Source: Mobula hypostoma (taxonomy: Eukaryota). Taken from it: a DNA stretch of 64,000 bases. Below the pieces are notes generated by a model, which saw only the letters and a list, made by a program, of their open reading frames with translations, ran no database searches and was not told the origin of the DNA. How positions within the stretch are numbered: position 1 is the stretch's first letter; each line of letters begins with the position of its first letter. The position numbers and the translations under genes are program-made. Positions 1 to 64,000 of this stretch are shown here, piece by piece. Location of the stretch: positions 31,496,001 through 31,560,000 of the forward strand of contig NC_086101.1 of assembly GCF_963921235.1 (NCBI RefSeq), in the 5' to 3' direction.

Positions 1-540
1 CTCAGGTCTCTTTTAAATCTTCCCCTCTCATGTTAAGTATATGCTTTCGAGTTTTACACTCCCCTAACCTGGGGAGAAGACCTCATCTATTTCCCTCATG
101 ATTTTATATATTTCTTTAAGCGCATCCCTCAACATCCTAAGCTCTGGGAGTACAAGTCCCAGCCTCTCCTTAACATCTTTGTGAATCTTTACTGCACTCT
201 TTCCAGCATAATGACTTCCTTCCCTTTGCTGGGGGAACCAAAACCGTACGCAGTACTCAAAATGTGATCTAATGGATGTCTGCTATAATGATGTCCGATT
301 CCTGTACTCAGAGCTTCAACTGATGAAGGCCAGCATGTCAAACGTCTTCTTCACCACCCTGTCTACCGGTGCTGCCACTTTCAGAGAACCATGTACCTGT
401 ACCCCCAGGGTTTTCTATCTACAACAGTCCCCAGAGCTCTGCCATCATCGTATAAATCTTGCCATGGTTTAATTGACCAAAATGAATCACTTCACATTTA
501 TCAAAGTTAAATTTCTCCACTGTACCAATTTAGTTGTCAA
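1..540 (-). mobile_element. Decayed CR1 LINE, 3' part of ORF2
   Basis: Minus strand shows decayed FNxDKCEVIHF and RxHFEYCVRFW (PHLEYCVQFW-like) motifs of CR1 ORF2, with stops and frameshifts. Confidence 0.8.
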
Positions 541-944
541 ATGCAGACTTACTGATCATGTTAACTGTCTTGTCAACATGGATCTGGTGGGATCTGAAGC
601 ATCTCTCTGTGCTGCACAACTTTAGCAAATATGATCCAGTGCCATTAACCTTCACAGCAGTGAAAATAATCGGGGACCAAGTGGTGGCAGAGAAAGATTC
701 AAGACTGGTGAGTGAGATCAAGCAGGAGTATGAGGCTTCCCAGTTTGCGAGTGAAAGACATTGGGGGGGGGGGGGAATCTGCCTGTCCCAATCCCAGTGC
801 TGCACCGTGCTGGCAGACTGGGGACTCCAACATCCACAATATCACCCCATTAAGTTCTGTCATTTCAAGTTCACAGTTTAACGTAAATTTAATACCAATG
901 TATACACATGTCACCATATACCACTTTGAGATTAATTTTCTTGC

Positions 945-1540
945 AGGCATTCACAGCAGAACAAATAAATACAATAGACTCAATGAAAAGCTATACACAA
1001 ACAAAGACTGACAAACAACCAGTGTGCTAAAGAAAACACACTGTGCAAATACAATAATAAATAAATAGATAAATAGATAGATAAATCAACAATACTGGGA
1101 CATGAGTTGCAGAGTGTTTGAAAGTGAGACCATAGGTTGTGTTCAGTGATCAGTTCAGAGCTGAGCTCATTCAGGAGCCTGATGGTTGAAGGGTAATAGC
1201 TGTCCCTGAACCTGCTGGTGTGGGACCTAAGGCTCCTGTACCTCCTTCCTGATTGCAGCAGCGAGAAGAGAACATGGCCTGGATGGTGGGTGTCCTTGAT
1301 GATGGATGCTGCTTTCTTGTGACAGTGCTCCTTGTAGATGTCATCAATGGTGGGGAGAACTTTTCCTGAGATGGACTGGGCTGTATCCAACATATTTTGC
1401 GGGCATTTCTATTCTTGGGCATTGGTGTTTCCATACCAGTCCATAATGCAACCAGTCAGGATACTCTCCACTGTGCATCTGTAGAAGTTGGTCAAAGTTT
1501 CAGATGACCTGCTGAATCTATACAAACCAGCAGGCTTATA
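945..1540 (-). mobile_element. Rex1/Babar-type LINE 3' fragment
   Basis: ORF 980-1393 (KAASIIKDTHHPGHVLFSLLQSGRRYRSLRSHTSRFRDSYYPSTIRLLN) is the typical C-terminus of this clade, followed by an AT-rich 3' UTR. Confidence 0.8.
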
Positions 1541-2170
1541 CAGAGATCTGAGGAAAACCTTTCATCTGAGAGGGTGATTGAAATCTGGAACCTGATGGGG
1601 TGATGAAGGCAGAGACTCTCACAACATTTGAAAAACATTGGGCTGATCACTGGATTCATTAAGGCAGAGAAGGCTCTGCACTAAGTGCTGATCAATAGAA
1701 TGAATGTACATGGATATGTGTTAGCCTGCATGGACATGATGGGCTGAAGGGCCTGTTTCTGTGACGAATGACCCTATGACTGAACCAATTTAAGTGCGAG
1801 TTCCCTGTTGGTCCTTTCGGTCACTCTGCTATAGGAAAGATGTTACTAAACTAGAAAGAATGCAGAACAGATTTACCAGCATGTTGCCTGAACCTAGGAG
1901 CCTGAATTACAAGGAAAGGACAAGGACTTTATTCCGTGGAATGTAGGAGATTGAGAGGTGGCCTGATAAAGGTATACAAGACCATGAGGGCACAGACAGT
2001 ATGAAAGCTTGTAGTCTTTTTCACAGGGAAAGAGTGCTAAAAGCAAGAGAGCAGAGGTTTAAGATTAGAGGTGACAATTTAAAAGGGACATTAGGGGTAG
2101 CTTCTTCACACAGATGGTGGTGTGTATTTGGGAAGAGGAATCTGGCCTACAGTAGGGGTCTGCTGGGCCA
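1540..2170 (+). mobile_element. Two short CR1 3'-end fragments
   Basis: Decayed QxRFTxMLP and LRGxLIxVYK motifs, plus the gggctgaagggcctgtttctg tail shared with other CR1 copies here. Confidence 0.7.
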
Positions 2171-3013
2171 AATCTGGCTTTGCCATTTCTGTGGGCTCCT
2201 CCCTGCCTTCTCCATAACTAATGGATGGGAGTGAGGTAAGGTGAGACGATGACCCAAAGCCCCAAATCCTACAGTTGTATGTTGGACCTAGCACAGGTCC
2301 CAGTGAGGTCACCCTTCAACCTGACGGAGCTTTTGACAGCAGCTGATGAAGTGACCACCCTCTGACCTCAGGAGAGGAGACTCAACTTCAACTCACCTCA
2401 CAGCTTCACCCACAGACAGAAAAGTTGTGTAACTACTAGCTTTGCTGTCAGTGTTGGTTCATTATTCACAATCCCTTGACCACACCCAGGGTTGGTGAAG
2501 ACACCAGATGTCAGGTTAAACAGAGAAAAGATAGAGCAATTCCAATGTAATATCCCACTGCTACTAGGACCTGTTCACACCCCAGTGTCCCAGACCGAGG
2601 CAATACGTTTACACCGGCCAATTCATCCAACTCCATACCATCCATTTCCACCCCGGCACAGAGAGAGGGAAAACACAGAAACAGGCCATTCGACCCTCTG
2701 AGTCTATCAGCCACCCACTGTTTCCCAATGTCAGAACATTTTCTAACTCAAATCTCACAACAGACTGGTTTTAGAGCTATTTTAACCCAGTGAGTGAACA
2801 CACTGAGTCTATGGGTAGGTGAGGTGGATAGAGTTAGGAGTAGTGTCAACACTGGGCCTGCTTCCTGCTGTTCCTCTCAGTCTCACCCTCTCTCTTGTCT
2901 CTCTCTGGAAACGTATTTGTCAGCTTTCACAGTCTAAGCCTTAAGAGATAAATGATTCAAAAAGGAAAGGTTCTCTCTCAATCTCGCTCTTTCTGCTTTG
3001 CTCTGTCACTCTG

Positions 3014-3034
3014 TATGTGTGTGTGTGTGTGTGA

Positions 3035-3070
<36 letters not shown>
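3014..3070. repeat. Compound (GT)n(GA)n microsatellite
   Basis: Directly visible dinucleotide runs. Confidence 0.95.
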
Positions 3071-3109
3071 GACAGAGAGAAAGAGAACACATTTGGGTTA
3101 CTTTATCCA

Positions 3110-3320
3110 TTTCCAAGGAACAAGAGTTGCTCCAGGACATGCCCCCTTCTCATTTTTACCATCAAGGAGGAGGTACAGGAGCCTAAAGACACACACTCAA
3201 TGTTTTAAAAACAGCTTCTTCCAACTCCGCCGTCAGATTTCTGAATGAACAATGAACCATGAACACCACCTCACTACCTCCATTGTTCTGTCTCTTTTTG
3301 CACTATTTGTTTAATTTATA
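3110..3320 (+). mobile_element. Rex1/Babar-type 3' end fragment
   Basis: Encodes PGHAPFSFLPSRRRYRSLKTHTQCFKNSFF, homologous to the 980-1393 fragment. Confidence 0.75.
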
Positions 3321-3591
3321 GTCGAACAAGACACAGTCAATCAGAATTGACTGGGTGCAGGTTAATGAGATTGGGCAGATTAATGGATCAGCAAGGACTA
3401 GTTAGGCCGAAGGGCCTGTTTCTGTCCATGACTCTGTCAAATTAAAATCTCACACTAGTAGCGACTCGAGGAAGAGAGTTCCAATATTTCCACACTCTGG
3501 TGCGGGAACTATTTACCAACTTAATCCGGAAGGACCTGCTCTAATTCTGTGATTCTGGACTTCCCAACTAGAGGGATAAATCCCTCACACC

Positions 3592-3605
3592 TCAACAGGT
3601 GGCGC
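3592..3605 (+). promoter_or_regulatory. Candidate CTCF motif (intron 1 of the class II alpha-like gene)
   Basis: TCAACAGGTGGCGC matches the CTCF core CC(A/G)(C/G)(C/T)AG(A/G)(G/T)GGC(A/G)C at 12/14. Confidence 0.55.
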
Positions 3606-3749
3606 TCTCTTCTCTCCTCCGAATCCCCTACTCCGATCGCGTTCATTCACGCACCCTTAGTCCTCCTTCCCATTCCTCTGTTTGACCCCGAGCCCGGCTC
3701 CAGCTCCAATCCAGGCCGCGGCTTCACCACACTGACCTCCCTCCCTCTG

Positions 3750-4745
3750 ACGCTGAGCGGCCAGCCCTCAGCAGAGCCTCCCCTTGCCAAGGGGCACCGG
3801 CCAGTCTGCGCAGGCATTGCCCGACGTCTATGAGGACAGCTAAAATCTGGAAACCTGTTCCTCCGGTCGGGAGATGTCTCCGCTGGCGGAGGGACGCCCC
3901 CACCCCCTGCCCTGTCTCATCGGAGGTCGGTGTGACTCAGGTGTGTGGAGCGACTTGGGCTGGGCTCATCTCCGCTCATTCGGAGTTATGAATCCCACAG
4001 AATTTGTTCCATACCTCATCGCCACTTCCAGTGTCATTCAGAGATGCGGGTATGAGTTGCTACCCCATACCCTCTAATTCCTAGCCCTGGTCACCGTCCC
4101 GACACGAATGGCCGTCGGTGTTTTCCCACCTATGAACGCTAGGGTATCCAATGGAACTCTCTTTACGAAAATGTCCTTCCCTGGTACGTGTGAACTTGGG
4201 TGGAGATGGGGGTTTCTACATTGAGCGGTGCCCTGTAGAAGTTGGTGAGTGCACACGGATCTCTCAGCCACTTGTCACTTCTATGGGCTGGAAGAGATTG
4301 TGTACCGGATGTACATGGAGTACACGAGGCTGCAGACCTATTCGCACATCTGGGGGTAGGGAGAGGGGGAAGGGACTGGTCCTCGCTTTCTGGTTGCATT
4401 TTACCTCGACCCGCTTCATAGTTTGGCCATCCAGTACGGAGGAGGGAAAGGAGGGAGCAGGATATCCTGGGACTGGGAAAAACAGTAGCTATCCGTTGAT
4501 CCAGGAAGCGGGCAGTGGAAGGTTCCGTCTGGGATGACAACCAGGCTATGTTCCGGGAGAGTTGGGTATCGGTGCCCGGGGAACCGTGGAGAAGGAACAC
4601 GCGGTGTCCACGGGTGCAGTGGAAGTTTTAACGGTAAATGTCTGTGACAGGGATTGGAACGTTTTAATTTAGGTTGTGTAAGTCACTGCTATTGTCTCTG
4701 TGTATGTTGTAGTATTGTAGAATGTCATTTGCAATAAATGTATTT
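3750..4745 (+). mobile_element. Tx1 (L1-clade) LINE 3' fragment
   Basis: Frameshifted motifs HRPDT, QWNSLY, LGWR..LH.AVPC, CHFYGLEE (zinc-knuckle region) and EKEHAVSTG, then a 3' UTR with AATAAA near 4733. Confidence 0.75.
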
Positions 4746-4779
4746 TGTGTTTCGGTACTTTTGTACCCCTGCACCCGTA

Positions 4780-5640
4780 CCTGGACGTGCAAAAAATTAC
4801 TGTCCCCGATAATTCCTTCTGCACCGTTCGGGGGAAACATATCCTAAAGGAAACATATCAAACACCCTCGCCTGTAAACCCCAGTAAGAAACTGACTGAA
4901 CTGTGTAATCCAGCTGCTGTTCTGAGAAGGCAGACCACACTCCCTCCCTCACTGGCCAGTATGTCCCCCACCCCTTCCACCGCAGTGTCCGATCTCCTAC
5001 AGGACCGAGACTCCGGTTTCGGGGCACACACTGCACCAGCCGTGTTCAGGACCTCCGAGTCCGTGTGGTCACCAGTGGTCCCCGTACACCGACTTTGATC
5101 ACTGCCTCGATCCTCACATGTTACTATTCCGTCCGTCTGACTCCGGCCGGGATATTAGTGCATGGGCTGAACATAACTCGGTTCGCCGCTCCCTTTATTG
5201 CACTAACGCCGCCACGCAGAGAACTCCCGCTCTGGGCCGTCATGGACTCCAGAACCCCATTGGCAAGCTGTAATCAGTGACCGGGGCAGTTGGACCTTCA
5301 CACCTGACCGGCGGAGTGGCTGGCCATTATCCCGAGTTCTCGTCTCCTGCCAACACTCCCCTTCATCTCCATGGACTAGCTCCGGTCAACAGCAATTCCC
5401 TTCCTGAAGTTGATATGAAAACAGGCAGACCTGTCCTGTCCACTACCTCAGTCCCCCCTTCAGATATTCCTCCGGGTTTGTGAGCGGACCCACTCTTTAC
5501 AAACCCATGATGTTTCTCCCCAACTAACTCACAGGTTTCAAACTGCTGTCACTCTGATCAGATTGCAGACCTCTCCCCGGTTCGGATCAAGGCCCAACAT
5601 CTCAAATTCCAATTTGACTCAGTTTCCAATTTGACAATAG
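4780..5640 (-). mobile_element. Very old CR1-like ORF2 relic, unusually CpG-rich
   Basis: Faint colinear matches on the minus strand to HGFVK, YLDFQK (seen as HINFRK), HGxxG and VTSGVPQGSVLGP. Highly diverged. Confidence 0.4.
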
Positions 5641-5846
5641 AGACGGGCAGTGGGCTCAGGTTTATAGATACATCCCGAGGATAGGTTGTCACAGGCTGCA
5701 TTCTCTGTTAAAACAAGTTAAAGTTATCGTAGCATTGTAAGGTTAAGAACATATATAGACATAAATACATACTCTATTATAACGTTAACTTGTTTTAGGG
5801 AGTTCAAATAGTAAATTATTTTAAATGTTACTATCAGATAACTCAC

Positions 5847-5913
5847 ATTTTGTAGCCTGTGCTCCACATATTAAAGCCGTCGCTAACACGAAGAAGTAAA
5901 CCTCAGCTCCCAT
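5847..5913 (-). CDS. Leader (signal peptide) exon 1 of an MHC class II alpha-chain-like gene; remaining exons probably left of the window
   Basis: ATG at 5913 gives MGAEVYFFVLATALICGAQATK + 1 nt, then a GTGAGT donor (phase 1, as in MHC leader exons). It has a hydrophobic core and a small-residue cleavage region. It resembles the nurse-shark class II alpha leader as I recall it (MEARNYFSVLVLVLIQGGWAGK). A canonical X-Y promoter lies ~150 bp upstream. Confidence 0.8.
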
Positions 5914-6064
5914 TCTTAATCTCCCGGGTCTCGCAAACGCGACCTCTCCTCGTCCAGCACCAGTTCCGCTCAATCTGCCACCAGTTTCTGCCACAGAATA
6001 AACCTAACTTCAGTCGTTCACTCTCGTGCAGTCTGTTATTGATATGCGCCTGAGGACAGCTGAA

Positions 6065-6129
6065 CCAATCAGACGCCGAGATTCTCACTCGTCATCTGTT
6101 TCCAGGTGGAATACATACCAATTTGCTCC
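6065..6129 (-). promoter_or_regulatory. MHC class II-type S-X1-X2-Y promoter module (module 1, proximal)
   Basis: X = CCTGGAAACAGATG (6106-6093; HLA-DRA recalled as CCTAGCAACAGATG). X2 = TGACGAG. Exact 20-bp spacer. Y = CTGATTGG (6072-6065). Weak S-position GGAGCAA 16 bp upstream of X. Confidence 0.85.
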
Positions 6130-6401
6130 GAATTACACCAAACTGGATTTGCTTTCGTTGAGGAAGAGATGCTCCTAGAAGGGGAGCATTCTTCAGAAGA
6201 AACATTTACAAGAGACTTTTGACCTGCGTTGAACTGAACAGTCTACGCAGATAATTTTACTTCACCCTGTCACTGCGGAGTTGAAGGAGAGGACGGATCC
6301 ACTCTGTTCAGTGGGTCGGACAGCACCAATAAGTGAGAAACTGGGTTAATTTCGCAAACAGGAGGAAATCTGCAAATTCTGGAATTTCAAGCAACATGCA
6401 T

Positions 6402-6537
6402 AAAAGTTGCTGGTGAACGCAGCAGGCCAGGCAGCATCTCTAGGAAGAGGTACAGTCGACGTCTCGAGTCCCGAAAAGTCGACCGTACCTCTTCCCAGAG
6501 ATGCAGCCTGGCCTGCTGCATTCACCAGTAACTTTTA
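6402..6537. repeat. ~60-bp-arm inverted repeat made of Penelope-associated terminal sequence
   Basis: Arms 6402-6460 and 6478-6537 are near reverse complements with a 17-nt loop. The same sequence family flanks Penelope fragments elsewhere in the window. Confidence 0.85.
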
Positions 6538-6849
6538 CGTGTTAACTGGGTTAATTTATCAGGTTTGAGGCTTTTCGTCAAGTCTGGTAAACCTTTATCC
6601 TTCCCTCTGCTGTACCTGACCCTCCCCTATCTTTGCTATTGAAAACTTTGACTATTGGTTTTGGACTCTCTATCTCTCCACTGAGAACCAGAACAGCACA
6701 GCACAAGAAAAGGCCTTTCAGCCTTCCATGTCTGTACTGACCATGATGTCAATTTAAACTGAACCCATCTGCCCACACATGGTCTGTATCCCTCCATTCG
6801 CTGACTAAATCCCTCTTAAATATTGCTACAATTCACTCTGGGAAAAACT

Positions 6850-7990
6850 CTCTATCTACCCTGTTCCCAACCTATCTCTGTAAAACTGCTCTTCCTTTTC
6901 CTCATTTCCTTCACCTCCACTGCATCTGTTCTCAGAATGTGGCTTTCCTTTCCAGGACATCTGAAATACCCTCCTTCTTAAAGAATGGGATTTCCATCTC
7001 TCCTCTATTGATACTGCGCTCACCTGTATCTCAGCATTTCCTGAAAATCTGCGCTCACCCCATCTTCCCACCACTTTAACAGTGATAGAGTTCGCCTTGT
7101 CCTTACCTAACATCCCATGAGCCACCACATCCAACATATCATTGTCCACAACCTCTGCCATTTCCAAAGGGATCCTATCACTGAACATATCTTTATCTCT
7201 CCACCCCCTTCCTGCATTGTGTTGGGATTGATCCCTATGCAATTCCCTTTTCCATTCATCCCTCCCTCCCGGCACTTATCCCTGCAAGCGGTCAAAGTGC
7301 TACACCTGCCCAATCACCTCCTACCTCACCTCCATTCAAAGCCCCGAACAGTCCTTCCAGGTGAGGCAACACTTCATTGCATCCATTGTGTCTGGTGCTC
7401 CCGATCTGGCCTCCTCTACATTGGTGAGGCATGTCATAAATTGGGGGGCTGCTTCGTCAAGTGGAATTTCCTGGTGGCCAAGCATTTTAATTCCAATTCT
7501 ATTTCCCGTTCCAACATGTCAGTCCATGGCCTCCTCCTTTGCCAAAATAAGGCCACCCTCAGGGTGGAGGAGCAACAACTTACATTTGTCTGGGTAGCCT
7601 CCAATCTGATGGCATGAACATCAATTTCTCCTTCTAGTAAAATATTCCCTCCACCTCTCCTCTTCCTCTATTCCCCACTCTGGCCTTTTACCTCTTCTCT
7701 CCTTCCTATCACTTCCCCCTGGGTCCCCTCCTCCTTCCCTTTCTCCTATGGTCCTCTCTCCTCTCCTATCAGAGTCCTTCTTCACCAGCCCTTCACCTTT
7801 TCCACCCACCTGGCTTCACCTATCACCTTCCAGCTAGCCTCCTCCCCTTCCTCTCACCTTTTTATTCTGACATCTTCCACCTTCCTTCTCAGTCCTAAAG
7901 AAAGGTCTCGGCCTGAAATGTCAACTGACTATCATTTCCATAGATGCTACCTGACCTGCTGAATTCCCCCAGCATTTTGTGTGTGTGTTA
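6850..7990 (+). mobile_element. Penelope-like element 3' fragment with GIY-YIG endonuclease relic
   Basis: Decayed HIQHII..L.HFQRDP.T.HIF, CKR.KCYTCP and CVWCSRSGLLYIGE motifs, a CT-rich 3' UTR and the terminal repeat. Confidence 0.8.
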
Positions 7991-8460
7991 CTTTCTATCT
8001 AACCTCTCTACACCTCTCATAATTCTATAAACTTCTATCTGGTCTCCCTTCAGCCTCTGAGACTCCAGAGAAAAGAATTCAAGTTTGTCCACTTTCCCTT
8101 TATAGCTAACTTGATCAAATCCAGGCAACATCTTAATAAACACCTTCAGGCCCCACATCTTCTGGTAATGTGGCAGCCAGAACTGCACACAATTCTCCAA
8201 ATGTGGCCAAAGTTCTATACAGCTGCAACGTGACTGCCTGACTTCCACACGCAATGCCCCGACTAATAAAGACAAATTACAATACTCTCCTTCTTTATCA
8301 CCCTATCACTTGTTCCACTTTCAGGGAGCTGTGGACTGTACCTCAGGACTGATATCAATGTTCCAAATACCCTGCCATTTACTATTAATGTCTTTTCATT
8401 TGATCTCTCAAAATGCAACATCTTACATTTGCCTGGATTAAACACTATCTACATTTTCAT
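7990..8460 (-). mobile_element. CR1 3' fragment
   Basis: ORFs encode PHLENCVQFWLPHY, LEFFSLESQRLKGD and FNPGKCKMLHF. Confidence 0.85.
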
Positions 8461-8829
8461 CTGTATCATTTACCATATATATATCACAAGCAACAGAGCA
8501 CCCCACTCAGCACTGCTCCCTGCAGAACAGATGGACGCAGTTCATAGAATCATATGATTCAGAAACAGGCCTTTTGGCCTAAATGATCCATGCCGGTAAA
8601 GATTCCCATCTCAGCCAGTCCCATTTGCCCACATAGCCTTCTAAACCTTACTATCCATGTACCTGACCAAGTGTCTTTTAAATGTCTACACATCTGTTCT
8701 GCTATCTCCTGCTGGCTATTGGAAGGTTTTTAGTATTATACTGGTTTCAGCTTTCTTGTTTCTGAGATAAACTATTCAGGTTGATCTTTCTCGGTGCTGC
8801 TGTGACATTTTCCCTAATTAATATTGCAA

Positions 8830-9420
8830 ATCCCCCATCTTTTTTACATCACTCTCTAAAGCATCTAAACCCTGGAACTGCCAGCTGCCAGCCTTGCCCT
8901 TCTCTCAACCATGTTTCTGTAATGGCCACAACATCATAGTTCCACCACTAATCCAGATTCTAGATTAATTTGCCTTTCCTGTAATAATCCTTGCATTAAA
9001 TTAAAAAAAAATAAGACTTCAGACTGTAAACTCCACACTGTTCATTAACATAGCTCCTCTGCCCATCCTTCCTATCAGACTTACCTAATCGAATTCCTCC
9101 CTTTCCCTCAATCCCTCTACTTGCTGACCTATTGTTCTGGTCCTCATCTCCTGCCATATTAGTACAGTGTGAACAAACCTTCCTGTTTCAAACCTCGTTC
9201 CCCTCCAGTTTATCTGCAAACTATCCTTCTTGTAGAGGTCCCATCTGCCCTGACAGACACTAATCCTATATATCTGAAATCCTCCCTTCTACAGCAGATC
9301 CTTAGCCAGATATTAGAACTTTCCTATTCATACTGTAACTTGCAATTGGCACAAGGAATAATCTTGAGATTACAACTAGACAGGTCCTTTTTTAACCAAT
9401 TTCAGCTAATTTCCTAAATT
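8830..9420 (-). mobile_element. Decayed CR1 ORF1-end / endonuclease-start fragment
   Basis: Minus strand contains a YDVVAITETWLRE-type endonuclease motif (reverse complement of ...ctcaaccatgtttctgtaatggccacaacatcatag). Confidence 0.6.
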
Positions 9421-9799
9421 CACTTTGCAGAATGTCATCTCTCTTCCTGTCTATGTACCAACGTGGACCGCCACTTTCAAAGTGTCCTACACTCACTCAG
9501 AAATTGTTGCCCCTGGCAATAGGGATGCAACATACCTGATATAGAATATCGACCCAAAACATTGGCAATTCCTTTCCTCCCGCAGATGCTGCTGAACCCA
9601 CTGATTTAGTTCCAGATTCCTGCATCTCTGCACCTGCAGTCCCTTATAACTCCAGGCAACATACTTCCCTGGAACCCCTCAACTAGAGTCCCCAATCAAA
9701 CATAGAACATAGAATGGTACAATAAAGGAACATGATCTTTAAACCATGATGTTGTGCTAAACTAATCTAAATAGTAATTTAATTGTTAAATAAACTAAT

Positions 9800-12700
9800 C
9801 CCTCCACCTTTGTTCAGGACAGGAAAAACGGTAATCCCGGTAACTATAGGCACTGAGCCTCATGTCAGAAGTTGAGGCCACTGTTGTTTGTGGAATATAT
9901 CAATGATTTGGATGAAAGTGTTCAGTAGACAGGTGGATAACACCAAGATAAGTGGAGTTGTGGACAATGTAAAGCACATCAAAGAATACTGTGGGATTCA
10001 GACCATTTACAGATATGGTCAGAGAAGTGGCAGAAGGAGATCATTCCAGGCAAGTGTGAGATGTTACACATTGGGAAGTCAAATCAAAGGAGATAGTATA
10101 CAGTTAATTGGAGACCTCTTAGTAGTATCAGAATATAGAGGGATCTTGGGGATCCAGCCACAATTCACTGAAGTGGCTACATAAGTGGATAAGTGGTAAA
10201 GAAGGTGTACAGAATGTTTTCCTTCATTGGTAGGGTGTCCAGTTTAACAGTAAGAAAGTCATAATACAGCTATGTACATAATACATAACACAGCATAATA
10301 CACTTTTTTCTGGGGCAGTCGCGGCAGCGATGAGCGTCGTGATGCTGGAGTTGGATTCGCCGTCTGGAGTCACCTTGTTCAGAAACTTGCCAGCCTCCCC
10401 AGGGTGTGAACGACCGGCTCATGACACTACAGCTTCCACTACAGAACAGAAGTCAAGCCGCCCTGATCAGCGCCTATGCCCCCACAATGACCAACCCGGA
10501 TGAGACAAGACAAGTTCTATGAAGAACTAGACGCCCTACTATCAGCAGTGAGCAGCACCGACAAGCTGATCTTGCTCGGCAACTTCAGTGCGAGAGTAGG
10601 GCACGACTCTGCAGCCTGGCAGGGAGTTGTTGGGAGACATGGGATGGGCAAATGTAACAGTAACGGCCTACTCTTACTGAAGAACTGTACAGCATACGAC
10701 CTGCTCATCACCAACACAACTTTCCGCCTGCCTACCCATCACAAGACCTCGTGGATGCACCCCCTTTCTAAGCATTGGCATCTTATCGACTATGTCATTG
10801 TCAGGAGAAAAGACAGGCAGGATGTCAGAGTGACCAAGGCCATGTGTGGCACTGACTGCTGGACAGATCACAGGCTCATTGTCTCCAAAATGAAGCTCCG
10901 TTTCAGACCCAAGAGGCGACCACAAGGAAGCAAGGCTATGAAAAGAATCAATGTGACCAGGCTGAAGAACCCCAGCATAGCTTCAGCACTGGTTGAAGAT
11001 TTAGAAACCAAGCTTGCTGACCTACACCTTGCAGGCAGCACTGTGGATGACTGGGATCGCTTCAGGGATGCTGTCCATTCATCTGCACTGAAGATGCTAG
11101 GGCTTTCTACCTGCAAGCAGAATGACTGGTTCGATGAGAATGATGAGGAGATACAGGCTCTACTTGTTGAAAAGCAATGCCTTCATCATGCCCATCAGAA
11201 CAACCCATCATCAGCTGCCAAGAAAAACGCCTTTATCAGTGCTTGCAGGACAGTCCAGAATAAACTGCGTAAAATGCAAGATGCCTGGCTGAGTATCAAG
11301 GCAGATGAAATACAGGGATACACTGACAGAAACGACTTGAAACGATTCTATGAAGCCCTCAACACTCTCTACAGACCTCAGTCTCTTGGGAGTTTCCCCT
11401 TCCTGAGTATAGATGGTACAACTCTCATTACAGATCCTGCAGGCTCAGATCCTGCAGAGATGGGCTGAACACTTTGAAGCCGTCCTCAACTGACCATCAT
11501 CTATTAACGATGAGGTGATAGACAGGATTCCCCAGGTCGACATCAACAGTGCCGTGAATGACCCACTAGTAGTGGCCGAAGTCACGAAACTGTCAGCCAG
11601 CTATCCAGTGGCGAAGCCCCGGGGCAGATGCCATACCTGCAGAGATCTACAAAGCCGGTGGTCCTGTACTTATAGAGAAGCTCACCGAGTTCTTCCAGTC
11701 TTTTTGGAAGCAAGGATCCATTCCTCAGGAACTTAAAGATACATCCATCATACACCTCTACAAGAGGAAGGGCAATCGACCAGTATACGACAACCACCGA
11801 GGAATCTCGCTGCTCTCCATCACAGGAAAAACCCTTGCAAGAGTCCCGCTAAATGGTCTGGTCACTCATCTGGAGCTGGGCCTGCTGCCAGAGTCACAGT
11901 GTGGCTTTCGCAAAGGTCGTGGGACTATTGACATGATTTTTGCCAGGCTCCAACTTCAGGAGAAGTGTCAGGAGCAGAATTGCGAACTCTGCACAACTTT
12001 TGTTGACCTCACAAAAGCCTTCGACACTGTCTGCCGACAAGGCCTGTGGGGGAACATATCAAAGTTCGGCTGCCCCGCCAAATTCATTCAAATGGTTTGC
12101 CAGTTCCATGATGGCATGATGGCCAGAGCGCTGGACGGGGGAGAATCCTCTGAGGTGTTCCTGATCACCAATGGCATCAAACAGGGCTGTGTGCTCACAC
12201 CCACACTGTTCAGCATGATGTTTACTGCCATGCTGAATGATGCCTTCCAGGACAGAGATGCTGGAATCAGCCTCAGGTACAGAGTGGATGGGAAGCTCTT
12301 CAACCTGAGGAGACTTCAAGCAATTACCAAAGTGAAGGAGACTGTTCTGAGAGACTTCCTCTTTGCCAATGACTGCGCCCTGTATGCTGGCCTGGAGACA
12401 GAAATGCAAGTCAATATGGACAAATTCTCCATAGCTTGTGACAACTTTGGACTCACCATCAACATCAAAAAGACCGAAGTCATGCACCAGCCTGCCCCTA
12501 GTGCACCGTACACAGAACCGAAAATAACAATCAAAGGACGGAAACTACAGGCAGTGGACCAGTTTACTTACCTCGGCAGCACCCTCTCCCGAGCAGTGAC
12601 TATTGATACAGAAGTTAACTGCAGAATAACGAAGGAAAGTTCTGCTTTCGGTAGACTGTGCTCCACTGCATGGGAACGTCGAGGAATCAGTCCAGCAACA

Positions 12701-13940
12701 AAACTGAAGGTCTACAGAACCGTGGTAATCACTGCCCTCCTGTATGCCTGTGAAACGTGGACTGTGTATTGAAGGCATGCAGGACAGCTCAACCATTTCC
12801 ACATGACTTGTCTTCGCAGAATATTAGACATCAGGTGGCAAGACAAAGTACCAGACACTGAAATTCTCTCTAGGGCAAGTCTACCATCAGTCCACACACT
12901 GCTGATGAGAGCACAGACCCGGTGGGCAGGTCATGTCATCCGCATGCCGGACGAGCGCATACCCAAGCAGCTCCTTTTTGGGGAACTCTCTGCTGGAAGA
13001 CACTCGCAAGGAGGGCAAAAGAAACATTACAATGACACACTAAAGGCCTCCCTGAAGTAATTTGACATAGACACGGCCTCCTGGCACAAAACTGCCTTGC
13101 TTGGCGCGGCCTCATCCACAAGGGCTGTCAAGTTTACGAGGCAAGGCACATTGCTGAAGCACAACATAAGCGCGAGCTGCGCAAGTCCAGACCCACCAGC
13201 GCAACAACTGCAGTGCCTACACACGTCTGCCCAACATGTGCCAGGACATCCCGTGCCAGAATTGGCCTGACTAGTCATCTTTGGACACACCACATCCAGT
13301 CTCAAAGTGACTAATGATGTCGAGGTCTTCATCGATGACGATGGACGAACCATACAAGAAAGTAATAATACAGCTATATAAATCTTCAGACAAACTGCAC
13401 TTGGAGTATTGCGTGTGGTTCTGGTCATCCCCTGAAAGGAAGGATGTGGAAACTGTGGAGAGGGTACAGATGAGGTTTACCAGGATGCTGCTTGAATTAG
13501 AGGTATGAGCTATAAGGAAAGGTTAGACGACTTGAGCTGTCCTTCCTGGAATGTTGGATGCTTAAGGGAGACTTGATAGAGGATTTTAAAATTATGAGGG
13601 TCATAGATAGGGTGGATATTCTGAACCTTTTCCCCAGGGTAGAAATATAAATGCCAAAGGACATGCTTTTAAGGTTTTAGGGTTGAAGATTAGATGTGAT
13701 ATGAGGGACTAGTCTTTTACACAGAGGTAGGTACTTGGAATAGGTTACCAGGAATAGTGGTGGAAGCAGGCAGTTTGATGAAGTTTAAGAAGTTTTTGGA
13801 CAGACACATGAATATGAAGGGAATGGAGGAATATGGATGATACATAGGAAGAGGACATTGAACATCATTTGTTATCAAGACCATTGTGGGCCAAAGGGCC
13901 TGTCCAGTGCTGTACCTATTTTCTAAGTCTTATATTCTAT
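9800..13940 (+). mobile_element. CR1 fragment split by the RTE insertion (pieces ~9800-10273 and ~13356-13940)
   Basis: CR1 ORF2 motifs continue across the insertion (CEMLHIG before; HLEYCVWFWS and ERVQMRFTRML after). Confidence 0.8.
10298..13355 (+). mobile_element. 5'-truncated RTE-clade LINE (endonuclease + RT), inactivated by a few stops and frameshifts
   Basis: YTFFW, GVGFA, SAYAPT, DKFYEEL, GDFNARVG-like, WTDHRL, FVDLTKAFDTV, NGIKQGCVL and LFANDCAL motifs. A 22-bp target-site duplication (aagaaagt(c/a)ataatacagctat) lies at 10252-10273 and 13356-13377. Confidence 0.93.
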
Positions 13941-13944
13941 GTTC

Positions 13945-15215
13945 TATGTCATGTCCATATCCTCCCATTCTCTACACATCCTTCTGCCTGTCTGGGACAC
14001 TCTTAAATGCTTCTGTCGTATCTGCGTCCACCACCACATTGGGCAGAACATTGCAGACACACACAACTCTTCTGGTAAAACATTTCCCCACACTTTTTCT
14101 TTAAACTTACCCCCTCTCATCTTAAATGCATGCCCTCTAATATAGGGCATTGCAACCCCGGGAAAAGATACTGGCTGTTTAATTTTAATCTACCACTCTC
14201 ATAATGTTATAAACATATTTGGGTTTCTCCCCAGCCTCTTCTGCTCCAGAGAAAACAACACGAGTTTGTCCAACCTCGTCTTATTCTCCATACCCTGAAC
14301 TCCAGGCTGCATCCTTTGCCTATCATTCGATAGGCAGTAAATCTCTTCTGCATCCTATCCAATGCCTCCAGACCCTTCCTATAATGCGGTGACCAGAAAT
14401 GAATGAAAGATGCCAGATGTGATCTAACCAGAAATTTATAAAATTGCAACATAACATCCTCACTCTTGAACAGAATTCCTCAACTAATAAAGGCAAAAAT
14501 GCCATTTGACTTGTTTACCACTCTATCAGCCAATGCAACCGCCTACAGGGAGCAATGGACTTGGACCCCAAGATCCCTCTGTATATTAACGCTGTTAATT
14601 ATGTACTGTCATCTTACATTTGATCTCCCAAGGTGCAATCTTGTCTGTGTTAAACACAATTTCTCTGCCTGCATCTGCAGCTGATCTATACTGTATTAAT
14701 CCTGTTGTATCCTTTAGCAATCTTCCACAGTATCTAGAATTCCAACAATTTTTGTATTGTCTGCAAACTTAATGACCCACCCATGTTCATTTCCATCTGA
14801 GTCTTTTATGTACACCACAAATAGTGGAAGTGCCAGTACAGATCCCTGTGGAATACCACAGTTACAGACCTCCAGCCGGAGTAAGCTCCATCAAATGCAA
14901 CCATCTGTCTTCTACCTGCAAGCCAATTCTGAGTCCAACTAGCTAAGGCACCATGGATCCTATGTGTTTTAAACTTCTGAATGAGCTTCAATGAAGAACC
15001 TTGTCAAATGCCTTACTAAAATTCTTATGGACAACATCCAATCTTTACCTTCTTCATCTTTGTTACCTCCTCAAAAAATACAATCAAGTTAGTAAGATAT
15101 GACCTGCCCTGAACAAAGCCATACTGATGGTTGCTAATGAGTCCATGGTTTTCCGAATGCTCATAAATCCTCTTGCTACAAATCCTCTCCAATAGCTTCA
15201 TGACCACTTCCCTAT
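13945..15215 (-). mobile_element. Decayed CR1 ORF2 3' half
   Basis: ISNHQYGFVQGRSYLTNLIVFFEEVT, HGALASWTQNWLAGRRQMV and LVRSHLAS.IHFWSPHYRK in listed ORFs. Confidence 0.88.
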
Positions 15216-15232
15216 CACTAGTACATACTTAC

Positions 15233-15304
15233 CTGTCAGTCATCCCTGCTGCACACCAGAGCCAGTCATGGTGCCACTGATCCAGCTGCTGCTGATGTTT
15301 CCTC
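15233..15304 (-). other. Candidate 72-nt orphan exon
   Basis: Acceptor tttgtgttcctcctag and donor CAG/GTAAGT flank non-repetitive sequence. No recognisable protein. Confidence 0.3.
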
Positions 15305-15959
15305 CTAGGAGGAACACAAAGATCCACTGATACCATGAGCCAAACAGAAGTCAGCCTATGTGTTTCTGGGGTTGAACCAGTGGTGAACACAAAATGGACG
15401 TTATCAAGAAATTCTAGTTGTTGGAAAACTGGACCAAAACAGAAAATGCTGGAAACACTCAGCAGGTCAGGGACCATCTGTGGCGAGAGAACTGGTTCAT
15501 GTTCCATGTCAAGAACTTTCATTGGATCGCAAAGAGAGATTTTTAAAAAGGGTAAATTTTAAGTTGCAGGCAGGTTATGCATTCATGTAGTCTTATTGTC
15601 ATATAGCACAGATACAGGCCATGATGTTCATGCTGACCATTATGTACCCATCTACACTAAACATAGGACCAGCATTTGATCTGTAACCTTCTATCCCTCA
15701 CTGATTCCAGAGTTCATGCAGATGCTTTTTAAATGTTATGAGAATCTCTGCCTCCACCATCCCTCAGTAGAGTGTCCCAGGTTGTAACCACCCTCTGGAG
15801 ATAAATATCTGCCTGAGATGTCCTCTCAACCTTGTACCGGTGATCCTGAATCAATGGCCTCTAGTTCCACATACTTCTGCAAGCCGTCTCCTTGTGAATC
15901 ACCTCTGCGCCCTCTTCAGCAATCGCATCCTTCTAATGGTGTAGGAGGGTAGAAAGTGT

Positions 15960-16500
15960 GGAAGAACGGACAGAATAAAGGGAATATCTATGATAAGGTG
16001 AGACTGGACCCAAATGTACTAATGGGGCCACTGGAGGCAGATTGTACTTCTTTGTCAATGTTATCTGTTGCTAATAGCAACTAAGTGGCCACCCATCCTG
16101 TGTTTGGTTTCTCCAGCACAGAGGAGACCATACTGTGGTACATCAGATGAGAAGAGGTACAAGTGAACCTCCGCTTCACTTGGAAAGACTGTCTGGATCC
16201 CTGGATGGAGGGAAGGGATGATTTGCATGGGAAGGGGTGTAGGTGTGGATGGAAGGGTGCAGCAGGGAGTCATGATGAGAACAGTCCCTTTGCAGTGCAG
16301 AAAGGGGAGAAGAAAGATATGTGTCTGGTGATGAAAAATATGAAAATTGTAAGGATGATGTGTCGAATGTGGAGGCTGGTGTGATGCACGTGAGGACCAG
16401 GAAGCTACTATCTTTGTGCTGTGCAGAAGGAGAGGGATTCAGAGCAGAGTGCGGGATGTGGATAACACCGTCATAACCATACCTCCATCGTGTATGGTTA
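15960..16500 (-). mobile_element. Penelope-like GIY-YIG 3' fragment
   Basis: Reverse-strand homologue of 6850-7990 (PQYGLLCAGETKHRMG). Confidence 0.7.
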
Positions 16501-16554
16501 AATACTGAGAAGCAGCGGACTGTAATAGCGAGCAAAAGCTCCTTTACTGCTTAC

Positions 16555-17095
16555 ACTGTGGTGGTGGTTGTCCATCGTGTCCAACAATGGCAGGAAGCCT
16601 GCGTAGGAAAGTTATCAAAGTGGAAAAGCCATTGCACTGGGGCAGGACCACTCTCGAGGTCAGAAGTCCAAGTCAAGTGGGACAAACTAGCGTCACAGAC
16701 TGAGGTCTTCCTGGATTGCAGTGGATGACCATGACGCCTTCTGTCCCTTGTCATGCCTATCTCTCTCCATGGAGCATTGCAATACCACCTTGCTGGATGT
16801 TGGATCTCACTGGAGATCTCACTTGCCCAGTCCACCAGAGCTGACTTCACATGCTGGGGAAGCACATCCCTAGCTTACCGGGGTATGAAACCACTGTATA
16901 CCCTCACCTGATTTAGTTCACCTGTTGAAGTGGTGTACCAGGGTGTGGCCACTGTTGCATGCAAACAGATAATTGTAGCTACAGGTGAGAGCTGAATGTC
17001 GAATGGGGACTAAAGGTGAGTGTGCTGCCCCAGAATGGACACGACAAGCCCCTACACCAGAGGTTCTACTGTTCTCTGGACATCCCACACAGCCC
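16555..17095 (+). mobile_element. RTE-type 5' UTR fragment / non-autonomous derivative
   Basis: Begins gtggtggtggttgtccatcgtgtc and contains ggatgaccatgac, features I associate with RTE 5' ends. No ORF. Confidence 0.5.
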
Positions 17096-17171
17096 ACTTA
17101 GAATGTAACAAGATTTAGAACAGAATTTAACTGGCCAATTAGCGATGCACTCTATACTGGGAAGAAAATCC

Positions 17172-17359
17172 TTAAATAGTCCAATGAGATGTAAACTGGA
17201 AAGCCCCTAGATCATGTTCAGGCATGTTGAAACTGGTTGATTAAAATTATCTGTTGATTTGCTCAACAGTAACTCCACCTCAGTTGCCACCATCACCTAA
17301 TGAGAGGGATGATCTCGCAGGCGTCACAGCTGCTGGCTAAAATGGATCAGTGAGAGTCT
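17172..17359 (-). promoter_or_regulatory. S-X-Y module 2 with downstream NF-kB site, second CCAAT and TATA-like box
   Basis: S-like AGACTCT (17359-17353), 15-bp spacer, X GCCAGCAGCTGTG with X2 TGACGCC, 20 bp, then mutated Y CTCATTAG (17304-17297). GGGGCTTTCC at 17207-17198, ATTGG at 17185-17181, TATTTAA at 17178-17172. Confidence 0.65.
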
Positions 17360-17589
17360 GAAATAGCTGGATTCAATTAGATTAGTTTATTGTCATGAAC
17401 ACCAGAAAGCAATGAAATTCTTTGCTCGCATGAAGCTAAAAGTGTAAACAGTGGAATTAGTAATAATAAATACAAAAATAAATACATCACCGAGCACAAA
17501 ATAACAGGGTGGTTCAGGGTTGCCCATGCTCCCCTGTCTTGTGTAGAGCCCCTTGCCAAGGCCTCAGGAAGGACGAGAACATAAGAGGT

Positions 17590-18570
17590 GTGACACTACC
17601 GGACAGTGGAAGGACCCAAGTGAAAACCATGTCATTGTCTTCTGCTCATATCTGTAGTCAGTTTGCAGAGTGATCAGCATCTGTGACCAGACTGAGTTGG
17701 CATCAGGGGCCAGGGTTAACCACACAAAGAGCAGGACCATGCTCTGCAGCAACTGGCCAGACTGATCCAGTGTCCCCTTCACCATCAGGTCCGATTATGT
17801 GAAGGTGCTGGGGATCTAGTTTGCAACAAGAATTGGCTGGAGTGGACTGGGGAGGTAAACAGAAATTGGGACTTTGGGGAGGGAGTCCCTGTCGGTAACT
17901 AGGAAGAACCTGGTCAGAGGTGCTCTCAGAGCTGCTGTACTTGGCACAGGTGTGGCCCATGCCCCACTCCTCCAGCTCAGCAGTCACCCGAGCTGTCTTC
18001 AGGTTAATCTGGAGATCCAGGATGGAGTGGGTCAGCTGAATCACAATGCACGTGTCCCTGGACAATTGGGGCAAAATATACCCAATGTCTCCTTCATCCT
18101 AATGACCACCTCTGTGTGTGGCTGCATCAGGCTGTACGTGGAACCTAAATACGTGGGCACCAAGTGCCACAACATGCCAACATTCTCCCTGTCCCCGGTG
18201 TCGTGAAGGAGGGGTTTGGCCCGGTTGCCGCGCAACATCCCAGTCAGCAGGATGGTGCCGCAGTACCTGTCCTTCATGGAAGGTTCATCAAGACCAATAC
18301 CTCTGACGACAAGGCCGTCAGCCAGTGGTCAGCATGGAACATCCTGCTGGCACTGAAGGAGAAGAATCTATGGATGCTGTGGGGGGGTTTCCTGAGCAGA
18401 CTGTCCAAATCTATCGTCAGAATGTCTCATCACCAAGCCTCACCTACAGGCACCAAGACCTCACCTGGCTGGAGGTGAGAAGAGCCCTCCCAGTCAGATC
18501 CTTCCTGCATGCTCGGAGAATCATCTGCACAACGCCCTGACCATGTGATGACTGCACTGGGAAAGAGACA
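17590..18570 (+). mobile_element. Tx1 LINE ORF2 internal fragment
   Basis: DYVKVLG, KLGLW.G.SLS, KNLV, NIPNV..ILMTT.VCGCIRL.VEPKYVGTKCH and HQDLTWL.VRRALPVRSFLHAR. Confidence 0.85.
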
Positions 18571-18904
18571 GTAGCTACACACACAAAATGCTGGGGGAAC
18601 TCCGCAGGCCAGGCAGCATCTATGGAAAAGAGTAAACAGTTGACATTTCAGACTGAGGCCCTTTCAGCATCTGCTTCTCATGTTTGTAGAGACAGTAGCT
18701 TACTTCCTTGCACATTATGGATTTGTGAAGAAATTAGGATTTGTGAAGAAATTATGGAGAAAGGTCCTGTGTCTGTTTTATCCTGAGCAGCTGTGTAACA
18801 GAGGACTCTCTGATCTATAGGCTGTTCCCAGGGATGCACACAGAGACAGACATCAAGTGCAGCTGGCAGATCATCCACTCCAGCGTGTGATGATCTTTGG
18901 TCAG

Positions 18905-20690
18905 CCCTCTGATTTTTGAATTTTCTCTGCATCTAGAAAATAGTCTCTGTCTTTATTTCTTCTACCAATGTGCGGGACCATCTACTTCCCTACACTCTAT
19001 TCCATCTTCCACTCTTTTGCCCATTCTCTCCATCTGTCAGTCCTCCTACAGATTCCCTGTTTCTTCAACACTACCAGCCCCTCCACCTATCCTCATATCA
19101 TCTGCAAACTTGGCCACAAAGTCATCAATTTCATCATCCAAATCTTTGATATGTAACGTGAAAAGAAACAATTCCAGCACCGATCCCTGTGGAAACTACT
19201 AATCACCAGCAGTCAACTAGAAAAGGCCCCGTTTATTCCCACTCTTTGCTTCCTGCCAATCAGCCAATCTTCTATCTTCCCTGTAATACCATGGGCTCTT
19301 ATCTTGTGAAGCAGTCTCATGTGTGACACCTTGCCAAAGACCTTCTGAAAATCCAAATAAACAACATCCATTGATTATCCTTTATCATCCTGCCCGTTAT
19401 TTCTTCAAAAAATTCCAACAGATTTTTCAGGCAAGATTTCTCCTTCAGAAAACCTTGCTGACTTTGATCTGTTTTATCATGTTTCTCCAAGTACATCTCC
19501 ACATCCTCAAGTTCCTCCTAGTCCATAATAATGGACTCCAACGTCTTCCCAACCTCTGAAGGTAGGCTAACTGGTCTATAATTTTCTTCCTTCTACCTCC
19601 ATCCCTTCTTAAAGAGTGGAGTGACATTTGCAATATTCCGATCTTCCGGAACCATTCCAGAATCTAGTGATTCTTGAACTATCATTACTAATACCTCCAC
19701 AATCTCTTCAGCTACCTCTTTCAGAACCCTGGTATGTAGTCCATCTTGTCCAGGTGACTGAACTACTTTCAGACCTTGCAGCTTCCCAAGCACCTTCTCC
19801 TTAGCAATAGCAATGGCACACACTTCTGCTCGCAACACTCTCAAATTTCTAGCATCTGTTGGTGTCTTCCACAGTGAAGACTGATGAAAAATAAAGTTCA
19901 TCCCCCATTCATTGTCCCCCATTACTTCCTCTCCAGTGTCATTATCCAGCACACTAATATCTACTCTCTCCTCTCTTTTACTCTTTATATATCTGAAAAA
20001 TTATATCCTCTTTTAATACTATTGGCTAGCTTACCTTTATAGTTCAAGTTTTGTCTTGTTATGGCACTTTTTTATTTGCCCTCTGTTGCATTTTAAAGCA
20101 TCTCAATTCCCTAACTTTCTAGTAATTCTTACGATATTATATGCCCTCTCTTTTGTTTTTATGCTGTTATAGACAGAGTCATAGAAAAGTACAACACAGA
20201 AACAGGCTCTTTGGCCCATCTCGTCCATGTCAAACTATTTAAACTGCCTAGACCCATTGATGTGCACCGGAACCATAACCATCTATATTTCTACCATCCA
20301 TGTACCTATCCAAACCTCTCTTGAATGTTGAAATTGAGACCACATGCACCACTTGTGCTGGCAGCTCGTTGCACACTCTCACGACTCTCTGAGTGAAGAC
20401 ATTTTCCTCATGTTCCCCTTAAATTTTTGCACCTTTCATCCTTAAAACATGACTTCCTGTTGTAGTCCCAACTAACCACAGTAGAAGAGGCCTACTTGCA
20501 TTTACCCTATTTATACCCTCATAATTATTATATACTTCAATTAAATCACCCCTCAACTTCTAACTTCCAAGGAATAAAGTCCTAATCTATTCAACCTTTC
20601 CTCATAGATTAGGTCATCCAGTTCCAATAACACTCTCATAAATTTTCCCTGTACTGTGCTCTTCCAACTTCATTTACATCTTTCCTGTAG
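18905..20690 (-). mobile_element. Adjacent CR1 fragments (central ORF2 18905-20160; 3' end 20170-20690)
   Basis: QSQQGFLKEKSCLKNLLEFFEE, SPGQDGLHTRVLKEVAEEIV and DRNIANVTPLFKKG, plus a CR1 tail. Confidence 0.88.
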
Positions 20691-23043
20691 GTAAGGCAAT
20701 GGATGTAGTGTATATGGATTTCAGTAAGGCATTTGCTAAGGTTCCTCATGCAAAGCTCTTTCAGAAAGTAAGGAGGCATGGGATCCAAGGAGACCTTGCT
20801 TTGTGGATCCAGAACTGGCTTGCCCACAGAAGGCAAAGAGTGGTTGTAGATGGTTCATATTCTGCATGGATGAACCATGTCTACGCCCACCTGGACAAGC
20901 CAGTGAGCATGGTGAGGGTCATGTTTTTTGACTTCTCCAGTGCGTTCACCACCATCCGCCCTGCTCTGCTGGGGGAGAAGCTGACAGCGATGCAGGTGGA
21001 TGCTTTCCTGGTGTCATGGATTCTTGATTACCTGACTGGCAGACCACAGTACGTGTGCTTGCAACACTGTGTGTCCGACAGAGTGATCAGCAGCACTGGG
21101 GCTCCACAGGGGACTGTCTTGTCTCCCATTGTCTTCACCATTTACACCTCGGACTTCAACTACTGCACAGAGTCTTGTCATCTTCAGAAGTTTTCTGATG
21201 ACTCTGCCATAGTTGGATGCATCAGCAAGGGAGATGAGGCTGAGTACAGGGCTACAGTAGGAAAGTTTGTCACACGGTGTGAGTAGAATTATCTGCAGCC
21301 TAATGTGAAAAAGACTAAACAGCTGGTGGTAGACCTGAGGAGAGCTAAGGTACCGGTGACCCCTTTTTCCATCCAGGGGGTCAGTGTGGACATGGTGGAA
21401 GATTACAAATACCTGGGGATACGAATTGGCAATAAACTGGACTGGTCAAAGAACATTGAGGCTGTCTACAAGAAGGGTCAGAGCTGTCTCTATTTCCTGA
21501 GGAGACTGAGGTCCTTTAACATCTGCTGGACGATGCTGAGGATGTTCTACGAGTCTGTGGTGGCCAGTGCAATCATGTTTGCTGTTGTGTGCTGGGGCAG
21601 CAGGCTGAGGGTAGCAGACACCAACAGGATCAACAAACTCATTTGTAAGGCCAGTGATGTTGTGGGGATGGAACTGGACTCTCTGATGGTGGTGTCTGAA
21701 AAGAGGATGCTGTCCAAGTTGCATGCCATCTTGGACAATGTCTCCCATCCACTACATAATGGACTGGTTGAGCACAGGACTACATTCAGCCAGAGACTCA
21801 TTCCACCGAGATGCAACACAGAGCATCATAGGAGGTCATTCCTGCCTGTGGCCATCAAACTTTACAACTCCTCCCTTGGAGGGTCAGACACCCTGAGCCA
21901 ATAGGCTGGTCCTGGATTTATTTCCTGGCATAATTTACATATTACTATTTAATTATTTATGGTTTTATTACTATTTAATTATTTATGGTTTTATTACTAT
22001 TTAATTATTTATGGTGCAACTGTAACGAAAACCAATTTCCCTCGGGATCAATAAAGTATGACTATGACTATGACTATGGTGACCAGTGGTGTTCTGCATG
22101 GATCTGTTCTGGGATCCCTTCTCTTTGAGATTTTTATAAATGTCCTGGATGACGAAGTAGAAGGATGAGTTAGTAAGTTTGTTGATAACACAGAAGTTGG
22201 AAGGTGGTGTGATAGTCTGGGGGTTGTCAGAGTCTACAGCGGGACATTGATAGGATGCAGAACTGGGCTGAGAAGTGGCATATGGAGTTCAACCCAGATA
22301 AGTGTGAAGTGGTTCATTTTGGTAGGTCAAATTTGATGACAGAATATTAATAGTAAGACTCTTGGCAGTGTGGAGGATCATAGATCTTGGGTCCATGTCC
22401 AAAGGGCACTCAAAGCTGCTGCGCAGGTGGACAGTGTTGTTAAGAAGGTATTTGGCGTGATGGTCTTCATCCACCATGGGATTGAGTTCGAGAACCATGG
22501 GGTAATGTTACAGCTATACAAGACCTTGGTCAGACCCCACTTGGAGTACTTTGTTCAGTTCTGGTCACCTTACTACAGGAAGGATGTGGATACTGTAGAG
22601 AGAGTGCAGAGGAGATTTACAAGGATGTTGCCTAGATTGGTGAGCATGCCTTATGAGAATAGGTTGAGTGAACTTGGTGTTTTCTCTTTGGAGCGACAGA
22701 GTATAAAAGGTGTATAAGATGAAGAGAGGTATTAACCATGTGGATAGCTAGAGGCTTTTTCCCAGGGCTGAAATGGCTAACATGAGGGGGTATAGTTTTA
22801 AGGTGCTTGGAAGTAGGCACAGAGGGGATGTCAGGGGTAAGTTTTTCACACAGAGAGTGGCGACAGTGGTAGAGGCAGATACAATCAGGTCTTTTAAGAG
22901 TCTCTTAGGTAGGTACATGGAGCTTAGAAAAATAGAGGGCTATGCAGTAGGGACATTCAAGGCAGTTTCTAGTGTAGGTTACATGGTCAGCACAACATTG
23001 TGTGCCAAAGGGCATGTAATGTGCTGTAGATTTCTATGTTCCA
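20690..23043 (+). mobile_element. CR1 3' half split by the Rex1 insertion (20690-20870 and 22078-23043)
   Basis: MDVVYMDFSKAF...GSYSAW stops at 20870. VTSGV resumes at 22078, followed by LVRPHLEYFVQFW. Confidence 0.9.
20871..22077 (+). mobile_element. 5'-truncated Rex1 (Rex1/Babar) LINE, nearly intact RT 3' portion
   Basis: RVMFFDFSSAFTTIRP, TGAPQGTVLSP, CHLQKFSDDSAIVGCI and KGQSCLYFLRRLRSF. AATAAA followed by a (tatgac)n tail. One stop near 21286. Confidence 0.93.
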
Positions 23044-23044
23044 C

Positions 23045-24400
23045 GTAGGTGACAAAAACTGCACACAATACTGCAAATTAGCCTCACCACCTCACCAACA
23101 TCTTATACAACTTTAAGATAACATTCTCTTTCATGTACTCAGCACTGATTAATAAAGGCCGATGTGCCAAAAGCACATCCCTTTTGTTCTGCAGCACACT
23201 TTGATGCCCTACTGTTCACTCTGTATGACCTACCCTGGTTGGTCCTATCGAAGTGTAATAGCTTGCACTCATCTGCCATTTCTCATCTCATTTTTCTATC
23301 TGGTCCAGATCCCACTGCAAGCTCTGATAGTCTTCTTCGCTAACGACTACATCCCTAATCTTGATATCATCTGTAAATTTGCTGATCCACTTAACCACAT
23401 TGTCAATCAGATCACTGAGGTCATTGACAAACAACAGACCCAGCACCAATCCCTGTGGCACTCGACTAGTCACAGGCCTCCAGATCCTTTTGCTCTTAAC
23501 ATATCTGTAGAATCCCTTAGGGTTCTCCTTCACCTTGTCAGCTAGGGAACCCTCATGCCTCCTTTTAGCGGCCCTGATTTTTTTCTTGTATTCTCTTGCA
23601 TTTTGTACACTCCATAAGTATTCATTTGGTCCTACCTGCCTATACCTGATATGCACCTCCTTCTTTTTCTTAACCAGGGTCTCAATATCTCTCGAAACCT
23701 AAACCTGTTATCTTTACCTTTTATCTTGACAAGGATATACAATCTTTGTACTCTCAAAATTTCACTTTTGAAGGTCTTCCACTCACCCAGTGCACCTTCG
23801 CCAAAAACCAGCCTGTCCCAATCCAGACTCGCCAAATCCTTTCTGATACCATCAAAATCAGCCTTTCTCCAATTTAGAACCTCAACCCATGGACCAGACC
23901 TTTACTTTTGCAAATTTACTTTGAAACTAATGGCATTGTGATCACTATTTGCAAAGTATTCCACTACACAAACATCTGTCACCAGCCATTTCTCTTTCCC
24001 TAATAGCAGATCAAGTATCACATACTCTCTCAGTGGGACTTCAGAGTGCAGATTAAAGAATCTTTCCTGAACACATTTGACAAACTCTATCCCATCCAGT
24101 CCCAATCAATATGTGCAAAGTTATAATCGCCTACTACCATAAACTTATGTTTCTTGCAACAGTCTGTGATCTCCTACAAATCTGTTCCTGTAAATTCCAA
24201 GGACTATTGGGTGATCTACAACATAGCCCTATTAACATGACCATACCTTTCTTATTCCTCAGTTCCACCCATAAAGCCTCACCAGATGAGTTCTCCAGAC
24301 TGTCCCGAATGACTACTGCCATGACATTTTCCCTGACTAGTAATGCCATCCATCTCACTTCAATCCATTCTGCCCCCAGATATCCTCGACCTACTGCAAT
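23045..24400 (-). mobile_element. Decayed, internally deleted CR1 ORF2 fragments
   Basis: KENPKGFYRYVKSK, SRVPQGLVLG and WISKFTDDIK, plus endonuclease motifs ALWVELRNKKG and DHNAISF. Confidence 0.8.
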
Positions 24401-27090
24401 CCACCTACCACTAAAACAGGTCTATGACAAATCTGTCTCCCTGGCTTCACACTCACCTTCAGAGCATCTGGACAATAAAAACACCTGTACTTGCAGCTCT
24501 GTCTTCAATTCCAAGCAAACTCATCACCAGGCTCTCAGTGTCGGGACTCAACCTTCCTTTGCAAATGGACCCTCAACTTCCACTTCCTTATCAACGGACG
24601 GCAATCAGTAAGGATAGGCAGCAACACCTCCTCCACAAGCATCCTCAACACTGGTGCCCCAGAAATACAGTATAGATCCTCAGCCCACCTCTTAATGTCC
24701 TGTACACTAATGGCTAGATCTAGCTCTAATTCCATCTACTAGTTTGCAAATGATACCACCACTATGGTCTGTATCTTAAATAACGATGAGTCAGAATACA
24801 AGAAGGAGATAGAGAACCTTGTGACATGATGTTACGCCAACAGCCATTTTCTGAATATCAGCAAAACAAAAGGGCTGGACATTGACTTCAGAAAGGAGGA
24901 GAAGTATGTGCTCCCCTTTACATCAATGGTGCTGAGTTCGAGAAGGTTGAGAGCTTCAAGTTCCAAAGAGTGACCGTCATCAAAAGCCTCTGCTGGTTCA
25001 ACCACTTTTTAAAAAAGGAGGGAGAGAGAAACCGGGGAACTATAGACCGGTTAGCCTAACATCGGTGGTGGGGAAAATGCTAGAGTCAGTTATCAAAGAT
25101 GTGATAACAGCACATTTGGAAAGCGGTGAAATCATCGGACAAAGTCAGCATGGATTTGTGAAAGGAAAATCATGCCTGACGAATCTCATAGAATTTTTTG
25201 AGGATGTAACTAGTAGAGTGGATAGGGGAGAACCAGTGGATGTGGTATATTTGGATTTTCAAAAGGCTTTTGACAAGGTCCCACACAGGAGATTAGTGTG
25301 CAAACTTAAAGCACACGGTATTGGGGGTAAGGTATTGATGTGGATAGAGAATTGGTTAGCAGACAGGAATCAAAGACTGGGAATAAACGGGACCTTTTCA
25401 GAATGGCAGGCAGTGACTAGTGGGGTACCGCAAGGCTCAGTGCTGGGACCCCAGTTGTTTACAATATATATTAATGACTTGGATGAGGGAATTAAATGCA
25501 GCATCTCCAAGTTTGCGGATGACATGAAGCTGGGCGGCAGTCTTAGCTGTGAGGAGGTTGCTAAGAGGATGCAGGGTAACTTGGATAGGTTAGGTGAGTG
25601 GGCAAATTCATGGCAGATGCAATTTTATGTGGATAAATATGAGGTTATCCACTTTGGTGGCAAAAACAGGAAAACAGATTATTATCTAAATGGTGGCCAA
25701 TTAGGAAAAGGGGAGGTGCAACGAGACCTGGGTGTCATTATACACCAGTCATTGAAAGTTGGCATGCAGTTACAGCAGGCGGTGAAAAAGGCGAATGGTA
25801 TGCTGGCATTCATAGCGAGAGGATTCGAGTACAGGAGTAGAGGAGGTACTACTGCAGTTGTACAAGGCCTTGGTGAGACCACACCTGGGGTATTGTGTGC
25901 AGTTTTGGTCCCCTAATCTGAGGAAAGACATTCTTGCCATAGAGGGAGTACAAAGAAGGTTCACCAGATTGATTCCTGGGATGGCAGGACTTTCATATGA
26001 TGAAAGACTGGATCGTCTAGGCTTATACTCTCTGGAATTTAGGAGATTGAAGGGGGATCTTATTGAAACGTATAAAATCCTAAAGGGATTGGGTAGGCTA
26101 GATGCAGGAAGATTGTTCCCGATGTTGGGGAGGTCTAGAACGAGGGGTCACAGTTTGAGGATAGAGGGGAAGCCTTTTAGGACTGAGATTAGGAAAAACT
26201 TCTTCACACAGAGAGTGGTGAATCTGTGGAATTCTCTGCCACAGGAAACAGTTGAGGCCAGTTCATTGGCTATATTTAAGAGGGAGTTAGATATGGCCCT
26301 TGTGGCTAAAGGGATCAGGGGGTATGGAGGGAAGGCTGGGGCGGGGTTCTGAGTTGGATGATCAGCCATGATTATACTGAATGGCGGTGCAGGCTCGAAG
26401 GGCCGAATGGCCTACTCCTGCACCTATTTTCTATGTTTCTATGTTTCTATGTAACTGCAATGACCAAGGAAATGTGCCAGCGCCCTTACTTCCTCAAGAG
26501 GCTAAAGAAACCTGGCATGCCCTTTTGACCCTCACCAATGAATGAACCATAGAAAGCATCCTATCTAGATGCATTGTGGATTCCTTTGCCCAAAGGAGGA
26601 AGAAACAGCAGAATTGTGGACACAGCTCAGTGCATCACAGAAACCAGCCTCCCCACAATGGACTCAGTCTATAGATCTCGCTGTCTTGATGGAGCAGCCA
26701 ACATAATCAAAGACTCACCACTCTGGATTCTCTCATCTTTCCCTCCTCCCCACCTCCCCACCTCCCCCATACCCTCACCCCCCGCCGCCACTCCCTTTGG
26801 ACAGAAGATACAAAAGCCTGAATGCACATACCATCTGTCATAAGAACATTTTCTTTTGCGCTGTTATAAAACTATTGAATGGTTTCCTTGCATGATAAGA
26901 TGAGTTCTTGACATCACAATCTATTTTGCCATGGCCTTGCACCTTATTGTCTGCCTGCATTGTACTTTCTCTGTAACTGTAACACTTTATTCTCCATTCT
27001 GTTATTCGTTTCCCTTGTACTGCCTCATTACACTGATGAGATGAAATGATCTGTAGGAATGGCATGCAAAACGAACTTTTTCACTGCATG
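24400..27090 (+). mobile_element. Old Rex1/Babar-type LINE split by a young CR1 (24400-25001 and 26453-27090)
   Basis: LNTGAP and KFANDT before the break; YFLKRLKK and AANIIKD after it. Confidence 0.75.
25002..26452 (+). mobile_element. Young 5'-truncated CR1 (RT 3' half)
   Basis: ORF 25065-25916 has YLDFQKAFDKVPH, GVPQGSVLGP and SKFADD, one frameshift near 25850 and a (ttctatgt)n tail. Confidence 0.95.
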
Positions 27091-27334
27091 ACAATAATAA
27101 ACCAATTTACTAATTCAAGGCCATGAGCCAAGTGCTTGAAGATAGATCCACTAGTCAGTAACAACATGTTGGGCTGATTGGACCTTTTCCTGCTGTATAA
27201 CTCTGTGACAGGGAGCTGCCTGGATTCCAAATGAAGCATTGAACTGTAAAGGGTTAACCTTTCCTGCTCAACTAGTGAAACTCCCTTGAACCTGACCAAG
27301 TGCATTGTACTGGGAAGAGAAATGCAAAGAAAAC

Positions 27335-27453
27335 TGGAAAGTCTCCGCTCCAGCCTCAACAGTAACTTCACACCCTGATCCACCATCAGCCAATGAGAGG
27401 ACAGAGCACCGAGCCATCACCAGTTGCTGGTTGAAATGGATCACTGTGGGTCA
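27335..27453 (-). promoter_or_regulatory. S-X-Y module 3 with NF-kB-like site
   Basis: S-like TGACCCA (27453-27447), 15-bp spacer, X ACCAGCAACTGGTG (27431-27418), 20 bp, Y CTCATTGG (27397-27390), and GAGACTTTCC (27344-27335). Confidence 0.75.
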
Positions 27454-30400
27454 GAAATGGTTGGAGGTGAAATGGATCACTGTGGGACAGAGATGGTTGG
27501 AGGTGAAATGGATCACTGTGGGACAGAGATGGTTGGAGGTGAAATGGATCACTGTGGGTAGAGATGGTTGGAGGTGAAATGGATCACTGTGGGTCAGAGA
27601 CGGTTGGAGGTGAAATGGATCACTGTGGGACAGAGATGGTTGGAGGTGAAATGGATCACTGTGGGTAGAGATGGTTGGAGGTGAAATGGATCACTGTGGG
27701 TCAGAGACGGTTGGAGCTGAAATGGATCACTGTGGGTCAGCAATGGTTGGAGGTGAAATGGATCACTGTGGGACAGAGACGGTTGGAGGTGAAATGGATC
27801 ACTGTGGGTCAGAGACGGTTGGAGGTGAAATGGATCACTGTGGGTCAGAGACGGTTGGAGGTGAAATGGATCACTGTGGGTCAGAGACGGTTGGAGGTGA
27901 AATGGATCACTGTGGGTCAGAGACGGTTGGAGGTGAAATGGATCACTGTGGGTAGAGACGGTTGGAGGTGAAATGGATCACTGTGGGTCAGAGACGGTTG
28001 GAGGTGAAATGGATCACTGTGGGTCAGAGATGGTTGGAGGTGAAATGGATCACTGTTGGTAGAGATGGTTGGAGGTGAAATGGATCACTGTTGGTAGAGA
28101 TGGTTGGAGGTGAAATGGATCACTGTGGGTCAGAGATGGTTGGAGGTGAAATGGATCACTGTTGGTAGAGATGGTTGGAGGTGAAATGGATCACTGTGGG
28201 TAGAGATGGTTGGAGGTGAAATGGATCACTGTGGGTCAGAGACGGTTGGAGGTGAAATGGATCACTGTGGGACAGAGATGGTTGGAGCTGAAATGGATCA
28301 CTGTGGGTCAGAGACGGTTGGAGGTGAAATGGATCACTGTGGGTCAGAGACGGTTGGAGGTGAAATGGATCACTGTGGGTCAGAGACGGTTGGAGGTGAA
28401 ATGGATCACTGTGGGTCAGAGACGGTTGGAGGTGAAATGGATCACTGTTGGTAGAGATGGTTGGAGGTGAAATGGATCACTGTTGGTAGAGATGATTGAA
28501 GGTGAAATGGATCACTGTGGGTCAGAGACGGTTGCAGGTGAAATGGATCACTGTGGGACAGAGATGGTTGGAGGTGAAATGGATCACTGTGGGACAGAGA
28601 CGGTTGGAGGTGAAATGGATCACTGTGGGTAGAGATGGTTGAAGGTGAAATGGATCACTGTGGGTCAGAGACGGTTGGAGGTGAAATGGATCACTGTGGG
28701 ACAGAGACGGTTGGAGGTGAAATGGATCACTGTGGGACAGAGATGGTTGGAGGTGAAATGGATCACTGTGGGTCAGAGACGGTTGGAGGTGAAATGGATC
28801 ACTGTGGGACAGAGATGGTTGGAGATGAAATGGATCACTGTGGGTCAGAGACGGTTGGAGGTGAAATGGATCACTGTGGGTCAGAGACGGTTGGAGGTGA
28901 AATGGATCACTGTGGGACAGAGATGGTTGGAGATGAAATGGATCACTGTGGGTCAGAGACGGTTGGAGGTGAAATGGATCACTGTGGGTCAGAGACGGTT
29001 GGAGGTGAAATGGATCACTGTGGGTAGAGATGGTTGGAGGTGAAATGGATCACTGTGGGTCAGAGACGGTTGGAGATGAAATGGATCACTGTGGGTAGAG
29101 ATGGTTGGAGGTGAAATGGATCACTGTGGGTCAGAGACGGTTGGAGGTGAAATGGATCACTGTGGGTCAGAGATGGTTGGAGGTGAAATGGATCACTGTG
29201 GGTCAGAGACGGTTGGAGGTGAAATGGATCAATGTGGGACAGAAATGGTTGGAGGTGAAATGGATCACTGTGGGACAGAGATGGTTGGAGCTGAAATGGA
29301 TCACTGTGGGTCAGAGACGGTTGGAGATGAAATGGATCACTGTGGGTCAGAGACGGTTGGAGGTGAAATGGATCACTGTGGGTCAGAGACGGTTGGAGAT
29401 GAAATGGATCACTGTGGGTAGAGATGGTTGGAGGTGAAATGGATCACTGTGGGACAGAGATGGTTGGAGATGAAATGGATCACTGTGGGTCAGAGACGGT
29501 TGGAGATGAAATGGATCACTGTGGGTCAGAGACGGTTGGAGGTGAAATGGATCACTGTGGGTCAGAGACGGTTGGAGGTGAAATGGATCACTGTGGGTCA
29601 GAGACGGTTGGAGGTGAAATGGATCACTGTGGGTCAGAGACGGTTGGAGGTGAAATGGATCACTGTGGGTCAGAGACGGTTGGAGGTGAAATGGATCACT
29701 GTGGGACAGAGATGGTTGGAGCTGAAATGGATCACTGTGGGTCAGAGACGGTTGGAGGTGAAATGGATCACTGTGGGTCAGAGACGTTGGAGGTGAAATG
29801 GATCACTGTGGGTCAGAGATGGTTGGAGGTGAAATGGATCACTGTGGGTCAGAGACGGTTGGAGGTGAAATGGATCACTGTGGGTCAGAGACGGTTGGAG
29901 GTGAAATGGATCACTGTGGGTAGAGATGGTTGGAGGTGAAATGGATCACTGTGGGTCAGAGACGGTTGGAGGTGAAATGGATCACTGTGGGTCAGAGATG
30001 GTTGGAGGTGAAATGGATCACTGTGGGTAGAGATGGTTGGAGGTGAAATGGATCACTGTGGGTCAGAGACGGTTGGAGGTGAAATGGATCACTGTGGGTC
30101 AGAGACGGTTGGAGGTGAAATGGATCACTGTGGGTCAGAGACGGTTGGAGGTGAAATGGATCACTGTGGGACAGAGATGGTTGGAGCTGAAATGGATCAC
30201 TGTGGGTCAGAGACGGTTGGAGGTGAAATGGATCACTGTGGGTAGAGACGGTTGGAGGTGGAATGGATCACTGTGGGTCAGAGACGGTTGGAGGTGAAAT
30301 GGATCACTGTGGGTCAGAGATGGTTGGAGGTGAAATGGATCACTGTTGGTAGAGATGGTTGGAGGTGAAATGGATCACTGTTGGTAGAGATGGTTGGAGG

Positions 30401-33400
30401 TGAAATGGATCACTGTGGGTCAGAGACGGTTGGAGGTGAAATGGATCACTGTGGGTCAGAGATGGTTGGAGGTGAAATGGATCACTGTGGGTAGAGATGG
30501 TTGGAGGTGAAATGGATCACTGTGGGTCAGAGACGGTTGGAGGTGAAATGGATCACTGTGGGACAGAGATGGTTGGAGGTGAAATGGATCACTGTGGGTA
30601 GAGATGGTTGGAGGTGAAATGGATCACTGTGGGTCAGAGACGGTTGGAGGTGAAATGGATCACTGTGGGTCAGAGACGGTTGGAGGTGAAATGGATCACT
30701 GTGGGTCAGAGACGGTTGGAGGTGAAATGGATCACTGTTGGTAGAGATGGTTGGAGGTGAAATGGATCACTGTTGGTAGAGATGGTTGAAGGTGAAATGG
30801 ATCACTGTGGGTCAGAGACGGTTGGAGGTGAAAATGGATCACTGTGGGTAGAGAGATGGTTGGAGATGAAATGGATCACTGTGGGTCAGAGACGGTGAGG
30901 TGAAATGGATCACTGTGGGTCAGAGACGGTGAAATGGATCACTGTGGGTCAGAGAGGTTGGAGATGAAATGGATCACTGTGGGTCAGAGACGGTTGGAGG
31001 TGAAATGGATCACTGTGGGTCAGAGACGGTTGGAGGTGAAATGGATCACTGTGGGTCAGAGATGGTTGGAGGTGAAATGAAATGGATCACTGTGGGTCAG
31101 AGACGGTTGGAGGTGAAATGGATCACTGTGGGTCAGAGACGGTTGGAGGTGAAATGGATCACTGTGGGTCAGAGACGGTTGGAGATGAAATGGATCACTG
31201 TGGGTCAGAGACGGTTGGAGGTGAAATGGATCACTGTGGGTCAGAGACGGTTGGAGTGAAATGGATCACTGTGGGTCAGAGACGGTTGGAGGTGAAATGG
31301 ATCACTGTGGGACAGAGATGGTTGGAGTGAAATGGATCACTGTGGGTAGAGACGGTTGGAGGTGAAATGGATCACTGTGGGTCAGAGACGGTTGGAGGTG
31401 AAATGGATCACTGTGGGTCAGAGACGGTTGGAGAGAAATGGATCACTGTGGGTCAGAGACGGTTGGAGGTGAAATGGATCACTGTGGGTCAGAGACGGTT
31501 GGAGGTGAAATGGATCACTGTGGGTCAGAGATGGTTGGAGGTGAAATGGATCACTGTGGGTAGAGATGGTTGGAGGTGAAATGGATCACTGTGGGTCAGA
31601 GACGGTTGGAGGTGAAATGGATCACTGTGGGTCAGAGACGGTTGGAGGTGAAATGGATCACTGTGGGTCAGAGACGGTTGGAGGTGAAATGGATCACTGT
31701 GGGACAGAGATGGTTGGAGGTGAAATGGATCACTGTGGGTCAGAGACGGTTGGAGGTGAAATGGATCACTGTGGGTCAGAGACGGTTGGAGGTGAAATGG
31801 ATCACTGTGGGTCAGAGACGGTTGGAGGTGAAATGGATCACTGTGGGTCAGAGACGGTTGGAGGTGAAATGGATCACTGTGGGTCAGAGACGGTTGGAGG
31901 TGAAATGGATCACTGTGGGTCAGAGAGGTTGGAGGTGAAATGGATCACTGTGGGTCAGAGACGGTTGGAGGTGAAATGGATCACTGTGGGTCAGAGACGG
32001 TTGGAGGTGAAACGGATCACTGTGGGTCAGAGACGGTTGGAGGTGAAATGGATCACTGTGGGTCAGAGACGGTTGGAGGTGAAATGGATCACTGTGGGTA
32101 GAGATGGTTGGAGGTGAAATGGATCACTGTGGGTCAGAGACGGTTGGAGGTGAAATGGATCACTGTGGGTCAGAGACGGTTGGAGGTGAAATGGATCACT
32201 GTGGGTAGAGACGGTTGGAGATGAAATGGATCACTGTGGGTCAGAGACGGTTGGAGGTGAAATGGATCACTGTGGGTCAGAGACGGTTGGAGGTGAAATG
32301 GATCACTGTGGGTCAGAGACGGTTGGAGGTGAAATGGATCACTGTGGGACAGAGACGGTTGGAGCTGAAATGGATCACTGTGGGTCAGAGACGGTTGGAG
32401 GTGAAATGGATCACTGTGGGTCAGAGACGGTTGGAGGTGAAATGGATCACTGTGGGTCAGAGACGGTTGGAGGTGAAATGGATCACTGTGGGTCAGAGAC
32501 GGTTGGAGGTGAAATGGATCACTGTGGGACAGAGACGGTTGGAGGTGAAATGGATCACTGTGGGTCAGAGACGGTTGGAGGTGAAATGGATCACTGTGGG
32601 TCAGAGACGGTTGGAGGTGAAATGGATCACTGTGGGACAGAGATGGTTGGAGGTGAAATGGATCACTGTGGGTCAGAGACGGTTGGAGGTGAAATGGATC
32701 ACTGTGGGTCAGAGACGGTTGGAGGTGAAATGGATCACTGTGGGACAGAGACGGTTGGAGGTGAAATGGATCACTGTGGGACAGAGATGGTTGGAGCTGA
32801 AATGGATCACTGTGGGTCAGAGACGGTTGGAGGTGAAATGGATCACTGTGGGACAGAGATGGTTGGAGGTGAAATGGATCACTGTGGGTAGAGATGGTTG
32901 GAGGTGAAATGGATCACTGTGGGTCAGAGACGGTTGGAGGTGAAATGGATCACTGTGGGTCAGAGACGGTTGGAGGTGAAATGGATCACTGTGGGTCAGA
33001 GACGGTTGGAGGTGAAATGGATCACTGTGGGTCAGAGATGGTTGGAGGTGAAATGGATCACTGTGGGTAGAGATGGTTGGAGGTGAAATGGATCACTGTG
33101 GGTCAGAGACGGTTGGAGGTGAAATGGATCACTGTGGGTCAGAGATGGTTGGAGGTGAAATGGATCACTGTGGGACAGAGATGGTTGGAGGTGAAATGGA
33201 TCACTGTGGGTCAGAGACGGTTGGAGGTGAAATGGATCACTGTGGGTAGAGATGGTTGGAGGTGAAATGGATCACTGTGGGTCAGAGACGGTTGGAGGTG
33301 AAATGGATCACTGTGGGTCAGAGACGGTTGGAGGTGAAATGGATCACTGTGGGTCAGAGACGGTTGGAGGTGAAATGGATCACTGTGGGACAGAGATGGT

Positions 33401-34384
33401 TGGAGGTGAAATGGATCACTGTGGGTCAGAGACGGTTGGAGGTGAAATGGATCACTGTGGGTCAGAGACGGTTGGAGGTGAAATGGATCACTGTGGGTCA
33501 GAGACGGTTGGAGGTGAAATGGATCACTGTGGGTCAGAGACGGTTGGAGGTGAAATGGATCACTGTGGGTAGAGATGGTTGGAGGTGAAATGGATCACTG
33601 TGGGTCAGAGACGGTTGGAGGTGAAATGGATCACTGTGGGTAGAGATGGTTGGAGGTGAAATGGATCACTGTGGGTCAGAGACGGTTGGAGGTGAAATGG
33701 ATCACTGTGGGTAGAGATGGTTGGAGGTGAAATGGATCACTGTGGGTAGAGATGGTTGGAGGTGAAATGGATCACTGTGGGTCAGAGACGGTTGGAGGTG
33801 AAATGGATCACTGTGGGTCAGAGACGGTTGGAGGTGAAATGGATCACTGTGGGTCAGAGACGGTTGGAGGTGAAATGGATCACTGTGGGTAGAGATGGTT
33901 GGAGGTGAAATGGATCACTGTGGGTCAGAGACGGTTGGAGGTGAAATGGATCACTGTGGGTCAGAGACGGTTGGAGGTGAAATGGATCACTGTGGGTCAG
34001 AGACGGTTGGAGGTGAAATGGATCACTGTGGGTCAGAGACGGTTGGAGGTGAAATGGATCACTGTGGGACAGAGATGGTTGGAGCTGAAATGGATCACTG
34101 TGGGTCAGAGACGGTTGGAGGTGAAATGGATCACTGTGGGTCAGAGACGGTTGGAGGTGAAATGGATCACTGTGGGTCAGAGACGGTTGGAGATGTAATG
34201 GATCACTGTGGGTAGAGATGGTTGGAGATGAAATGGATCACTGTGGGACAGAGATATGGTTGGAGATGAAATGGATCACTGTGGGTCAGAGACGGTTGGA
34301 GATTAAATGGATCACTGTGGGTAGAGATGGTTGAAGGTGAAATGGATCACTGTGGGACAGAGATGGTTGGAGATGAAATGGATC
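27432..34384. repeat. 36-bp minisatellite, ~190 copies (consensus ggttggaggtgaaatggatcactgtgggtcagagac; 35-bp ...gggtagagat variants)
   Basis: Directly visible. About 6.95 kb / 36 bp. One further unit lies at ~35087-35127 beyond the L1 insertion. Confidence 0.98.
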
Positions 34385-35086
34385 CTTTTGCTTTTAAATC
34401 TTTTTATTGAATAAGTATACAAAAAGGTAAGCCATATAAACATTAATACAATGTTAAAATATAATAAAATTACAGAAGGTATCAATACCAAAAAAGAATA
34501 CTACAAACAATGTAATTTAAACATAAGAAACCAAGATAACATAATAGTATACTAAATTTTATATATATATCAATAGAAGAAAAGAAAAAAAAAACCCCCA
34601 AAAAACCCACCGTGCAACTAACTAAAAGCAAAGCAAAGCAATGGGCTAACTTGAAACCAAACAAAGTTAAACTTAAAATCACGTCCTCAATCCCGACCTC
34701 CATTAAAAACAGTGAAAAAAAAACAAGAAGGGTATATATTACATTAAATGAAAATATCGAATAAAAGATCCCCAGGTCTGTTCAAATTTAAATGAAGAAT
34801 CATAAAGGTTACTTCTAATTTTCTCCAGATTCAAACATATTATCATCTGAGAGAACCAAAAAAAAGTAGTTGGAGCATTAAGCTCTTTCCAATGTTGTAA
34901 AATACATCTTTTCACCATTAAAGTAAGAAATGCAATCATTCTACGGGCTGAAGGGGAAAGATTACTAGAAATTTTAGGTAGTCCAAAGATAGCAGTAATA
35001 GGGTGAGGAGAGATATCTATATTTAATACCTTAGAAATAATATTGAAAATATCTCTCCAAAAAGTTTCCAAAGTAGGGCAAGACCA
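34385..35086 (-). mobile_element. 5'-truncated fish-type L1 3' end inserted in the distal end of the minisatellite
   Basis: ORF 34739-35071 (FWRDIF...IAFLTL..KRCILQHWK...LNLEKIR) is an L1 ORF2 C-terminus. A-rich 3' UTR with AATAAA. Array sequence lies on both sides. Confidence 0.88.
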
Positions 35087-35199
35087 ATGAGGTGAAATGG
35101 ATCACTGTGGGACAGAGACGGTTGGAGGCCTTCTCTGTATTGGCACCGAGTTCTGCCGAACCGCTGGACCACCAACCCAGGGGTAGTGTCTCTGCATCT

Positions 35200-35500
35200 C
35201 CTTGCTCCCCCATGAATCACATTGTCCCCGTACTCCAGGGAAGTTTGGAAACTCTCGGAGCCTGAGGAAACATACTCAGCATTTTAGGAACAGCTTCGTC
35301 CCCTTCGCCATCAGATTTCTGATCGATTCATGAACCTATAAACACGACCTCACTATTTTGCTCTTTTTGTTCAATATATCCAGCTATATTTCTTATTGTA
35401 ACTTACAGTGATTTTTAATGCATTGCACAGCACCGCTGCTGCATAACGGCAGATGTCTCGACATGTGCAGCTGATAATAAACCTGATTCTGATACTGATC
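35200..35500 (+). mobile_element. Rex1/Babar-type 3' end fragment
   Basis: HTQHFRNSF.PFAIRFL motif and a tail like 3110-3320. Confidence 0.65.
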
Positions 35501-35939
35501 CTGAACCCCTACAGACACCAGAAGTCTGAACAAACAACAGCTAATTTAGGAAACTCTCTGCAGGTCAGGCAGCATCCTCTCCTGAGGAGGGGAATGGTCA
35601 AAAGCTCAGGCCCAGGACATTTCCTCAGAAGGGCTGGGATTTCCATGCATAATATTGCCCTGCTTCAGTTACGGGGCCGGGGATAAGTGGGGTTGGCACT
35701 GAGTTTTGCCCCAGAGTTTGGCCCTTTCTGTGACCCACTGAGTGTCCCCAGCAGACAGTGAGAGAGCCACTGATTTGACCCCCTTCTTCCCACTGTACCT
35801 GGTGTCTGCTGTACCCAGTTCCTGCCACAGGCAGTGCCCACTCATAGACCCACAGACTCACAGGAACAGGCCCTTGGTCCATCATATCTGCACTGGCCAT
35901 CAAGCTGCACTCACTTACACAACAGTTAACCAGCGGCTG

Positions 35940-36125
35940 ATTAAACCTCTGGTTGCACGTCATTGGGATTTGGGAAGAAACCTGAGGCACCCAACAGAAA
36001 CACGTGGTTACAGGGAGAATGTGCAAACTCTACACAGACAGCACCAAAGATCAGGATTGAAGCAGGGTTTGTGAAGCTGAGAGGCTGCCTCTCTACCAGT
36101 TGTGCCAGTGTGCTGCCCCAGTGCA
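35940..36125 (-). mobile_element. V-SINE (HE1-like) copy
   Basis: Central domain gagtttgcacattctccctg...ggtttcttcccaaatcccaatgacgtg preceded by a tRNA-like head. Confidence 0.65.
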
Positions 36126-36319
36126 CACTGCACCCACTGCTCACTGCTCCAGTTACCTGTGTATACAGTGCATCCAGTGTGCAGTACTCAATGCCCACTG
36201 TACCCAGTGATCATTGTACCTGGTTCCGATTCTACTGCCCTTGCAGTGCAGATAAGCAAATCTATGCAATGAGTTAAACACCCTCTCAAGATGGAAGCTT
36301 CCTTCAGGGCATTTCATGA

Positions 36320-36613
36320 GAAGGAAATGAGTTACTAACTTCAAACTTTCTGCAATAATCACTCAGAGTTGAACTGCACGTGCATGTAATGACAGCTGTA
36401 TAACTTATCTCCTTCTACTTTAGGCCACAAACTTAGACCCTGCTGTGGACCACTTTCTGAAGGTCCAAGACAAAGAAGGGATCCGTATGCTCCACGACTG
36501 CTGGACTAAGTGTGTAAGTGTTGGAGGGGACTATGTTGAAAAATAAATGTGTTAGGTTTTTTAAAATTGACTTCTTCTACCCTAGGCCACAAACTTATCA
36601 ATCACCCCTTGTA
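36320..36613. mobile_element. Mariner-derived non-autonomous element
   Basis: GDYVEK* transposase C-terminal remnant (gactatgttgaaaaataa), terminus acttatcaatcaccccttgTA, and an internal duplicate of the terminal sequence. Confidence 0.6.
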
Positions 36614-37293
36614 AAGTGCAAATGAAGGTCTTTCCACCGTGTGCTTCAAGTTGAAATCCAAATTAACCTGTGCAGGAAAGGTATTTTTTTTAAAAAGCCT
36701 TACGTACTGGAAGAGATGTTCATACAAAATGAGCTGTGCTTTAGAGGCCAGAATACTCCCCTCCTGGCATCCTTAGGACAACAAACTTAACTATTGAAAC
36801 AAAAGCCAAGTGATTATTACATTGTCTTCAGGAAAAGAAGGATAGTCTCAGAAGATGACCTTAAAAACAGTCTTACTACACATTCTTCAACCATTCTCAC
36901 TTTGAAAATATCAACCTTGATGACATACTTGTCATGGTAATGTCAAATGAGCAGAGAGGTGGAATGACAATTTGGTGAGTTAACTCTGAAGTGTGCTTTG
37001 CCTTCCTCAGGATGAATCCAACCTCACTATATTCAACAATATCTGTAATGCTCAGGTATGCAAGAGCCATAATAGCTTTAGTTGATGCATCACAGAAGAC
37101 GCAGACTTCTTGCTTTTGAACAATAGGTTGCAGAATTGTTGTGTAGGTTCTTGGAAACTTCAAACCTTTAAGAACCAGAAGGAAAGAACACCTTTCTCTT
37201 CAGGGAGTGGGACATCCCACCCACACGCGTCAAAAGTCAACACTCTTGACATGAGGCATCCCAGGATACTGATTGGAGCAGCAAATGCGAGAG

Positions 37294-37639
37294 CAATGTT
37301 CCCTCCAATTTGTAATGACTGGTGTGCACAAAAATCTTGTGCTGTGCAATTTTGTGCCGTGCAATTTTGTGCCCAGTGACAACAATATGTGCATACTGAA
37401 TAATTTCTTCAATAAAAATAATATAAATAGGCCAGTTCTAAAATCTACAGACAAATCATCAGAATATCCGCGTTGTCAACACCATCCACATCAGAAACCA
37501 GAAGAGGAAATGTAAATGTGATTGTGTACAATTGAGAAATATACTTAACATGCCAACAAGATAGAAGGTGACAATATTTTGTGCACTGGAAGCAAAAATG
37601 TGTGTGTCCGCACACGTGCACACCTCAGAGGGAACATTG
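37294..37639. mobile_element. hAT-like MITE inserted in the BEL/Pao pol
   Basis: Terminal inverted repeats caatgttccctc / gagggaacattg. The BEL frame (NSLF..PL.FAAPISI) continues across it. TSD degraded. Confidence 0.7.
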
Positions 37640-38539
37640 TGCAAACAGGCTGTTGATTGTTGACAGCACGCTGCAATGCGTAAAGGGTCTTTCAGTATCA
37701 GTGACCTAGAAAGTAACTGTGTCAATAACAAGGTCCCAACCAAGTCCCAGACTACGTTGCAGAGCAAGGAGGTCCTGTCCAAGATCATGATCATGGGCGG
37801 AGTTAAGATGGCGTCAGATGGCTGCATCTTCAAGCTCATCCGCGAAACAGCTTAAATTCCTCTCTATAATGTTTCTTTTTTCCTTTTCAAGGTAGTTAGG
37901 GTTCTATCAATGTCGAAACTGCTTTTTTTTTACAGCAGTTGAGTTCCCATTCTTGGAGCTGGCCGGGTGACTGTTTTCCGACAGTCTCCAGGCGCAGCTT
38001 GGATGGCACTTCCGGGATTCGGCCCTTTATGTTGCCGACTGAGGCATCGCAGGAGATGAAACATCTGGATTTTGCTGTGGTGGTTGTTTGGATGGAGGTC
38101 TGTCTCCCTCCCTCGCCCTCCCTCTCTCTCTCTTTCTGTTGTTCATTCTTTTGGGCTTCTTTTGTTCTTCGTGGATGTCTGTGAAGATAAGTATTTCAGG
38201 TTGTATACTGTATACCGTCTATGATAGTAAACAGAACCATTTGATTCTGTATATCTTTAGCCAGATCTTCAGATGGGAAACGTTGCCTGACCTCAGCACT
38301 GTTGGATCTGATCTTCTGCTGTCTGAGATTAGACTGCACCACAGATTTTGCACTGTTTTAGCATACTGCTTCTGCTGCAGTAGAAACTGATTTAAGATCA
38401 TCATCAACATAGAAATACCTCTCTATGTACCTCCATACTTCAGTCCTGAATTCCTTCTCTCCTTTGACAGTTGTCCTCTTAAGGTGAGATTACCACAGCT
38501 AGCAAGGGACAGTTACCAAATGCATGAACTCTCATGCGG

Positions 38540-39400
38540 TACCAACTTGTTCAAAGTCAAAGTCCAAGTACATTATTATCAAGGAATGCAAAAATTATAC
38601 AACCATGAGATTTGTCTGCTTACAGGCAGCCATAAAGCAGGAAATCAAAAAGAACCCAGTTAAAAAAAAGAAAGATCAACACCCAATGCACAATGAAAGA
38701 GAAAAAATACAAATCATGCAAACAATAGAAGCAACAACAGCATTCTGATACAAACTGAGTCCACAGACCCGATTCCCCAGAGCAGCCAGAGTAGGCCCAA
38801 GCCTCAGTCTCAGTTCATCATATAGTAGGCAAATCATCGCCAGGCTCACAGACGCGAAACTCAGCATTCGGAGCAGTTCACAACCTCAGCACCCAGAGAG
38901 AGAAGTGAACATTGTGGGAAAGCTAGCAAAATCGGCCCGACCATCGCCTCCAGTCCCAACATCCTGGCTTTCCAGTCCATCTGGGCCAGTAGTTAAATCA
39001 TCCAAACACTGGAAGGTGCCACGTACTAGGTCCTGGGTCCTGGTGCAGTGATACGCTCAGGGCTTGTACTCAACCACCCAGCCCGAGGCCATTCTCGACC
39101 TTTACAAATTGGCATGGAGCTTAGATCGATCTATGCTTGCTCTTGGTTTAGGTGGACAGGCATCGAAACTCCTCTGCCTCGACTCCACTCCAAATTGCTT
39201 GCTCCAACAGCAACACCATCACTGTCTGTGACCCCGTCTTTGCAACGCACCAGCACGGCTCATCTCGCGAGTCAGCTTTACCCCTGCTCACCTTTTCATT
39301 GTTTGCGTAATAGTTTACCACAATTTACCTCATAAAAAGTGTTATTAATGATGTTTTAGTCGTATTTCTTGCCTTTTGAGCTACCAGTAAGCTGTTGCAC
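38540..39400 (-). mobile_element. Unclassified non-autonomous retroposon; second partial copy at ~44660-44950
   Basis: Both loci share aagaacccagttaaaaaaaag...cacccaatgcaca...aaatcatgcaaacaata...gcctcagt.tcagttcatca and a (ctttga)-type tail. Confidence 0.65.
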
Positions 39401-39898
39401 AACTTCAGTAGCACTATCATAAACCGGAAGTTGGTAGGCTCAAAGATCCTGTCTCACTAGCAAGCTATGGAACATTTGTTTGATGTCTGCCATCACTACC
39501 ACAGACTCAGTTCTGAAATGCACGAGGACCCCAGACAGACTGTTATGGAGGTCTGAACCCCACAAGAACACATTGTCCAGTGATATGCCTTTGAACTGCA
39601 CACCTGAATCAAAGAAGATTCATATTTGTGCAGATTTCTGGGGTTGGTAAACACCAAGGTTTGGCAAATACTAGTTTTGTTTGGTGGGATCTGGTGGAGG
39701 AGCTTGCTTAGCATGATGGTTCCTGAACAGTCTGCACAATGATCTTTCATTTCTGATTTCTTTTGCAATATGTGACTGAGTTATATGAGTCAACTCAGAA
39801 CCTGCCCTCTGTTGTTTGGTAAGAGTTGTCGTAGAGTGTGGAAAGGAAGGGGAGTTGAATTGAATTGAATTGACTTCATTACTTACATCCTTCATATA

Positions 39899-40538
39899 TG
39901 TAACCCTCACTTCACCTAGTGGCATGATCGCGGGGTGATAACCCCCTGCCCGGCCAAACCTTAGAATTCCCGTTTGGGTGGATGCTGCGCGATATGTCCC
40001 CTGTTTCAAATCAGTCCCCTGAAATGACAAGCTGTACACAGTATGCAGTTAAACAATTAAGATTTTATAACTCTTATTTGAACTATAGAATTAGTAGAGA
40101 ACCAAAATATAAACTAAGAGACGCCAAGAATAATAATTAGACAGTTTGTGCACAACGTTGGAGCTCATGCAATATCCTCAGACCACCATTCGATTTCCTC
40201 CAAACTCCGGTGGGTTCCGAGCCCCCGCTTGGGATCCACTCCGCTAGCCGGCTCACAGCATCTCTCCATGTGTGTCTTCTCTCTTCATCCCCATGGCGCA
40301 TTCTCCCCAAATCCCGAGCAAAACAACAGCTTACAGACACACAAGAAAGAATAACATCTATCCCATTGGTTAGCAAATGAATACAAGTCCTGTTATCAGT
40401 AATTATAACCCAAAACGCTACTATAGAGACCACCTTACCTCAGCAATTAACATTACAAAGAAGCCATTTTATTATAACACTACAGGGAAGCCATTTTATT
40501 AGCCTTAGCAAGTAATATGAAAGAAGAAACCCCTTACA
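39899..40538. mobile_element. Solo LTR (640 bp)
   Basis: TGTAA...TTACA termini and a 4-bp target-site duplication TATA on both sides. Confidence 0.8.
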
Positions 40539-40562
40539 TATACATGAGGAATTAAAATCTTT

Positions 40563-41703
40563 ATAGAAACATAGAAACATAGAAAATAGGTGCAGGAGTA
40601 GGCCATTCGGCCCTTCGAGCCTGCACCGCCATTTATTATGATCATGGCTGATCATCCAACTCAGAACCCAGCCTTCCCTCCATACCCCCTGACCCCTGTA
40701 GCCACAAGGGCCATATCTAACTTCCTTTTAAACATAGCTAATGAACTGGCCTCAACAGTTTGCTGTGGCAGAGAATTCCACAGATTCACCACTCTCTGTG
40801 TGAAGAAGTTTTTCCTAACCTCGGTCCTAAAAGGCTTCCCCTCTATCCTCAAACTGTGACCCCTCGTTCTAGACCTCCCCAACATCGGGAACAATCTTCC
40901 CGCATCTAGCCTGTCCAATCCCTTTAGGATCTTATACGTTTCAATCAGATCCCCCCTCAATCTTCTAAATTCCAACGAGTACAAGCCCAGTTCATCCAGT
41001 CTTTCTTCATATGAAAGACCTGCCATCCCAGGAATCAATCTGGTGAACCTTCTTTGTACTCCCTCTATGGCAAAGATGTCTTTCCTCAGATTAGGGGACC
41101 AAAACTGCACACAATACTCCAGGTGTGGTCTCACCAAGGCCTTGTACAACTGCAGTAGTACCTCCCTGCTCCTGTACTCGAATCCTCTCGCTATAAATGC
41201 CAGCATACCGTTCGCCTTTTTCACCGCCTGCTGTACCTGCATGCCCACTTTCAATGACTGGTGTATAATGACACCCAGGTCTCGTTGCACCTCCCCTTTT
41301 CCTAATCGGCCACCATTCAGATAATAATCTGTTTTCCTATTTTTGCCACCAAAGTGGATAACTTCACATTTATCCACATTAAATTGCATCTGCCATGAGT
41401 TTGCCCACTCACCCAACCTATCCAAGTCACCCTGCATCCTCTTAGCATCCTCCTCACTGCTAACACTGCCACCCAGCTTTGTGTCATCCGCAAACTTGGA
41501 GATGCTGCATTTAATTCCCTCATCCAAGTCATTAATATATATTGTAAACAACTGGGGTCCCAGCAGTGAGCCTTGCGGTACCCCACTAGTCACCGCCTGC
41601 CATTCTGAAAAGGTCCCGTTTATTCCCACTCTTTGCTTCCTGTCTGCTAACCAATTCTCCACCCACACCAATACCTTACCCCCAATACCGTGTGCTTTAA
41701 GTT
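40563..41703 (-). mobile_element. Young 5'-truncated CR1 with an uninterrupted RT C-terminal ORF
   Basis: ORF 40661-41671 (336 aa, GVPQGSLLGP, SKFADD) is near-identical to the 25002-26452 copy and has the same tail. Confidence 0.95.
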
Positions 41704-42765
41704 ACGTTATGTTACGTTTTCATTCAAATGTGCAATGTGCAATTATAGAAATTTATAATAAATATTCTGTACAACAGGATAGTCAATGTAACATAGAAAT
41801 ACAGTTGTGCCACCATGAATTAAGCAGTCTGATAGTCTGGTGTAAGAAGCCACCAGGCCACCACAAGTTTGATGTATTGTTGTTAAACTTTTTTGTTCAT
41901 GATTCAAAGAAAGACCTCATCTTCGATGGAAGATGCCAGCTTGCAATCATCTTCTGAGTGACAGAATTCCAGCTTGCCTCAGTCTGGTTGAGCAGAGGGA
42001 AGTGTGTCAGGGTGCTTGGTTTGCCTGCCTATAACCTTCCGCTTTACATAAATTCTACTCTCACGGGGTCTGAAATGACCTGGGCACCCATTCTCCAAGA
42101 ATCAATCTTAAATGTGCTGACTGTGGGCCGATGGGCACCATCGAGGCAAACTTCAAAGTTCAAAGTAAATTAATTATACAACCCTGAGATTCATCTTCTT
42201 GCAAGCATATTCAGTAAATCCAAGAAACACAGCAGAATCAATGAAAGACCACACCCGACAGTATGAACAGCAAACAATGTGCAAAAGAGGAAAAGCTGTG
42301 CAGACACAAAAGAAAAGAGAAATAGTAATAATAACCACTTACAACTGAGACCACTCAGCAGTTAAAGAAGAAAGACATGCATGAAATGATCATTAGAAGT
42401 AAACACATGAATAGTTATAATCTGTGTATATTATCAAGTCATGGAACACGAGACTGACATTACAGCGTACAGGGAAAACTGCGCCAACAGTCACACAGTA
42501 ATATCTGTGTAAATCTTCAGAAAGGCACTATAATAAACACCAGTAGGACAATACAAAAATCCCTAACAATTGATAAATGAGTGTGCTTGGCTATGCCCGT
42601 CCCTCAGGTTTTACCAGCTCGAGCCAAGAAAAAAAAAGATAATTTCTTTCTTTTACAGGGTTGTACTTTCATTTAAGTTTAGAGGTGTGTACTTCTCATC
42701 AGATTTGCATATGCTTGCATTGAATCCAGCTCTTGTTGATGAAAGTTGACTTTAAAAGCTTTCTC

Positions 42766-44293
42766 TGTCGCAATGGGGGGGGGGGGGGCATTGGGAGCAA
42801 GGGTGGACACAAATGCAAGACACATCTTGTGAGGTTACTTAGATTTAGTTTATTGTTTGATACCAGGAGAGCAAGGCAGGAGCAGGAAATAGCAAACTGG
42901 ACAAGGATTCAGGACTACGACTAGGCTGGGACAAGGGTCTGAGCTTGGAGTCGGAATTGGATCCCAGAACTAGCGGAGACATGAAGAGGCTACGGTAGGA
43001 CTCTGAGACAGAGACTGGGCAAGGACCCAGTACCTGGGTTGTGCCCCGGGCTCGGACCCCAGAACCAGGCATGGACATGACATGGGCTAGGGAGAGGAGG
43101 AACATGGAAAACAGAGCCTTGGTCTCGGGAGAACAGGTACATGGAACCATGGACACATACACAGAACAGAGAGCCAGGACCCCTCCTTGGGTACAGGACA
43201 TAGGGCCAGGATTCACACACAGAACAGAGAGCCGGGACCCCTCCTTGGGTACAGGACATAGGGCCGGGACTCATGAACCCCCGCGGGGCAACGGCAAGAT
43301 GGCCTGACTTACCCCACGGAGGCGAGGACAAGACACGACAAGACATGACCCCCCGTGGGGCAACGGCAAGACGGCCTGACTTACCCCACGGAGGCGAGGA
43401 CAAGACACAACAAGACATGAGCCCCCGCGGGGCAACGGCAAAACGGCCAGACTTACCCCACGGAGGCGAGGACAAGACAAGACCAACACGAAAGTACACC
43501 AGACAGTACCTATCTAGCTCCGACAATAGAACTAGACCAAGGTGCAGGCCAGGGCTGCAGACGAGGGCTAGAGGCGAGAGGGGCAGAGAAGGGATTCAGA
43601 TGGGGGGTAGGACAGGAATCACAGACCGCCAGGGCCAGGACTTGAGATGGTACTTGGATGCGCCAGGGACAGGACTTGACTCGGAACCTGGATGCCGCCA
43701 GGACCAGGACTTGACTCGGTACGTGGATGCGCCAGGCCCGGGACTTGACTCGGTACTTGGATGCTGCTAGGGTCCTGACTTGACTCTGTACTTGGATGCC
43801 GCCAGGCCCAGGACTTGACTTGGTACTTGAATGCCCCCAGAGCCAGGACTTGACTTGGAGCCTCCAGGTAGTGGCGAGCTCTCAACTCGGCCTGGGAAGA
43901 GTAGACAGCGGTTCCTGATTCCCTCCAGCGGGTTACCTAACGGACCCACCTCGATGAGGAAACTTTGCAGGCTTGTTTTGGTGAGGTAACTTGACAGGGG
44001 TGCTCCGGTGAGGAAAGGCAAATTACCGGCACTCGCTTCGGGCAGAGACTAGGCTTGCTCCGGCCAGATGACATTGGCACGCCGTACCTTTGGTGACTTT
44101 GCAGACGCTCCCGCGCCGAACAGCTGAAAGCCGGAGACTATAAACTACCAGTTCAGCCGAGAGTAAATTGCCTCTAATCACCAAGGCCAAGGGACACAGG
44201 AAAACAGGGAACCAAAGGGAAACAGGGAGTCAACGGTCCGGATCGTAACATAAACAAAGTAAATTTAAAGAGACCCTGATCCGGACCATGACA
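42766..44293 (-). mobile_element. Solo LTR (~1.5 kb) with internal tandem repeats
   Basis: TGTC...GACA termini; 5-bp TSD ttctc/ttccc; AATAAA near the minus-strand 3' end; internal ~57-bp x2, ~69-bp x3 and ~34-bp x6-7 arrays. Confidence 0.75.
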
Positions 44294-44415
44294 TTCCCTG
44301 ACTGTTGTGTAAATGTTTTTATGTCTGTTATTCCTCTTCCTCCTTCTGTCCGAGGTAGTGTTAATCTAAGTGTGTTTGAGTGTACATAGTCATTTCAGAT
44401 TTTTCTTTGTCACAG

Positions 44416-44536
44416 GACGCTAACTGTCAGATACCAGTCAGGCCCATCCTGCCCATGGAGAGCACACCTGATGTCCCCAGGCCCGGATGTTTCCCTGCTG
44501 CCAGTCAGGAGCAGGGAAGGAAGGACAGTGAAGCAG
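44416..44536. pseudogene. Ambiguous exon-like segment; minus strand resembles a decayed class II alpha connecting-peptide/TM start
   Basis: Minus 44493-44458 reads ETSGPGDIRCAL (shark class II alpha recalled as EKSGPGTIICAL), but the TM that follows is not preserved. The plus strand has a strong acceptor and a weak GTATAC donor. Confidence 0.25.
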
Positions 44537-45079
44537 GTATACTTCCTGACATCCCCCTTCATCAGAGGTCCCATCACAGCCAGTTTATGTGTGTGAGGCA
44601 GACCCACAGCTGGGAGAGGGGGCAGCTCCTCAGAATGTTCCCTAGAGCTACCAATTTAAATTCAAATTTCAAAGTTCAAGGTCAAAGTATATTTATGATC
44701 AAAGTATATATAAATTATATAACCTTAAGGTTTGTCTACTTACAGGCAGCCTCAAAACAAGGAACCCAAAAGAACCCAGTTAAAAAAAAGCCAACACCCA
44801 ATGCACAGAGAGAGAAAAAAAACAAATCATGCAAACAATAAAGCAAGCATTAATATTCAGATCGAAATTGAGACATAAACCCAAAGTCCAGAGCAGGCCC
44901 TTAGCCTCAGTGTCAGTTCATCACAGAGCAGGGCAAATCACACAACATCAGAAGGAGCTCATGAGTACACTGTGTGGGTGAAGCAGAGCACAAATCCTCC
45001 CATTGCTCTCAGAGTCCCTGGCAATGAAACCACATCACTCAGCTCAGCACTGAAGGCAGAGAGAAGGAAGCGCTCAGGG

Positions 45080-45091
45080 AGAAGTGAAACT
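45080..45091 (+). promoter_or_regulatory. ISRE-like motif
   Basis: AGAAGTGAAACT is the reverse complement of AGTTTCACTTCT (HLA-B-type ISRE as recalled). It may be repeat-derived. Confidence 0.35.
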
Positions 45092-45699
45092 TGCCTCATG
45101 GTTTTAACTGGGAATTAAAAACTAGTGGAAAACAACAAACTGAATGATCAGAAAACGTTGACATTGGACTGGGAGATGCAGAACATTGATTGTACACACT
45201 CCTGCATTAGGAAACCCTATCCCTGAAATGGACACATTAATCCCTCGGTCACACAATCCACAGAATGGAATCCCTGTGAAAGGCAGCAACCTTGGCCAGG
45301 GGGTCTGTCATCCCCGGCCCACTGGCGTCAGTGAGACAGTCACAGGTTCAAGGTCTGCTCTTGATGCTTGAGTTCAGAAGAGGTCTGGTCCCAGTGTAGG
45401 AAGCAAAGAGCCTCACCAGCATATCCAAGATCAGCAGGTATATATTTATGGTCAAGGAACAAGAGCTTTAGAGGGAATCAGGGTAGCCTTTTTTGTAAAC
45501 CAAAAAGTGACTGGAATCGCATTGAGATCTGTAACACACTTCCTGGTTGTTTGGTAGTGGGCTGAGGTGGAAGCAGAGAATTTCACAAAATTTATGAAGT
45601 ATATAGGCAAGCACTTGAATTGGCAGGTTGTAATTGGCTATGGACCAAGTGCTGGTAATGGGATGGTACTTGATGGTCACAGAACCTGTTGCACTGGGA

Positions 45700-46040
45700 A
45701 AAAAAACTCCTACTAACTACCTCATCTATTCCTCATAATCTCCATAGACTGTACCTCTTTCTGGTTCCAACCCCCTCCCAGCCCTCTCTGTTCCAAGCAA
45801 AGCAACCCCAGGTAATCCAGCCCATCCACATAATGGAGACATCCTGTGAATGATCTCTGCACCCTCTCCAGTGCAATCACACCCTTCCTATTGTGTAACA
45901 ACCAGAACTGTACACAGTACTCCCGCTGTGAGCTCTCCAATGCTTAATAAAGATATGGTATACCATAACCTCCATGCTCTTATACTCTATGTCACAAGCA
46001 AAATCCTATACAGCACCTATTCAACTAATCTACATTGACA
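45700..46040 (-). mobile_element. CR1 3' fragment
   Basis: EYCVQFWL.HNRKGVIALERVQRSFT. Confidence 0.8.
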
Positions 46041-46139
46041 GGATCTGCATCAATAATAATTAGATTGTAAATCTCTGGGATATCTCTGGTCAGCACAGCT
46101 GTGCCACCAGATCCTGAACTCCGGTACTGTCCGCGTGGG

Positions 46140-46400
46140 CTTTACATACTCTCCCTGTTGGCCCCTGGGGTTGCCCGGTGTGCTCTGGTTTCCTCCCACA
46201 TCCCAATGACGTGTGGGTCAGTAGGGTAATGGCCACTGTGAATTGCCTTTGTGGTGGGGGTGAGTGTTAGAATCCGGAGGGAATTGCTGGGAATGTGGAG
46301 AGCATAAAACGGGGTGAGTATAAACGAGTGGTCAGTGGTTGGTACAGACTCAGTGGGCTTAAGGGTCTGTGGGACTTCTGACTGTCTGGGATTGGGTCTG
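46140..46400 (+). mobile_element. V-SINE (HE1-like) copy
   Basis: ctctggtttcctcccacatcccaatgacgtg...ggccactgtgaattgcc central domain and a CR1-like tail. Confidence 0.65.
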
Positions 46401-47079
46401 ATCCAAACCGACATTTCCCTCCCTGCCTGCTCCAGCTGAACCCAGGGACCAGGCTCATTAAATAAATGTATAATCAGTGAATGATTATACCTGCTCTAAT
46501 GTGCTGAGGTGAATTCCCTGGTGAAGGGGTGCCTGGAAGGGAAATCTGTGATAACACTGTGCACTGGCTGTCAGCCTGCCGCTGTCTGCAGAATCCCCTC
46601 CACTGGAGTCTGGGTTCAGTCAGGGGCAGAGTACTGTTGCACACACTGTGTCCCATTTCCAGTGGAGATGGTGAATGTCAGCTCTCATAGTCAGGGTGAG
46701 TGATCTGTGACACAGAGGAGTTACTCCTGCAGACTCAGCCAATAATAGTTTCTGAAAGCAACTGGTCTGGGTGTGACAGCTTTGCTTGCTGGGACAGGGT
46801 CCTGATCATAACATGGTCAATCTGCTCCAAACAAGAACAAGAACTGCAACGGGAGATTGTGAACGGAGCCAGCAAACTTTCTGCATACTGTGTATATGTG
46901 AGACATTTGTTTTCTTTTGTCACTGTAATCCCTGCATATGAGGGGACCGTGTTTTCTCTCCATGACTCTGTGTGTGTGTGTGTATACTGTGTTACTCAAT
47001 CTGACTGCATGGGAGGAGGTGTAGCAGCATCTGCAACCCATTTTAATCCAACCTACATTTTCAACGTAGTTTATTGTTC

Positions 47080-47700
47080 AAGACTGATCCTCTACCTCCT
47101 TCCTTATCATCACTGAGGGCCCCAAACTCCATTCAGGTGAGGGGACACTTCATCTGCGAGTCTTTCAGGTGTCATCTATTCTGCTCCCAGTGTGGCCTCC
47201 TCTACATCAGTGGGACCAGATGCAGGCTGGTCTGCAAATTGAACACCTTCACCCTGTCCACTGCAAAAGGCAGGATCTCCCATTTCAATTCAATTTCACA
47301 TTACCATTTTGACATGTCTGTCCACAGCCTCTTTTACTGCCATGATGAGGCCAAACTCATGTTGGAGGAACAAAACCTCATATTCTGTTTGCATAGCTAC
47401 CAATATGAATGCATATGAACATTGATTTCTCCAAGATCTGGTCATTTCTCCCCTTCTCTCTTTTTCCATTCCCCATTCTGGTTACCAATCTTCTCTCACC
47501 TGGCCATCACCTCCTTCTGTTTCTCCATCTCTTTTCCTTTCCTCTCCTCCATTGTCATCTCTTATCAAACTGCTTCTTCAACACTTTATCTCTTCCAGCT
47601 TCCCCCACCCCCCCCCCCGCACCTTCCCTCTCACTCGGTCTCACCTATCACCTACCAGCTCCTCTCTCCACCTTTCCATTGTTAACATCATTGCCCTTTT
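47080..47700 (+). mobile_element. Penelope-like GIY-YIG 3' fragment
   Basis: PNSIQVRGHFICES...CSQCGLLYISGTR motif and a CT-rich tail. Confidence 0.78.
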
Positions 47701-48182
47701 CTCACCGTTACCATCAGATAAAAGGTACAGAAACCTGAAGGCACACACTCAGTGATTCAGGAACAGCTTCTTCCCCTCTGCCATCCGATTCCTAAATGGT
47801 CATTCAACCCATGAACACTACCTGACTTTTTAAAATATATATTATTTCTGTTTTGCACGATCTTTTAATCTATTCAATATACACTCTAATTAATTTATTT
47901 ATTTATTTATTTTTACTTTTTTTCTTCTATATTATGTATTGCATTGAACTGCTGCTACTAAATTATCTAATTTCACGACACATGCCGATAATAGACTTGA
48001 CTCTGACTCTGATTCCTCCACTTTCTTATTCTTGCTTCTTACCCCTACCTTTTCCAGTCTTGATGAAGGGTCTCAGCCCTTCCATAGATTCTACTTGATT
48101 TACTGAGATAATTCAACTTTTTGTGTGTTCCAGGAAGGAAATTTTGGGGCCAGTTTCGATCTCTATGGTACCAAGGTTCCAG

Positions 48183-48298
48183 GCGCCCTCTAGAGGAGAC
48201 AGGGCCAGCTGCACGTTAACACGTCACCAGTGAGTGGTGCACACAACGCAGCTCTGTCCAATGGTAAAATGAATCTGTGCTCGTCATTGGTTGCCATG
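48183..48298 (-). promoter_or_regulatory. X-Y module 4 with adjacent CRE half-site and CTCF motif
   Basis: X CATGGCAACCAATG (48298-48285; contains the RFX half-site GTTGCCATG), X2 TGACGAG, 19 bp, ACCATTGG (48265-48258), GGTGACGT (48228-48221), and CCTCTAGAGGGCGC (48196-48183). Confidence 0.7.
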
Positions 48299-49329
48299 CA
48301 GAAACAGCAGAGAAACAATCGGCGGTGGGTTGCGGGTGCAACAAAAGAATATGAAACACACTGGAATTGAAATTCATTTATTGTTACGGAAGAAGTTTTT
48401 ATTTATTGTGTGCAGAGAGAAATTTAAAAGAGACTTGAGAGGCAACCTCATCTCACAGAGGAAAATACAAACATGGAATGAGCTACCAGAGGAAGTGTTG
48501 TGGCACTTCCAATGGGTCAACAGGTTGAGAAGGATATGGGCCAAACGTGGGGAAATGGCGGTGGTTTAGATGGGCATGTTGGATGGAATAGGCCAAATGG
48601 GCCGAAGAGCCTGTCTCTGTGCTGTACAAATATATGAATATATGATTCAGAAAGGGAAAGGGGCGGCTGGAAAATCTCAACTACAATCAGAAAAACTGCA
48701 ACCTCTCAAACCGCAGTCATTAACGTGAGGAGAGAAGCCAATGAAACAGCACGGCTTCAGTTTGTCACCTGTTGCTGGGTAGATTTGTTTTTGAATTTGT
48801 GGGCTGGCGGAGGCACCCCTGGGTGATTGGACTTGGCTAAATGGAGGAGATGAAGGAGGGCAGAGGAGAGGGATAAATTACCATGTTGGAACTGTGATAA
48901 CAGACCAGATGCTGGAAATATCCAGCTCAGGCAGTGGCAGTGGGGAGATTCGGGAACAGTTATAACACCTCGACCATCAGGCCTTTGAACCAGAGGAGAC
49001 AGCTTCACTCCCGCCATCACTGAATTGTTCTCACAACTTATGGTCTCACTTTCAAGGACTTCATCTTGATATTTATGAATATTTATTAATTTATTATTAT
49101 TTCCTTTATTTCTTTTTGTATTTACAGTTTGTTGTCTTCAGCACATCAGTTGTTTCTCCGTCCTGTTGGATGCAGCCTTTCATTGATTCCATTGTTTCTT
49201 GTATTACTGAGAATGCCAGCAAGAAGATGAATCTCAGAGTTGCATTTGATGATATTGTTTCTTGTATTTTAAGAATGACAGCAGAATCAACAGAGCAGGA
49301 AGCTCAAGAAGGGATTGTACAGTATGGAC

Positions 49330-52270
49330 AAGTTAAATAGGAATTGATATGGGAGGTGAGGGGAGTAATGAATTAAAAGTATTGTATATGAATGCACGGA
49401 GTATAAGAAATAAAGTGGATGGGCTTGAGGCTCAGTTGGAAATTGGTAAGTATGACGTTGTGGGAATAACAGAGACATGGCTTCAAGTGGACAGGGCCTG
49501 GGAAATGATTATTCAAAGGTATACGTCCTATCGAAAGGACAGACTGATGGGCACAGGGGGTGGGGTGGCTCTGTCAGTGAGGAATGATATTCAGTCCCTT
49601 GCGAGGGGGGACATAGAATCAGGAGACGTTGAGTCAGTATGGATAGAACTGAGAAATTCTAAGGATAGAAAGACCCTAATGGGAGTTATCTACGGCCCCC
49701 GAAACAGTAGTCTGGATGTAGGGTGTAAATTGAATCAAGAGTTAAAATTGGCATGTCGCAAAGGTAATGCTACAGTTGTTACGGGGGACTTCAGCATGCA
49801 GGTAGACTGGAGGAATTAGGTTGGTACTGGATCCCAAGAAAGGGAGTTTGTGGAGTCCCTCCGAGATGGATTCTTAGAACAGCTTGTACTGGAGCCTACC
49901 AGACAGAACGCAATTCTAGATTTAGTGTTGTGCAATGGACTGGATTTGATCAGGGACCTTGAGGTAAAGGAGTCATTAGGAGGTAGTGACCATAATATGA
50001 TAAGTTTTAATCTACAATTTGAGAGGGAGAAGGGAAACTCGGAAGTGTCAGTATTACAGTTGAACAAAGGGAACTATGGTGCTGTGAGGGAGGAGCTGGC
50101 CAAAGTTCAATGGAACAATACCCTAGCAGGGATGACAGTGGAACAACAATAGCAGGTATTCCTGGGAATAATGCAGAAGGTGCAGGATCAGTTCATTCCA
50201 AAGAGGAAGAAAGATCCTAAGGGGAGTAAGGGGAGGCCGTGGCTGACAAGGGAAGTAATGGACAGTATAAAAATAAAAGAGAAGTATAACATAGCAAAGA
50301 CGAGTGGGAAGCCGGAGGATTGGGAAACTTTTAAAAAGCAACAGAAGGTAACTAAAAAGGCAATACATGGAGAAAAAATGAGGTACGAAGGTAAACCAGC
50401 CAAGAATATAAAGGAGGATAGTAAAAGCTTCTTTAGGTATGTGAAAAGGAAAAAAATAGTTAAGACCAAAATTGGGCCCTTGAAGACAGAAGTGGGTGAA
50501 TTTATTCTGGGGAACAAGGAAATGGCAGATGAGTTGAACAGGTACTTTGGATCTGTCTTCACTAGGGAAGACACAAACAATCTCCCAGATGTAATAGTGG
50601 CCAAAGGACTTAGGGTAATGGATGAATTGAAGGAAATTTATATTAGACAGGAAATGGTGTTGGATAGACTGTTGGGTCTTAAGGCTGATAAGTCCCCGGG
50701 ACCTGATGGTCTGCATCCCAGGGTATGTAAGGAGGTGGCTTTAGAAATCGTGGACGCATTGGTAATCATTTTCCAATGTTCTATAGATTCAGGGTCAGTT
50801 CCTGTGGATTGGAGGGTGGCTAATGTTGTCCCTCTCTTCAAGAAGGGAGGAAGAGAGAAAACAGGGAATTATAGACCGGTTAGCCTGATGTTGGTGGTGG
50901 GAAAGATGCTGGAGTCAATTATAAAAGATGAAATTACAACACATCTGGATAGCAGTAACAGGATTGGTCAGAGTCAGCATGGATTTACGAAGGGGAAATC
51001 GTGCTTGACAAATCTTCTGAAATTTTTTGAGGATGTAACTATGAAAATGGACAAGGGAGAGCCAGTGGATGTAGTGTACCTGGACTTTCAGAAAGCCTTT
51101 GATAAAGTCCCACATAGGAGATTAGTGGGCAAAATTAGGACACATGGAATTGGGGGCAGAGTACTGACATGGATTGAAAATTGGCTGGCTGACAGAAAAC
51201 AAAGAGTAGCGATTAACGGGTCCGTTTTGGAATGGCAGGCGGTGACCAGTGGGGTACCGCAGGGTTCAGTGCTGGGACCGCAGCTGTTTACAATATATAT
51301 TAATGATTTAGATGAGGGAATTAAAAGTAACATTAGCGAATTTGCCGATGACACAAAGCTGGGTGGCAGTGTGAAATGTGAGGAGGATGTTATGAGAATG
51401 CAGAGTGACTTGGACAGGCTGGGTGAGTGGGCAGATGCATGGCAGATGCAGTTTAATGTGGATAAATGTGAGGTTATCCACTTTGGTGGTAAGAACGGGA
51501 AGGCAGATTATTATCTAAATGGAGTCAAGTTAGGAAAAGGGGAAGCACAACGAGATCTAGGTGTTCTTGTACATCGGTCACTGAAAGCAAGCATGCAAGT
51601 ACAGCAGGCAGTGAAGAAAGCTAATGGCATGCTGGCCTTCATAACAAGGGGAATTGAGTATAAGAGCAAAGAGGTCCTTCTGCAGCTGTACAGGGCCCTG
51701 GTGAGACCACACCTGGAGTACTGTGTGCAGTTTTGGTCTCCAAATTTGAGGAAGGATATTCTTGCTATTGAGGGAGTGCAGCATAGGTTCACAAGGTTAA
51801 TTCCCGGGATGGTGGGACTGACATATGTCGAAAGATTGGAGCGACTGGGCTTGTATACTCTGGAATTTAGAAGGCTGAGAGGGGATCTTATTGAAACATA
51901 TAAGATTATTAAGGGATTGGACACGCTGTAGACAGGAAGCATGTTCCCGCTGATGGGTGAGTCCAGAACCAGGGGCCACAGTTTAAGAATAAGGGGTAGG
52001 CCATTTAGAACGGAGTTGAGGAAAAACTTTTTCACCCAGAGAGTGGTGGATATGTGGAATGCTCTGCCTCAGAAGACTGTGGAGGCCAAGTCTCTGGATA
52101 CTTTCAAAAAAGAGATGGATAGAGCTCTTAAAGATAGTGGAATGAAAGGTTATGGGGATAAGGCAGGAACTGGATATTGATAGTGGATGATCAGCCATGA
52201 TCACAGTGAATGGCGGTGCTGGCTTGAAGGGCTGAATGGCCTACTCCTGCACCTATTGTCTATTGTCTAT
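49330..52270 (+). mobile_element. Young CR1 with near-complete ORF2 (endonuclease + RT), a few stops
   Basis: LYMNARSIRNK...GITETWL endonuclease, the 586-aa RT ORF 50171-51931 (KFADD variant EFADD) and a (ctattgt)n tail. Confidence 0.95.
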
Positions 52271-53166
52271 AATAAATATCATCTTTGATACTTTCAACTT
52301 TTAACTTTGTGAGTTAACCTGAACTCATATGACCGTGGGTAATATTGCATCACAACCAGCCAGTCCCAGCACAAACTGAGTGGCTGGTTATCTGAAATTG
52401 TTGCAGGCAGTGTTAAGGATTTTTCTCCACACTTCCAGTCAGCATGGATTGCCTCGGCAGATCTGGGACAAGGGCTTCTATATCCCAAGTCCCAGTCCCG
52501 AGGATGCTGACTAGATGTCCACCATCCCATACTCTCTGCCCCTGGTTCCCAGCTCTGGTGCAAACATTGTATTGGTGTTGCTGAAGTCATTTTGTTCTCC
52601 TTGTTCACCCCTCCCACTGACTCTCCCCCGGTTACCCTGGTTACCCTGGGCACTGGTGAGACCACACAGGGAGTGCTGTGCGCTACTGGTCTCCTTGGTT
52701 TAGGAAGCTGGAGCAGTTCGAGGAAAGTTTGTGTGACAAATATCTGGGACGAGCAAGTGTCTGATCTACGAAGTCTGACAGAAGGGGTTTGTGCTCACTG
52801 GGGTTTGAACGAGTGGATTGTGGTGGGGCCGGGGGGTAACTGGACTGAAACATCCTGAAGGGTCTGGCTGTGGAGAGGATGTTTTCTTTTGTGGAAGAAT
52901 CAGGAAACAATGGGCATTGTTCACAAGTAAAGAGATGCCCCTTTAAGGCAGAGGGGCACAAGGTAATTTCTCTGGAGTCAAAATTGCTGGAACTCACTCC
53001 CATAAAGGGCCATGACACCAAAGCTTCAGGTATTGTTTTAGGATGGACTGTCACTGCGGGAGGCAGAAAGTTACCAGGATGAAAAGTTATGAGGGAAACT
53101 GAATTTGGGGATATAACTGACCCACAGCCCTATCACCAGCTCCTGGGATCACAGCTGAGTGATTAA

Positions 53167-53266
53167 GGTGCTTACTATAGACAAGAGAAAATCTGCAGAT
53201 GCTGGAAATCCAAGCAAAACACACACAAAATGCTGAGTTCCTCCCGCATTTTGAGGGTGCTTACTA
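53167..53266. mobile_element. 78-bp Penelope-terminus insertion with 11-bp direct repeats
   Basis: ggtgcttacta at 53167-53177 and 53256-53266 flanks a collapsed Penelope-type end with a small hairpin. Confidence 0.7.
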
Positions 53267-53569
53267 CACCCGCTTTAGACAGAGCCAATAACAGGACTCT
53301 GAAATGGAGCAACTCCGCAAACATCACAATCCCATGAACAGCCATGTGATGACTGGGGACTGTCCTGCTCTCTCTGATACTGGCTGCAGGATACTTTTCT
53401 GTTGAGACCCCAGACCGACACTCACAGGAATACATCACCACCTGTCTCTCCCTTTGGACCTGTGATGTGGAGCCAGACCAGGCCATGGTACAGGGAACCA
53501 CAGTCTGGTGACAGGTAGAGAGCTGCTCATTATCCTCACTCTGTGCCCCACCAGACAGACATACAGACA

Positions 53570-53570
53570 G

Positions 53571-53610
<40 letters not shown>
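53570..53610. repeat. (CA)n microsatellite
   Basis: Directly visible. Confidence 0.95.
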
Positions 53611-53612
<2 letters not shown>

Positions 53613-53619
53613 CCCTGAG

Positions 53620-54240
53620 ATGCAGGGAGAGCTGGCGAATTGGATACACAACTGAAATGGCGCTGTAGAGCTGAGAGTGATGGTGGAAAGTTGTTTCTCA
53701 GCCTGGAGGCTCATGACCAATGGTGTTCTCCAGGAGTCAGTGCTAGCACCACCATTAATTGTCATCTATATCAATGATTTAGATGAGAATGTACAGGCAT
53801 GGTTAGTAAGTTTTTCAATGACACCGAAATAGGTGGTGTCATTGACAGTCAGAAATTACACAGGAATCAGGATTAGCTGGGTAATTGGACTGAGGAATGG
53901 CAAATATATTTAAATTCGGATTAGTGTGCGATATTGCATTTTGGAAAGTCAGGTGAGGGTAGGGCTTTCACAGTGAAAGTATGTACCTGGGCAGTGTTGT
54001 AGAACAAAGGAACCCAGGAGTGCGGATACATGGTTCCTGCAAGTGGACTCACAGGCAGACAGGGTGGTGAAGGCAGCTTTTGGCACACTGGCCTTCATCA
54101 GCCACGGCTTTGAGTATAGAGGCTGTGTTGTGTTGAAGCTGTACCAGACATTGGTGACACTGTATTTGGAGTATCGTGTTCAGGTTTAGCCACCCTCTGT
54201 ACAAAGACGTCAGTAAACTGGAAAGAGTTCCAGAGACCCA
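53620..54240 (+). mobile_element. Decayed CR1 RT fragment
   Basis: TNGVLQESVL, IYINDLDE and LYQTLV.LYLEYRV motifs. Confidence 0.8.
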
Positions 54241-57200
54241 GTCAGCGGCGGGAACAGAGCACTTTGACAGGTCACTCGCAGGTCAGCGAAGCTTGTGTAA
54301 AAGGAGACCTTCGCGGGTGTTCGAACATTCCAGAGGAGGGAGCAGAGCACTGAAAATTAAATAAAAGTACAGAAGGGACAAGTGGGGAGGCCATTATCAG
54401 GATGGCCATTGTTGGGAGAAGGCCAGCGGTGAGAGTAGGAACGTCAGGCTTTGAATCACGAGGCTTTGATGAGGAGGCCAAAGACACAGGTTAGAAGAGT
54501 TCGTTTTTCCTTTTCGTTATTGCTGATTTGGATTTGGTTGCCCACTGTACAGAGCAGGCAGGATGGCAGATATGGCAATGGAATGCTCCTCCTGTAGGAT
54601 GTGGGAATTCATGGAACCTGATGGTATCCCTGGCAACCACACCTGTGGGAAGTACAGCCAACTCCAGCTCCTGAAAGACGCATTAAGGAGCTGGAACTGG
54701 AGTTGGCTGAACTAAGGATCATCGGGGAGGCAGAGAAATTGACAGATATGACTTTTGAGCAGCTGGTTATACCCAGTGTGCAGAATTCAGGGAGTAGGTG
54801 GGTGAACACCGAGAGAGAGGTAAAGGGAGAAAGAACGCAGTGCAGGGTCCTTCTGTGGCCATACCCCTCTGGATACTGCTGTGGGGGATGACCTGTCTGG
54901 GCAAGGCAGCAGCAGCCAGACCAATAGCTCTGTGGTCGGCTCTGAGCCTCAAAAGGGTAGAGTGAAGTTAAGAGGAACAATAGTCACAGGGGACTCAGTA
55001 GTTAGGGGACAGGTAGGAGCTCCTGCGGCAGTAAAGGAGACACCAGGGTAGTGTGTTGCCTCCCGGGAGCTCGGGTCCAGGATGTCTCTGAGTGGTTGCA
55101 GAATATTCTTGAAGGGAAAGGTGATCAGCCAGAGGTTGTGGTACATGTTGGTACCAATGACATGGGGAGGATGTAGGCAGGAGAGGCATAGAGGTCCTGT
55201 GCAGTAAGTTGAGGGAGTTAGGAAGGAGGCGGAAGAGCAGGACCTCCAGGGTAATAATCTCTGGATTACTCCCGGTGCCACGAGCTACAGAAGGTCAGAA
55301 CAGGAAGATAGCGCAGATGAATGAGTAGCTGAGGAGATGGTGCAGGGGAGAGGGTTTCAAGTTCCTGGATCATTGGAACCTTTTCTGGGGAAGGGTGACC
55401 TGTTCAAGTGGGACGGGTTGCACTTGGACTGCAGGGGAACCAATATCCTGGGAGGGATGTTTGCTCATGCTATTGGGAGGGTTTAAACTAGATTCGCAGG
55501 GAGGTGGGAGCCAAAGTGAAGAGGTGGAGGATGGGCGGTTGGCACACAATTAGAGACAGCTTGCAGAGAGTTTGTGAGGAAGGATAAGCAGATGATAGAG
55601 CAAAGATGTACTCAGCCAGATGATTTGAGATCTGTCTATTTTAATGCAATGAGCATCATGAGCAAGGCTGATGAATTTAGAGCATGGATGAATACGTGGA
55701 ACTATGACGCTCTGGCCATTACAGAGACTTGGATGTCTCAGGAGCAGGAATGGCTGCTGAGGGTGCCGGGCTTTAGATGTTTCAAGAAGGACAGGGAGGG
55801 AGACAAAAGAGGTGGGAGAGTGGCATTGCCAATCAAAGATAGTATCGTGGCTGCAGAAAAGGGAGGATTGTCTACTGAGTCATTGTGGCTGGAAATCAAA
55901 AACAGGAAGGGGGCAATAACTCTACTGGGTGTTTCTAATAGACCCCCCCAATAGAAACAGAGACATCGAGGAGCAGATAGGGAGGCAGATTCTGGAACGA
56001 TGCAATAATGATAGGGTTGTTGTGATGGGTGATTTTAACTTTCCTAATATTGACTGGCTATACTTGATCTAGTATTAGGAAATGAACCTGATCAGATGCC
56101 AGATCTCTCAGGAGAGCATTTTGAAGGTAGTGATCACAACTCTATCTCCTTTACTGTAGTGCTAGAGAGGGATAGGAGCAGAAAATTTGGGAAAACATTT
56201 AATTGAGGTAGGGGGAAATATAATGCCACCAGGCAGGAACTTGGGAACATAAATTGGGGGCAGATGTTCTCAGGGAAATGCACAGCAGAAATGTGGCAAA
56301 TGTTCAGGGAACATTTCCAAGGTGTTCTGCATTCCATTGAGTCAGGGAAAGGATGGTTGGGTAAAAGAACCATGGTGCACAAAAGATGTAGAAAATCTAG
56401 TTAAGAAGAAACAAAAAACTTACAAAAGGTTTAAAATCCTAGGTACTGTTGGAGCTCTAGAAAATTACAAGGGTGCCAGGAAGGAGCTCAAGAATGAAAT
56501 TTGGAGAACTGGAAGAAATAGAAGGCCTTGGTGAGCAGGATTAAGGAAAACCCAAGGCATACAACAAGTATGTGAAGAGCAAGAGGATGAACCGTATGAG
56601 TATAGGACCAATCACATGTGACAGTGGAAAAGTGTGCATGGAGTCAGAGGAGGTAGCGGAGGTACTTAATGAATACCTTGCTTCAGTATTCACCAGTGAA
56701 AAGGACCTTGGCAATTGTGGGGATGACTTACAACAAACTGAAATGCTTGAACATATAGACATTAAGAAAGAGGATGTGCTGGAGCTCTTGAAATGTATTA
56801 AGTTAGATAAGTCACCGGGACCGGACGGGATGTACTCCAAGCTACTGTGGGAGGCGAGGGAGGAGATTGCTGAGCCTCTGGCGATGATCTTTGCATCATC
56901 AATAGGGACGGGAGAAGTACCAGAGGGTTAGAGGGTTTCAAATGTTTTTACCTTGTTCAAGAAATGGAGTAGAGATAACCCAGGAAATTATAGACTAGTG
57001 AGTCTTACTTCAGTGGTGGGCAAGTTGTTGGAGAAGATCTTGAAAGGCAAGATTTATGAACATTTGGATCTGATTAGGGATAGTCAGTGTGGCTTTGCCA
57101 AGAGCAGGTCATGCCTTATGAGCCTGATAGAATTCTTTGAGGATGTATCAAAACACATTGATGAAGGTAGAGCAGTGGCTCATTCAGAAAGTAAGGAGGC

Positions 57201-58300
57201 ATGGGATCCAAGGAGATTTTGCTTTGTATCCAGAATTGGCTTGGCCACAGGAGGCAAAGGGTAGTTGTAGATGGTTTGTGTTCCGTATGGTGGTCAGTGA
57301 ACAGTGATGTTCCGCAGGGATCTGTTCTGGGATCTCTTTGTGATTTTTATCAATGACCTGCATGAAGATGTAAAAGGGTGAGCTTGTAAATTTGCTGATG
57401 ACACAAAAGTTGGGAGTGTTGTGGATTGTCTGGACGGTTGTCAGAAGTTACAGCGGGACATCGATAGGATGCAAAACTGGGCTGAGAAGTGGCAGATGGA
57501 CTTCAACCCAGATAAGTGTGAAATGGTTCATTTTGGTAGGTCCAATCTGAAGACAGAATATAATAATAATGGTAAGACTCTTGTCAGTGTGGGGGATCAG
57601 CGAGATCTTGGGATCCATGTCCATAGGACATTAAAAAACTGCTGCACAAGTTGACAGTGTTGTTAAGAAGGCGTATGGTGTGATGGCCTTCTTCAACCAT
57701 AGGATTGAGTTCAAGAGCCATGAGGTAATGTTAAAGCTATATAAGACCTTGGTTAGACCCCATTTGGAGTACTATGTTCAGTTCCAGTCACCTGACTACA
57801 GGAAGGATGTGGATACTATAGAGAGAGTGCAGAGGAGATTTACAAGGATGTAGCCTGGATTAGAGGGTGTGCCTTATGAGAATAGGTTGAGTGAACTTGG
57901 TCTTTTCTCCTTGGAGCAACAGAGGATGAGAGGTGACCTGATAGAGGTGTATAAGATGAATGAGAGGAATCGATCGTGTTGATAGCCAGAGGCTTTTTCC
58001 CAGGACTGAAATGGCAAACATGAATGGGCATAGTTTTAAGGTGCTTGGAAGTAGGAATGTCAGAGGTAAGATTTTCACACAGAGAGTGGTGGGTGTGTGG
58101 AATGCACTGCCAGTGACGGTGGTGGAGGCGGATACGATAGGGTCTTTTAAGAGCCTCTTAGGTAGGTAGATGGAGCTTATAAAAACAGAGGGCTATGCCG
58201 TAGGGATATTCTAGGCAGTTTCTAGAGTGTGTAACTTGGTCAGTACGACATTGTACACTGAAGGGCCTATAATATGCTGTAGATTTCTCTGTTCTGTGTT
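54240..58300 (+). mobile_element. Near full-length but decayed CR1 (5' UTR, ORF1, ORF2, tail)
   Basis: ORF1 MAMECSSCRMW...CGK zinc finger, coiled coil and GDS esterase motif; ORF2 YFNA.SI..K, ITETW, SPGPDG and KFADD; many stops and internal deletions. Confidence 0.88.
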
Positions 58301-60452
58301 TTGTGAATGCAGAGGAGATTTACAAGGAAGTTACCAAGACTCAAGAGACTGAGTACAGAGGTATAAATGAGGGGTGATCTTAGATCATCATTATGTGGTA
58401 TGTTGTATGACGTAGGTGATCATTGTTTGTGATCATGATTGTTCCTGGCAAATTTTTTATGGAAGTAGTTTTCCATTGTGGTCTTTACAAGATGGGTGAT
58501 CCCAGCCATTAACCATACTATTCAGAGATTGTCGGCCTGGCATCAGCGATCACATAACCAGGACTTGTGGTATGAACCAACTGCTCATATGACCATCCAC
58601 CAGCTGCTCTCATGGCTTCATGTGAGCCTGATTGTGGGGTGGGGGGGAGTGCGAAGCAGCTGCTACACCTTGCCCAAGAGTGACCTCAGGTGAGCAGAGA
58701 GAAGGAGCCCTAACCCCTCATCTGATAGGGACATATCTCCATCTTATAGAGATGTATAACATCAAGAGGGACATATATAGAGTGAATGTATAAAAGGGAG
58801 ACTTCTTTACACAAAGGATGGTACTGTTTGAACAATTTAGTTATTTGTTTATCTATTATTTATTTTTTTATTGTAACTTACAATAATTTTTGTGTCTTGC
58901 ACTGTAACTGCTGCCACAAAACAGGAAATTTCATGACATTTGTCACTGACAATAAACCTAATTCTGCTATATGTGGAATCAGTTGCCAGTGAAGTGGTTG
59001 AAGTACATGAACCACATTCACAAGGTGCTTGGACAGATACATGGACAGGAAAGGTTTAGAGGGACATGGGCCAACGCAGGCGAGTGGGAGTCGTTTGATG
59101 GGCATGAATAAGTTGGGACAAAGGGCATTTTTCTGTGCTGTCTAACCTATGCAAAAAAAAATCTGCAGGAGAAACACAGCAGGTTAAGCAGCATCCGTGG
59201 AGGGAAATGGACAGTCAATCTTTCGGGTCGAGACGCTTCATTGAGCCTCAAAATGTTGACTACTCATTTCCCTCCACAGTTGCTGCCTGACCTGCTGAGT
59301 TCCTCCAGCGTTTTGTATGTGTTGCTGTGGCTAAACTATATTCCCACGAGACACTGGGACAACATCAAGCTATTGGTAATTGGAAATAAATCATGTATAT
59401 TTAAAGTAAGGCAAAGAAGGACAAATGTGTTTAAAACACGGTTATCGGGACAAGAGCCCTTCCACGGCCAATACAATAGAGCAGTCACCATCGCTGGACA
59501 GACAGCGCTAGTGAAGGGTTAATCCTGAGTCTCTGCATGGGAGGGAGCAATGGGAGGGGCAGTTTGCAATCCCAGCTCTCACACATGGAATTCTCTGCCC
59601 CCAAGCGTGGAGAGGGCCAGATTGTCACATAGTGTATACAAAGTGAAGCTGGAGAAGTATTGGAGCAGCTGAATATCCCTCCCTGGCTCCTATTTTCTTG
59701 TCTTCTGACAGTGCAGAGCAAGGCCGACTGCCCTCCATCACCAGCGATCTCTCGGAGTAACTTACCCTCATCAGTGTCCTGTCTGCCCCCTCTAATCTCC
59801 GGTCAATGGTAAAACACATGGGTCTTCACACTGTAACTGGGACATAGAGTCATGGACCTAATGTGTGTAAATAAAGGTTCAATTGGCAGCATGGATTTAG
59901 CGGGCCGAATGGCCTGTTTCTGTGTTGTCCAACTCTATGAAAGAGAGGTCAGTAATCAGGACAGGAGAGCGGGTGGCTAATCACATATGACTGTGTGTGT
60001 CATATCTGATATGTGTGTGTTTGTGTGCATGTGTACACACAGGACATGAGAGGGAGATCAGTAGCCAGGTGTGTTTGTATACAGGACGGGGGGGGGGGGT
60101 CAGTAACCAGGTGCGTGTGTACACAGGCAGGAGAGAGAAGTCTGTAATTCAGGTGGTTACATGGGACAATGGGGTAATGGTGGTGGAGAATTGGTCAGTG
60201 TCCAGCTGGGAGATGGCGTGTCCCTCCTTGGCCAAATAGAGTGTGTTGTGCAGACTCTGGGTGCGGTACGCAGTATGGGGAGATGCTGAAATACTACACT
60301 TAGCTCTGTCCCAGGTAACCAGACCCGTCTCTCCCCCTTCCACCCGACCACAACTTAAAAATTTATTCTAACTTTCCTCTGTTCTGGTGTAAGCTCAACC
60401 ATGGACTCTGCGTCTCTCCACGGCTGCTGCCCGACAGCTGAGAGTTTCCTCC

Positions 60453-60744
60453 TTTCACTTCCTCTCGGTCTGTCTCAGTACACGGAGAGTGGGGGTTGGG
60501 GAGGAGAGGTTCAGTCATTGCAGCTCTGGGGTTGCTCACGGTATTGATAAGGTTAAAATTATTGTGTCCCTGTAATCTGTCAAAAGGGATGTGGGCTGTG
60601 AGCGTCCCAGGACTGAAACCAGAGCTGCGGCAATACAAACCCGGCCCAAACCAGTGATGTAAACATCGGCCAATCCCGCCCAATCACAGTGTAGCGGTGT
60701 GTGGCGTCACCAGTCTCCGGGTAAACCTGTCGGCCTCCTTGTCC
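60453..60744 (-). promoter_or_regulatory. X-Y module 5 (class I-like) with double CCAAT, GC box and a nearby Ets-IRF composite element
   Basis: S-position GGACAAG (60744-60738), 16 bp, X CCCGGAGACTGGTG (60721-60708), X2 TGACGCC, then ATTGG-GCGGG-ATTGG (60684-60670). GGAAGTGAAA at 60462-60453. A plus-strand donor CGG/GTGAGT lies at 60788. Confidence 0.7.
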
Positions 60745-61073
60745 TTTCCCTGTGGGTCTTGTGCCCGGGCTGTGTTGTTGCCCACGGGTGAGTGACTACA
60801 CCCAACCCACAGTGCAGCGTGGGTAGGGAGGCAGGGGTGAAAATCCTGGGGCAACCTCACAGAACATGATTAAAGTATTGAACGTCAATCGGAGGTGGCA
60901 TTGACGGGCATCTCTGTGTTTGCCACTTAATATCCCAAACCAGAATATTATGCTTGTCTTATTTTTTGGGGTATAGACTTCATTACATGAAGACAGAAAA
61001 TCTTATATTGGAACAACACAGAGGAGGCTATTTAGTCCATGATGCCTCACAGTGAACAACCGCATTGGCTTTA

Positions 61074-61623
61074 CATTCAGTGGCCACCTTAATTGATAGT
61101 TTCTGTACCTAATAAAGTGGCCAGTGGGTGTACGTTCATGGTCTTCTGCTGCTGTAGCCCACCCACTTCAAGTTTCGGTGTGTTGTGCATACAGAGATGC
61201 TCTACTGTTGTAACATGTAGTTATTTGAGTTACTGTCACCTTCTTGTCACCTTGAACCAGTCTGGCCATTCTCCTCTGCCGTCTCTCATTAACAAGGCAT
61301 TTTTGCCCACAGAGCTGCCATTCACTTTTTTTTCCCCCACACCATTCTTTGTAAACTCTAGAGACTGTTGTGTGTGAAAATCCCAGGATATCAGCTGTTT
61401 CTGAGATACACAAACTACCCCATCTGGCACCAACAATCATTCCATGGCAAAAGTCATTTAGATTGCATTTCTTCCCCGTTCTGATGTTTGGCCTGAACGA
61501 CAGAACCTTTTGAGCATGTCTGCATCATTTCATGCATTGAGTTTCTGCCTTCTGATTGGCTGATCAGACATCTGTATTAATGAGCAGGTGCACAGGTATG
61601 CCTAAGAAAGTGGCCACTGAGCG
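61074..61623 (-). mobile_element. Internally deleted Tc1-like DNA transposon
   Basis: TA-flanked TIRs cattcagtggccac / gtggccactgagcg. Minus ORF MIVGAR...ISETADILGFSHTTVSRVY is a Tc1 paired-like HTH. Confidence 0.88.
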
Positions 61624-62439
61624 TATTTGGGAAATGGGTTGTTCATGTCAATGACCAACATACAGCGGTCGTTGTGGCAGTCTACAAATGGTGCCATGTT
61701 TCCAGCACCACAATTGCATACCCACAACTCAGTAACCCTAACACATACGTCTGGAGGATCTGGAGGAAACCAACACAATCATGGTAGAACATATGAACTC
61801 CTCACAGACCGCAATGGAAGTTGAACCCTAATCATTCAGATGTCACTGTAGTAACATGTTACACTAACTGCTACACTACCATGTCAGCCTCTTTACACAT
61901 TAATCACATTTCACCCAACACCCACCCTCTCCCTTATTTTACTCTGCCTCCGAAAACTATTCTCTCTCACGCATGCTCATCATCACGTCCTTTGAGTGTT
62001 TTGCCATTTCCCTACATTGAGGGTGATTCTGGGTCACTTGTTAACCCATCGGCTTGCCAGGCTGTCATTGTGAAACAAAGGGAACTGTAAACTCCAGAGC
62101 ATCCAGTCAGTAGGAGAAACTGCCAATGATGGAAATGTGTAAGAGGAAAAAAAAACACCTTGGAATTGCTGGAAACTATCAGCAAATCACAAACACAAAA
62201 AAAGTGCTGGATATTTTGAGCAACACACCCGAATTGTTGGAGGAGCTCAGCAAGTCAGGCAGCATATTTGGAGGGAAATAAATAGTTGACATTTCATGCC
62301 GAGATTCTTCATCAGGACTGGAAAGGAAGGGGGCAGAAGTCAGAATAAGAGAGTGGGGAAGGGTAAGGAGTGAAAGACAAGAACTGAAAAGTTGAGTATT
62401 GCAGGTAAAGCAGATGGATCAGAGCATAGATTAACCTGT

Positions 62440-63375
62440 GGAATGATAATATTGTGAGATTAGTGAGACTTAATATATAAGTTTGCTGATGACACAACAA
62501 TTGTAGGCCGTATCTCAAGTAATGATCAGTTTGAATACAGAGAGGAAATTAAGAACCTGGTGGCATGGTGCAAAGACAATAACCTATCCCTCAACGTCAG
62601 CAAGACGAAGGAATTGGTTGCTGACTTCAGAAGGAATAGCGGACCACACGACCCAATTTACATCAGTGGTGCGCAAGTGGAACAGGTCAAAAGCTTTAAG
62701 TTCCTTGGGGTCAATATCACAAATGGCCTGACTTGGTCCAACCAAGCAGAGTCCACTGCCAAGAAGGCCCACCAGTGCCTTTACTTCCTGAGAAAGCTAA
62801 AGAAATTTGGCCGGTCCCCTAAAACCCTCACTAAGTTTTATAGCTGCATCATCGAAAGCATTCTTCTAGGGTGCGTCACAACCTGGTATCGAAGTTGTCC
62901 TGTCCAAGACCGGAAGAAGCTGCCGAAGATCATGAACACAGTGCAGCACCTCACTCAAACCAATCTTCCGTCCTTGGACTCACTTTACACCGCACGCTGT
63001 CGGAGCAGTGCTGCCAGGATAATCAAGGACATGACTCACCAGCCAACACACTTTTCGTCCCTCTTCCCTCATGTAGAAGGCTCAGGAGCTTGAAGACTCG
63101 TACGGCCAGATTTGGGAACAGCTTCTTTCCAACTGTGATAAGACTGCTGAACGGCTCCTGACCCGGATCTGGGCCATACCCTCCAAATATCTGGACCTGC
63201 CTCTTGGTTTCTTTTTTGCACTACCTTACTTTCCATTTTCTATTTATGATTTATAATTTAAATTTTTAATATTTACTATTGATTTGTAATCCAGGGAGCG
63301 CGAAGGGGCAGAATCAAATATTGCTGTGATGATTATACGCTCTAGTATCAATTGTTTGGTGACAATAAAGTAAAG
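62440..63375 (+). mobile_element. 5'-truncated Rex1/Babar-type LINE
   Basis: KFADDTTI, WCKDNNLSLNVSKTKELVADFR and KKAHQCLYFLRKLKK, with tail aataaagtaaagta. Confidence 0.9.
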
Positions 63376-63379
63376 TACT

Positions 63380-64000
63380 GAGGCTTGCTTGCAGGAGAAG
63401 GGGGACTGGCAAATCAATATTCTGGCATTCTGTTCTTTTAGACATGCTAGAGAGGGTGGTATTAAAGGGGGAGATGTGGCAATACAGGACAGGGAAAATG
63501 ACCCAGGCATGCTCAGACAGAACACCTACTGAAGATGTATAGGTAGAGTTGAAAATAAGAAAGGGATGACCACATTAATAGGATTGTATTAAACACCATC
63601 CAATTGTCAGTGGGATTTGGAGGATAAAATTTGTAAAGGGATTACTGAGAGATGCAAGAAAAATAAGGTTGTGATTGTGGATTATTTTAACTGTACACGT
63701 ATTGACTGGGACTCTCATACTGTAAAAGGACTGGATGTGGTAGAGTTTGTCAAATGTGTTCAGAAAAGATTCCTTAATCAATAAAAAGATATCCCACCTA
63801 GAGAGAGTGATCCTGGATCTCCTATCAGTGAATGAGACAGGGTAGGTGACAGAACTATGTAGAGGGAAACAATTGGAATTCCATTATTTTCAATATAATT
63901 ATGGAGAATGATCGGACTGGTCCTCAGATTGATAATTGGAAAAAGGCCTATTTTGATGGCATCAGAAAGGATGTGGCAGGGATCATTTGGGATAGATTAT
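63380..64000 (+). mobile_element. Decayed CR1 endonuclease fragment (runs off the window)
   Basis: GGDVA, VELKIRKG, KNKVVIV.F and ILDLL motifs. Confidence 0.75.

Follow-up and report, generated by a model that had tools for sequence, protein, structure and literature searches.

The window analysed here is a 64,000-nucleotide stretch of devil ray DNA, in which positions are counted from the first letter. On its minus strand, positions 5847-6129 very probably contain exon 1 of a classical MHC class II alpha-chain gene that is expressed, together with the core promoter of this gene. The exon lies a long way upstream from the rest of the coding sequence, and its small size hides it from views based on open reading frames. 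From upstream to downstream, the elements are the following:

6118-6129, minus strand: candidate S box (GGAGCAAATTGG), 11 nt upstream of X1, assigned by position only and the weakest of the elements
6093-6106, minus strand: X1 box (CCTGGAAACAGATG), an RFX-type site (sequence reading and pattern search)
6088-6094, minus strand: X2 box TGACGAG, which contains the CRE half-site TGACG and overlaps the end of X1 (sequence reading)
6073-6092, minus strand: spacer of 20 nt between X1 and Y (sequence reading)
6065-6072, minus strand: Y box (CTGATTGG), an inverted CCAAT NF-Y site (sequence reading and pattern search)
6057-6062, minus strand: E-box CAGCTG (sequence reading)
6036-6046, minus strand: AT-rich stretch (CATATCAATAA), putatively TATA-like, with the contig 5' ends 20-30 nt farther down
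5914-6016, minus strand: 5' untranslated region within exon 1, of 103 nt or more (contig ends at 6016, 6011 and 6009 in runs X3, X1 and X2, respectively)
5847-5913, minus strand: coding part of exon 1, 22 codons and one nucleotide (MGAEVYFFVLATALICGAQATK, then T; sequence and spliced contigs)
5841-5846, minus strand: phase-1 splice donor GTGAGT, used in all four runs
1-5840, minus strand: the part of intron 1 inside the window, running off its left edge (the window lacks the 30 nt that follow the splice joint)

The ATG at 5913 opens a coding stretch of 67 nt that extends to 5847, with its last base being the first of a Tyr codon. The original prediction of a 67-nt minus-strand coding exon ending in a phase-1 GTGAGT is exact, at 5913-5847 and 5846-5841, and the exon is covered by the four runs described below. 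The same prediction spoke of a signal peptide of 22 residues. There are indeed 22 codons, but the signal peptide itself is probably 20 residues long and Thr-Lys the first mature residues, because the leader combines a hydrophobic core (VYFFVLATALIC) with the cleavage motif AQA at -3 to -1. The exon is thus a phase-1 leader exon that ends a few residues into the mature chain, as is characteristic of class II alpha genes.

Public sequencing runs were searched with positions 5847-6060. Four small runs (X1 to X4, always called runs here, the promoter elements being called boxes), from one organism and one study, contained 61-83% of the sampled words, and their contigs were placed on positions 3100-6600. 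The contigs cover 5847-6016 in run X3, 5847-6011 in run X1, 5847-6009 in run X2 and 5847-5980 in run X4, with zero differences from the genome, and contig depth over exon 1 is high in the four runs. In all of them the depth is zero at 5089-5790, on the intron side, and at 6025-6375, on the promoter side. The runs had been tagged as RNA by guess; the exon-only coverage supports the guess, and we therefore regard them as derived from RNA.

In four out of four runs, contigs depart from the genome at exactly 5847 and continue into 30 identical letters, from which it follows that the GTGAGT donor is used. The check proposed with the prediction, a look for spliced reads at 5847, thus gave the same break in every run, into a sequence that reads like class II alpha. 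The 30 nt beyond the joint are not found in the window, even when allowing three mismatches; therefore, intron 1 exceeds 5,846 nt and its acceptor lies to the left of the window. An intron 1 longer than 5.8 kb had been predicted, and the contigs bear this out, placing the acceptor and all further exons beyond the left edge. In line with this placement, no alpha1, alpha2 or any other MHC or Ig exon was found in the window, be it in stop-to-stop reading frames of the minus strand at 1-6200, among all open reading frames, or in six-frame motif scans. In the published map of the white shark, two IIA genes span 37 and 80 kb, each upstream of a IIB gene on the same strand, so in sharks it is usual for genes of this family to have a long first intron. 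Classical IIA and IIB genes are the only ones in the elasmobranch class II region, which adjoins the class Ia region (PMC10751288).

The part of intron 1 inside the window also contains a compound (TG)21(GA)17 microsatellite at 3012-3086. At 4686-4943, two of the four runs have low-depth contigs (depth 2-4, 248-258 nt, no differences), which may represent pre-mRNA or a transcribed repeat.

Read across the splice joint, the transcript encodes MGAEVYFFVLATALICGAQATK followed by YQHEQLMVYI and then a codon starting with G, the junction falling between ATK and YQHEQLMVYI. The ten residues beyond the joint were scored against 29 rows, drawn from seven families, of the curated alignments of PMC8713811, in the columns of the first strand and with the register set by the exon border. 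The highest scores were obtained with class II alpha of elephant shark (20, shuffle fraction 0.002) and nurse shark (16). None of the other rows among the 29 scored above 14, the next best being skate b2m, with 14, reached only with a shift of one residue. The first strand of class II alpha is YLYDFTQV-YF in nurse shark and YVHDGSMV-SL in elephant shark (PMC8713811); the ray strand, of the form Y.H(D/E)..MV.Y, resembles both (YLYDFTQVYF and YVHDGSMVSL when written without the gap). Exact matches to the N-terminal peptide were absent from the supplements of PMC8713811 and PMC8010645. Queries of 30, 32 and 62 residues of the N-terminus had no match in protein collections, Pfam or the PDB, and contigs encoding the unspliced 30-residue and 57-residue open reading frames are not on record; these blanks carry no weight.

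Among the families compared, class II beta deserves attention, as its genes also have a phase-1 leader exon and an SXY promoter. The nurse shark class II beta row, however, scores 7 against the ray residues, compared with 16-20 for class II alpha. The b1 domain of class II beta has an invariant Cys in alignment column 12, as have class I a2 and WB b1 (PMC8713811); the ray transcript has the codon starting with G at this place, which cannot encode Cys. A similar case could be made for an MHC class I gene, a gene of the W category or another secreted or membrane protein of the Ig superfamily under an SXY promoter, given that class I genes use SXY modules (PMC4374748). The elasmobranch class I a1 domain, however, starts with an invariant G(S/T)HSLRYF (PMC8713811), which scores 0-5 against the ray residues, and the WA rows score 2 or less.

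Beta-2-microglobulin requires more careful consideration, and the exon structure is of little help here. We take human B2M exon 1 to have 67 coding nt and to end in phase 1, a geometry identical to that of the ray exon, and B2m is presumably MHC-linked in sharks. B2m genes are also driven by SXY modules (PMC4374748), and in elasmobranchs B2m is linked to the class II region (PMC10751288). An X-Y module in front of a 67-nt phase-1 leader is thus insufficient to name a class II alpha gene, because B2M exon 1 looks alike and SXY modules also serve class I and B2m. The protein sequence is more informative. With the one-residue shift, YQHEQLMVYI scores 14 against skate b2m SPPQVVVYTY. The five full elasmobranch b2m rows start with xxP(N/Q)V(Q/V)VYTY, in which the Pro and the TY are conserved (PMC8713811); both are missing from the ray N-terminus. 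The white shark map also speaks against B2m, as its B2M is only 4.4 kb long and lies 1.8 Mb from the nearest IIB gene.

Further residues of the ray protein can be read from chimeric ends of the contigs. The contig of run X1, of 204 nt, consists of 165 nt of exon 1, 9 letters and 30 nt of exon 1 again; this arithmetic (204 = 165 + 9 + 30) indicates that a cyclic contig is printed with 30 nt (k-1) repeated as an overlap. The contig of run X2, of 298 nt, comprises 101 nt from downstream of exon 1, 163 nt of exon 1 and a tail of 34 nt. By the overlap rule, this tail is made up of 4 new letters and the contig's own first 30, and corresponds to downstream nt 76-105. Read in sense and in the predicted frame, it encodes DERFYMDFG, residues 27-35. 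DERFYMDF is identical at 7 of 8 positions to DEIFYMDF of nurse shark class II alpha (residues 27-34) and at 6 of 8 to the elephant shark protein, with only 1 of 8 identical in nurse shark class II beta and in skate class I. The contig of run X4, of 449 nt, consists of a 24-nt tail, 134 nt of exon 1 and 291 nt from downstream. Taken as a reverse-complement copy of the contig's own 3' end, its tail corresponds to downstream nt 268-291 and encodes, again in the predicted frame, YPEEPVE, residues 91-97. This resembles the A strand of alpha2, which is FPEDNVE, YSEDLVE or FPKEPVE in class II alpha rows; the seven-residue fragment includes none of the alpha2 cysteines.

The contig of run X1 is joined in a cycle, with 9 extra letters between 6011 and 5847, the contig of run X2 joins downstream nt 105 to 6009, and the contig of run X4 joins the antisense of the alpha2 start to 5980; splice signals do not flank the joints. 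The two upstream loose ends were considered as alternative 5' exons and rejected. Since there is no AG before 6009 or 5980 and the letters of the tails are absent from the window, these are joins within one cDNA and not exons. The self-joined contigs resemble what template switching or snap-back yields from an mRNA of very high abundance. The residues known beyond exon 1 are thus 10, 9 and 7 only, and the tails are assigned to the same transcript by length arithmetic and agreement of frame, with no read-through.

In both tails motif, position and frame agree, making class II alpha the clear reading and disfavouring b2m. Of the class II alpha features, the alpha1 first strand and the motif DE.F(Y/H).D are both present, as fragments, the second of them from a chimeric tail. 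For b2m, which is without an alpha1 domain, there is no counterpart of the DERFYMDFG tail, and the YPEEPVE motif of the A strand is found about 270-290 nt after exon 1, instead of at the very start of exon 2. That the exon is the first of a beta-2-microglobulin gene is therefore extremely improbable. For class II beta, to the unfavourable N-terminal score and the excluded Cys are added the identity of 1 out of 8 in DERFYMDF, compared with 7 out of 8 for nurse shark class II alpha, and the location of the Ig A strand near residue 91, which fits an alpha1 domain of about 83 residues and not a b1 domain of about 90-95; we consider a leader exon of this type highly improbable. DE.FYMDF is a signature of the alpha1 domain of class II alpha, so that a class I, W-category or other Ig-superfamily gene is also very unlikely. 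The class II alpha gene originally proposed from the leader exon and its promoter is thus favoured by the best N-terminal scores, obtained with shark class II alpha, and by DERFYMDFG and YPEEPVE, each in the predicted frame and position. Compared with class II alpha of nurse and elephant shark, the ray protein has DE.FYMDF at the same residue numbers and an alpha2 A strand of the same type; it differs in species, being from a devil ray, and in being known from fragments only.

Upstream of this class II alpha exon, the order and spacing of the promoter elements can be compared with the start of the transcript. The contig ends suggest, within the limits of what contig ends can say, as they cannot fix a start, that the transcript starts around 6009-6016, with the Y box some 50 bp before it. 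The distances are 49-56 bp from the Y box to the contig 5' ends, or about 45-55 bp for the X1-Y pair, and 152 nt from the end of the Y box to the ATG at 5913. The arrangement proposed at the outset, X1, 20 bp and Y, about 150 bp upstream of the ATG, therefore describes the locus accurately, with the spacer at 6092-6073. The placement of X2 here, overlapping the end of X1, is that of X2 in class II promoters. An RFX site in X1 with a directly adjoining CRE-like X2, by the consensus that we take to apply to these boxes, is characteristic of SXY modules, as are a Y box about 20-22 bp from X1 (here 20 nt) and placement within an MHC gene's proximal promoter, for which the contig 5' ends speak here. 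An S box is to be sought about 15-17 bp upstream of X. In mouse SXY modules, no more than 16 bp separate S from X, and Y is 20-22 bp away (PMC4374748); the candidate S box GGAGCAAATTGG fits the rule of 16 bp, matched by position and not by consensus.

The possibility that the motif pair is a chance or decayed module, with the exon being driven by other elements and the likeness to X1-X2-Y having no regulatory meaning, should be weighed against the statistics of the motifs. The full X1-spacer-Y string occurs once in the window and in none of the shuffles, in a test that is circular, the pattern having been taken from the sequence itself. Because of this circularity, we used a fairer pattern of two cores, AACAGATG and CTGATTGG separated by 15-30 nt. 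It specifies 16 bases and is limited to the cores that we take to be common to HLA-DRA. There is a single match in the 64 kb, both strands searched (128 kb), and none in 100 shuffles; by our own estimate, about 5e-4 matches would be expected by chance in 128 kb of strand. Exact 31-mers of the 101-bp module are also present in DNA runs of four other organisms, in shares of 0.4-0.6 (five words sampled), compared with 0.17-0.22 for the exon stretch in other organisms. The higher sharing of the module may hint weakly at constraint.

Searches of the window for another copy of this module by blastn-short and by degenerate patterns, both stringent, found none, hence there is no internal consensus to which the module can be compared. 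The S box is doubtful, and the role of X1-X2-Y is read from sequence alone; these points would fit a module without function. Against this stand the single match of 16 specified bases at the right spacing, its low chance expectation, the exact 31-mers in other organisms and the 5' ends of an MHC transcript, mapped 45-55 bp downstream of the pair. We judge a chance or decayed module unlikely. The sole other CTGATTGG that is preceded by an X1-like stretch (containing CTAGTCAGTAACAACATG) is at 27130-27190 on the plus strand, opposite to that of the promoter module.

The promoter of HLA-DRA is among the known systems closest to the ray module. The order X1, X2, Y, the X1 core AACAGATG, the Y core CTGATTGG and the 20 nt that separate them are presumably the same, with 12 of 14 bases of the ray X1 box matching what we take to be the HLA-DRA X1. 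Both core strings occur in a paper on the HLA-DRA X box. In both genes, the module is a few tens of base pairs upstream of the start, and exon 1 of HLA-DRA, like that of the ray, presumably encodes the signal peptide and 2-3 mature residues and ends in phase 1. There are also differences. No octamer motif is seen in the ray promoter and its S box is not recognisable as the HLA-DRA one; exon 1 has 67 coding nt in the ray, compared with the 82 nt that we assume for HLA-DRA; intron 1 of the ray gene is longer than 5.8 kb; and the signal peptides are unrelated. Of the match to HLA-DRA geometry that had been suggested, order, cores, 20-nt spacing and phase 1 are upheld, and coding length and S box are not. 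The more general description of the promoter as mammalian in style holds for the identity, order and spacing of the motifs and for their distance to the transcript start.

By the grammar of the motifs, RFX would bind the X1 box, a factor of the CREB/ATF type the TGACG half-site and NF-Y the Y box, and the resulting enhanceosome of RFX, CREB/ATF and NF-Y would recruit a CIITA-type co-activator as in mammals. Exon 1 is spliced from its GTGAGT donor, over more than 5.8 kb of intron, to what reads as an alpha1 exon beyond the left edge; judging from the chimeric contig tails, the mRNA would then run on through an alpha1 domain of the class II alpha type into the alpha2 Ig domain. We infer such an enhanceosome because the X1 and Y cores and their spacing of 20 nt are like those of HLA-DRA, the position of the start fits and 31-mers of the module are shared with other organisms.

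The use of CIITA at the ray module is suggested by these motifs and should be treated with more reserve. Class I and B2m genes have SXY modules too, and the motif alone is therefore no proof of CIITA use. In class I and B2m genes they act via NLRC5, and it is the S box that decides between NLRC5 and CIITA (PMC4374748). The ray module shares with these NLRC5-dependent modules the X and Y sites for the same factors and the rules of spacing, its 20 nt being at the edge of the 20-22 bp range. It differs from them in the gene downstream, which is a class II alpha gene; in mammals, the S box and some X positions make the choice between NLRC5 and CIITA.

About 390 bp upstream of the transcript start, at 6401-6537, the window contains a near-perfect hairpin with arms of 66 nt (89% complementary) and a loop of 5 nt, with GTC...CGAAA-like letters in the loop region. 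Its left arm is matched by hundreds of short contigs, from both strands and with a summed depth of more than 100,000, in all four RNA-type runs. No tRNA or known RNA family was found near the promoter, the only Rfam matches to the 6401-6537 hairpin being sub-threshold ones to miRNA hairpins. It may belong to a group of hammerhead-carrying hairpin mini-elements.

Outside the promoter, the window is mostly transposon debris. Fragments of LINE-type reverse-transcriptase/endonuclease reading frames are present on both strands, at 10500-13060, 20699-21904, 25065-26352, 40661-41671, 49349-52180 and 55574-57654. A G-rich minisatellite of about 7 kb, with a period of about 36 nt and a GC skew of about 0.62, occupies 27335-34384 and fills the list of open reading frames with repetitive pseudo-ORFs.

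We see in this gene an ordinary member of the classical class II alpha family, with a promoter of a type already known from mammals. In the searchable literature, we found no description of an X1-X2-Y promoter in sharks or rays, and the work on cartilaginous-fish class II alpha that was examined is silent on promoters. Transcript evidence from the locus identifies the true promoter and exon 1 of a class II alpha gene in a cartilaginous fish. The novelty is modest and consists of one ray example, anchored by a transcript, in which the layout and spacing of X1-X2-Y have been kept in a cartilaginous fish. If X1-X2-Y works in cartilaginous fish, the enhanceosome of RFX, NF-Y and CIITA would predate the split between cartilaginous and bony vertebrates. 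We give about an even chance to the full proposition, in which a class II alpha gene of a cartilaginous fish is driven by the X1-X2-Y grammar, with the X1-Y spacing of human DRA, and the enhanceosome was fixed before that split. Positions 6065-6129, together with the start region, offer a short sequence for asking if the logic of the mammalian class II enhanceosome (RFX, CREB, NF-Y and CIITA) was already at work in the last ancestor shared by jawed vertebrates. To specialists, the ray module will be expected and no surprise, and it would be a useful confirmation that this control logic is very old.

What the first reader, a model, noticed from the sequence alone, without database searches (positions are those of the whole stretch)
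6065..60744. Five co-oriented MHC-type X-Y modules spread over 55 kb upstream of a class II alpha leader exon: a candidate cartilaginous-fish locus control region
Seen: X/X2/Y modules at 6065-6106, 17297-17337, 27390-27431, 48258-48298 and 60680-60721. All are on the minus strand. CCAAT-to-X distances are 28, 28, 28, 27 and 28 bp, and each sits in a rare non-TE island. Known: this helical-phase-constrained module binds RFX, CREB/ATF and NF-Y and recruits CIITA (class II) or NLRC5 (class I). Mammalian class II loci also use distal S-X-Y/XL enhancers. Inference: a multi-module long-range class II control region, or promoter relics of tandemly duplicated MHC genes, in an early-diverging jawed vertebrate. 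I know of no description of this, but I could not search.
Basis: partly seen in the sequence, partly recalled or inferred. Interest (0 to 1): 0.88.

Follow-up and report, generated by a model that had tools for sequence, protein, structure and literature searches.

The report
Ray MHC promoter plus orphan copies
In a ray's immune-gene region, the compound DNA switch that turns on antigen-presenting genes in humans sits in front of one very active gene and recurs five more times upstream with no gene attached, which suggests that leftover or distal copies of this switch go back to early jawed vertebrates.

Summary
I scanned for the human-type core GCAAC-N2/3-TGACG-N19/20-ATTGG, allowing up to 2 mismatches in 15 positions. 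About 0.47 hits are expected by chance. Four hits have at most 1 mismatch, against about 0.02 expected.

Module 1 is a working promoter. RNA contigs cover a signal-peptide exon (ATG 5913, phase-1 donor after 5847) at depths in the thousands and splice to an exon outside the window. Modules 2 and 3 are paralogues in decay: one has lost its Y box, the other has a mutated X2, and both are CpG-depleted. Module 4 sits in a single-copy island that is silent in RNA. A related species shows no substitution across it. The window's only CTCF-consensus match lies 62 bp downstream of it. Module 5 is conserved and silent, but its X1 box is weak. I found no MHC exon downstream of modules 2-5.

Best reading: these are promoter-derived orphan X-Y modules like human XL sequences, and some are probably still regulatory. 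A locus control region is possible but unproven. Calling the gene "class II alpha" is plausible but unverified.

The parts
6065..6106 (-). Module 1, the proximal promoter module: X1 (CCTGGAAAC), X2 (TGACGAG), a 20-nt spacer and Y (CTGATTGGTT).
   Evidence: Sequence. One mismatch to the 15-position core. Single copy in relatives. CpG o/e 0.80 against 0.30 for the window.
5847..6011 (-). Exon 1 of the expressed gene. The 5' end lies roughly at 5968-6011. The ATG is at 5913, followed by a 20-aa signal peptide (MGAEVYFFVLATALICGAQA) and TK. The GT donor follows 5847, in phase 1.
   Evidence: RNA run X5 has word depth of about 4000-7000 here, against about 8 in the intron. A loose end at 5847 continues into unlisted exon-2 letters that read Y-Q-H-E-Q-L-M. 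An adapter-tagged contig ends at 5968.
1..5846 (-). First intron (partial, more than 5.8 kb). It is full of repeats and holds a CpG-rich stretch at 3400-5450. Exon 2 is not in the window.
   Evidence: The first 20 nt of exon 2 do not occur in the window. X5 contigs with zero mismatches cover 374-5704 at depth 7-12, while the module 4 island has depth 0 in the same run.
17297..17337 (-). Module 2, a decayed orphan module: X1 is AGCAGC, X2 is TGACGCC, and Y is mutated to CATTAGG.
   Evidence: 2 mismatches. Paralogous to module 3, 76% over 112 bp. CpG o/e 0.26. No leader exon and no Pfam hit downstream.
27390..27431 (-). Module 3, an orphan module: X1 is CCAGCAAC, X2 has decayed to TGATG (a CpG-to-TpG change relative to module 2), and Y is CTCATTGGCT.
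   Evidence: 1 mismatch. The alignment with module 2 shows the X1 and Y blocks at 81-94% identity and the X2-Y spacer at about 40%. CpG o/e 0.11.
27470..34380 (.). A 36-bp minisatellite of about 190 copies, whose unit derives from the 5' flank of module 3.
   Evidence: 193 blastn hits of the module 3 flank fall in this range. The repeats are visible.
48258..48298 (-). Module 4, the best orphan module: X1 is CATGGCAAC, X2 is TGACGAG, the spacer is 19 nt and Y is CCATTGG. It lies in the single-copy island 48093-48416.
   Evidence: 0 mismatches. RNA depth 0 in X5. Organism B's main contig shows no listed substitution at 48227-48304, against about 7-11% in the adjacent 48090-48226. A 1-nt insertion after 48280 gives organism B the canonical 20-nt spacer. 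CpG o/e 0.67.
48182..48196 (-). CTCF-consensus site (CCTCTAGAGGGCGCC), 62 bp downstream of the Y box of module 4.
   Evidence: It is the only match in the 64-kb window to CCASYAGRKGGCRSY with up to 1 mismatch. No difference is listed in organisms B or C across 48175-48204.
48738..48775 (-).
   Evidence: 1 mismatch. Sequence. The stretch 48650-49031 has no other copy in the window. Genome-wide copy number was not tested.
60680..60721 (-). Module 5: a weak X1 (CCCGGAGAC), X2 TGACGCC, a 20-nt spacer, then Y GTGATTGG followed by a GC box and a second inverted CCAAT.
   Evidence: 2 mismatches, the level at which 0.47 chance hits are expected. RNA runs X5, X6 and X36 hold 0.00 of its words, while relatives hold 0.10-0.36. 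CpG o/e 0.50. No leader exon or Pfam hit downstream.

Best explanation
The window holds the 5' end of a highly expressed MHC class II-type gene. Its promoter (module 1) is a human-style X1-X2-Y enhanceosome site.

Upstream, over about 55 kb of LINE-rich DNA, lie five more modules in the same orientation. I read them as descendants of duplicated MHC promoters that have lost their genes, like human XL sequences.

Selection has kept, or kept until recently, their RFX, CREB/ATF and NF-Y sites in the fixed spacing.
- Modules 4 and 4b, with the adjacent CTCF site, most likely still assemble the enhanceosome in CIITA-positive cells. They would then act as a non-transcribed distal enhancer or architectural element for the class II gene or genes.
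- Modules 2 and 3 are decaying.
- The status of module 5 is uncertain.

Shown: motif enrichment, strand bias, promoter activity of module 1, silence and local conservation of module 4, and the module 2/3 paralogy. Inferred: factor binding, CIITA dependence, enhancer or looping function, and a duplication origin for modules other than 2 and 3.
For: - Six hits against 0.47 expected, and four with at most 1 mismatch against about 0.02 expected; all are on one strand.
- Module 1: RNA depth in the thousands, a confirmed splice donor and intron coverage.
- Apart from modules 2 and 3, no two modules share flank similarity, yet their cores match at 13-15 of 15 positions. Copies drifting neutrally for that long should have lost the core as well.
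- Modules 2 and 3 conserve the X1 and Y blocks but not the spacer.
- Module 4: single copy, no listed substitution over 78 bp in organism B (P about 0.003 at the flank rate; about 0.045 for the 41-bp module alone).
- The window's only CTCF-consensus match lies 62 bp from module 4 and shows no listed difference in two relatives.
- CpG is retained at modules 1, 4 and 5.
- Mammalian precedent: distal X-Y modules act as a locus control region, about 40 XL sequences exist, XL-7 and XL-8 are promoter remnants that still bind RFX and CIITA, and XL-9 binds CTCF (PMC2292219).
Against: - There are no chromatin or binding data.
- I found no RNA at modules 4 and 5, whereas the human DRA distal module gives low-level transcripts.
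- The relatives I compared are only about 10% diverged, so the conservation test is weak, and the difference table was truncated.
- Uniform orientation is not needed for enhancers and points to origin, not function.
- Modules 2 and 3 carry disabling changes and are CpG-depleted.
- No S/W box at a fixed distance could be found.
- The background was estimated from shuffles and the opposite strand of one window, not from the whole genome.
Confidence: 0.45

Rival explanations
1. Modules 2-5 are dead promoter relics. They are leftovers of tandemly duplicated class II or class I genes whose bodies were deleted or overwritten by transposons, and they have no present function.
For: - All modules are co-oriented.
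- Modules 2 and 3 are paralogous, with a lost Y box or a mutated X2 and with CpG depletion.
- No RNA at modules 4 and 5.
- Class II copy number varies from 1 to 4 among elasmobranchs (PMC10751288).
- Human XL-7 and XL-8 are such remnants.
Against: - No exon relic was found: no YxCxVxH in any frame, no Ig-like open reading frame, and no Pfam hit in 20 downstream ORFs.
- Modules 4, 4b and 1 keep 14-15 of 15 core positions although no flank similarity remains.
- Module 4 and its CTCF site are more conserved than their flank.
Confidence: 0.33
2. The orphan modules are working promoters of unrecognised transcripts. These could be alternative first exons of the module 1 gene, non-coding RNAs, or genes expressed only in other tissues or after interferon.
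For: - Module 5 has a promoter-like GC box and a double CCAAT.
- CpG is retained at modules 4 and 5.
- Only a few RNA libraries were available.
Against: - X5, where the module 1 gene is very high, has depth 0 over the whole module 4 island.
- Three RNA runs hold 0.00 of the module 5 words.
- No ATG with a signal peptide and a donor lies downstream of any orphan module.
Confidence: 0.12
3. The modules are chance motif matches, or motifs carried by a repeat family.
For: - At 2 mismatches, 0.47 hits per window are expected, so module 5 alone could be chance.
- Module 3 abuts a minisatellite and a transposon.
- Copy number was not tested for modules 2, 3 and 4b.
Against: - Four hits with at most 1 mismatch against about 0.02 expected.
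- None on the plus strand or in the reversed sequence.
- Modules 1 and 4 are single copy in three related genomes.
- Only modules 2 and 3 resemble each other.
Confidence: 0.05

Closest known systems
Mammalian MHC class II W/S-X1-X2-Y (SXY) promoter module, for example HLA-DRA
   Same: Same order and orientation of the RFX-type X1, the CRE-type X2 and the inverted CCAAT. The X2-to-Y register of 25 nt equals that of HLA-DRA as I recall it from memory. Module 1 lies about 55-100 bp upstream of a mapped transcript 5' end and fronts a phase-1 leader exon (module properties from PMC7866136).
   Different: No S/W box at a fixed distance was recognised. The species is a ray. Binding by RFX5-RFXAP-RFXANK, CREB, NF-Y and CIITA is untested.
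Human X box-like (XL) sequences, including the promoter remnants XL-7 and XL-8 (Gomez et al. 2005, as summarised in PMC2292219)
   Same: These are non-promoter X or X-Y boxes scattered through the class II region. Some are remnants of pseudogene promoters that still bind RFX and CIITA. Here five orphan modules lie upstream of a class II-type gene.
   Different: No pseudogene exons are detectable here. All modules are co-oriented. Activity is unknown.
[quoted passage not shown]
   Same: An X-box-like element is paired with a CTCF site in intergenic class II DNA. Module 4 has the window's only CTCF-consensus match 62 bp away, with no listed difference in two relatives.
   Different: CTCF binding and looping are untested. 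Only one flanking gene is visible in the window.
Distal X-Y module and locus control region upstream of mouse E-alpha and human HLA-DRA (Masternak 2003 and Krawczyk 2004, cited in PMC2292219)
   Same: Distal copies of the promoter module lie upstream of a class II gene.
   Different: The mammalian element lies a few kb upstream (2.3 kb and inverted for DRA, from my memory) and gives low-level transcripts. Here the modules lie 11-55 kb upstream, are all direct, and I found no RNA at the two tested.

Membership tests
MHC SXY enhanceosome module | X1 box (an RFX5-type half-site of the AGCAAC kind, preceded by CC) | tested here: met
   GCAAC is exact in modules 3, 4 and 4b. Modules 1 (GAAAC) and 2 (GCAGC) have one mismatch. 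Module 5 (GAGAC) has two.
MHC SXY enhanceosome module | X2 box (CRE half-site TGACG) 2-3 nt downstream of X1 | tested here: met
   TGACG in modules 1, 2, 4 and 5. TGATG in module 3 and TGACA in module 4b.
MHC SXY enhanceosome module | Y box (inverted CCAAT) at a fixed distance from X2 | tested here: met
   ATTGG follows a 20-nt spacer in modules 1, 3, 4b and 5, and a 19-nt spacer in module 4 (20 nt in organism B). Module 2 fails, with ATTAG.
MHC SXY enhanceosome module | W/S box at a fixed distance upstream of X1 | tested here: inconclusive
   Stacking the six modules shows no shared motif at a common distance. Candidates exist in module 1 (GGAGCAAATTGG) and in modules 2 and 3 (GATCCATTT), but at different spacings.
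MHC SXY enhanceosome module | Cooperative binding of RFX, CREB and NF-Y, and recruitment of CIITA or NLRC5 | not testable with these tools
   Needs ChIP or CUT&Tag, or reporter assays.
MHC SXY enhanceosome module | Location just upstream of the start of an antigen-presentation gene | tested here: met
   Met for module 1 only. Not met for modules 4 and 5, which have no RNA and no exon. RNA was not tested for modules 2, 3 and 4b.
[quoted passage not shown] | A distal X-Y module that is occupied, acetylated and weakly transcribed in class II-positive cells and is needed for expression | not testable with these tools
   Only the sequence criterion is met. I saw no extragenic RNA at module 4 (X5 depth 0) or at module 5.
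XL-9-type CTCF element | A CTCF site next to an X-box-like element between class II genes | tested here: inconclusive
   The motif is present and shows no listed difference in two relatives. Binding, and a second flanking class II gene, were not shown.
Pseudogene promoter relic | Remnants of the gene's exons downstream of the module | tested here: not met
   No C1-set signature in any frame, no Ig-like ORF, and no Pfam hit in 20 downstream minus-strand ORFs. Sensitivity for badly decayed exons is limited.
MHC class II alpha gene (identity of the module 1 gene) | A leader exon with a signal peptide ending in phase 1, followed by alpha1 and alpha2 (C1-set) exons | tested here: inconclusive
   The leader exon and its phase are met. 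The first 7 residues of exon 2 give TKYQHEQLM, which resembles the K-x-x-H start of mammalian alpha chains, but only from my memory. The remaining exons lie outside the window.

The most novel reading that the evidence does not exclude
The ray class II region already has the mammalian regulatory architecture. On this reading, a promoter SXY module works together with several distal, CIITA-dependent X-Y enhancers, one of them paired with a CTCF anchor like XL-9. Long-range enhanceosome and CTCF control of class II genes would then date to the origin of jawed-vertebrate adaptive immunity rather than being a mammalian elaboration.
Probability: 0.25. Interest if true: 0.8.

Novelty: new member of a known kind. 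Interest (0 to 1): 0.6.

Why it matters
SXY control of MHC genes is a textbook case of a composite enhancer, but it has been worked out almost entirely in mammals. In the searched library, the two main papers on cartilaginous-fish MHC organisation and class II genes never use the word promoter, and the organisation paper never uses enhancer. No paper combined X box, Y box and shark.

This window gives an RNA-verified SXY-type promoter in a ray, with an X2-to-Y spacing that matches my recollection of HLA-DRA. It also gives a defined set of orphan modules, one of them next to a CTCF site. These are concrete targets for ATAC-seq, CUT&Tag and reporter assays. Such tests could show whether distal enhanceosome sites and CTCF anchoring are ancestral features of MHC regulation.

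Tried and rejected
- Chance: rejected by shuffles, the opposite strand and the reversed sequence.
- A plus-strand hit at 61039 turned out to be a chance match inside a Tc1/mariner remnant.
- Four extra X1-X2-only hits at 49157, 44572, 24933 and 11219 are weak TGATG matches and were dismissed.
- Leader exons downstream of modules 2-5: none found.
- MHC or Ig exons in the window: none by the YxCxVxH scan, an Ig heuristic, or Pfam on 30 ORFs, which found only LINE reverse transcriptase.
- Flank homology among modules: found only between modules 2 and 3.
- Exon 2 of the module 1 gene is not in the window. I could not identify the gene, because a 29-residue N-terminus is too short for the protein searches and the paper supplements did not contain it.
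- I did not run a profile or tblastn search with known MHC proteins, because none was available from a tool and long sequences may not be typed in.
Full report
**What is there.** The five stated modules exist on the minus strand at the stated coordinates. Each has an RFX-type X1 half-site, a CRE-type X2 2-3 nt further on, and an inverted CCAAT. The distance from the start of TGAYG to the start of ATTGG is 25, 25, 25, 24 and 25 nt. From memory, this is also the register in HLA-DRA and HLA-A. Three details differ from the finding. Module 2 has ATTAG instead of a CCAAT box. Module 3 has TGATG instead of TGACG. Module 5 has a poor X1 (GAGAC).

**Is it more than chance?** I scanned both strands with a core taken from the mammalian consensus, not fitted to these sites: GCAAC-N2/3-TGACG-N19/20-ATTGG, 15 specified positions.
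- With up to 2 mismatches there are six hits, all on the minus strand.
- The plus strand has no hit, and the reversed sequence has none.
- Sixty dinucleotide shuffles give a mean of 0.47 hits (maximum 2).
- With up to 1 mismatch there are four hits (modules 1, 3, 4 and 4b). The shuffles gave none, and the analytic expectation is about 0.02.
- Looser regular expressions agree.
- The single plus-strand hit of the loosest pattern, at 61039, lies in a Tc1/mariner remnant and is what chance predicts.
- Module 5 sits at the mismatch level where a chance hit is plausible. Module 2 is vouched for by its paralogy to module 3.

**Module 1 is a working promoter.**
- Downstream of the Y box lie an ATG (5913), a 20-residue signal peptide and a GTGAGT donor after 5847 in phase 1.
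- In RNA run X5 of the same species, word depth over this exon is about 4000-7000, against about 8 in the flanking intron.
- Two contigs leave the genome exactly at 5847 and continue with 20 letters that extend the reading frame as Y-Q-H-E-Q-L-M.
- An adapter-tagged contig end at 5968 and a joint at 6011 suggest that the transcript starts 55-100 bp downstream of the Y box.
- Those 20 letters are not in the window, so intron 1 is longer than 5.8 kb.
- X5 contigs with zero mismatches cover 374-5704 at depth 7-12. The same run has depth 0 over the single-copy island of module 4. The intron coverage is therefore transcription, not contaminating DNA.

In elasmobranchs the class II region holds one to four alpha and beta genes next to the class Ia region (PMC10751288). 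The mature N-terminus TKYQH, with the splice in codon 3, resembles mammalian alpha chains. That comparison is from memory, so 'class II alpha' remains plausible but untested.

**The orphan modules.** Only module 1 has a leader exon. I found no trace of an MHC or Ig-domain exon:
- no YxCxVxH in any frame;
- no Ig-like ORF;
- no Pfam hit in 20 minus-strand ORFs downstream of the modules.

The long ORFs are LINE reverse transcriptases.

**Modules 2 and 3.** They are paralogues, 76% identical over 112 bp. Their X1 and Y blocks and a block downstream of Y are 81-94% identical, while the X2-Y spacer is about 40% identical. So the motifs were once under constraint in both copies. Both are now CpG-depleted (o/e 0.26 and 0.11, against 0.30 for the window). 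Module 2 has lost its Y box. The X2 of module 3 shows a CpG-to-TpG change. A 36-bp minisatellite of about 190 units has grown out of the 5' flank of module 3.

**Modules 4 and 4b.**
- Module 4 matches the core perfectly.
- It lies in a 320-bp single-copy island between high-copy repeats and has no RNA in X5.
- In organism B (about 7-11% diverged in the adjacent 137 bp) no substitution is listed across 48227-48304, which covers the whole module.
- Organism B has a 1-nt insertion in the spacer, which gives it the canonical 20 nt.
- The probability of no substitution is about 0.003 for the 78-bp block and about 0.045 for the 41-bp module alone. This is modest evidence, and the difference table was truncated.
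- Sixty-two bp downstream of the Y box lies the window's only match to the CTCF consensus with at most 1 mismatch. No difference is listed there in organisms B or C.
- A second CRE at 48221-48226 is not conserved.
- Module 4b lies 480 bp upstream of module 4, beyond a repeat fragment.

**Module 5.** It has a GC box and a second CCAAT, and it retains CpG. Three RNA runs hold none of its words, while relatives hold 10-36% of them.

**Interpretation.** Apart from modules 2 and 3, the modules share no flank similarity. Yet they match a 15-position spaced core at 13-15 positions. Chance origin is excluded statistically. Neutral relics old enough to have lost all flank similarity should also have lost the core. 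Selection has therefore maintained these sites, at least until recently.

Uniform orientation has a probability of about 0.03-0.06 if orientation were free. It points to an origin by tandem duplication of promoter-bearing segments, because enhancers do not need a fixed orientation.

The mammalian class II region offers exact precedents (PMC2292219):
- a distal X-Y module upstream of E-alpha and HLA-DRA that acts as a locus control region;
- about 40 X box-like sequences;
- XL-7 and XL-8, which are remnants of DRB pseudogene promoters and still bind RFX and CIITA;
- XL-9, which binds CTCF.

My best reading (0.45) is that the ray modules are promoter-derived orphan sites of this kind. Modules 4 and 4b with the CTCF site are probably still used as a silent distal platform, and modules 2 and 3 are decaying. 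Rivals:
- pure relics, 0.33;
- unrecognised promoters, 0.12;
- chance or repeat-borne motifs, 0.05.

**Novelty.** SXY modules, distal X-Y enhancers and XL relics are known kinds, so this is a new member of a known kind in an early-diverging lineage. In the searched library I found no description of X/Y-box promoters or distal modules in cartilaginous fish. W/S, X2 and Y motifs are reported in teleost class I promoters (PMC7573153). Other notes of this scan on this same window raise the same sub-features: the leader exon, the module 2/3 paralogy, the CTCF coupling and the minisatellite. I tested those here and they hold.

**Limits.**
- There are no chromatin or binding data.
- The background comes from one window.
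- The relatives compared are close.
- RNA and copy number were not tested for modules 2, 3 and 4b.
- The identity of the module 1 gene was not established.

Noticed in passing
window 27470-34380: A 36-bp minisatellite of about 190 units. Its unit (CACAGTGATCCATTTCACCTCCAACCATCTCTGTCC-like) derives from the sequence just 5' of the X1 box of module 3. The paralogous module 2 has no such array.
   Followed up: partly
window 3400-5450: A CpG-rich, GC-rich stretch (o/e 0.63-0.90) inside the first intron of the expressed gene. It is covered by intron-level RNA and has no Pfam hit in its ORFs.
   Followed up: partly
window 42850-44300: A GC- and CpG-rich region with overlapping ORFs in several frames that repeat a proline/glycine/serine-rich unit (SPGPGGIQVPSQV-like). 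It is probably a tandem repeat. No Pfam family matched.
   Followed up: no
window 4678-5674: A contig of organism C joins 4677 directly to 5675. About 1 kb of intron 1 is therefore an insertion in this species or a deletion in the relative.
   Followed up: no
window 48280/48281: Both contigs of organism B carry one extra base in the X2-Y spacer of module 4. The spacer is 20 nt there and 19 nt in this genome.
   Followed up: partly
window 61040-61525: A Tc1/mariner remnant with a transposase helix-turn-helix-like ORF on the minus strand. It lies just upstream of module 5 and holds the only plus-strand TGAYG-N20-ATTGG match, which I read as chance.
   Followed up: partly
window 50171-51931 and 10500-12772, 20699-21904, 25065-25916, 40661-41671: LINE reverse-transcriptase ORFs, including one uninterrupted ORF of 586 aa. 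The ORF at 21305-21901 also hits Pfam ALKBH8_N.
   Followed up: partly
window 17190-17200 and 27335-27345: A kappaB-like decamer lies downstream of the Y box in both paralogues (GGGGCTTTCC in module 2, GGAGACTTTCC in module 3), followed by a shared CAGTTT and a shared TTCTTCCCAGTA block.
   Followed up: no

What the first reader, a model, noticed from the sequence alone, without database searches (positions are those of the whole stretch)
27335..34384. ~190-copy minisatellite appears to be an amplified S-box/spacer/degenerate-X segment of the adjacent enhancer module
Seen: on the minus strand the 36-bp unit parses as TGACCCA (7) + CAGTGATCCATTTCA (15) + CCTCCAACCGTCTC (14). The first 22 bp are exactly the S-position and S-X spacer of module 3. 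The last 14 bp share CC..CAAC.G with the intact X box (CCAGCAACTGGTG). The array runs directly into the intact X-Y. The paralogous module at 17.3 kb has the same spacer (CACTGATCCATTTTA) in single copy, which suggests the unit came from the enhancer. Inference: a 7-kb array of partial enhanceosome sites could act as a VNTR rheostat, a decoy for RFX-complex factors or a silenced block, and so affect class II expression.
Basis: partly seen in the sequence, partly recalled or inferred. Interest (0 to 1): 0.85.

Follow-up and report, generated by a model that had tools for sequence, protein, structure and literature searches.

The report
S-box minisatellite beside ray MHC module
A 36-base stretch just upstream of a conserved MHC class II-type X-Y control module has been copied head to tail about 195 times in this ray but stands once or twice in related species, so it is a young, locally born minisatellite whose effect on gene control is untested.

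Summary
The array is real: 36-bp period, 194.3 copies, 95% matches, 27432-34384. It is slightly longer than reported. A 708-bp L1-like fragment with an 11-bp target duplication (34385-35092) splits off a last unit at 35093-35128.

- All 36 bp of the proximal unit align with single-copy sequence at the paralogous module at 17.3 kb.
- In contigs of three related species the X box is followed by one unit and then by the sequence that here lies beyond the array. Two relatives may hold two units.
- Word depth in the species' own DNA run fits about 10^2 copies, so this is not a dispersed satellite.

The X-Y core (27348-27428) shows no listed change in four relatives, while its flank differs by 5-11%.

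The 'degenerate X' parse is at chance level: 8/13 matches, reached by 27% of shuffled units.

No evidence supports a rheostat, decoy or silencing role. One RNA run shows no coverage, and the factor that binds the S box is unknown even in mammals.

The most likely reading is a lineage-specific, probably neutral expansion that leaves one S-X-Y module intact. Other first-stage notes on this window describe the modules, none describes this array.

The parts
27348..27428 (-). Conserved core of module 3. It holds the Y box (CCAAT at 27390-27394 on +), an X2-like site (27411-27419), most of X1, and 40 bp on the gene-proximal side of Y.
   Evidence: AGCAAC-N28-ATTGG matches exactly at 27390-27428. No difference is listed here in four related species, while 27128-27347 differs by 5-11%.
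27418..27430 (-). X1 box, CCAGCAACTGGTG. Relatives read CTAGCAACTGGTG.
   Evidence: The changes at 27429 G>A and 27431 T>C in three relatives are.
27432..27467 (-). Proximal unit of ancestral type. It carries the S-position heptamer TGACCCA (27447-27453) 19 bp from AGCAAC, and the unique AGAAATGG variant.
   Evidence: It aligns with 17338-17371 of module 2 and with the relatives' single unit.
27432..34384 (.). Main block of the 36-bp minisatellite, about 194 units and at least 10 recurrent variants. The + strand is 41% G and 10% C.
34385..35092 (-). 5'-truncated L1-like retrotransposon fragment inserted into the array. It is flanked by an 11-bp direct repeat (34374-34384 and 35093-35103). An AATAAA-containing 3' end lies at the 34385 side.
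   Evidence: Atlas neighbours are zf-RVT, DUF1725 and LORF2. There is no Pfam hit.
35093..35128 (.). Last unit of the array, cut off from the rest by the L1-like insertion.
35129..35256 (.). Distal flank, not TE-like. In related species its start follows directly after their one or two units.
   Evidence: Loose ends at 27469 in organisms F, C and D align to 35131-35154 with 19/23 identity. TE homology begins only at 35257.
17262..17371 (-). Paralogous module 2, with Y-like, X2 and X1 boxes and a single-copy homologue of the whole unit (17338-17371).

Best explanation
The array is a lineage-specific minisatellite. It arose by tandem amplification (replication slippage, then unequal exchange) of a 36-bp single-copy segment lying immediately upstream of the X box of an orphan, evolutionarily conserved MHC class II-type S-X-Y module.

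The segment consists of the S-position heptamer, the 15-bp S-X spacer and 14 bp of upstream flank. Because duplication was head to tail, the proximal unit still sits at its native distance from X-Y, so one complete S-X-Y module survives. The other roughly 194 units push whatever lay upstream about 7.7 kb away.

Shown:
- the local origin of the unit;
- one or two copies in relatives;
- about 10^2 copies in this species;
- the later L1-like insertion;
- conservation of the X-Y core.

Inferred:
- the slippage and unequal-exchange mechanism;
- that the array is selectively neutral or nearly so and has no dedicated regulatory function.
For: 1. Paralogue: 27355-27465 aligns with 17262-17371 at 75.9% over 112 bp. 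This covers Y, X and the entire first unit, which is single copy there.
2. Relatives: in organisms F, C and D a contig runs from the module through one unit to 27469. It then continues with sequence that aligns to 35131-35154, the window's distal flank.
3. Depth in relatives: unit depth is about 1-2.5 times the single-copy depth.
4. Polarity: the unit next to X keeps AGAAATGG, as in module 2. The bulk units read AGAGACGG or AGAGATGG, and units 2-3 are of the GGGACA type, which also precedes the flank in relatives B and C.
5. Own-species depth: single-copy depth is 4.95. Array bins read 85-132 (GGGACA-type units) and 551-560 (TGGGTCA-type units), or about 17-27x and 111-113x. The array itself holds 31 and 127 such units. 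TE bins in the same table reach 10^4-10^6.
6. The distal flank 35129-35256 and the unit show no homology to the window's TE copies.
7. The module is a credible S-X-Y. AGCAAC-N28-ATTGG is exact at two modules, with about 0.03 expected (my estimate for 11 fixed bases on two strands). S lies 19 bp from AGCAAC. The tight spacing constraint is described in PMC4374748 and PMC4381081.
Against: - The data from relatives are short-read Logan contigs from coded species, not long reads. Contigs in B and C break or branch inside the unit, so small arrays of 2 to a few units cannot be excluded there.
- Depth from contigs is explicitly not a copy number.
- Neutrality is a default, not a result. 127 of 194 units keep the S heptamer, and the array sits against a core that is under constraint, so an effect on that module is conceivable.
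- No individual other than the assembled one could be examined.
Confidence: 0.7

Rival explanations
1. The array is a functional VNTR. Its many S-box-bearing units would bind S-box or RFX-complex factors, or change local chromatin. Array length would then tune, sequester or silence the adjacent module and so affect class II expression.
For: - 127 of 194 units keep TGACCCA.
- The array abuts a core with no listed change in four relatives.
- Promoter-proximal G-rich minisatellites can modulate transcription; the INS VNTR is the usual example (listed, otherwise from general knowledge).
- S-motif duplications have been noted in mammalian class II promoters (PMC6155461).
Against: - The units lack X1, X2 and Y. 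Enhanceosome assembly needs cooperative RFX-CREB-NF-Y binding at fixed spacing, and no S/W-binding factor is known (PMC4381081, PMC4374748).
- The resemblance to X is at chance level.
- The array is absent or minimal in relatives, so it has no history of conservation.
- No transcript covers the module in the RNA run laid.
- No class II exon lies downstream of the module.
Confidence: 0.12
2. The array is a mildly harmful or silencing by-product. The G-rich, CpG-bearing repeat would become methylated or heterochromatic and would be inactivating an orphan module that is on its way to decay.
For: - 121 units carry a CpG and 68 carry the TpG form of the same site.
- An L1-like fragment has inserted into the array.
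- Module 3 has a weak X2 (TGATGGC). The kB-like and octamer-like motifs downstream are not conserved in relatives.
- There is no RNA coverage.
Against: - TG, not CG, appears to be the ancestral state at that site, as seen in the first unit and in module 2. The TpG units therefore need not be products of deamination.
- CpG observed/expected in the array (0.44) is not below that of the rest of the window (0.31).
- The X-Y core is unchanged in this species relative to its relatives, apart from 27429 and 27431.
Confidence: 0.1
3. The unit belongs to a transposable element or a dispersed satellite, and its position next to the X box is incidental.
For: - The window is dominated by LINE fragments.
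- A LINE 3' fragment lies 130 bp beyond the array.
Against: - Depth indicates about 10^2 copies, matching this one array, whereas TE bins reach 10^4-10^6.
- The unit is single copy in the paralogue and in relatives.
- There is no TE homology before 35257.
- The only other hit in the window is the split-off last unit.
Confidence: 0.03
4. The length of the array is an assembly artefact.
For: Long tandem arrays are prone to mis-assembly, and no read spanning the array could be examined.
Against: - Word depth of unit contigs in a run from the same sample scales with the unit-type counts in the assembly.
- A contig confirms the junction from module to unit 1 to unit 2 (record 8).
- The interspersed variant pattern is not what a collapsed or inflated repeat gives.
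Confidence: 0.03

Closest known systems
Human INS VNTR and similar promoter-proximal minisatellites
   Same: A G-rich minisatellite of tens to hundreds of units lying directly upstream of a regulatory region. This is the model behind the 'rheostat' idea.
   Different: The INS unit is 14-15 bp and does not derive from a named enhanceosome box. Its alleles are documented and tied to expression. Here neither polymorphism nor any effect is shown.
Small duplications of promoter boxes in mammalian MHC class II genes (S-motif duplications in mouse and human; T-box and 11-bp duplications in cetaceans, PMC6155461)
   Same: A short piece of a class II proximal regulatory region, at or next to S, is duplicated in tandem in some lineages and not in close relatives.
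   Different: Those are 2-3 copies of 11-22 bp. This is about 195 copies of 36 bp spanning 7 kb, and it lies at an orphan module, not at a known gene promoter.
Orphan X-box-like (XL) modules of the human MHC-II region, such as XL9 (PMC2292219, PMC7041702)
   Same: An X-Y-type module away from any class II exon within an MHC-II neighbourhood, possibly a distal regulatory element. This concerns the module, not the array.
   Different: XL9 works through CTCF and looping and carries no minisatellite. Factor binding at the ray module is untested.
Ordinary vertebrate minisatellites born from unique sequence
   Same: The unit length, strand asymmetry, interspersed variants with more heterogeneous ends, and a later TE insertion all match.
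   Different: Only the source sequence is unusual, since it holds a recognisable regulatory box.

Membership tests
Minisatellite / VNTR | Head-to-tail array of a 10-100 bp unit, many copies, with internal variants | tested here: met
   36 bp x 194.3 copies at 95% matches. There are 10 recurrent variants plus 27 singletons.
Minisatellite / VNTR | Copy number varies among individuals | not testable with these tools
   All usable DNA runs of the species come from one sample. Between species the number differs: one or two units against about 195.
MHC class II S-X-Y module (the element the unit is said to come from) | X1 RFX-type box and a Y (CCAAT) box at the constrained spacing | tested here: met
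   AGCAAC-N28-ATTGG is exact at 27390-27428 and again at 48738-48776. Module 1 has GGAAAC-N28-ATTGG. The HLA-DRA spacing that I recall from memory is also 28. The constraint is described in PMC4381081 and PMC4374748.
MHC class II S-X-Y module (the element the unit is said to come from) | X2 (CRE-like) site next to X1 | tested here: inconclusive
   Module 3 reads TGATGGC, which is weak. Paralogue module 2 reads TGACGCC and module 1 reads TGACGAG.
MHC class II S-X-Y module (the element the unit is said to come from) | S/W box about 15-20 bp upstream of X | tested here: met
   TGACCC lies 19 bp before AGCAAC. S within 16 bp of the X motif is reported in PMC4374748.
MHC class II S-X-Y module (the element the unit is said to come from) | Occupied by RFX, CREB, NF-Y and CIITA, and drives a class II pathway gene | not testable with these tools
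   No binding data exist. There is no leader or Ig-domain exon downstream and no RNA coverage in one run. Sequence constraint on the core is the only indirect support.
Array of X-box-like (RFX) sites, the 'degenerate X' reading | The unit holds a better-than-chance match to the X1 box | tested here: not met
   The best match is 8/13, and 1353 of 5000 shuffled units reach it.
Dispersed or TE-borne satellite | Unit present at many unrelated loci or inside a TE consensus | tested here: not met
   Depth is about 10^2 times single copy and matches the counts in the array. There is no TE homology. The unit is single copy in relatives.

The most novel reading that the evidence does not exclude
The expansion created a species-specific block of about 130 intact S-box heptamers against a constrained X-Y core. 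This block measurably changes the activity of that orphan module, by titrating the still unidentified S/W-box factor or by setting local chromatin, and so changes class II expression. If so, it would be a natural handle for finding what binds the S box.
Probability: 0.08. Interest if true: 0.7.

Novelty: new member of a known kind. Interest (0 to 1): 0.35.

Why it matters
As it stands this is a clean, datable example of how a minisatellite is born from unique sequence. The source segment, the ancestral state of one or two copies in relatives, and the expanded state are all visible.

It is of wider interest only if the array turns out to affect the adjacent module. In that case it would be the first VNTR made of an MHC enhanceosome box and a tool for studying the S/W box, whose binding protein is unknown.

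The side result may be worth more than the array. An 81-bp X-Y core far from any class II exon is essentially unchanged in four related species while its flanks differ by 5-11%. This argues that orphan S-X-Y modules in cartilaginous fish are under constraint.

Tried and rejected
- **Class II exons next to the module.** No [FYW]xCx[VA]xH Ig-C1 signature occurs in any frame of the window. ORFs downstream of modules 2 and 3 are TE fragments or lack a signal peptide.
- **TE origin of the unit.** Local alignments of 35060-35360 to five LINE or SINE copies in the window give homology only from 35257.
- **Homology resuming beyond the TE at module 2.** The best local score for 35129-35256 against 17372-21000 (22) is below the shuffle maximum (29).
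- **'Degenerate X'.** Rejected by shuffling.
- **Rfam scan of the window.** No hits.
- **Pfam on the 117-aa insert ORF.** No hits. Its L1 identity rests on Atlas neighbours and on my recognition of the ORF2 C-terminal motif.
- **RNA evidence.** One RNA run of the species has zero depth over 27128-27650. The tissue is unknown, so this is weak.
- **Literature searches.** I found no report of a promoter minisatellite in elasmobranch MHC.
- **Higher-order repeat structure.** None is evident in the variant map.

Full report
**1. The observation**

Tandem Repeats Finder reports one dominant array at 27432-34384: period 36, 194.3 copies, 95% matches, 1% indels. A 20-mer from the unit matches 195 times within three mismatches, against 0.01 expected.

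The first unit starts at 27432, one base after the X1 box at 27418-27430.

Cutting the array into units gives 10 recurrent variants plus 27 singletons. The commonest variant occurs 95 times. There is no higher-order period, and the most irregular units lie in a mid-array stretch (about 30.1-31.2 kb) and near the two ends. The + strand is 41% G and 10% C.

The array is longer than reported. It breaks off at 34384 in the middle of a unit. A complete unit follows at 35093-35128, after 708 bp of AT-rich sequence.
- The insert is flanked by the same 11 bases, TGAAATGGATC, on both sides.
- On the minus strand it ends with an AATAAA-containing tail.
- It encodes 117 residues that look like the C-terminus of an L1 ORF2.
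- Pfam finds nothing in it. Its nearest Atlas clusters and their structural neighbours are zf-RVT, DUF1725 and LORF2.

I read this as a 5'-truncated L1-type insertion into a pre-existing array.

**2. Where the unit came from**

The array's last unit necessarily occupies the 'S position', so its match to the S position proves nothing. The independent evidence is the paralogue and the orthologues.

*Paralogue.* A self-comparison aligns 27355-27465 with 17262-17371 at 75.9% over 112 bp. This covers Y, X2, X1 and the entire first unit (about 27 of 36 positions by my own count), not just 22 bp. At 17.3 kb that segment is single copy and is followed by an unrelated repeat. The unit next to the X box is the only one that reads AGAAATGG, as module 2 does (TGAAATAG). 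The bulk units read AGAGACGG or AGAGATGG.

*Orthologues.* The unique island 27128-27467 is held in part by runs of at least seven other coded organisms. I laid contigs of four of them on 27128-27540.
- In organisms F, C and D a contig comes from the module, crosses exactly one unit to 27469, and then leaves the reference.
- Its loose end aligns to 35131-35154, the sequence just beyond the last unit in this window. Identity is 19/23, with a 6-7 bp indel.
- Unit depth in the relatives stays within about 1-2.5 times the single-copy depth.
- In organisms B and C, other contigs either span one unit-unit junction or show a GGGACA-type unit directly before the flank. These two species may therefore hold two units.
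- In this window, units 2 and 3 are of that same GGGACA type. This fits the proximal end being the oldest part of the array.

*Dispersal.* In a run from the species' own sample the unique island has word depth 4.95.
- Bins over GGGACA-type units read 85-132, and bins over TGGGTCA-type units read 551-560. That is about 17-27x and 111-113x.
- The array itself holds 31 and 127 such units.
- TE-derived bins in the same table reach 10^4 to 3x10^6.

The tool warns that summed contig depth is not a copy number, so I use only the order of magnitude. The genome holds on the order of 10^2 units, which this array accounts for.

*Transposable elements.* Homology to the window's LINE and SINE copies starts only at 35257. 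The 128 bp after the array and the unit itself show none.

They date the large expansion to after the split from species that differ by about 5-11% in the flanking sequence. The relatives are coded and I could not name them.

**3. Is the neighbouring element a real S-X-Y module?**

- The pattern AGCAAC-N28-ATTGG occurs exactly at 27390-27428 and again at 48738-48776. My estimate of the chance expectation for 11 fixed bases on two strands of 64 kb is about 0.03.
- Module 1, near 6.06-6.11 kb, reads GGAAAC-N28-ATTGG with a TGACG X2 site. It is followed by a 22-codon signal-peptide exon that ends in a phase-1 GTGAGT donor, at 5847-5913 on the minus strand.
- The heptamer TGACCC lies 19 bp before AGCAAC.
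- From memory, the HLA-DRA promoter has 28 and 20 bp at the corresponding places. That S, X and Y are tightly constrained in spacing is stated in PMC4374748 and PMC4381081.
- The three relatives whose contigs cover 27429 (B, C and F) read CTAGCAAC, which is closer to the mammalian X1.
- Between 27348 and 27428 no difference is listed for any of the four relatives. Contig totals allow at most one unlisted difference in B, D and F and at most three in C.
- By contrast, 27128-27347 carries about 30 variable sites in 220 bp. The X-Y core therefore looks constrained.
- The kB-like and octamer-like motifs downstream (27320-27347) are variable. The unit itself has 1-3 variable sites in 36 bp, which does not differ clearly from the flank.

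No class II exon accompanies modules 2 or 3. No Ig-C1 signature occurs anywhere in the window, and the large ORFs are reverse-transcriptase fragments. They are orphan modules.

**4. The 'degenerate X' sub-claim**

The best ungapped match of the 13-bp X1 box anywhere in the circularised unit, on either strand, is 8/13. Of 5000 shuffled units, 1353 do as well. The paralogue and the orthologues show that these 14 bp are simply what lay upstream of S before the duplication.

**5. What the array most likely does**

Head-to-tail duplication of a segment that ends one base from X1 leaves the proximal copy in its native register. One full S-X-Y survives, and 127 of 194 units carry extra S heptamers without X or Y.

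Known enhanceosome assembly needs cooperative RFX, CREB and NF-Y binding at fixed spacing. The protein that reads S/W is still unidentified (PMC4381081, PMC4374748). I therefore see no mechanistic basis yet for a decoy.

The array is young, it has already accepted a retrotransposon, and it has no RNA coverage in the one RNA run available (tissue unknown). Another first-stage note on this genome describes a minisatellite born from a splice acceptor, which suggests that such local expansions are common here.

- I put about 0.7 on a locally born, lineage-specific and probably neutral minisatellite.
- I put about 0.1 each on a tuning or decoy role and on a silencing role.
- I put a few percent each on TE origin or dispersal and on an assembly artefact.

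**6. Comparison with what is known, and novelty**

Small tandem duplications of class II promoter boxes, including S motifs, have been noted in mammals (PMC6155461). Promoter-proximal minisatellites that modulate transcription are known, with the INS VNTR as the usual example. Orphan X-box-like modules exist in the human MHC-II region (PMC2292219). I found no report of a large minisatellite made from an S box, nor of one in elasmobranch MHC.

It is a new member of a known kind. Interest is moderate (0.35).

Noticed in passing
window 34385-35092 (minus strand): 5'-truncated L1-like ORF2 C-terminal fragment inserted into the array, with a perfect 11-bp target-site duplication. It gives a minimum age order: array first, insertion later.
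   Followed up: partly
window 27348-27428: An 81-bp X-Y core plus 40 bp beyond Y shows no listed change in four related species, whereas the adjacent 220 bp has about 30 variable sites. The kB-like (27336-27346) and octamer-like (27320-27329) motifs are not conserved.
   Followed up: partly
window 5847-6110 (minus strand): Module 1 has a near-canonical X1-X2-Y (GGAAAC-N28-ATTGG, X2 TGACG). About 125 bp downstream of the Y box (CCAAT near 6066-6070, ATG at 5913) lies a 22-codon signal-peptide exon with a phase-1 GTGAGT donor. The rest of the gene must lie before the window's start.
   Followed up: partly
window 48738-48776 (minus strand): A further exact AGCAAC-N28-ATTGG module (module 4) with no recognisable exon nearby.
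   Followed up: no
window 27460-27476 and every unit junction: Each junction reads GGTTGGAGGTGAAATGG, with four GG runs separated by short loops on the G-rich strand. This could in principle form a two-tetrad G-quadruplex. I did not test it.
   Followed up: no
window 25500-26450 vs 40563-41506 and 51341-52270: Three copies of the same LINE reverse-transcriptase segment. The first pair is 93.8% identical, which points to fairly recent activity of that family.
   Followed up: no
window 43151-43855: A cluster of three short GC-rich minisatellites (58-, 72- and 35/69-bp units, 2-7 copies) of unknown origin.
   Followed up: no
window 27164-27209: A 40-bp piece inside the otherwise unique island also occurs in several unrelated contigs in all relatives, at 2-4 times single-copy depth. 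It is a small dispersed repeat or a conserved motif.
   Followed up: no

Follow-up and report, generated by a model that had tools for sequence, protein, structure and literature searches.

Does the cluster of class II-type promoter motifs at 48.2 kb in the window, i.e., the whole 64-kb stretch of ray DNA analysed here, act as a distal control element of a class II gene, and does it resemble the human XL9 element, as the original prediction proposed? Human class II expression is organised by distal X-Y modules together with CTCF sites, the study of which has so far covered mammals only, and our literature searches found no shark or ray description of distal X-Y modules or CTCF sites at class II. 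The positions of the relevant features are listed in Table 1.

Table 1. Positions of the class II promoter, the X-Y modules and the CTCF-consensus motif in the window.
Feature	Position	Strand	Remarks
Class II promoter	6065-6110	minus	GGAAAC-AGA-TGACGAG-18 nt-ATTGG; X2 = 6088-6094
Single-copy core holding the 48.2-kb module	48084-48420		blastn within the window and contig depth in four organisms
CTCF-consensus motif CCTCTAGAGGGCGC	48183-48196	minus	62 bp beyond the Y box
TGACGT CRE half-site	48221-48226	minus	31 nt beyond the Y box, 24 nt before the CTCF motif
Y box ATTGG (inverted CCAAT)	48258-48262	minus	24 nt from the X2 start
X2-type CRE-like box TGACGAG	48280-48286	minus	direct reading
X1-type box, perfect RFX half-site CATGGCAAC at 48290-48298	48287-48299	minus	GCAAC = 48290-48294
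Second X-Y module GCAAC-AGG-TGACAAA-18 nt-ATTGG	48738-48775	minus	38-base span; X2 start to ATTGG 25 nt

The sub-elements of S-Y modules are under strict constraint in sequence, orientation and spacing (PMC1802633, PMC4374748). When read directly, the minus strand at 48258-48299 gave GCAAC-3 nt-TGACGAG-17 nt-ATTGG, and all five motifs of the original prediction were found on this strand, each where it had been placed. The X1 box contains the RFX half-site GYAAC and lines up with its counterparts in the remaining modules of the window. X1 (CATGGCAAC) and X2 (TGACGAG) are separated by CAA, and the same 3-nt gap between GCAAC and X2 is found in the modules at 6.1, 27.4, 48.75 and 60.7 kb. The predicted CCAAT was present as ATTGG, fitting a Y box in both distance and orientation, but not at the 27-bp spacing originally given: counted from the first base of X2, the distance is 24 nt, as compared with 25 nt in the promoter and the relatives (sequencing runs of four other organisms, coded B, J, C and D). 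The human HLA-DRA promoter has the same 3-nt X1-X2 offset and 25 nt from the X2 start to ATTGG. The X2 box had been described as the same as that of the proximal promoter; TGACGAG is indeed identical to 6088-6094, but most relatives carry an extra T after 48280, so that their X2 reads TGACGAAG and their X2-Y spacing is 25. This length difference at 48280-48281 may be polymorphic in organism B, the two contigs of which disagree. No S (W) box, the usual place of which is ~16 bp upstream of X, was recognised at the 48.2-kb module, and 0 columns upstream of X1 were common to the six aligned modules. In mammals, the S box is important in recruiting the co-activator. The Y-box flank, with a T directly 5' of CCAAT, is sub-optimal for NF-Y.

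A search for the full composite, G[CT]AAC-N2-4-TGA[CT][GA]-N19-21-ATTGG, gave three matches in the window (at 27427, 48294 and 48775) as compared with 0.013 expected per simulated window, with search patterns that were partly picked after the data had been seen, and all three lay on the minus strand, which also encodes the class II alpha-like gene. The match at 48775 belongs to a second module, absent from the list of five modules in the original prediction, which lies within unique DNA (48655-48900) at a distance of 480 bp. The 48.2-kb module is therefore one half of a pair, with a low-copy repeat between the two. The differences listed for the relatives at the second module fall in a spacer (48757) and past the Y box (48732 and 48734), and none in its three cores. 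One contig of organism D carried an 8-bp insertion in the X2-Y spacer of this module.

In the alignment of the six window modules, similarity was confined to X1-X2-Y. Flank similarity was detected by blastn in the 17.3/27.4-kb pair only, and paralogy of the 48.2 or 48.75-kb modules with other modules was rejected for want of any such similarity. The two paralogues, 17262-17352 and 27355-27446, are 76% identical; decay at 17.3 kb has turned X1 into GCAGC and Y into ATTAG, which provides an internal example of a drifting X-Y module. Apart from this pair, either the cores would have been kept as the flanks diverged completely, or the modules would be of separate origin. If the 48.2-kb module is a duplicate of a promoter, 15 core bases and two spacings would have outlasted the flanks; no other evidence within the window would argue as well for constraint.

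The class II alpha-like gene is represented on the minus strand by a leader exon (~5913-5846) that encodes a signal peptide and follows the textbook promoter of Table 1, the remaining gene lying beyond the window. The 48.2-kb module is situated ~42 kb upstream of it, in the same orientation as its promoter. This leader exon, 42 kb away on one side, represents the only known flanking class II-type gene, and on the other side no gene was found in 16 kb (ORFs scanned up to 60.2 kb). A Pfam scan of stop-to-stop frames, of at least 62 aa in 34.4-57.85 kb and at least 66 aa in 1-27.4 and 57.8-60.2 kb, gave confident matches to RVT_1, Exo_endo_phos, Peptidase_A17 (Pao-type) and the LINE-associated ALKBH8_N, as well as a marginal match to TPR_Rlf (E = 0.0077), and revealed no MHC or Ig exon remnant in the frames scanned. 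As the domains obtained are those of transposons, the 48.2-kb module sits in transposon-rich intergenic DNA. A downstream gene was rejected, the Pfam matches being of transposon type apart from the marginal TPR_Rlf; the sole downstream ATG, at ~48085, falls inside a repeat with copies at 7848 and 62360. Protein-space searches for orthologous contigs with the minus-strand frames 48193-48402 and 48760-49137 gave no match, and a look-up of the neighbouring LINE ORF returned no record. A structured RNA or DNA hairpin at the core was also rejected, as Rfam gave no match in 46-50 kb at E up to 1 and the fold z-score was -0.09 against shuffles. In these scans, the core was explained neither by an exon nor by a transposon protein or an RNA family. 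The sampled words of the core were at 0.00 in runs that we guessed to be RNA of the same species, which is weak evidence since these runs are small and their tissues unspecified.

The claim that the motifs lie in unique sequence was borne out: blastn of 48130-48415 found no second copy in the window, and the depth was that of a single copy in all four relatives. Repeats surround the core at 47692-47831 (SINE-like, very high copy), 48013-48078 and 48420-48650 (low-copy), and begin ~100 bp downstream of the module by blastn. A GC-rich block (59% GC) at 43151-43855 is built from three short tandem arrays, the repeat periods of which are 58, 72 and 69/35 bp. The CpG observed/expected ratio was 0.60-0.63 in the core (48084-48420) as compared with 0.30 in the whole window, and reached 0.89 at the promoter (5935-6175), giving mild support to the view that the core is a regulatory element shielded from methylation. 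The ratio was ~0.6 at the 60.7-kb module (60550-60790) and 0.17 at the 27.4-kb module, which hints at an escape from germline methylation by part of the modules only.

Next to the X-Y module lies CCTCTAGAGGGCGC, a CTCF-consensus motif that includes a 10-bp palindrome, CCTCTAGAGG, and that would provide the CTCF site expected of an XL9-type element. The CTCF pattern CCNSYAGRKGGCRS matched once in the window as compared with 0.07 expected, and a consensus search allowing up to 2 mismatches likewise gave one match (0.15 expected). The motif differs by one mismatch from the strict consensus, CCASYAGRKGGCRS, and is the sole site with at most one mismatch in the 64 kb, whereas up to 2 mismatches from this strict consensus gave 9 matches vs 13.9 expected. 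A weak CTCF-like motif, TCAACAGGTGGCGC, was observed on the plus strand at 3592-3605, within the first intron of the class II alpha-like gene, with 2 mismatches; it is the best convergent partner for the motif at 48183-48196, and the pair would enclose the promoter together with the modules at 6-48 kb, but its occurrence is at chance level, given the number of 2-mismatch matches. A transposon-borne origin of the CTCF motif was ruled out by the single-copy depth of the core in four genomes. Strong CTCF motifs occur in vertebrate DNA about once per 30-60 kb, and at this density the chance of finding one no farther than 100 bp from any of six modules was estimated, post hoc, at roughly 3%. The motif is oriented to lower coordinates, i.e., towards the class II alpha-like gene, and lies between this gene and the modules at 48.2, 48.75 and 60.7 kb. 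Since it separates the gene from these three modules, a role as a barrier would be equally possible. In the little skate genome, oriented CTCF motifs mark domain boundaries, and their orientation predicts the direction of loops (PMC10115646).

The core was found in all four relatives, in single-copy contigs of ~89-93% identity, and the unique flank 48655-48900 was ~94% identical. Among the listed differences, none fell at 48177-48205 (CTCF motif), at 48254-48270 (Y box), in the TGACG core or in the GCAAC core, an intactness that is firm for organisms C and D only, the low-depth contigs of J and B being poorly represented. Organism D altered X1 at 48295 and 48296 only, both of which are non-core positions. 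The CpGs within the CTCF motif (48184-48185) and X2 were kept among the listed differences, while 4 of the 9 core CpGs varied. The TGACGT half-site of the original prediction is present in the ray, but it was altered in every relative (48226 A>G in 4/4, 48223 G>A in 3/4) and is therefore not a conserved part; it is probably a species-specific product of chance. Variable positions numbered 2 of 49 in the motifs and 16 of 175 outside them, which is no significant excess of conservation (Fisher p = 0.37). With a divergence of only 6-11% from the relatives and flanks that are ~94% identical, this comparison shows presence but not constraint, and selection is invisible at this distance. At this depth, the module is present in four relatives, but the element is no better kept than its flanks.

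Taken together, these results lead us to propose tentatively, with a probability of about 0.45, that the locus at 48.2 kb, which forms a tandem pair with the second module, is an orphan distal docking module for RFX, CREB/ATF and NF-Y, to which a CTCF tether oriented towards the gene may belong. The module would dock an enhanceosome of these three factors and thereby CIITA or NLRC5, orthologues of both of which exist in shark (PMC8455134), and we infer from its motifs that factor binding and enhancer activity may be expected at 48.2 kb. Its single perfect RFX half-site could suit any member of the RFX family. By analogy, the module may work in the manner of XL-7/XL-8 and of the distal X-Y (S'-Y') enhancers of mammals, and it was probably produced when a unit carrying a promoter was duplicated long ago. 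The co-orientation of all modules points to such an origin by tandem duplication. S-Y modules function in either orientation (PMC1802633), and the shared orientation is therefore uninformative on present function. If occupied by CTCF, the consensus motif may tether the module to the base of a loop enclosing the class II alpha promoter; by the orientation rule of the skate, a loop from this minus-strand motif would run to lower coordinates (PMC10115646).

The likeness to XL9 held in part. A CTCF consensus stands beside an X-type module in unique DNA and faces a class II-type gene, and for these reasons a CTCF-tethered distal element is a fair hypothesis, but the ray module is complete and canonical, unlike XL9. 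The X-like box of XL9 binds neither RFX nor CIITA directly and has its CTCF site ~0.24 kb off, between two class II genes, and its CTCF binding, enhancer blocking and CIITA-dependent promoter contact have been experimentally defined (PMC2292219). The two share the neighbourhood of an X-type sequence and a CTCF site in intergenic class II DNA, as well as a proposed role as a tether of class II promoters; the ray differs in its canonical X-Y module, in the shorter distance to the CTCF motif (62 bp vs ~240 bp in XL9) and in having only one known neighbour gene. The close CTCF motif appears to be the single XL9-like trait of the ray element, and the original prediction is thus partly supported as an analogy, whereas homology or common descent with human XL9, its 'ancestral' variant, is unsupported in a comparison that covered relatives of ~90% identity.

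Since the ray X-Y module is canonical, it stands nearer to the distal X-Y enhancers and XL-7/XL-8 than to XL9. With the distal S'-Y' or X-Y enhancers, including the X-Y box upstream of HLA-DRA (Krawczyk et al. 2004, J Immunol 173:6200, cited in PMC2292219 and PMC1802633), it shares a complete X1-X2-Y with promoter-like spacing at a non-promoter site upstream of a class II alpha-type gene, as well as the occurrence of several copies per locus. It differs from them in its distance (42 kb vs a few kb), in its unrecognised S box, in the CTCF consensus directly beside it and in its host, a cartilaginous fish, and is a putative enhancer. [quoted passage not shown] The CTCF boundaries of the little skate, a related batoid fish, show the same vertebrate CTCF consensus, but they are backed by ATAC-seq and Hi-C (PMC10115646), the ray site being a candidate predicted from sequence. 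The 48.2-kb element would therewith be a further, non-mammalian candidate among known element types.

One possible alternative, which we consider unlikely, is that the module is an inert relic, i.e., a promoter left from a copy of a class II-type gene, the body of which was deleted or overwritten by transposons; the module would now be drifting neutrally next to a CTCF-like motif that is a mere bystander. The co-orientation of all modules with the gene is what a tandem duplication of genes would produce; the 17.3-kb module is visibly a decayed paralogue of the 27.4-kb one, the divergence of the core equals that of its flanks, the S box was not recognised, no transcript words appeared in the guessed-RNA runs, and human XL-7 and XL-8 provide a precedent (PMC2292219). 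However, the MHC or Ig exon remnants that such a history would leave were not found in the Pfam-scanned frames, and the loss of flank similarity with three cores and both spacings intact is unlikely under long neutral drift. Furthermore, the CpG observed/expected ratio of the core is twice the background, and an origin as a relic is compatible with activity, RFX and CIITA binding having persisted at XL-7 and XL-8.

It is more doubtful that the locus is a true XL9-type element, namely a CTCF insulator or loop anchor in which the X-Y boxes do not bind RFX directly and the promoter is contacted by CIITA-CTCF bridging. Such an element, for which XL9 itself is the precedent (PMC2292219), would agree with the sole strong CTCF consensus within 64 kb, the unique sequence, the retention of the methylation-sensitive CpG of the motif among the differences listed for the relatives, the orientation of the motif towards the gene and a location that separates the gene from the 48.2, 48.75 and 60.7-kb modules. 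Its whole support, however, is the motif; the module is far better formed than a degenerate XL9-type X box, so that it would more simply be expected to bind RFX directly, a single flanking class II-type gene is known, and the best convergent partner, at 3592-3605 on the plus strand, is at chance level with its 2 mismatches.

Chance co-occurrence of short motifs, with neither function nor common origin, is very unlikely. The TGACGT half-site is species-specific, the X2-Y pair alone and the X1-X2 pair alone are common (1.4 and 1.2 expected per window, respectively), and the patterns were partly chosen post hoc; against this, the full composite far exceeded its expectation with every match on the strand of the gene, the strong CTCF consensus was expected only 0.07 times, and its proximity to a module has, by our own estimate, a chance of ~3%. 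Least probable of all is a live promoter of an unannotated transcript, e.g., a non-coding RNA resembling the low-level extragenic transcripts of the HLA-DRA distal X-Y box (PMC2292219): the module has the geometry and orientation of a promoter, and the expected start, ~50-70 bp past the Y box, falls on the GC-rich CTCF-like motif, but neither a leader ORF nor an exon follows downstream, repeats begin within ~100 bp, and the guessed-RNA runs, although small and of unspecified tissues, held 0.00 of the core words.

The docking module that we prefer offers a target of ~120 bp in a ray on which to test whether long-range RFX/CIITA-CTCF control matches the MHC in age. If the 48.2-kb element is unbound, it would be another decaying promoter relic. 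A bolder proposal, which we hold to be very doubtful, is that the coupling of an RFX/NF-Y module to an oriented CTCF anchor represents an old, selected class II design that was already present in cartilaginous fish. If this is true, CTCF-tethered X-Y looping, as at human XL9, would date to the origin of the MHC and not to mammals.
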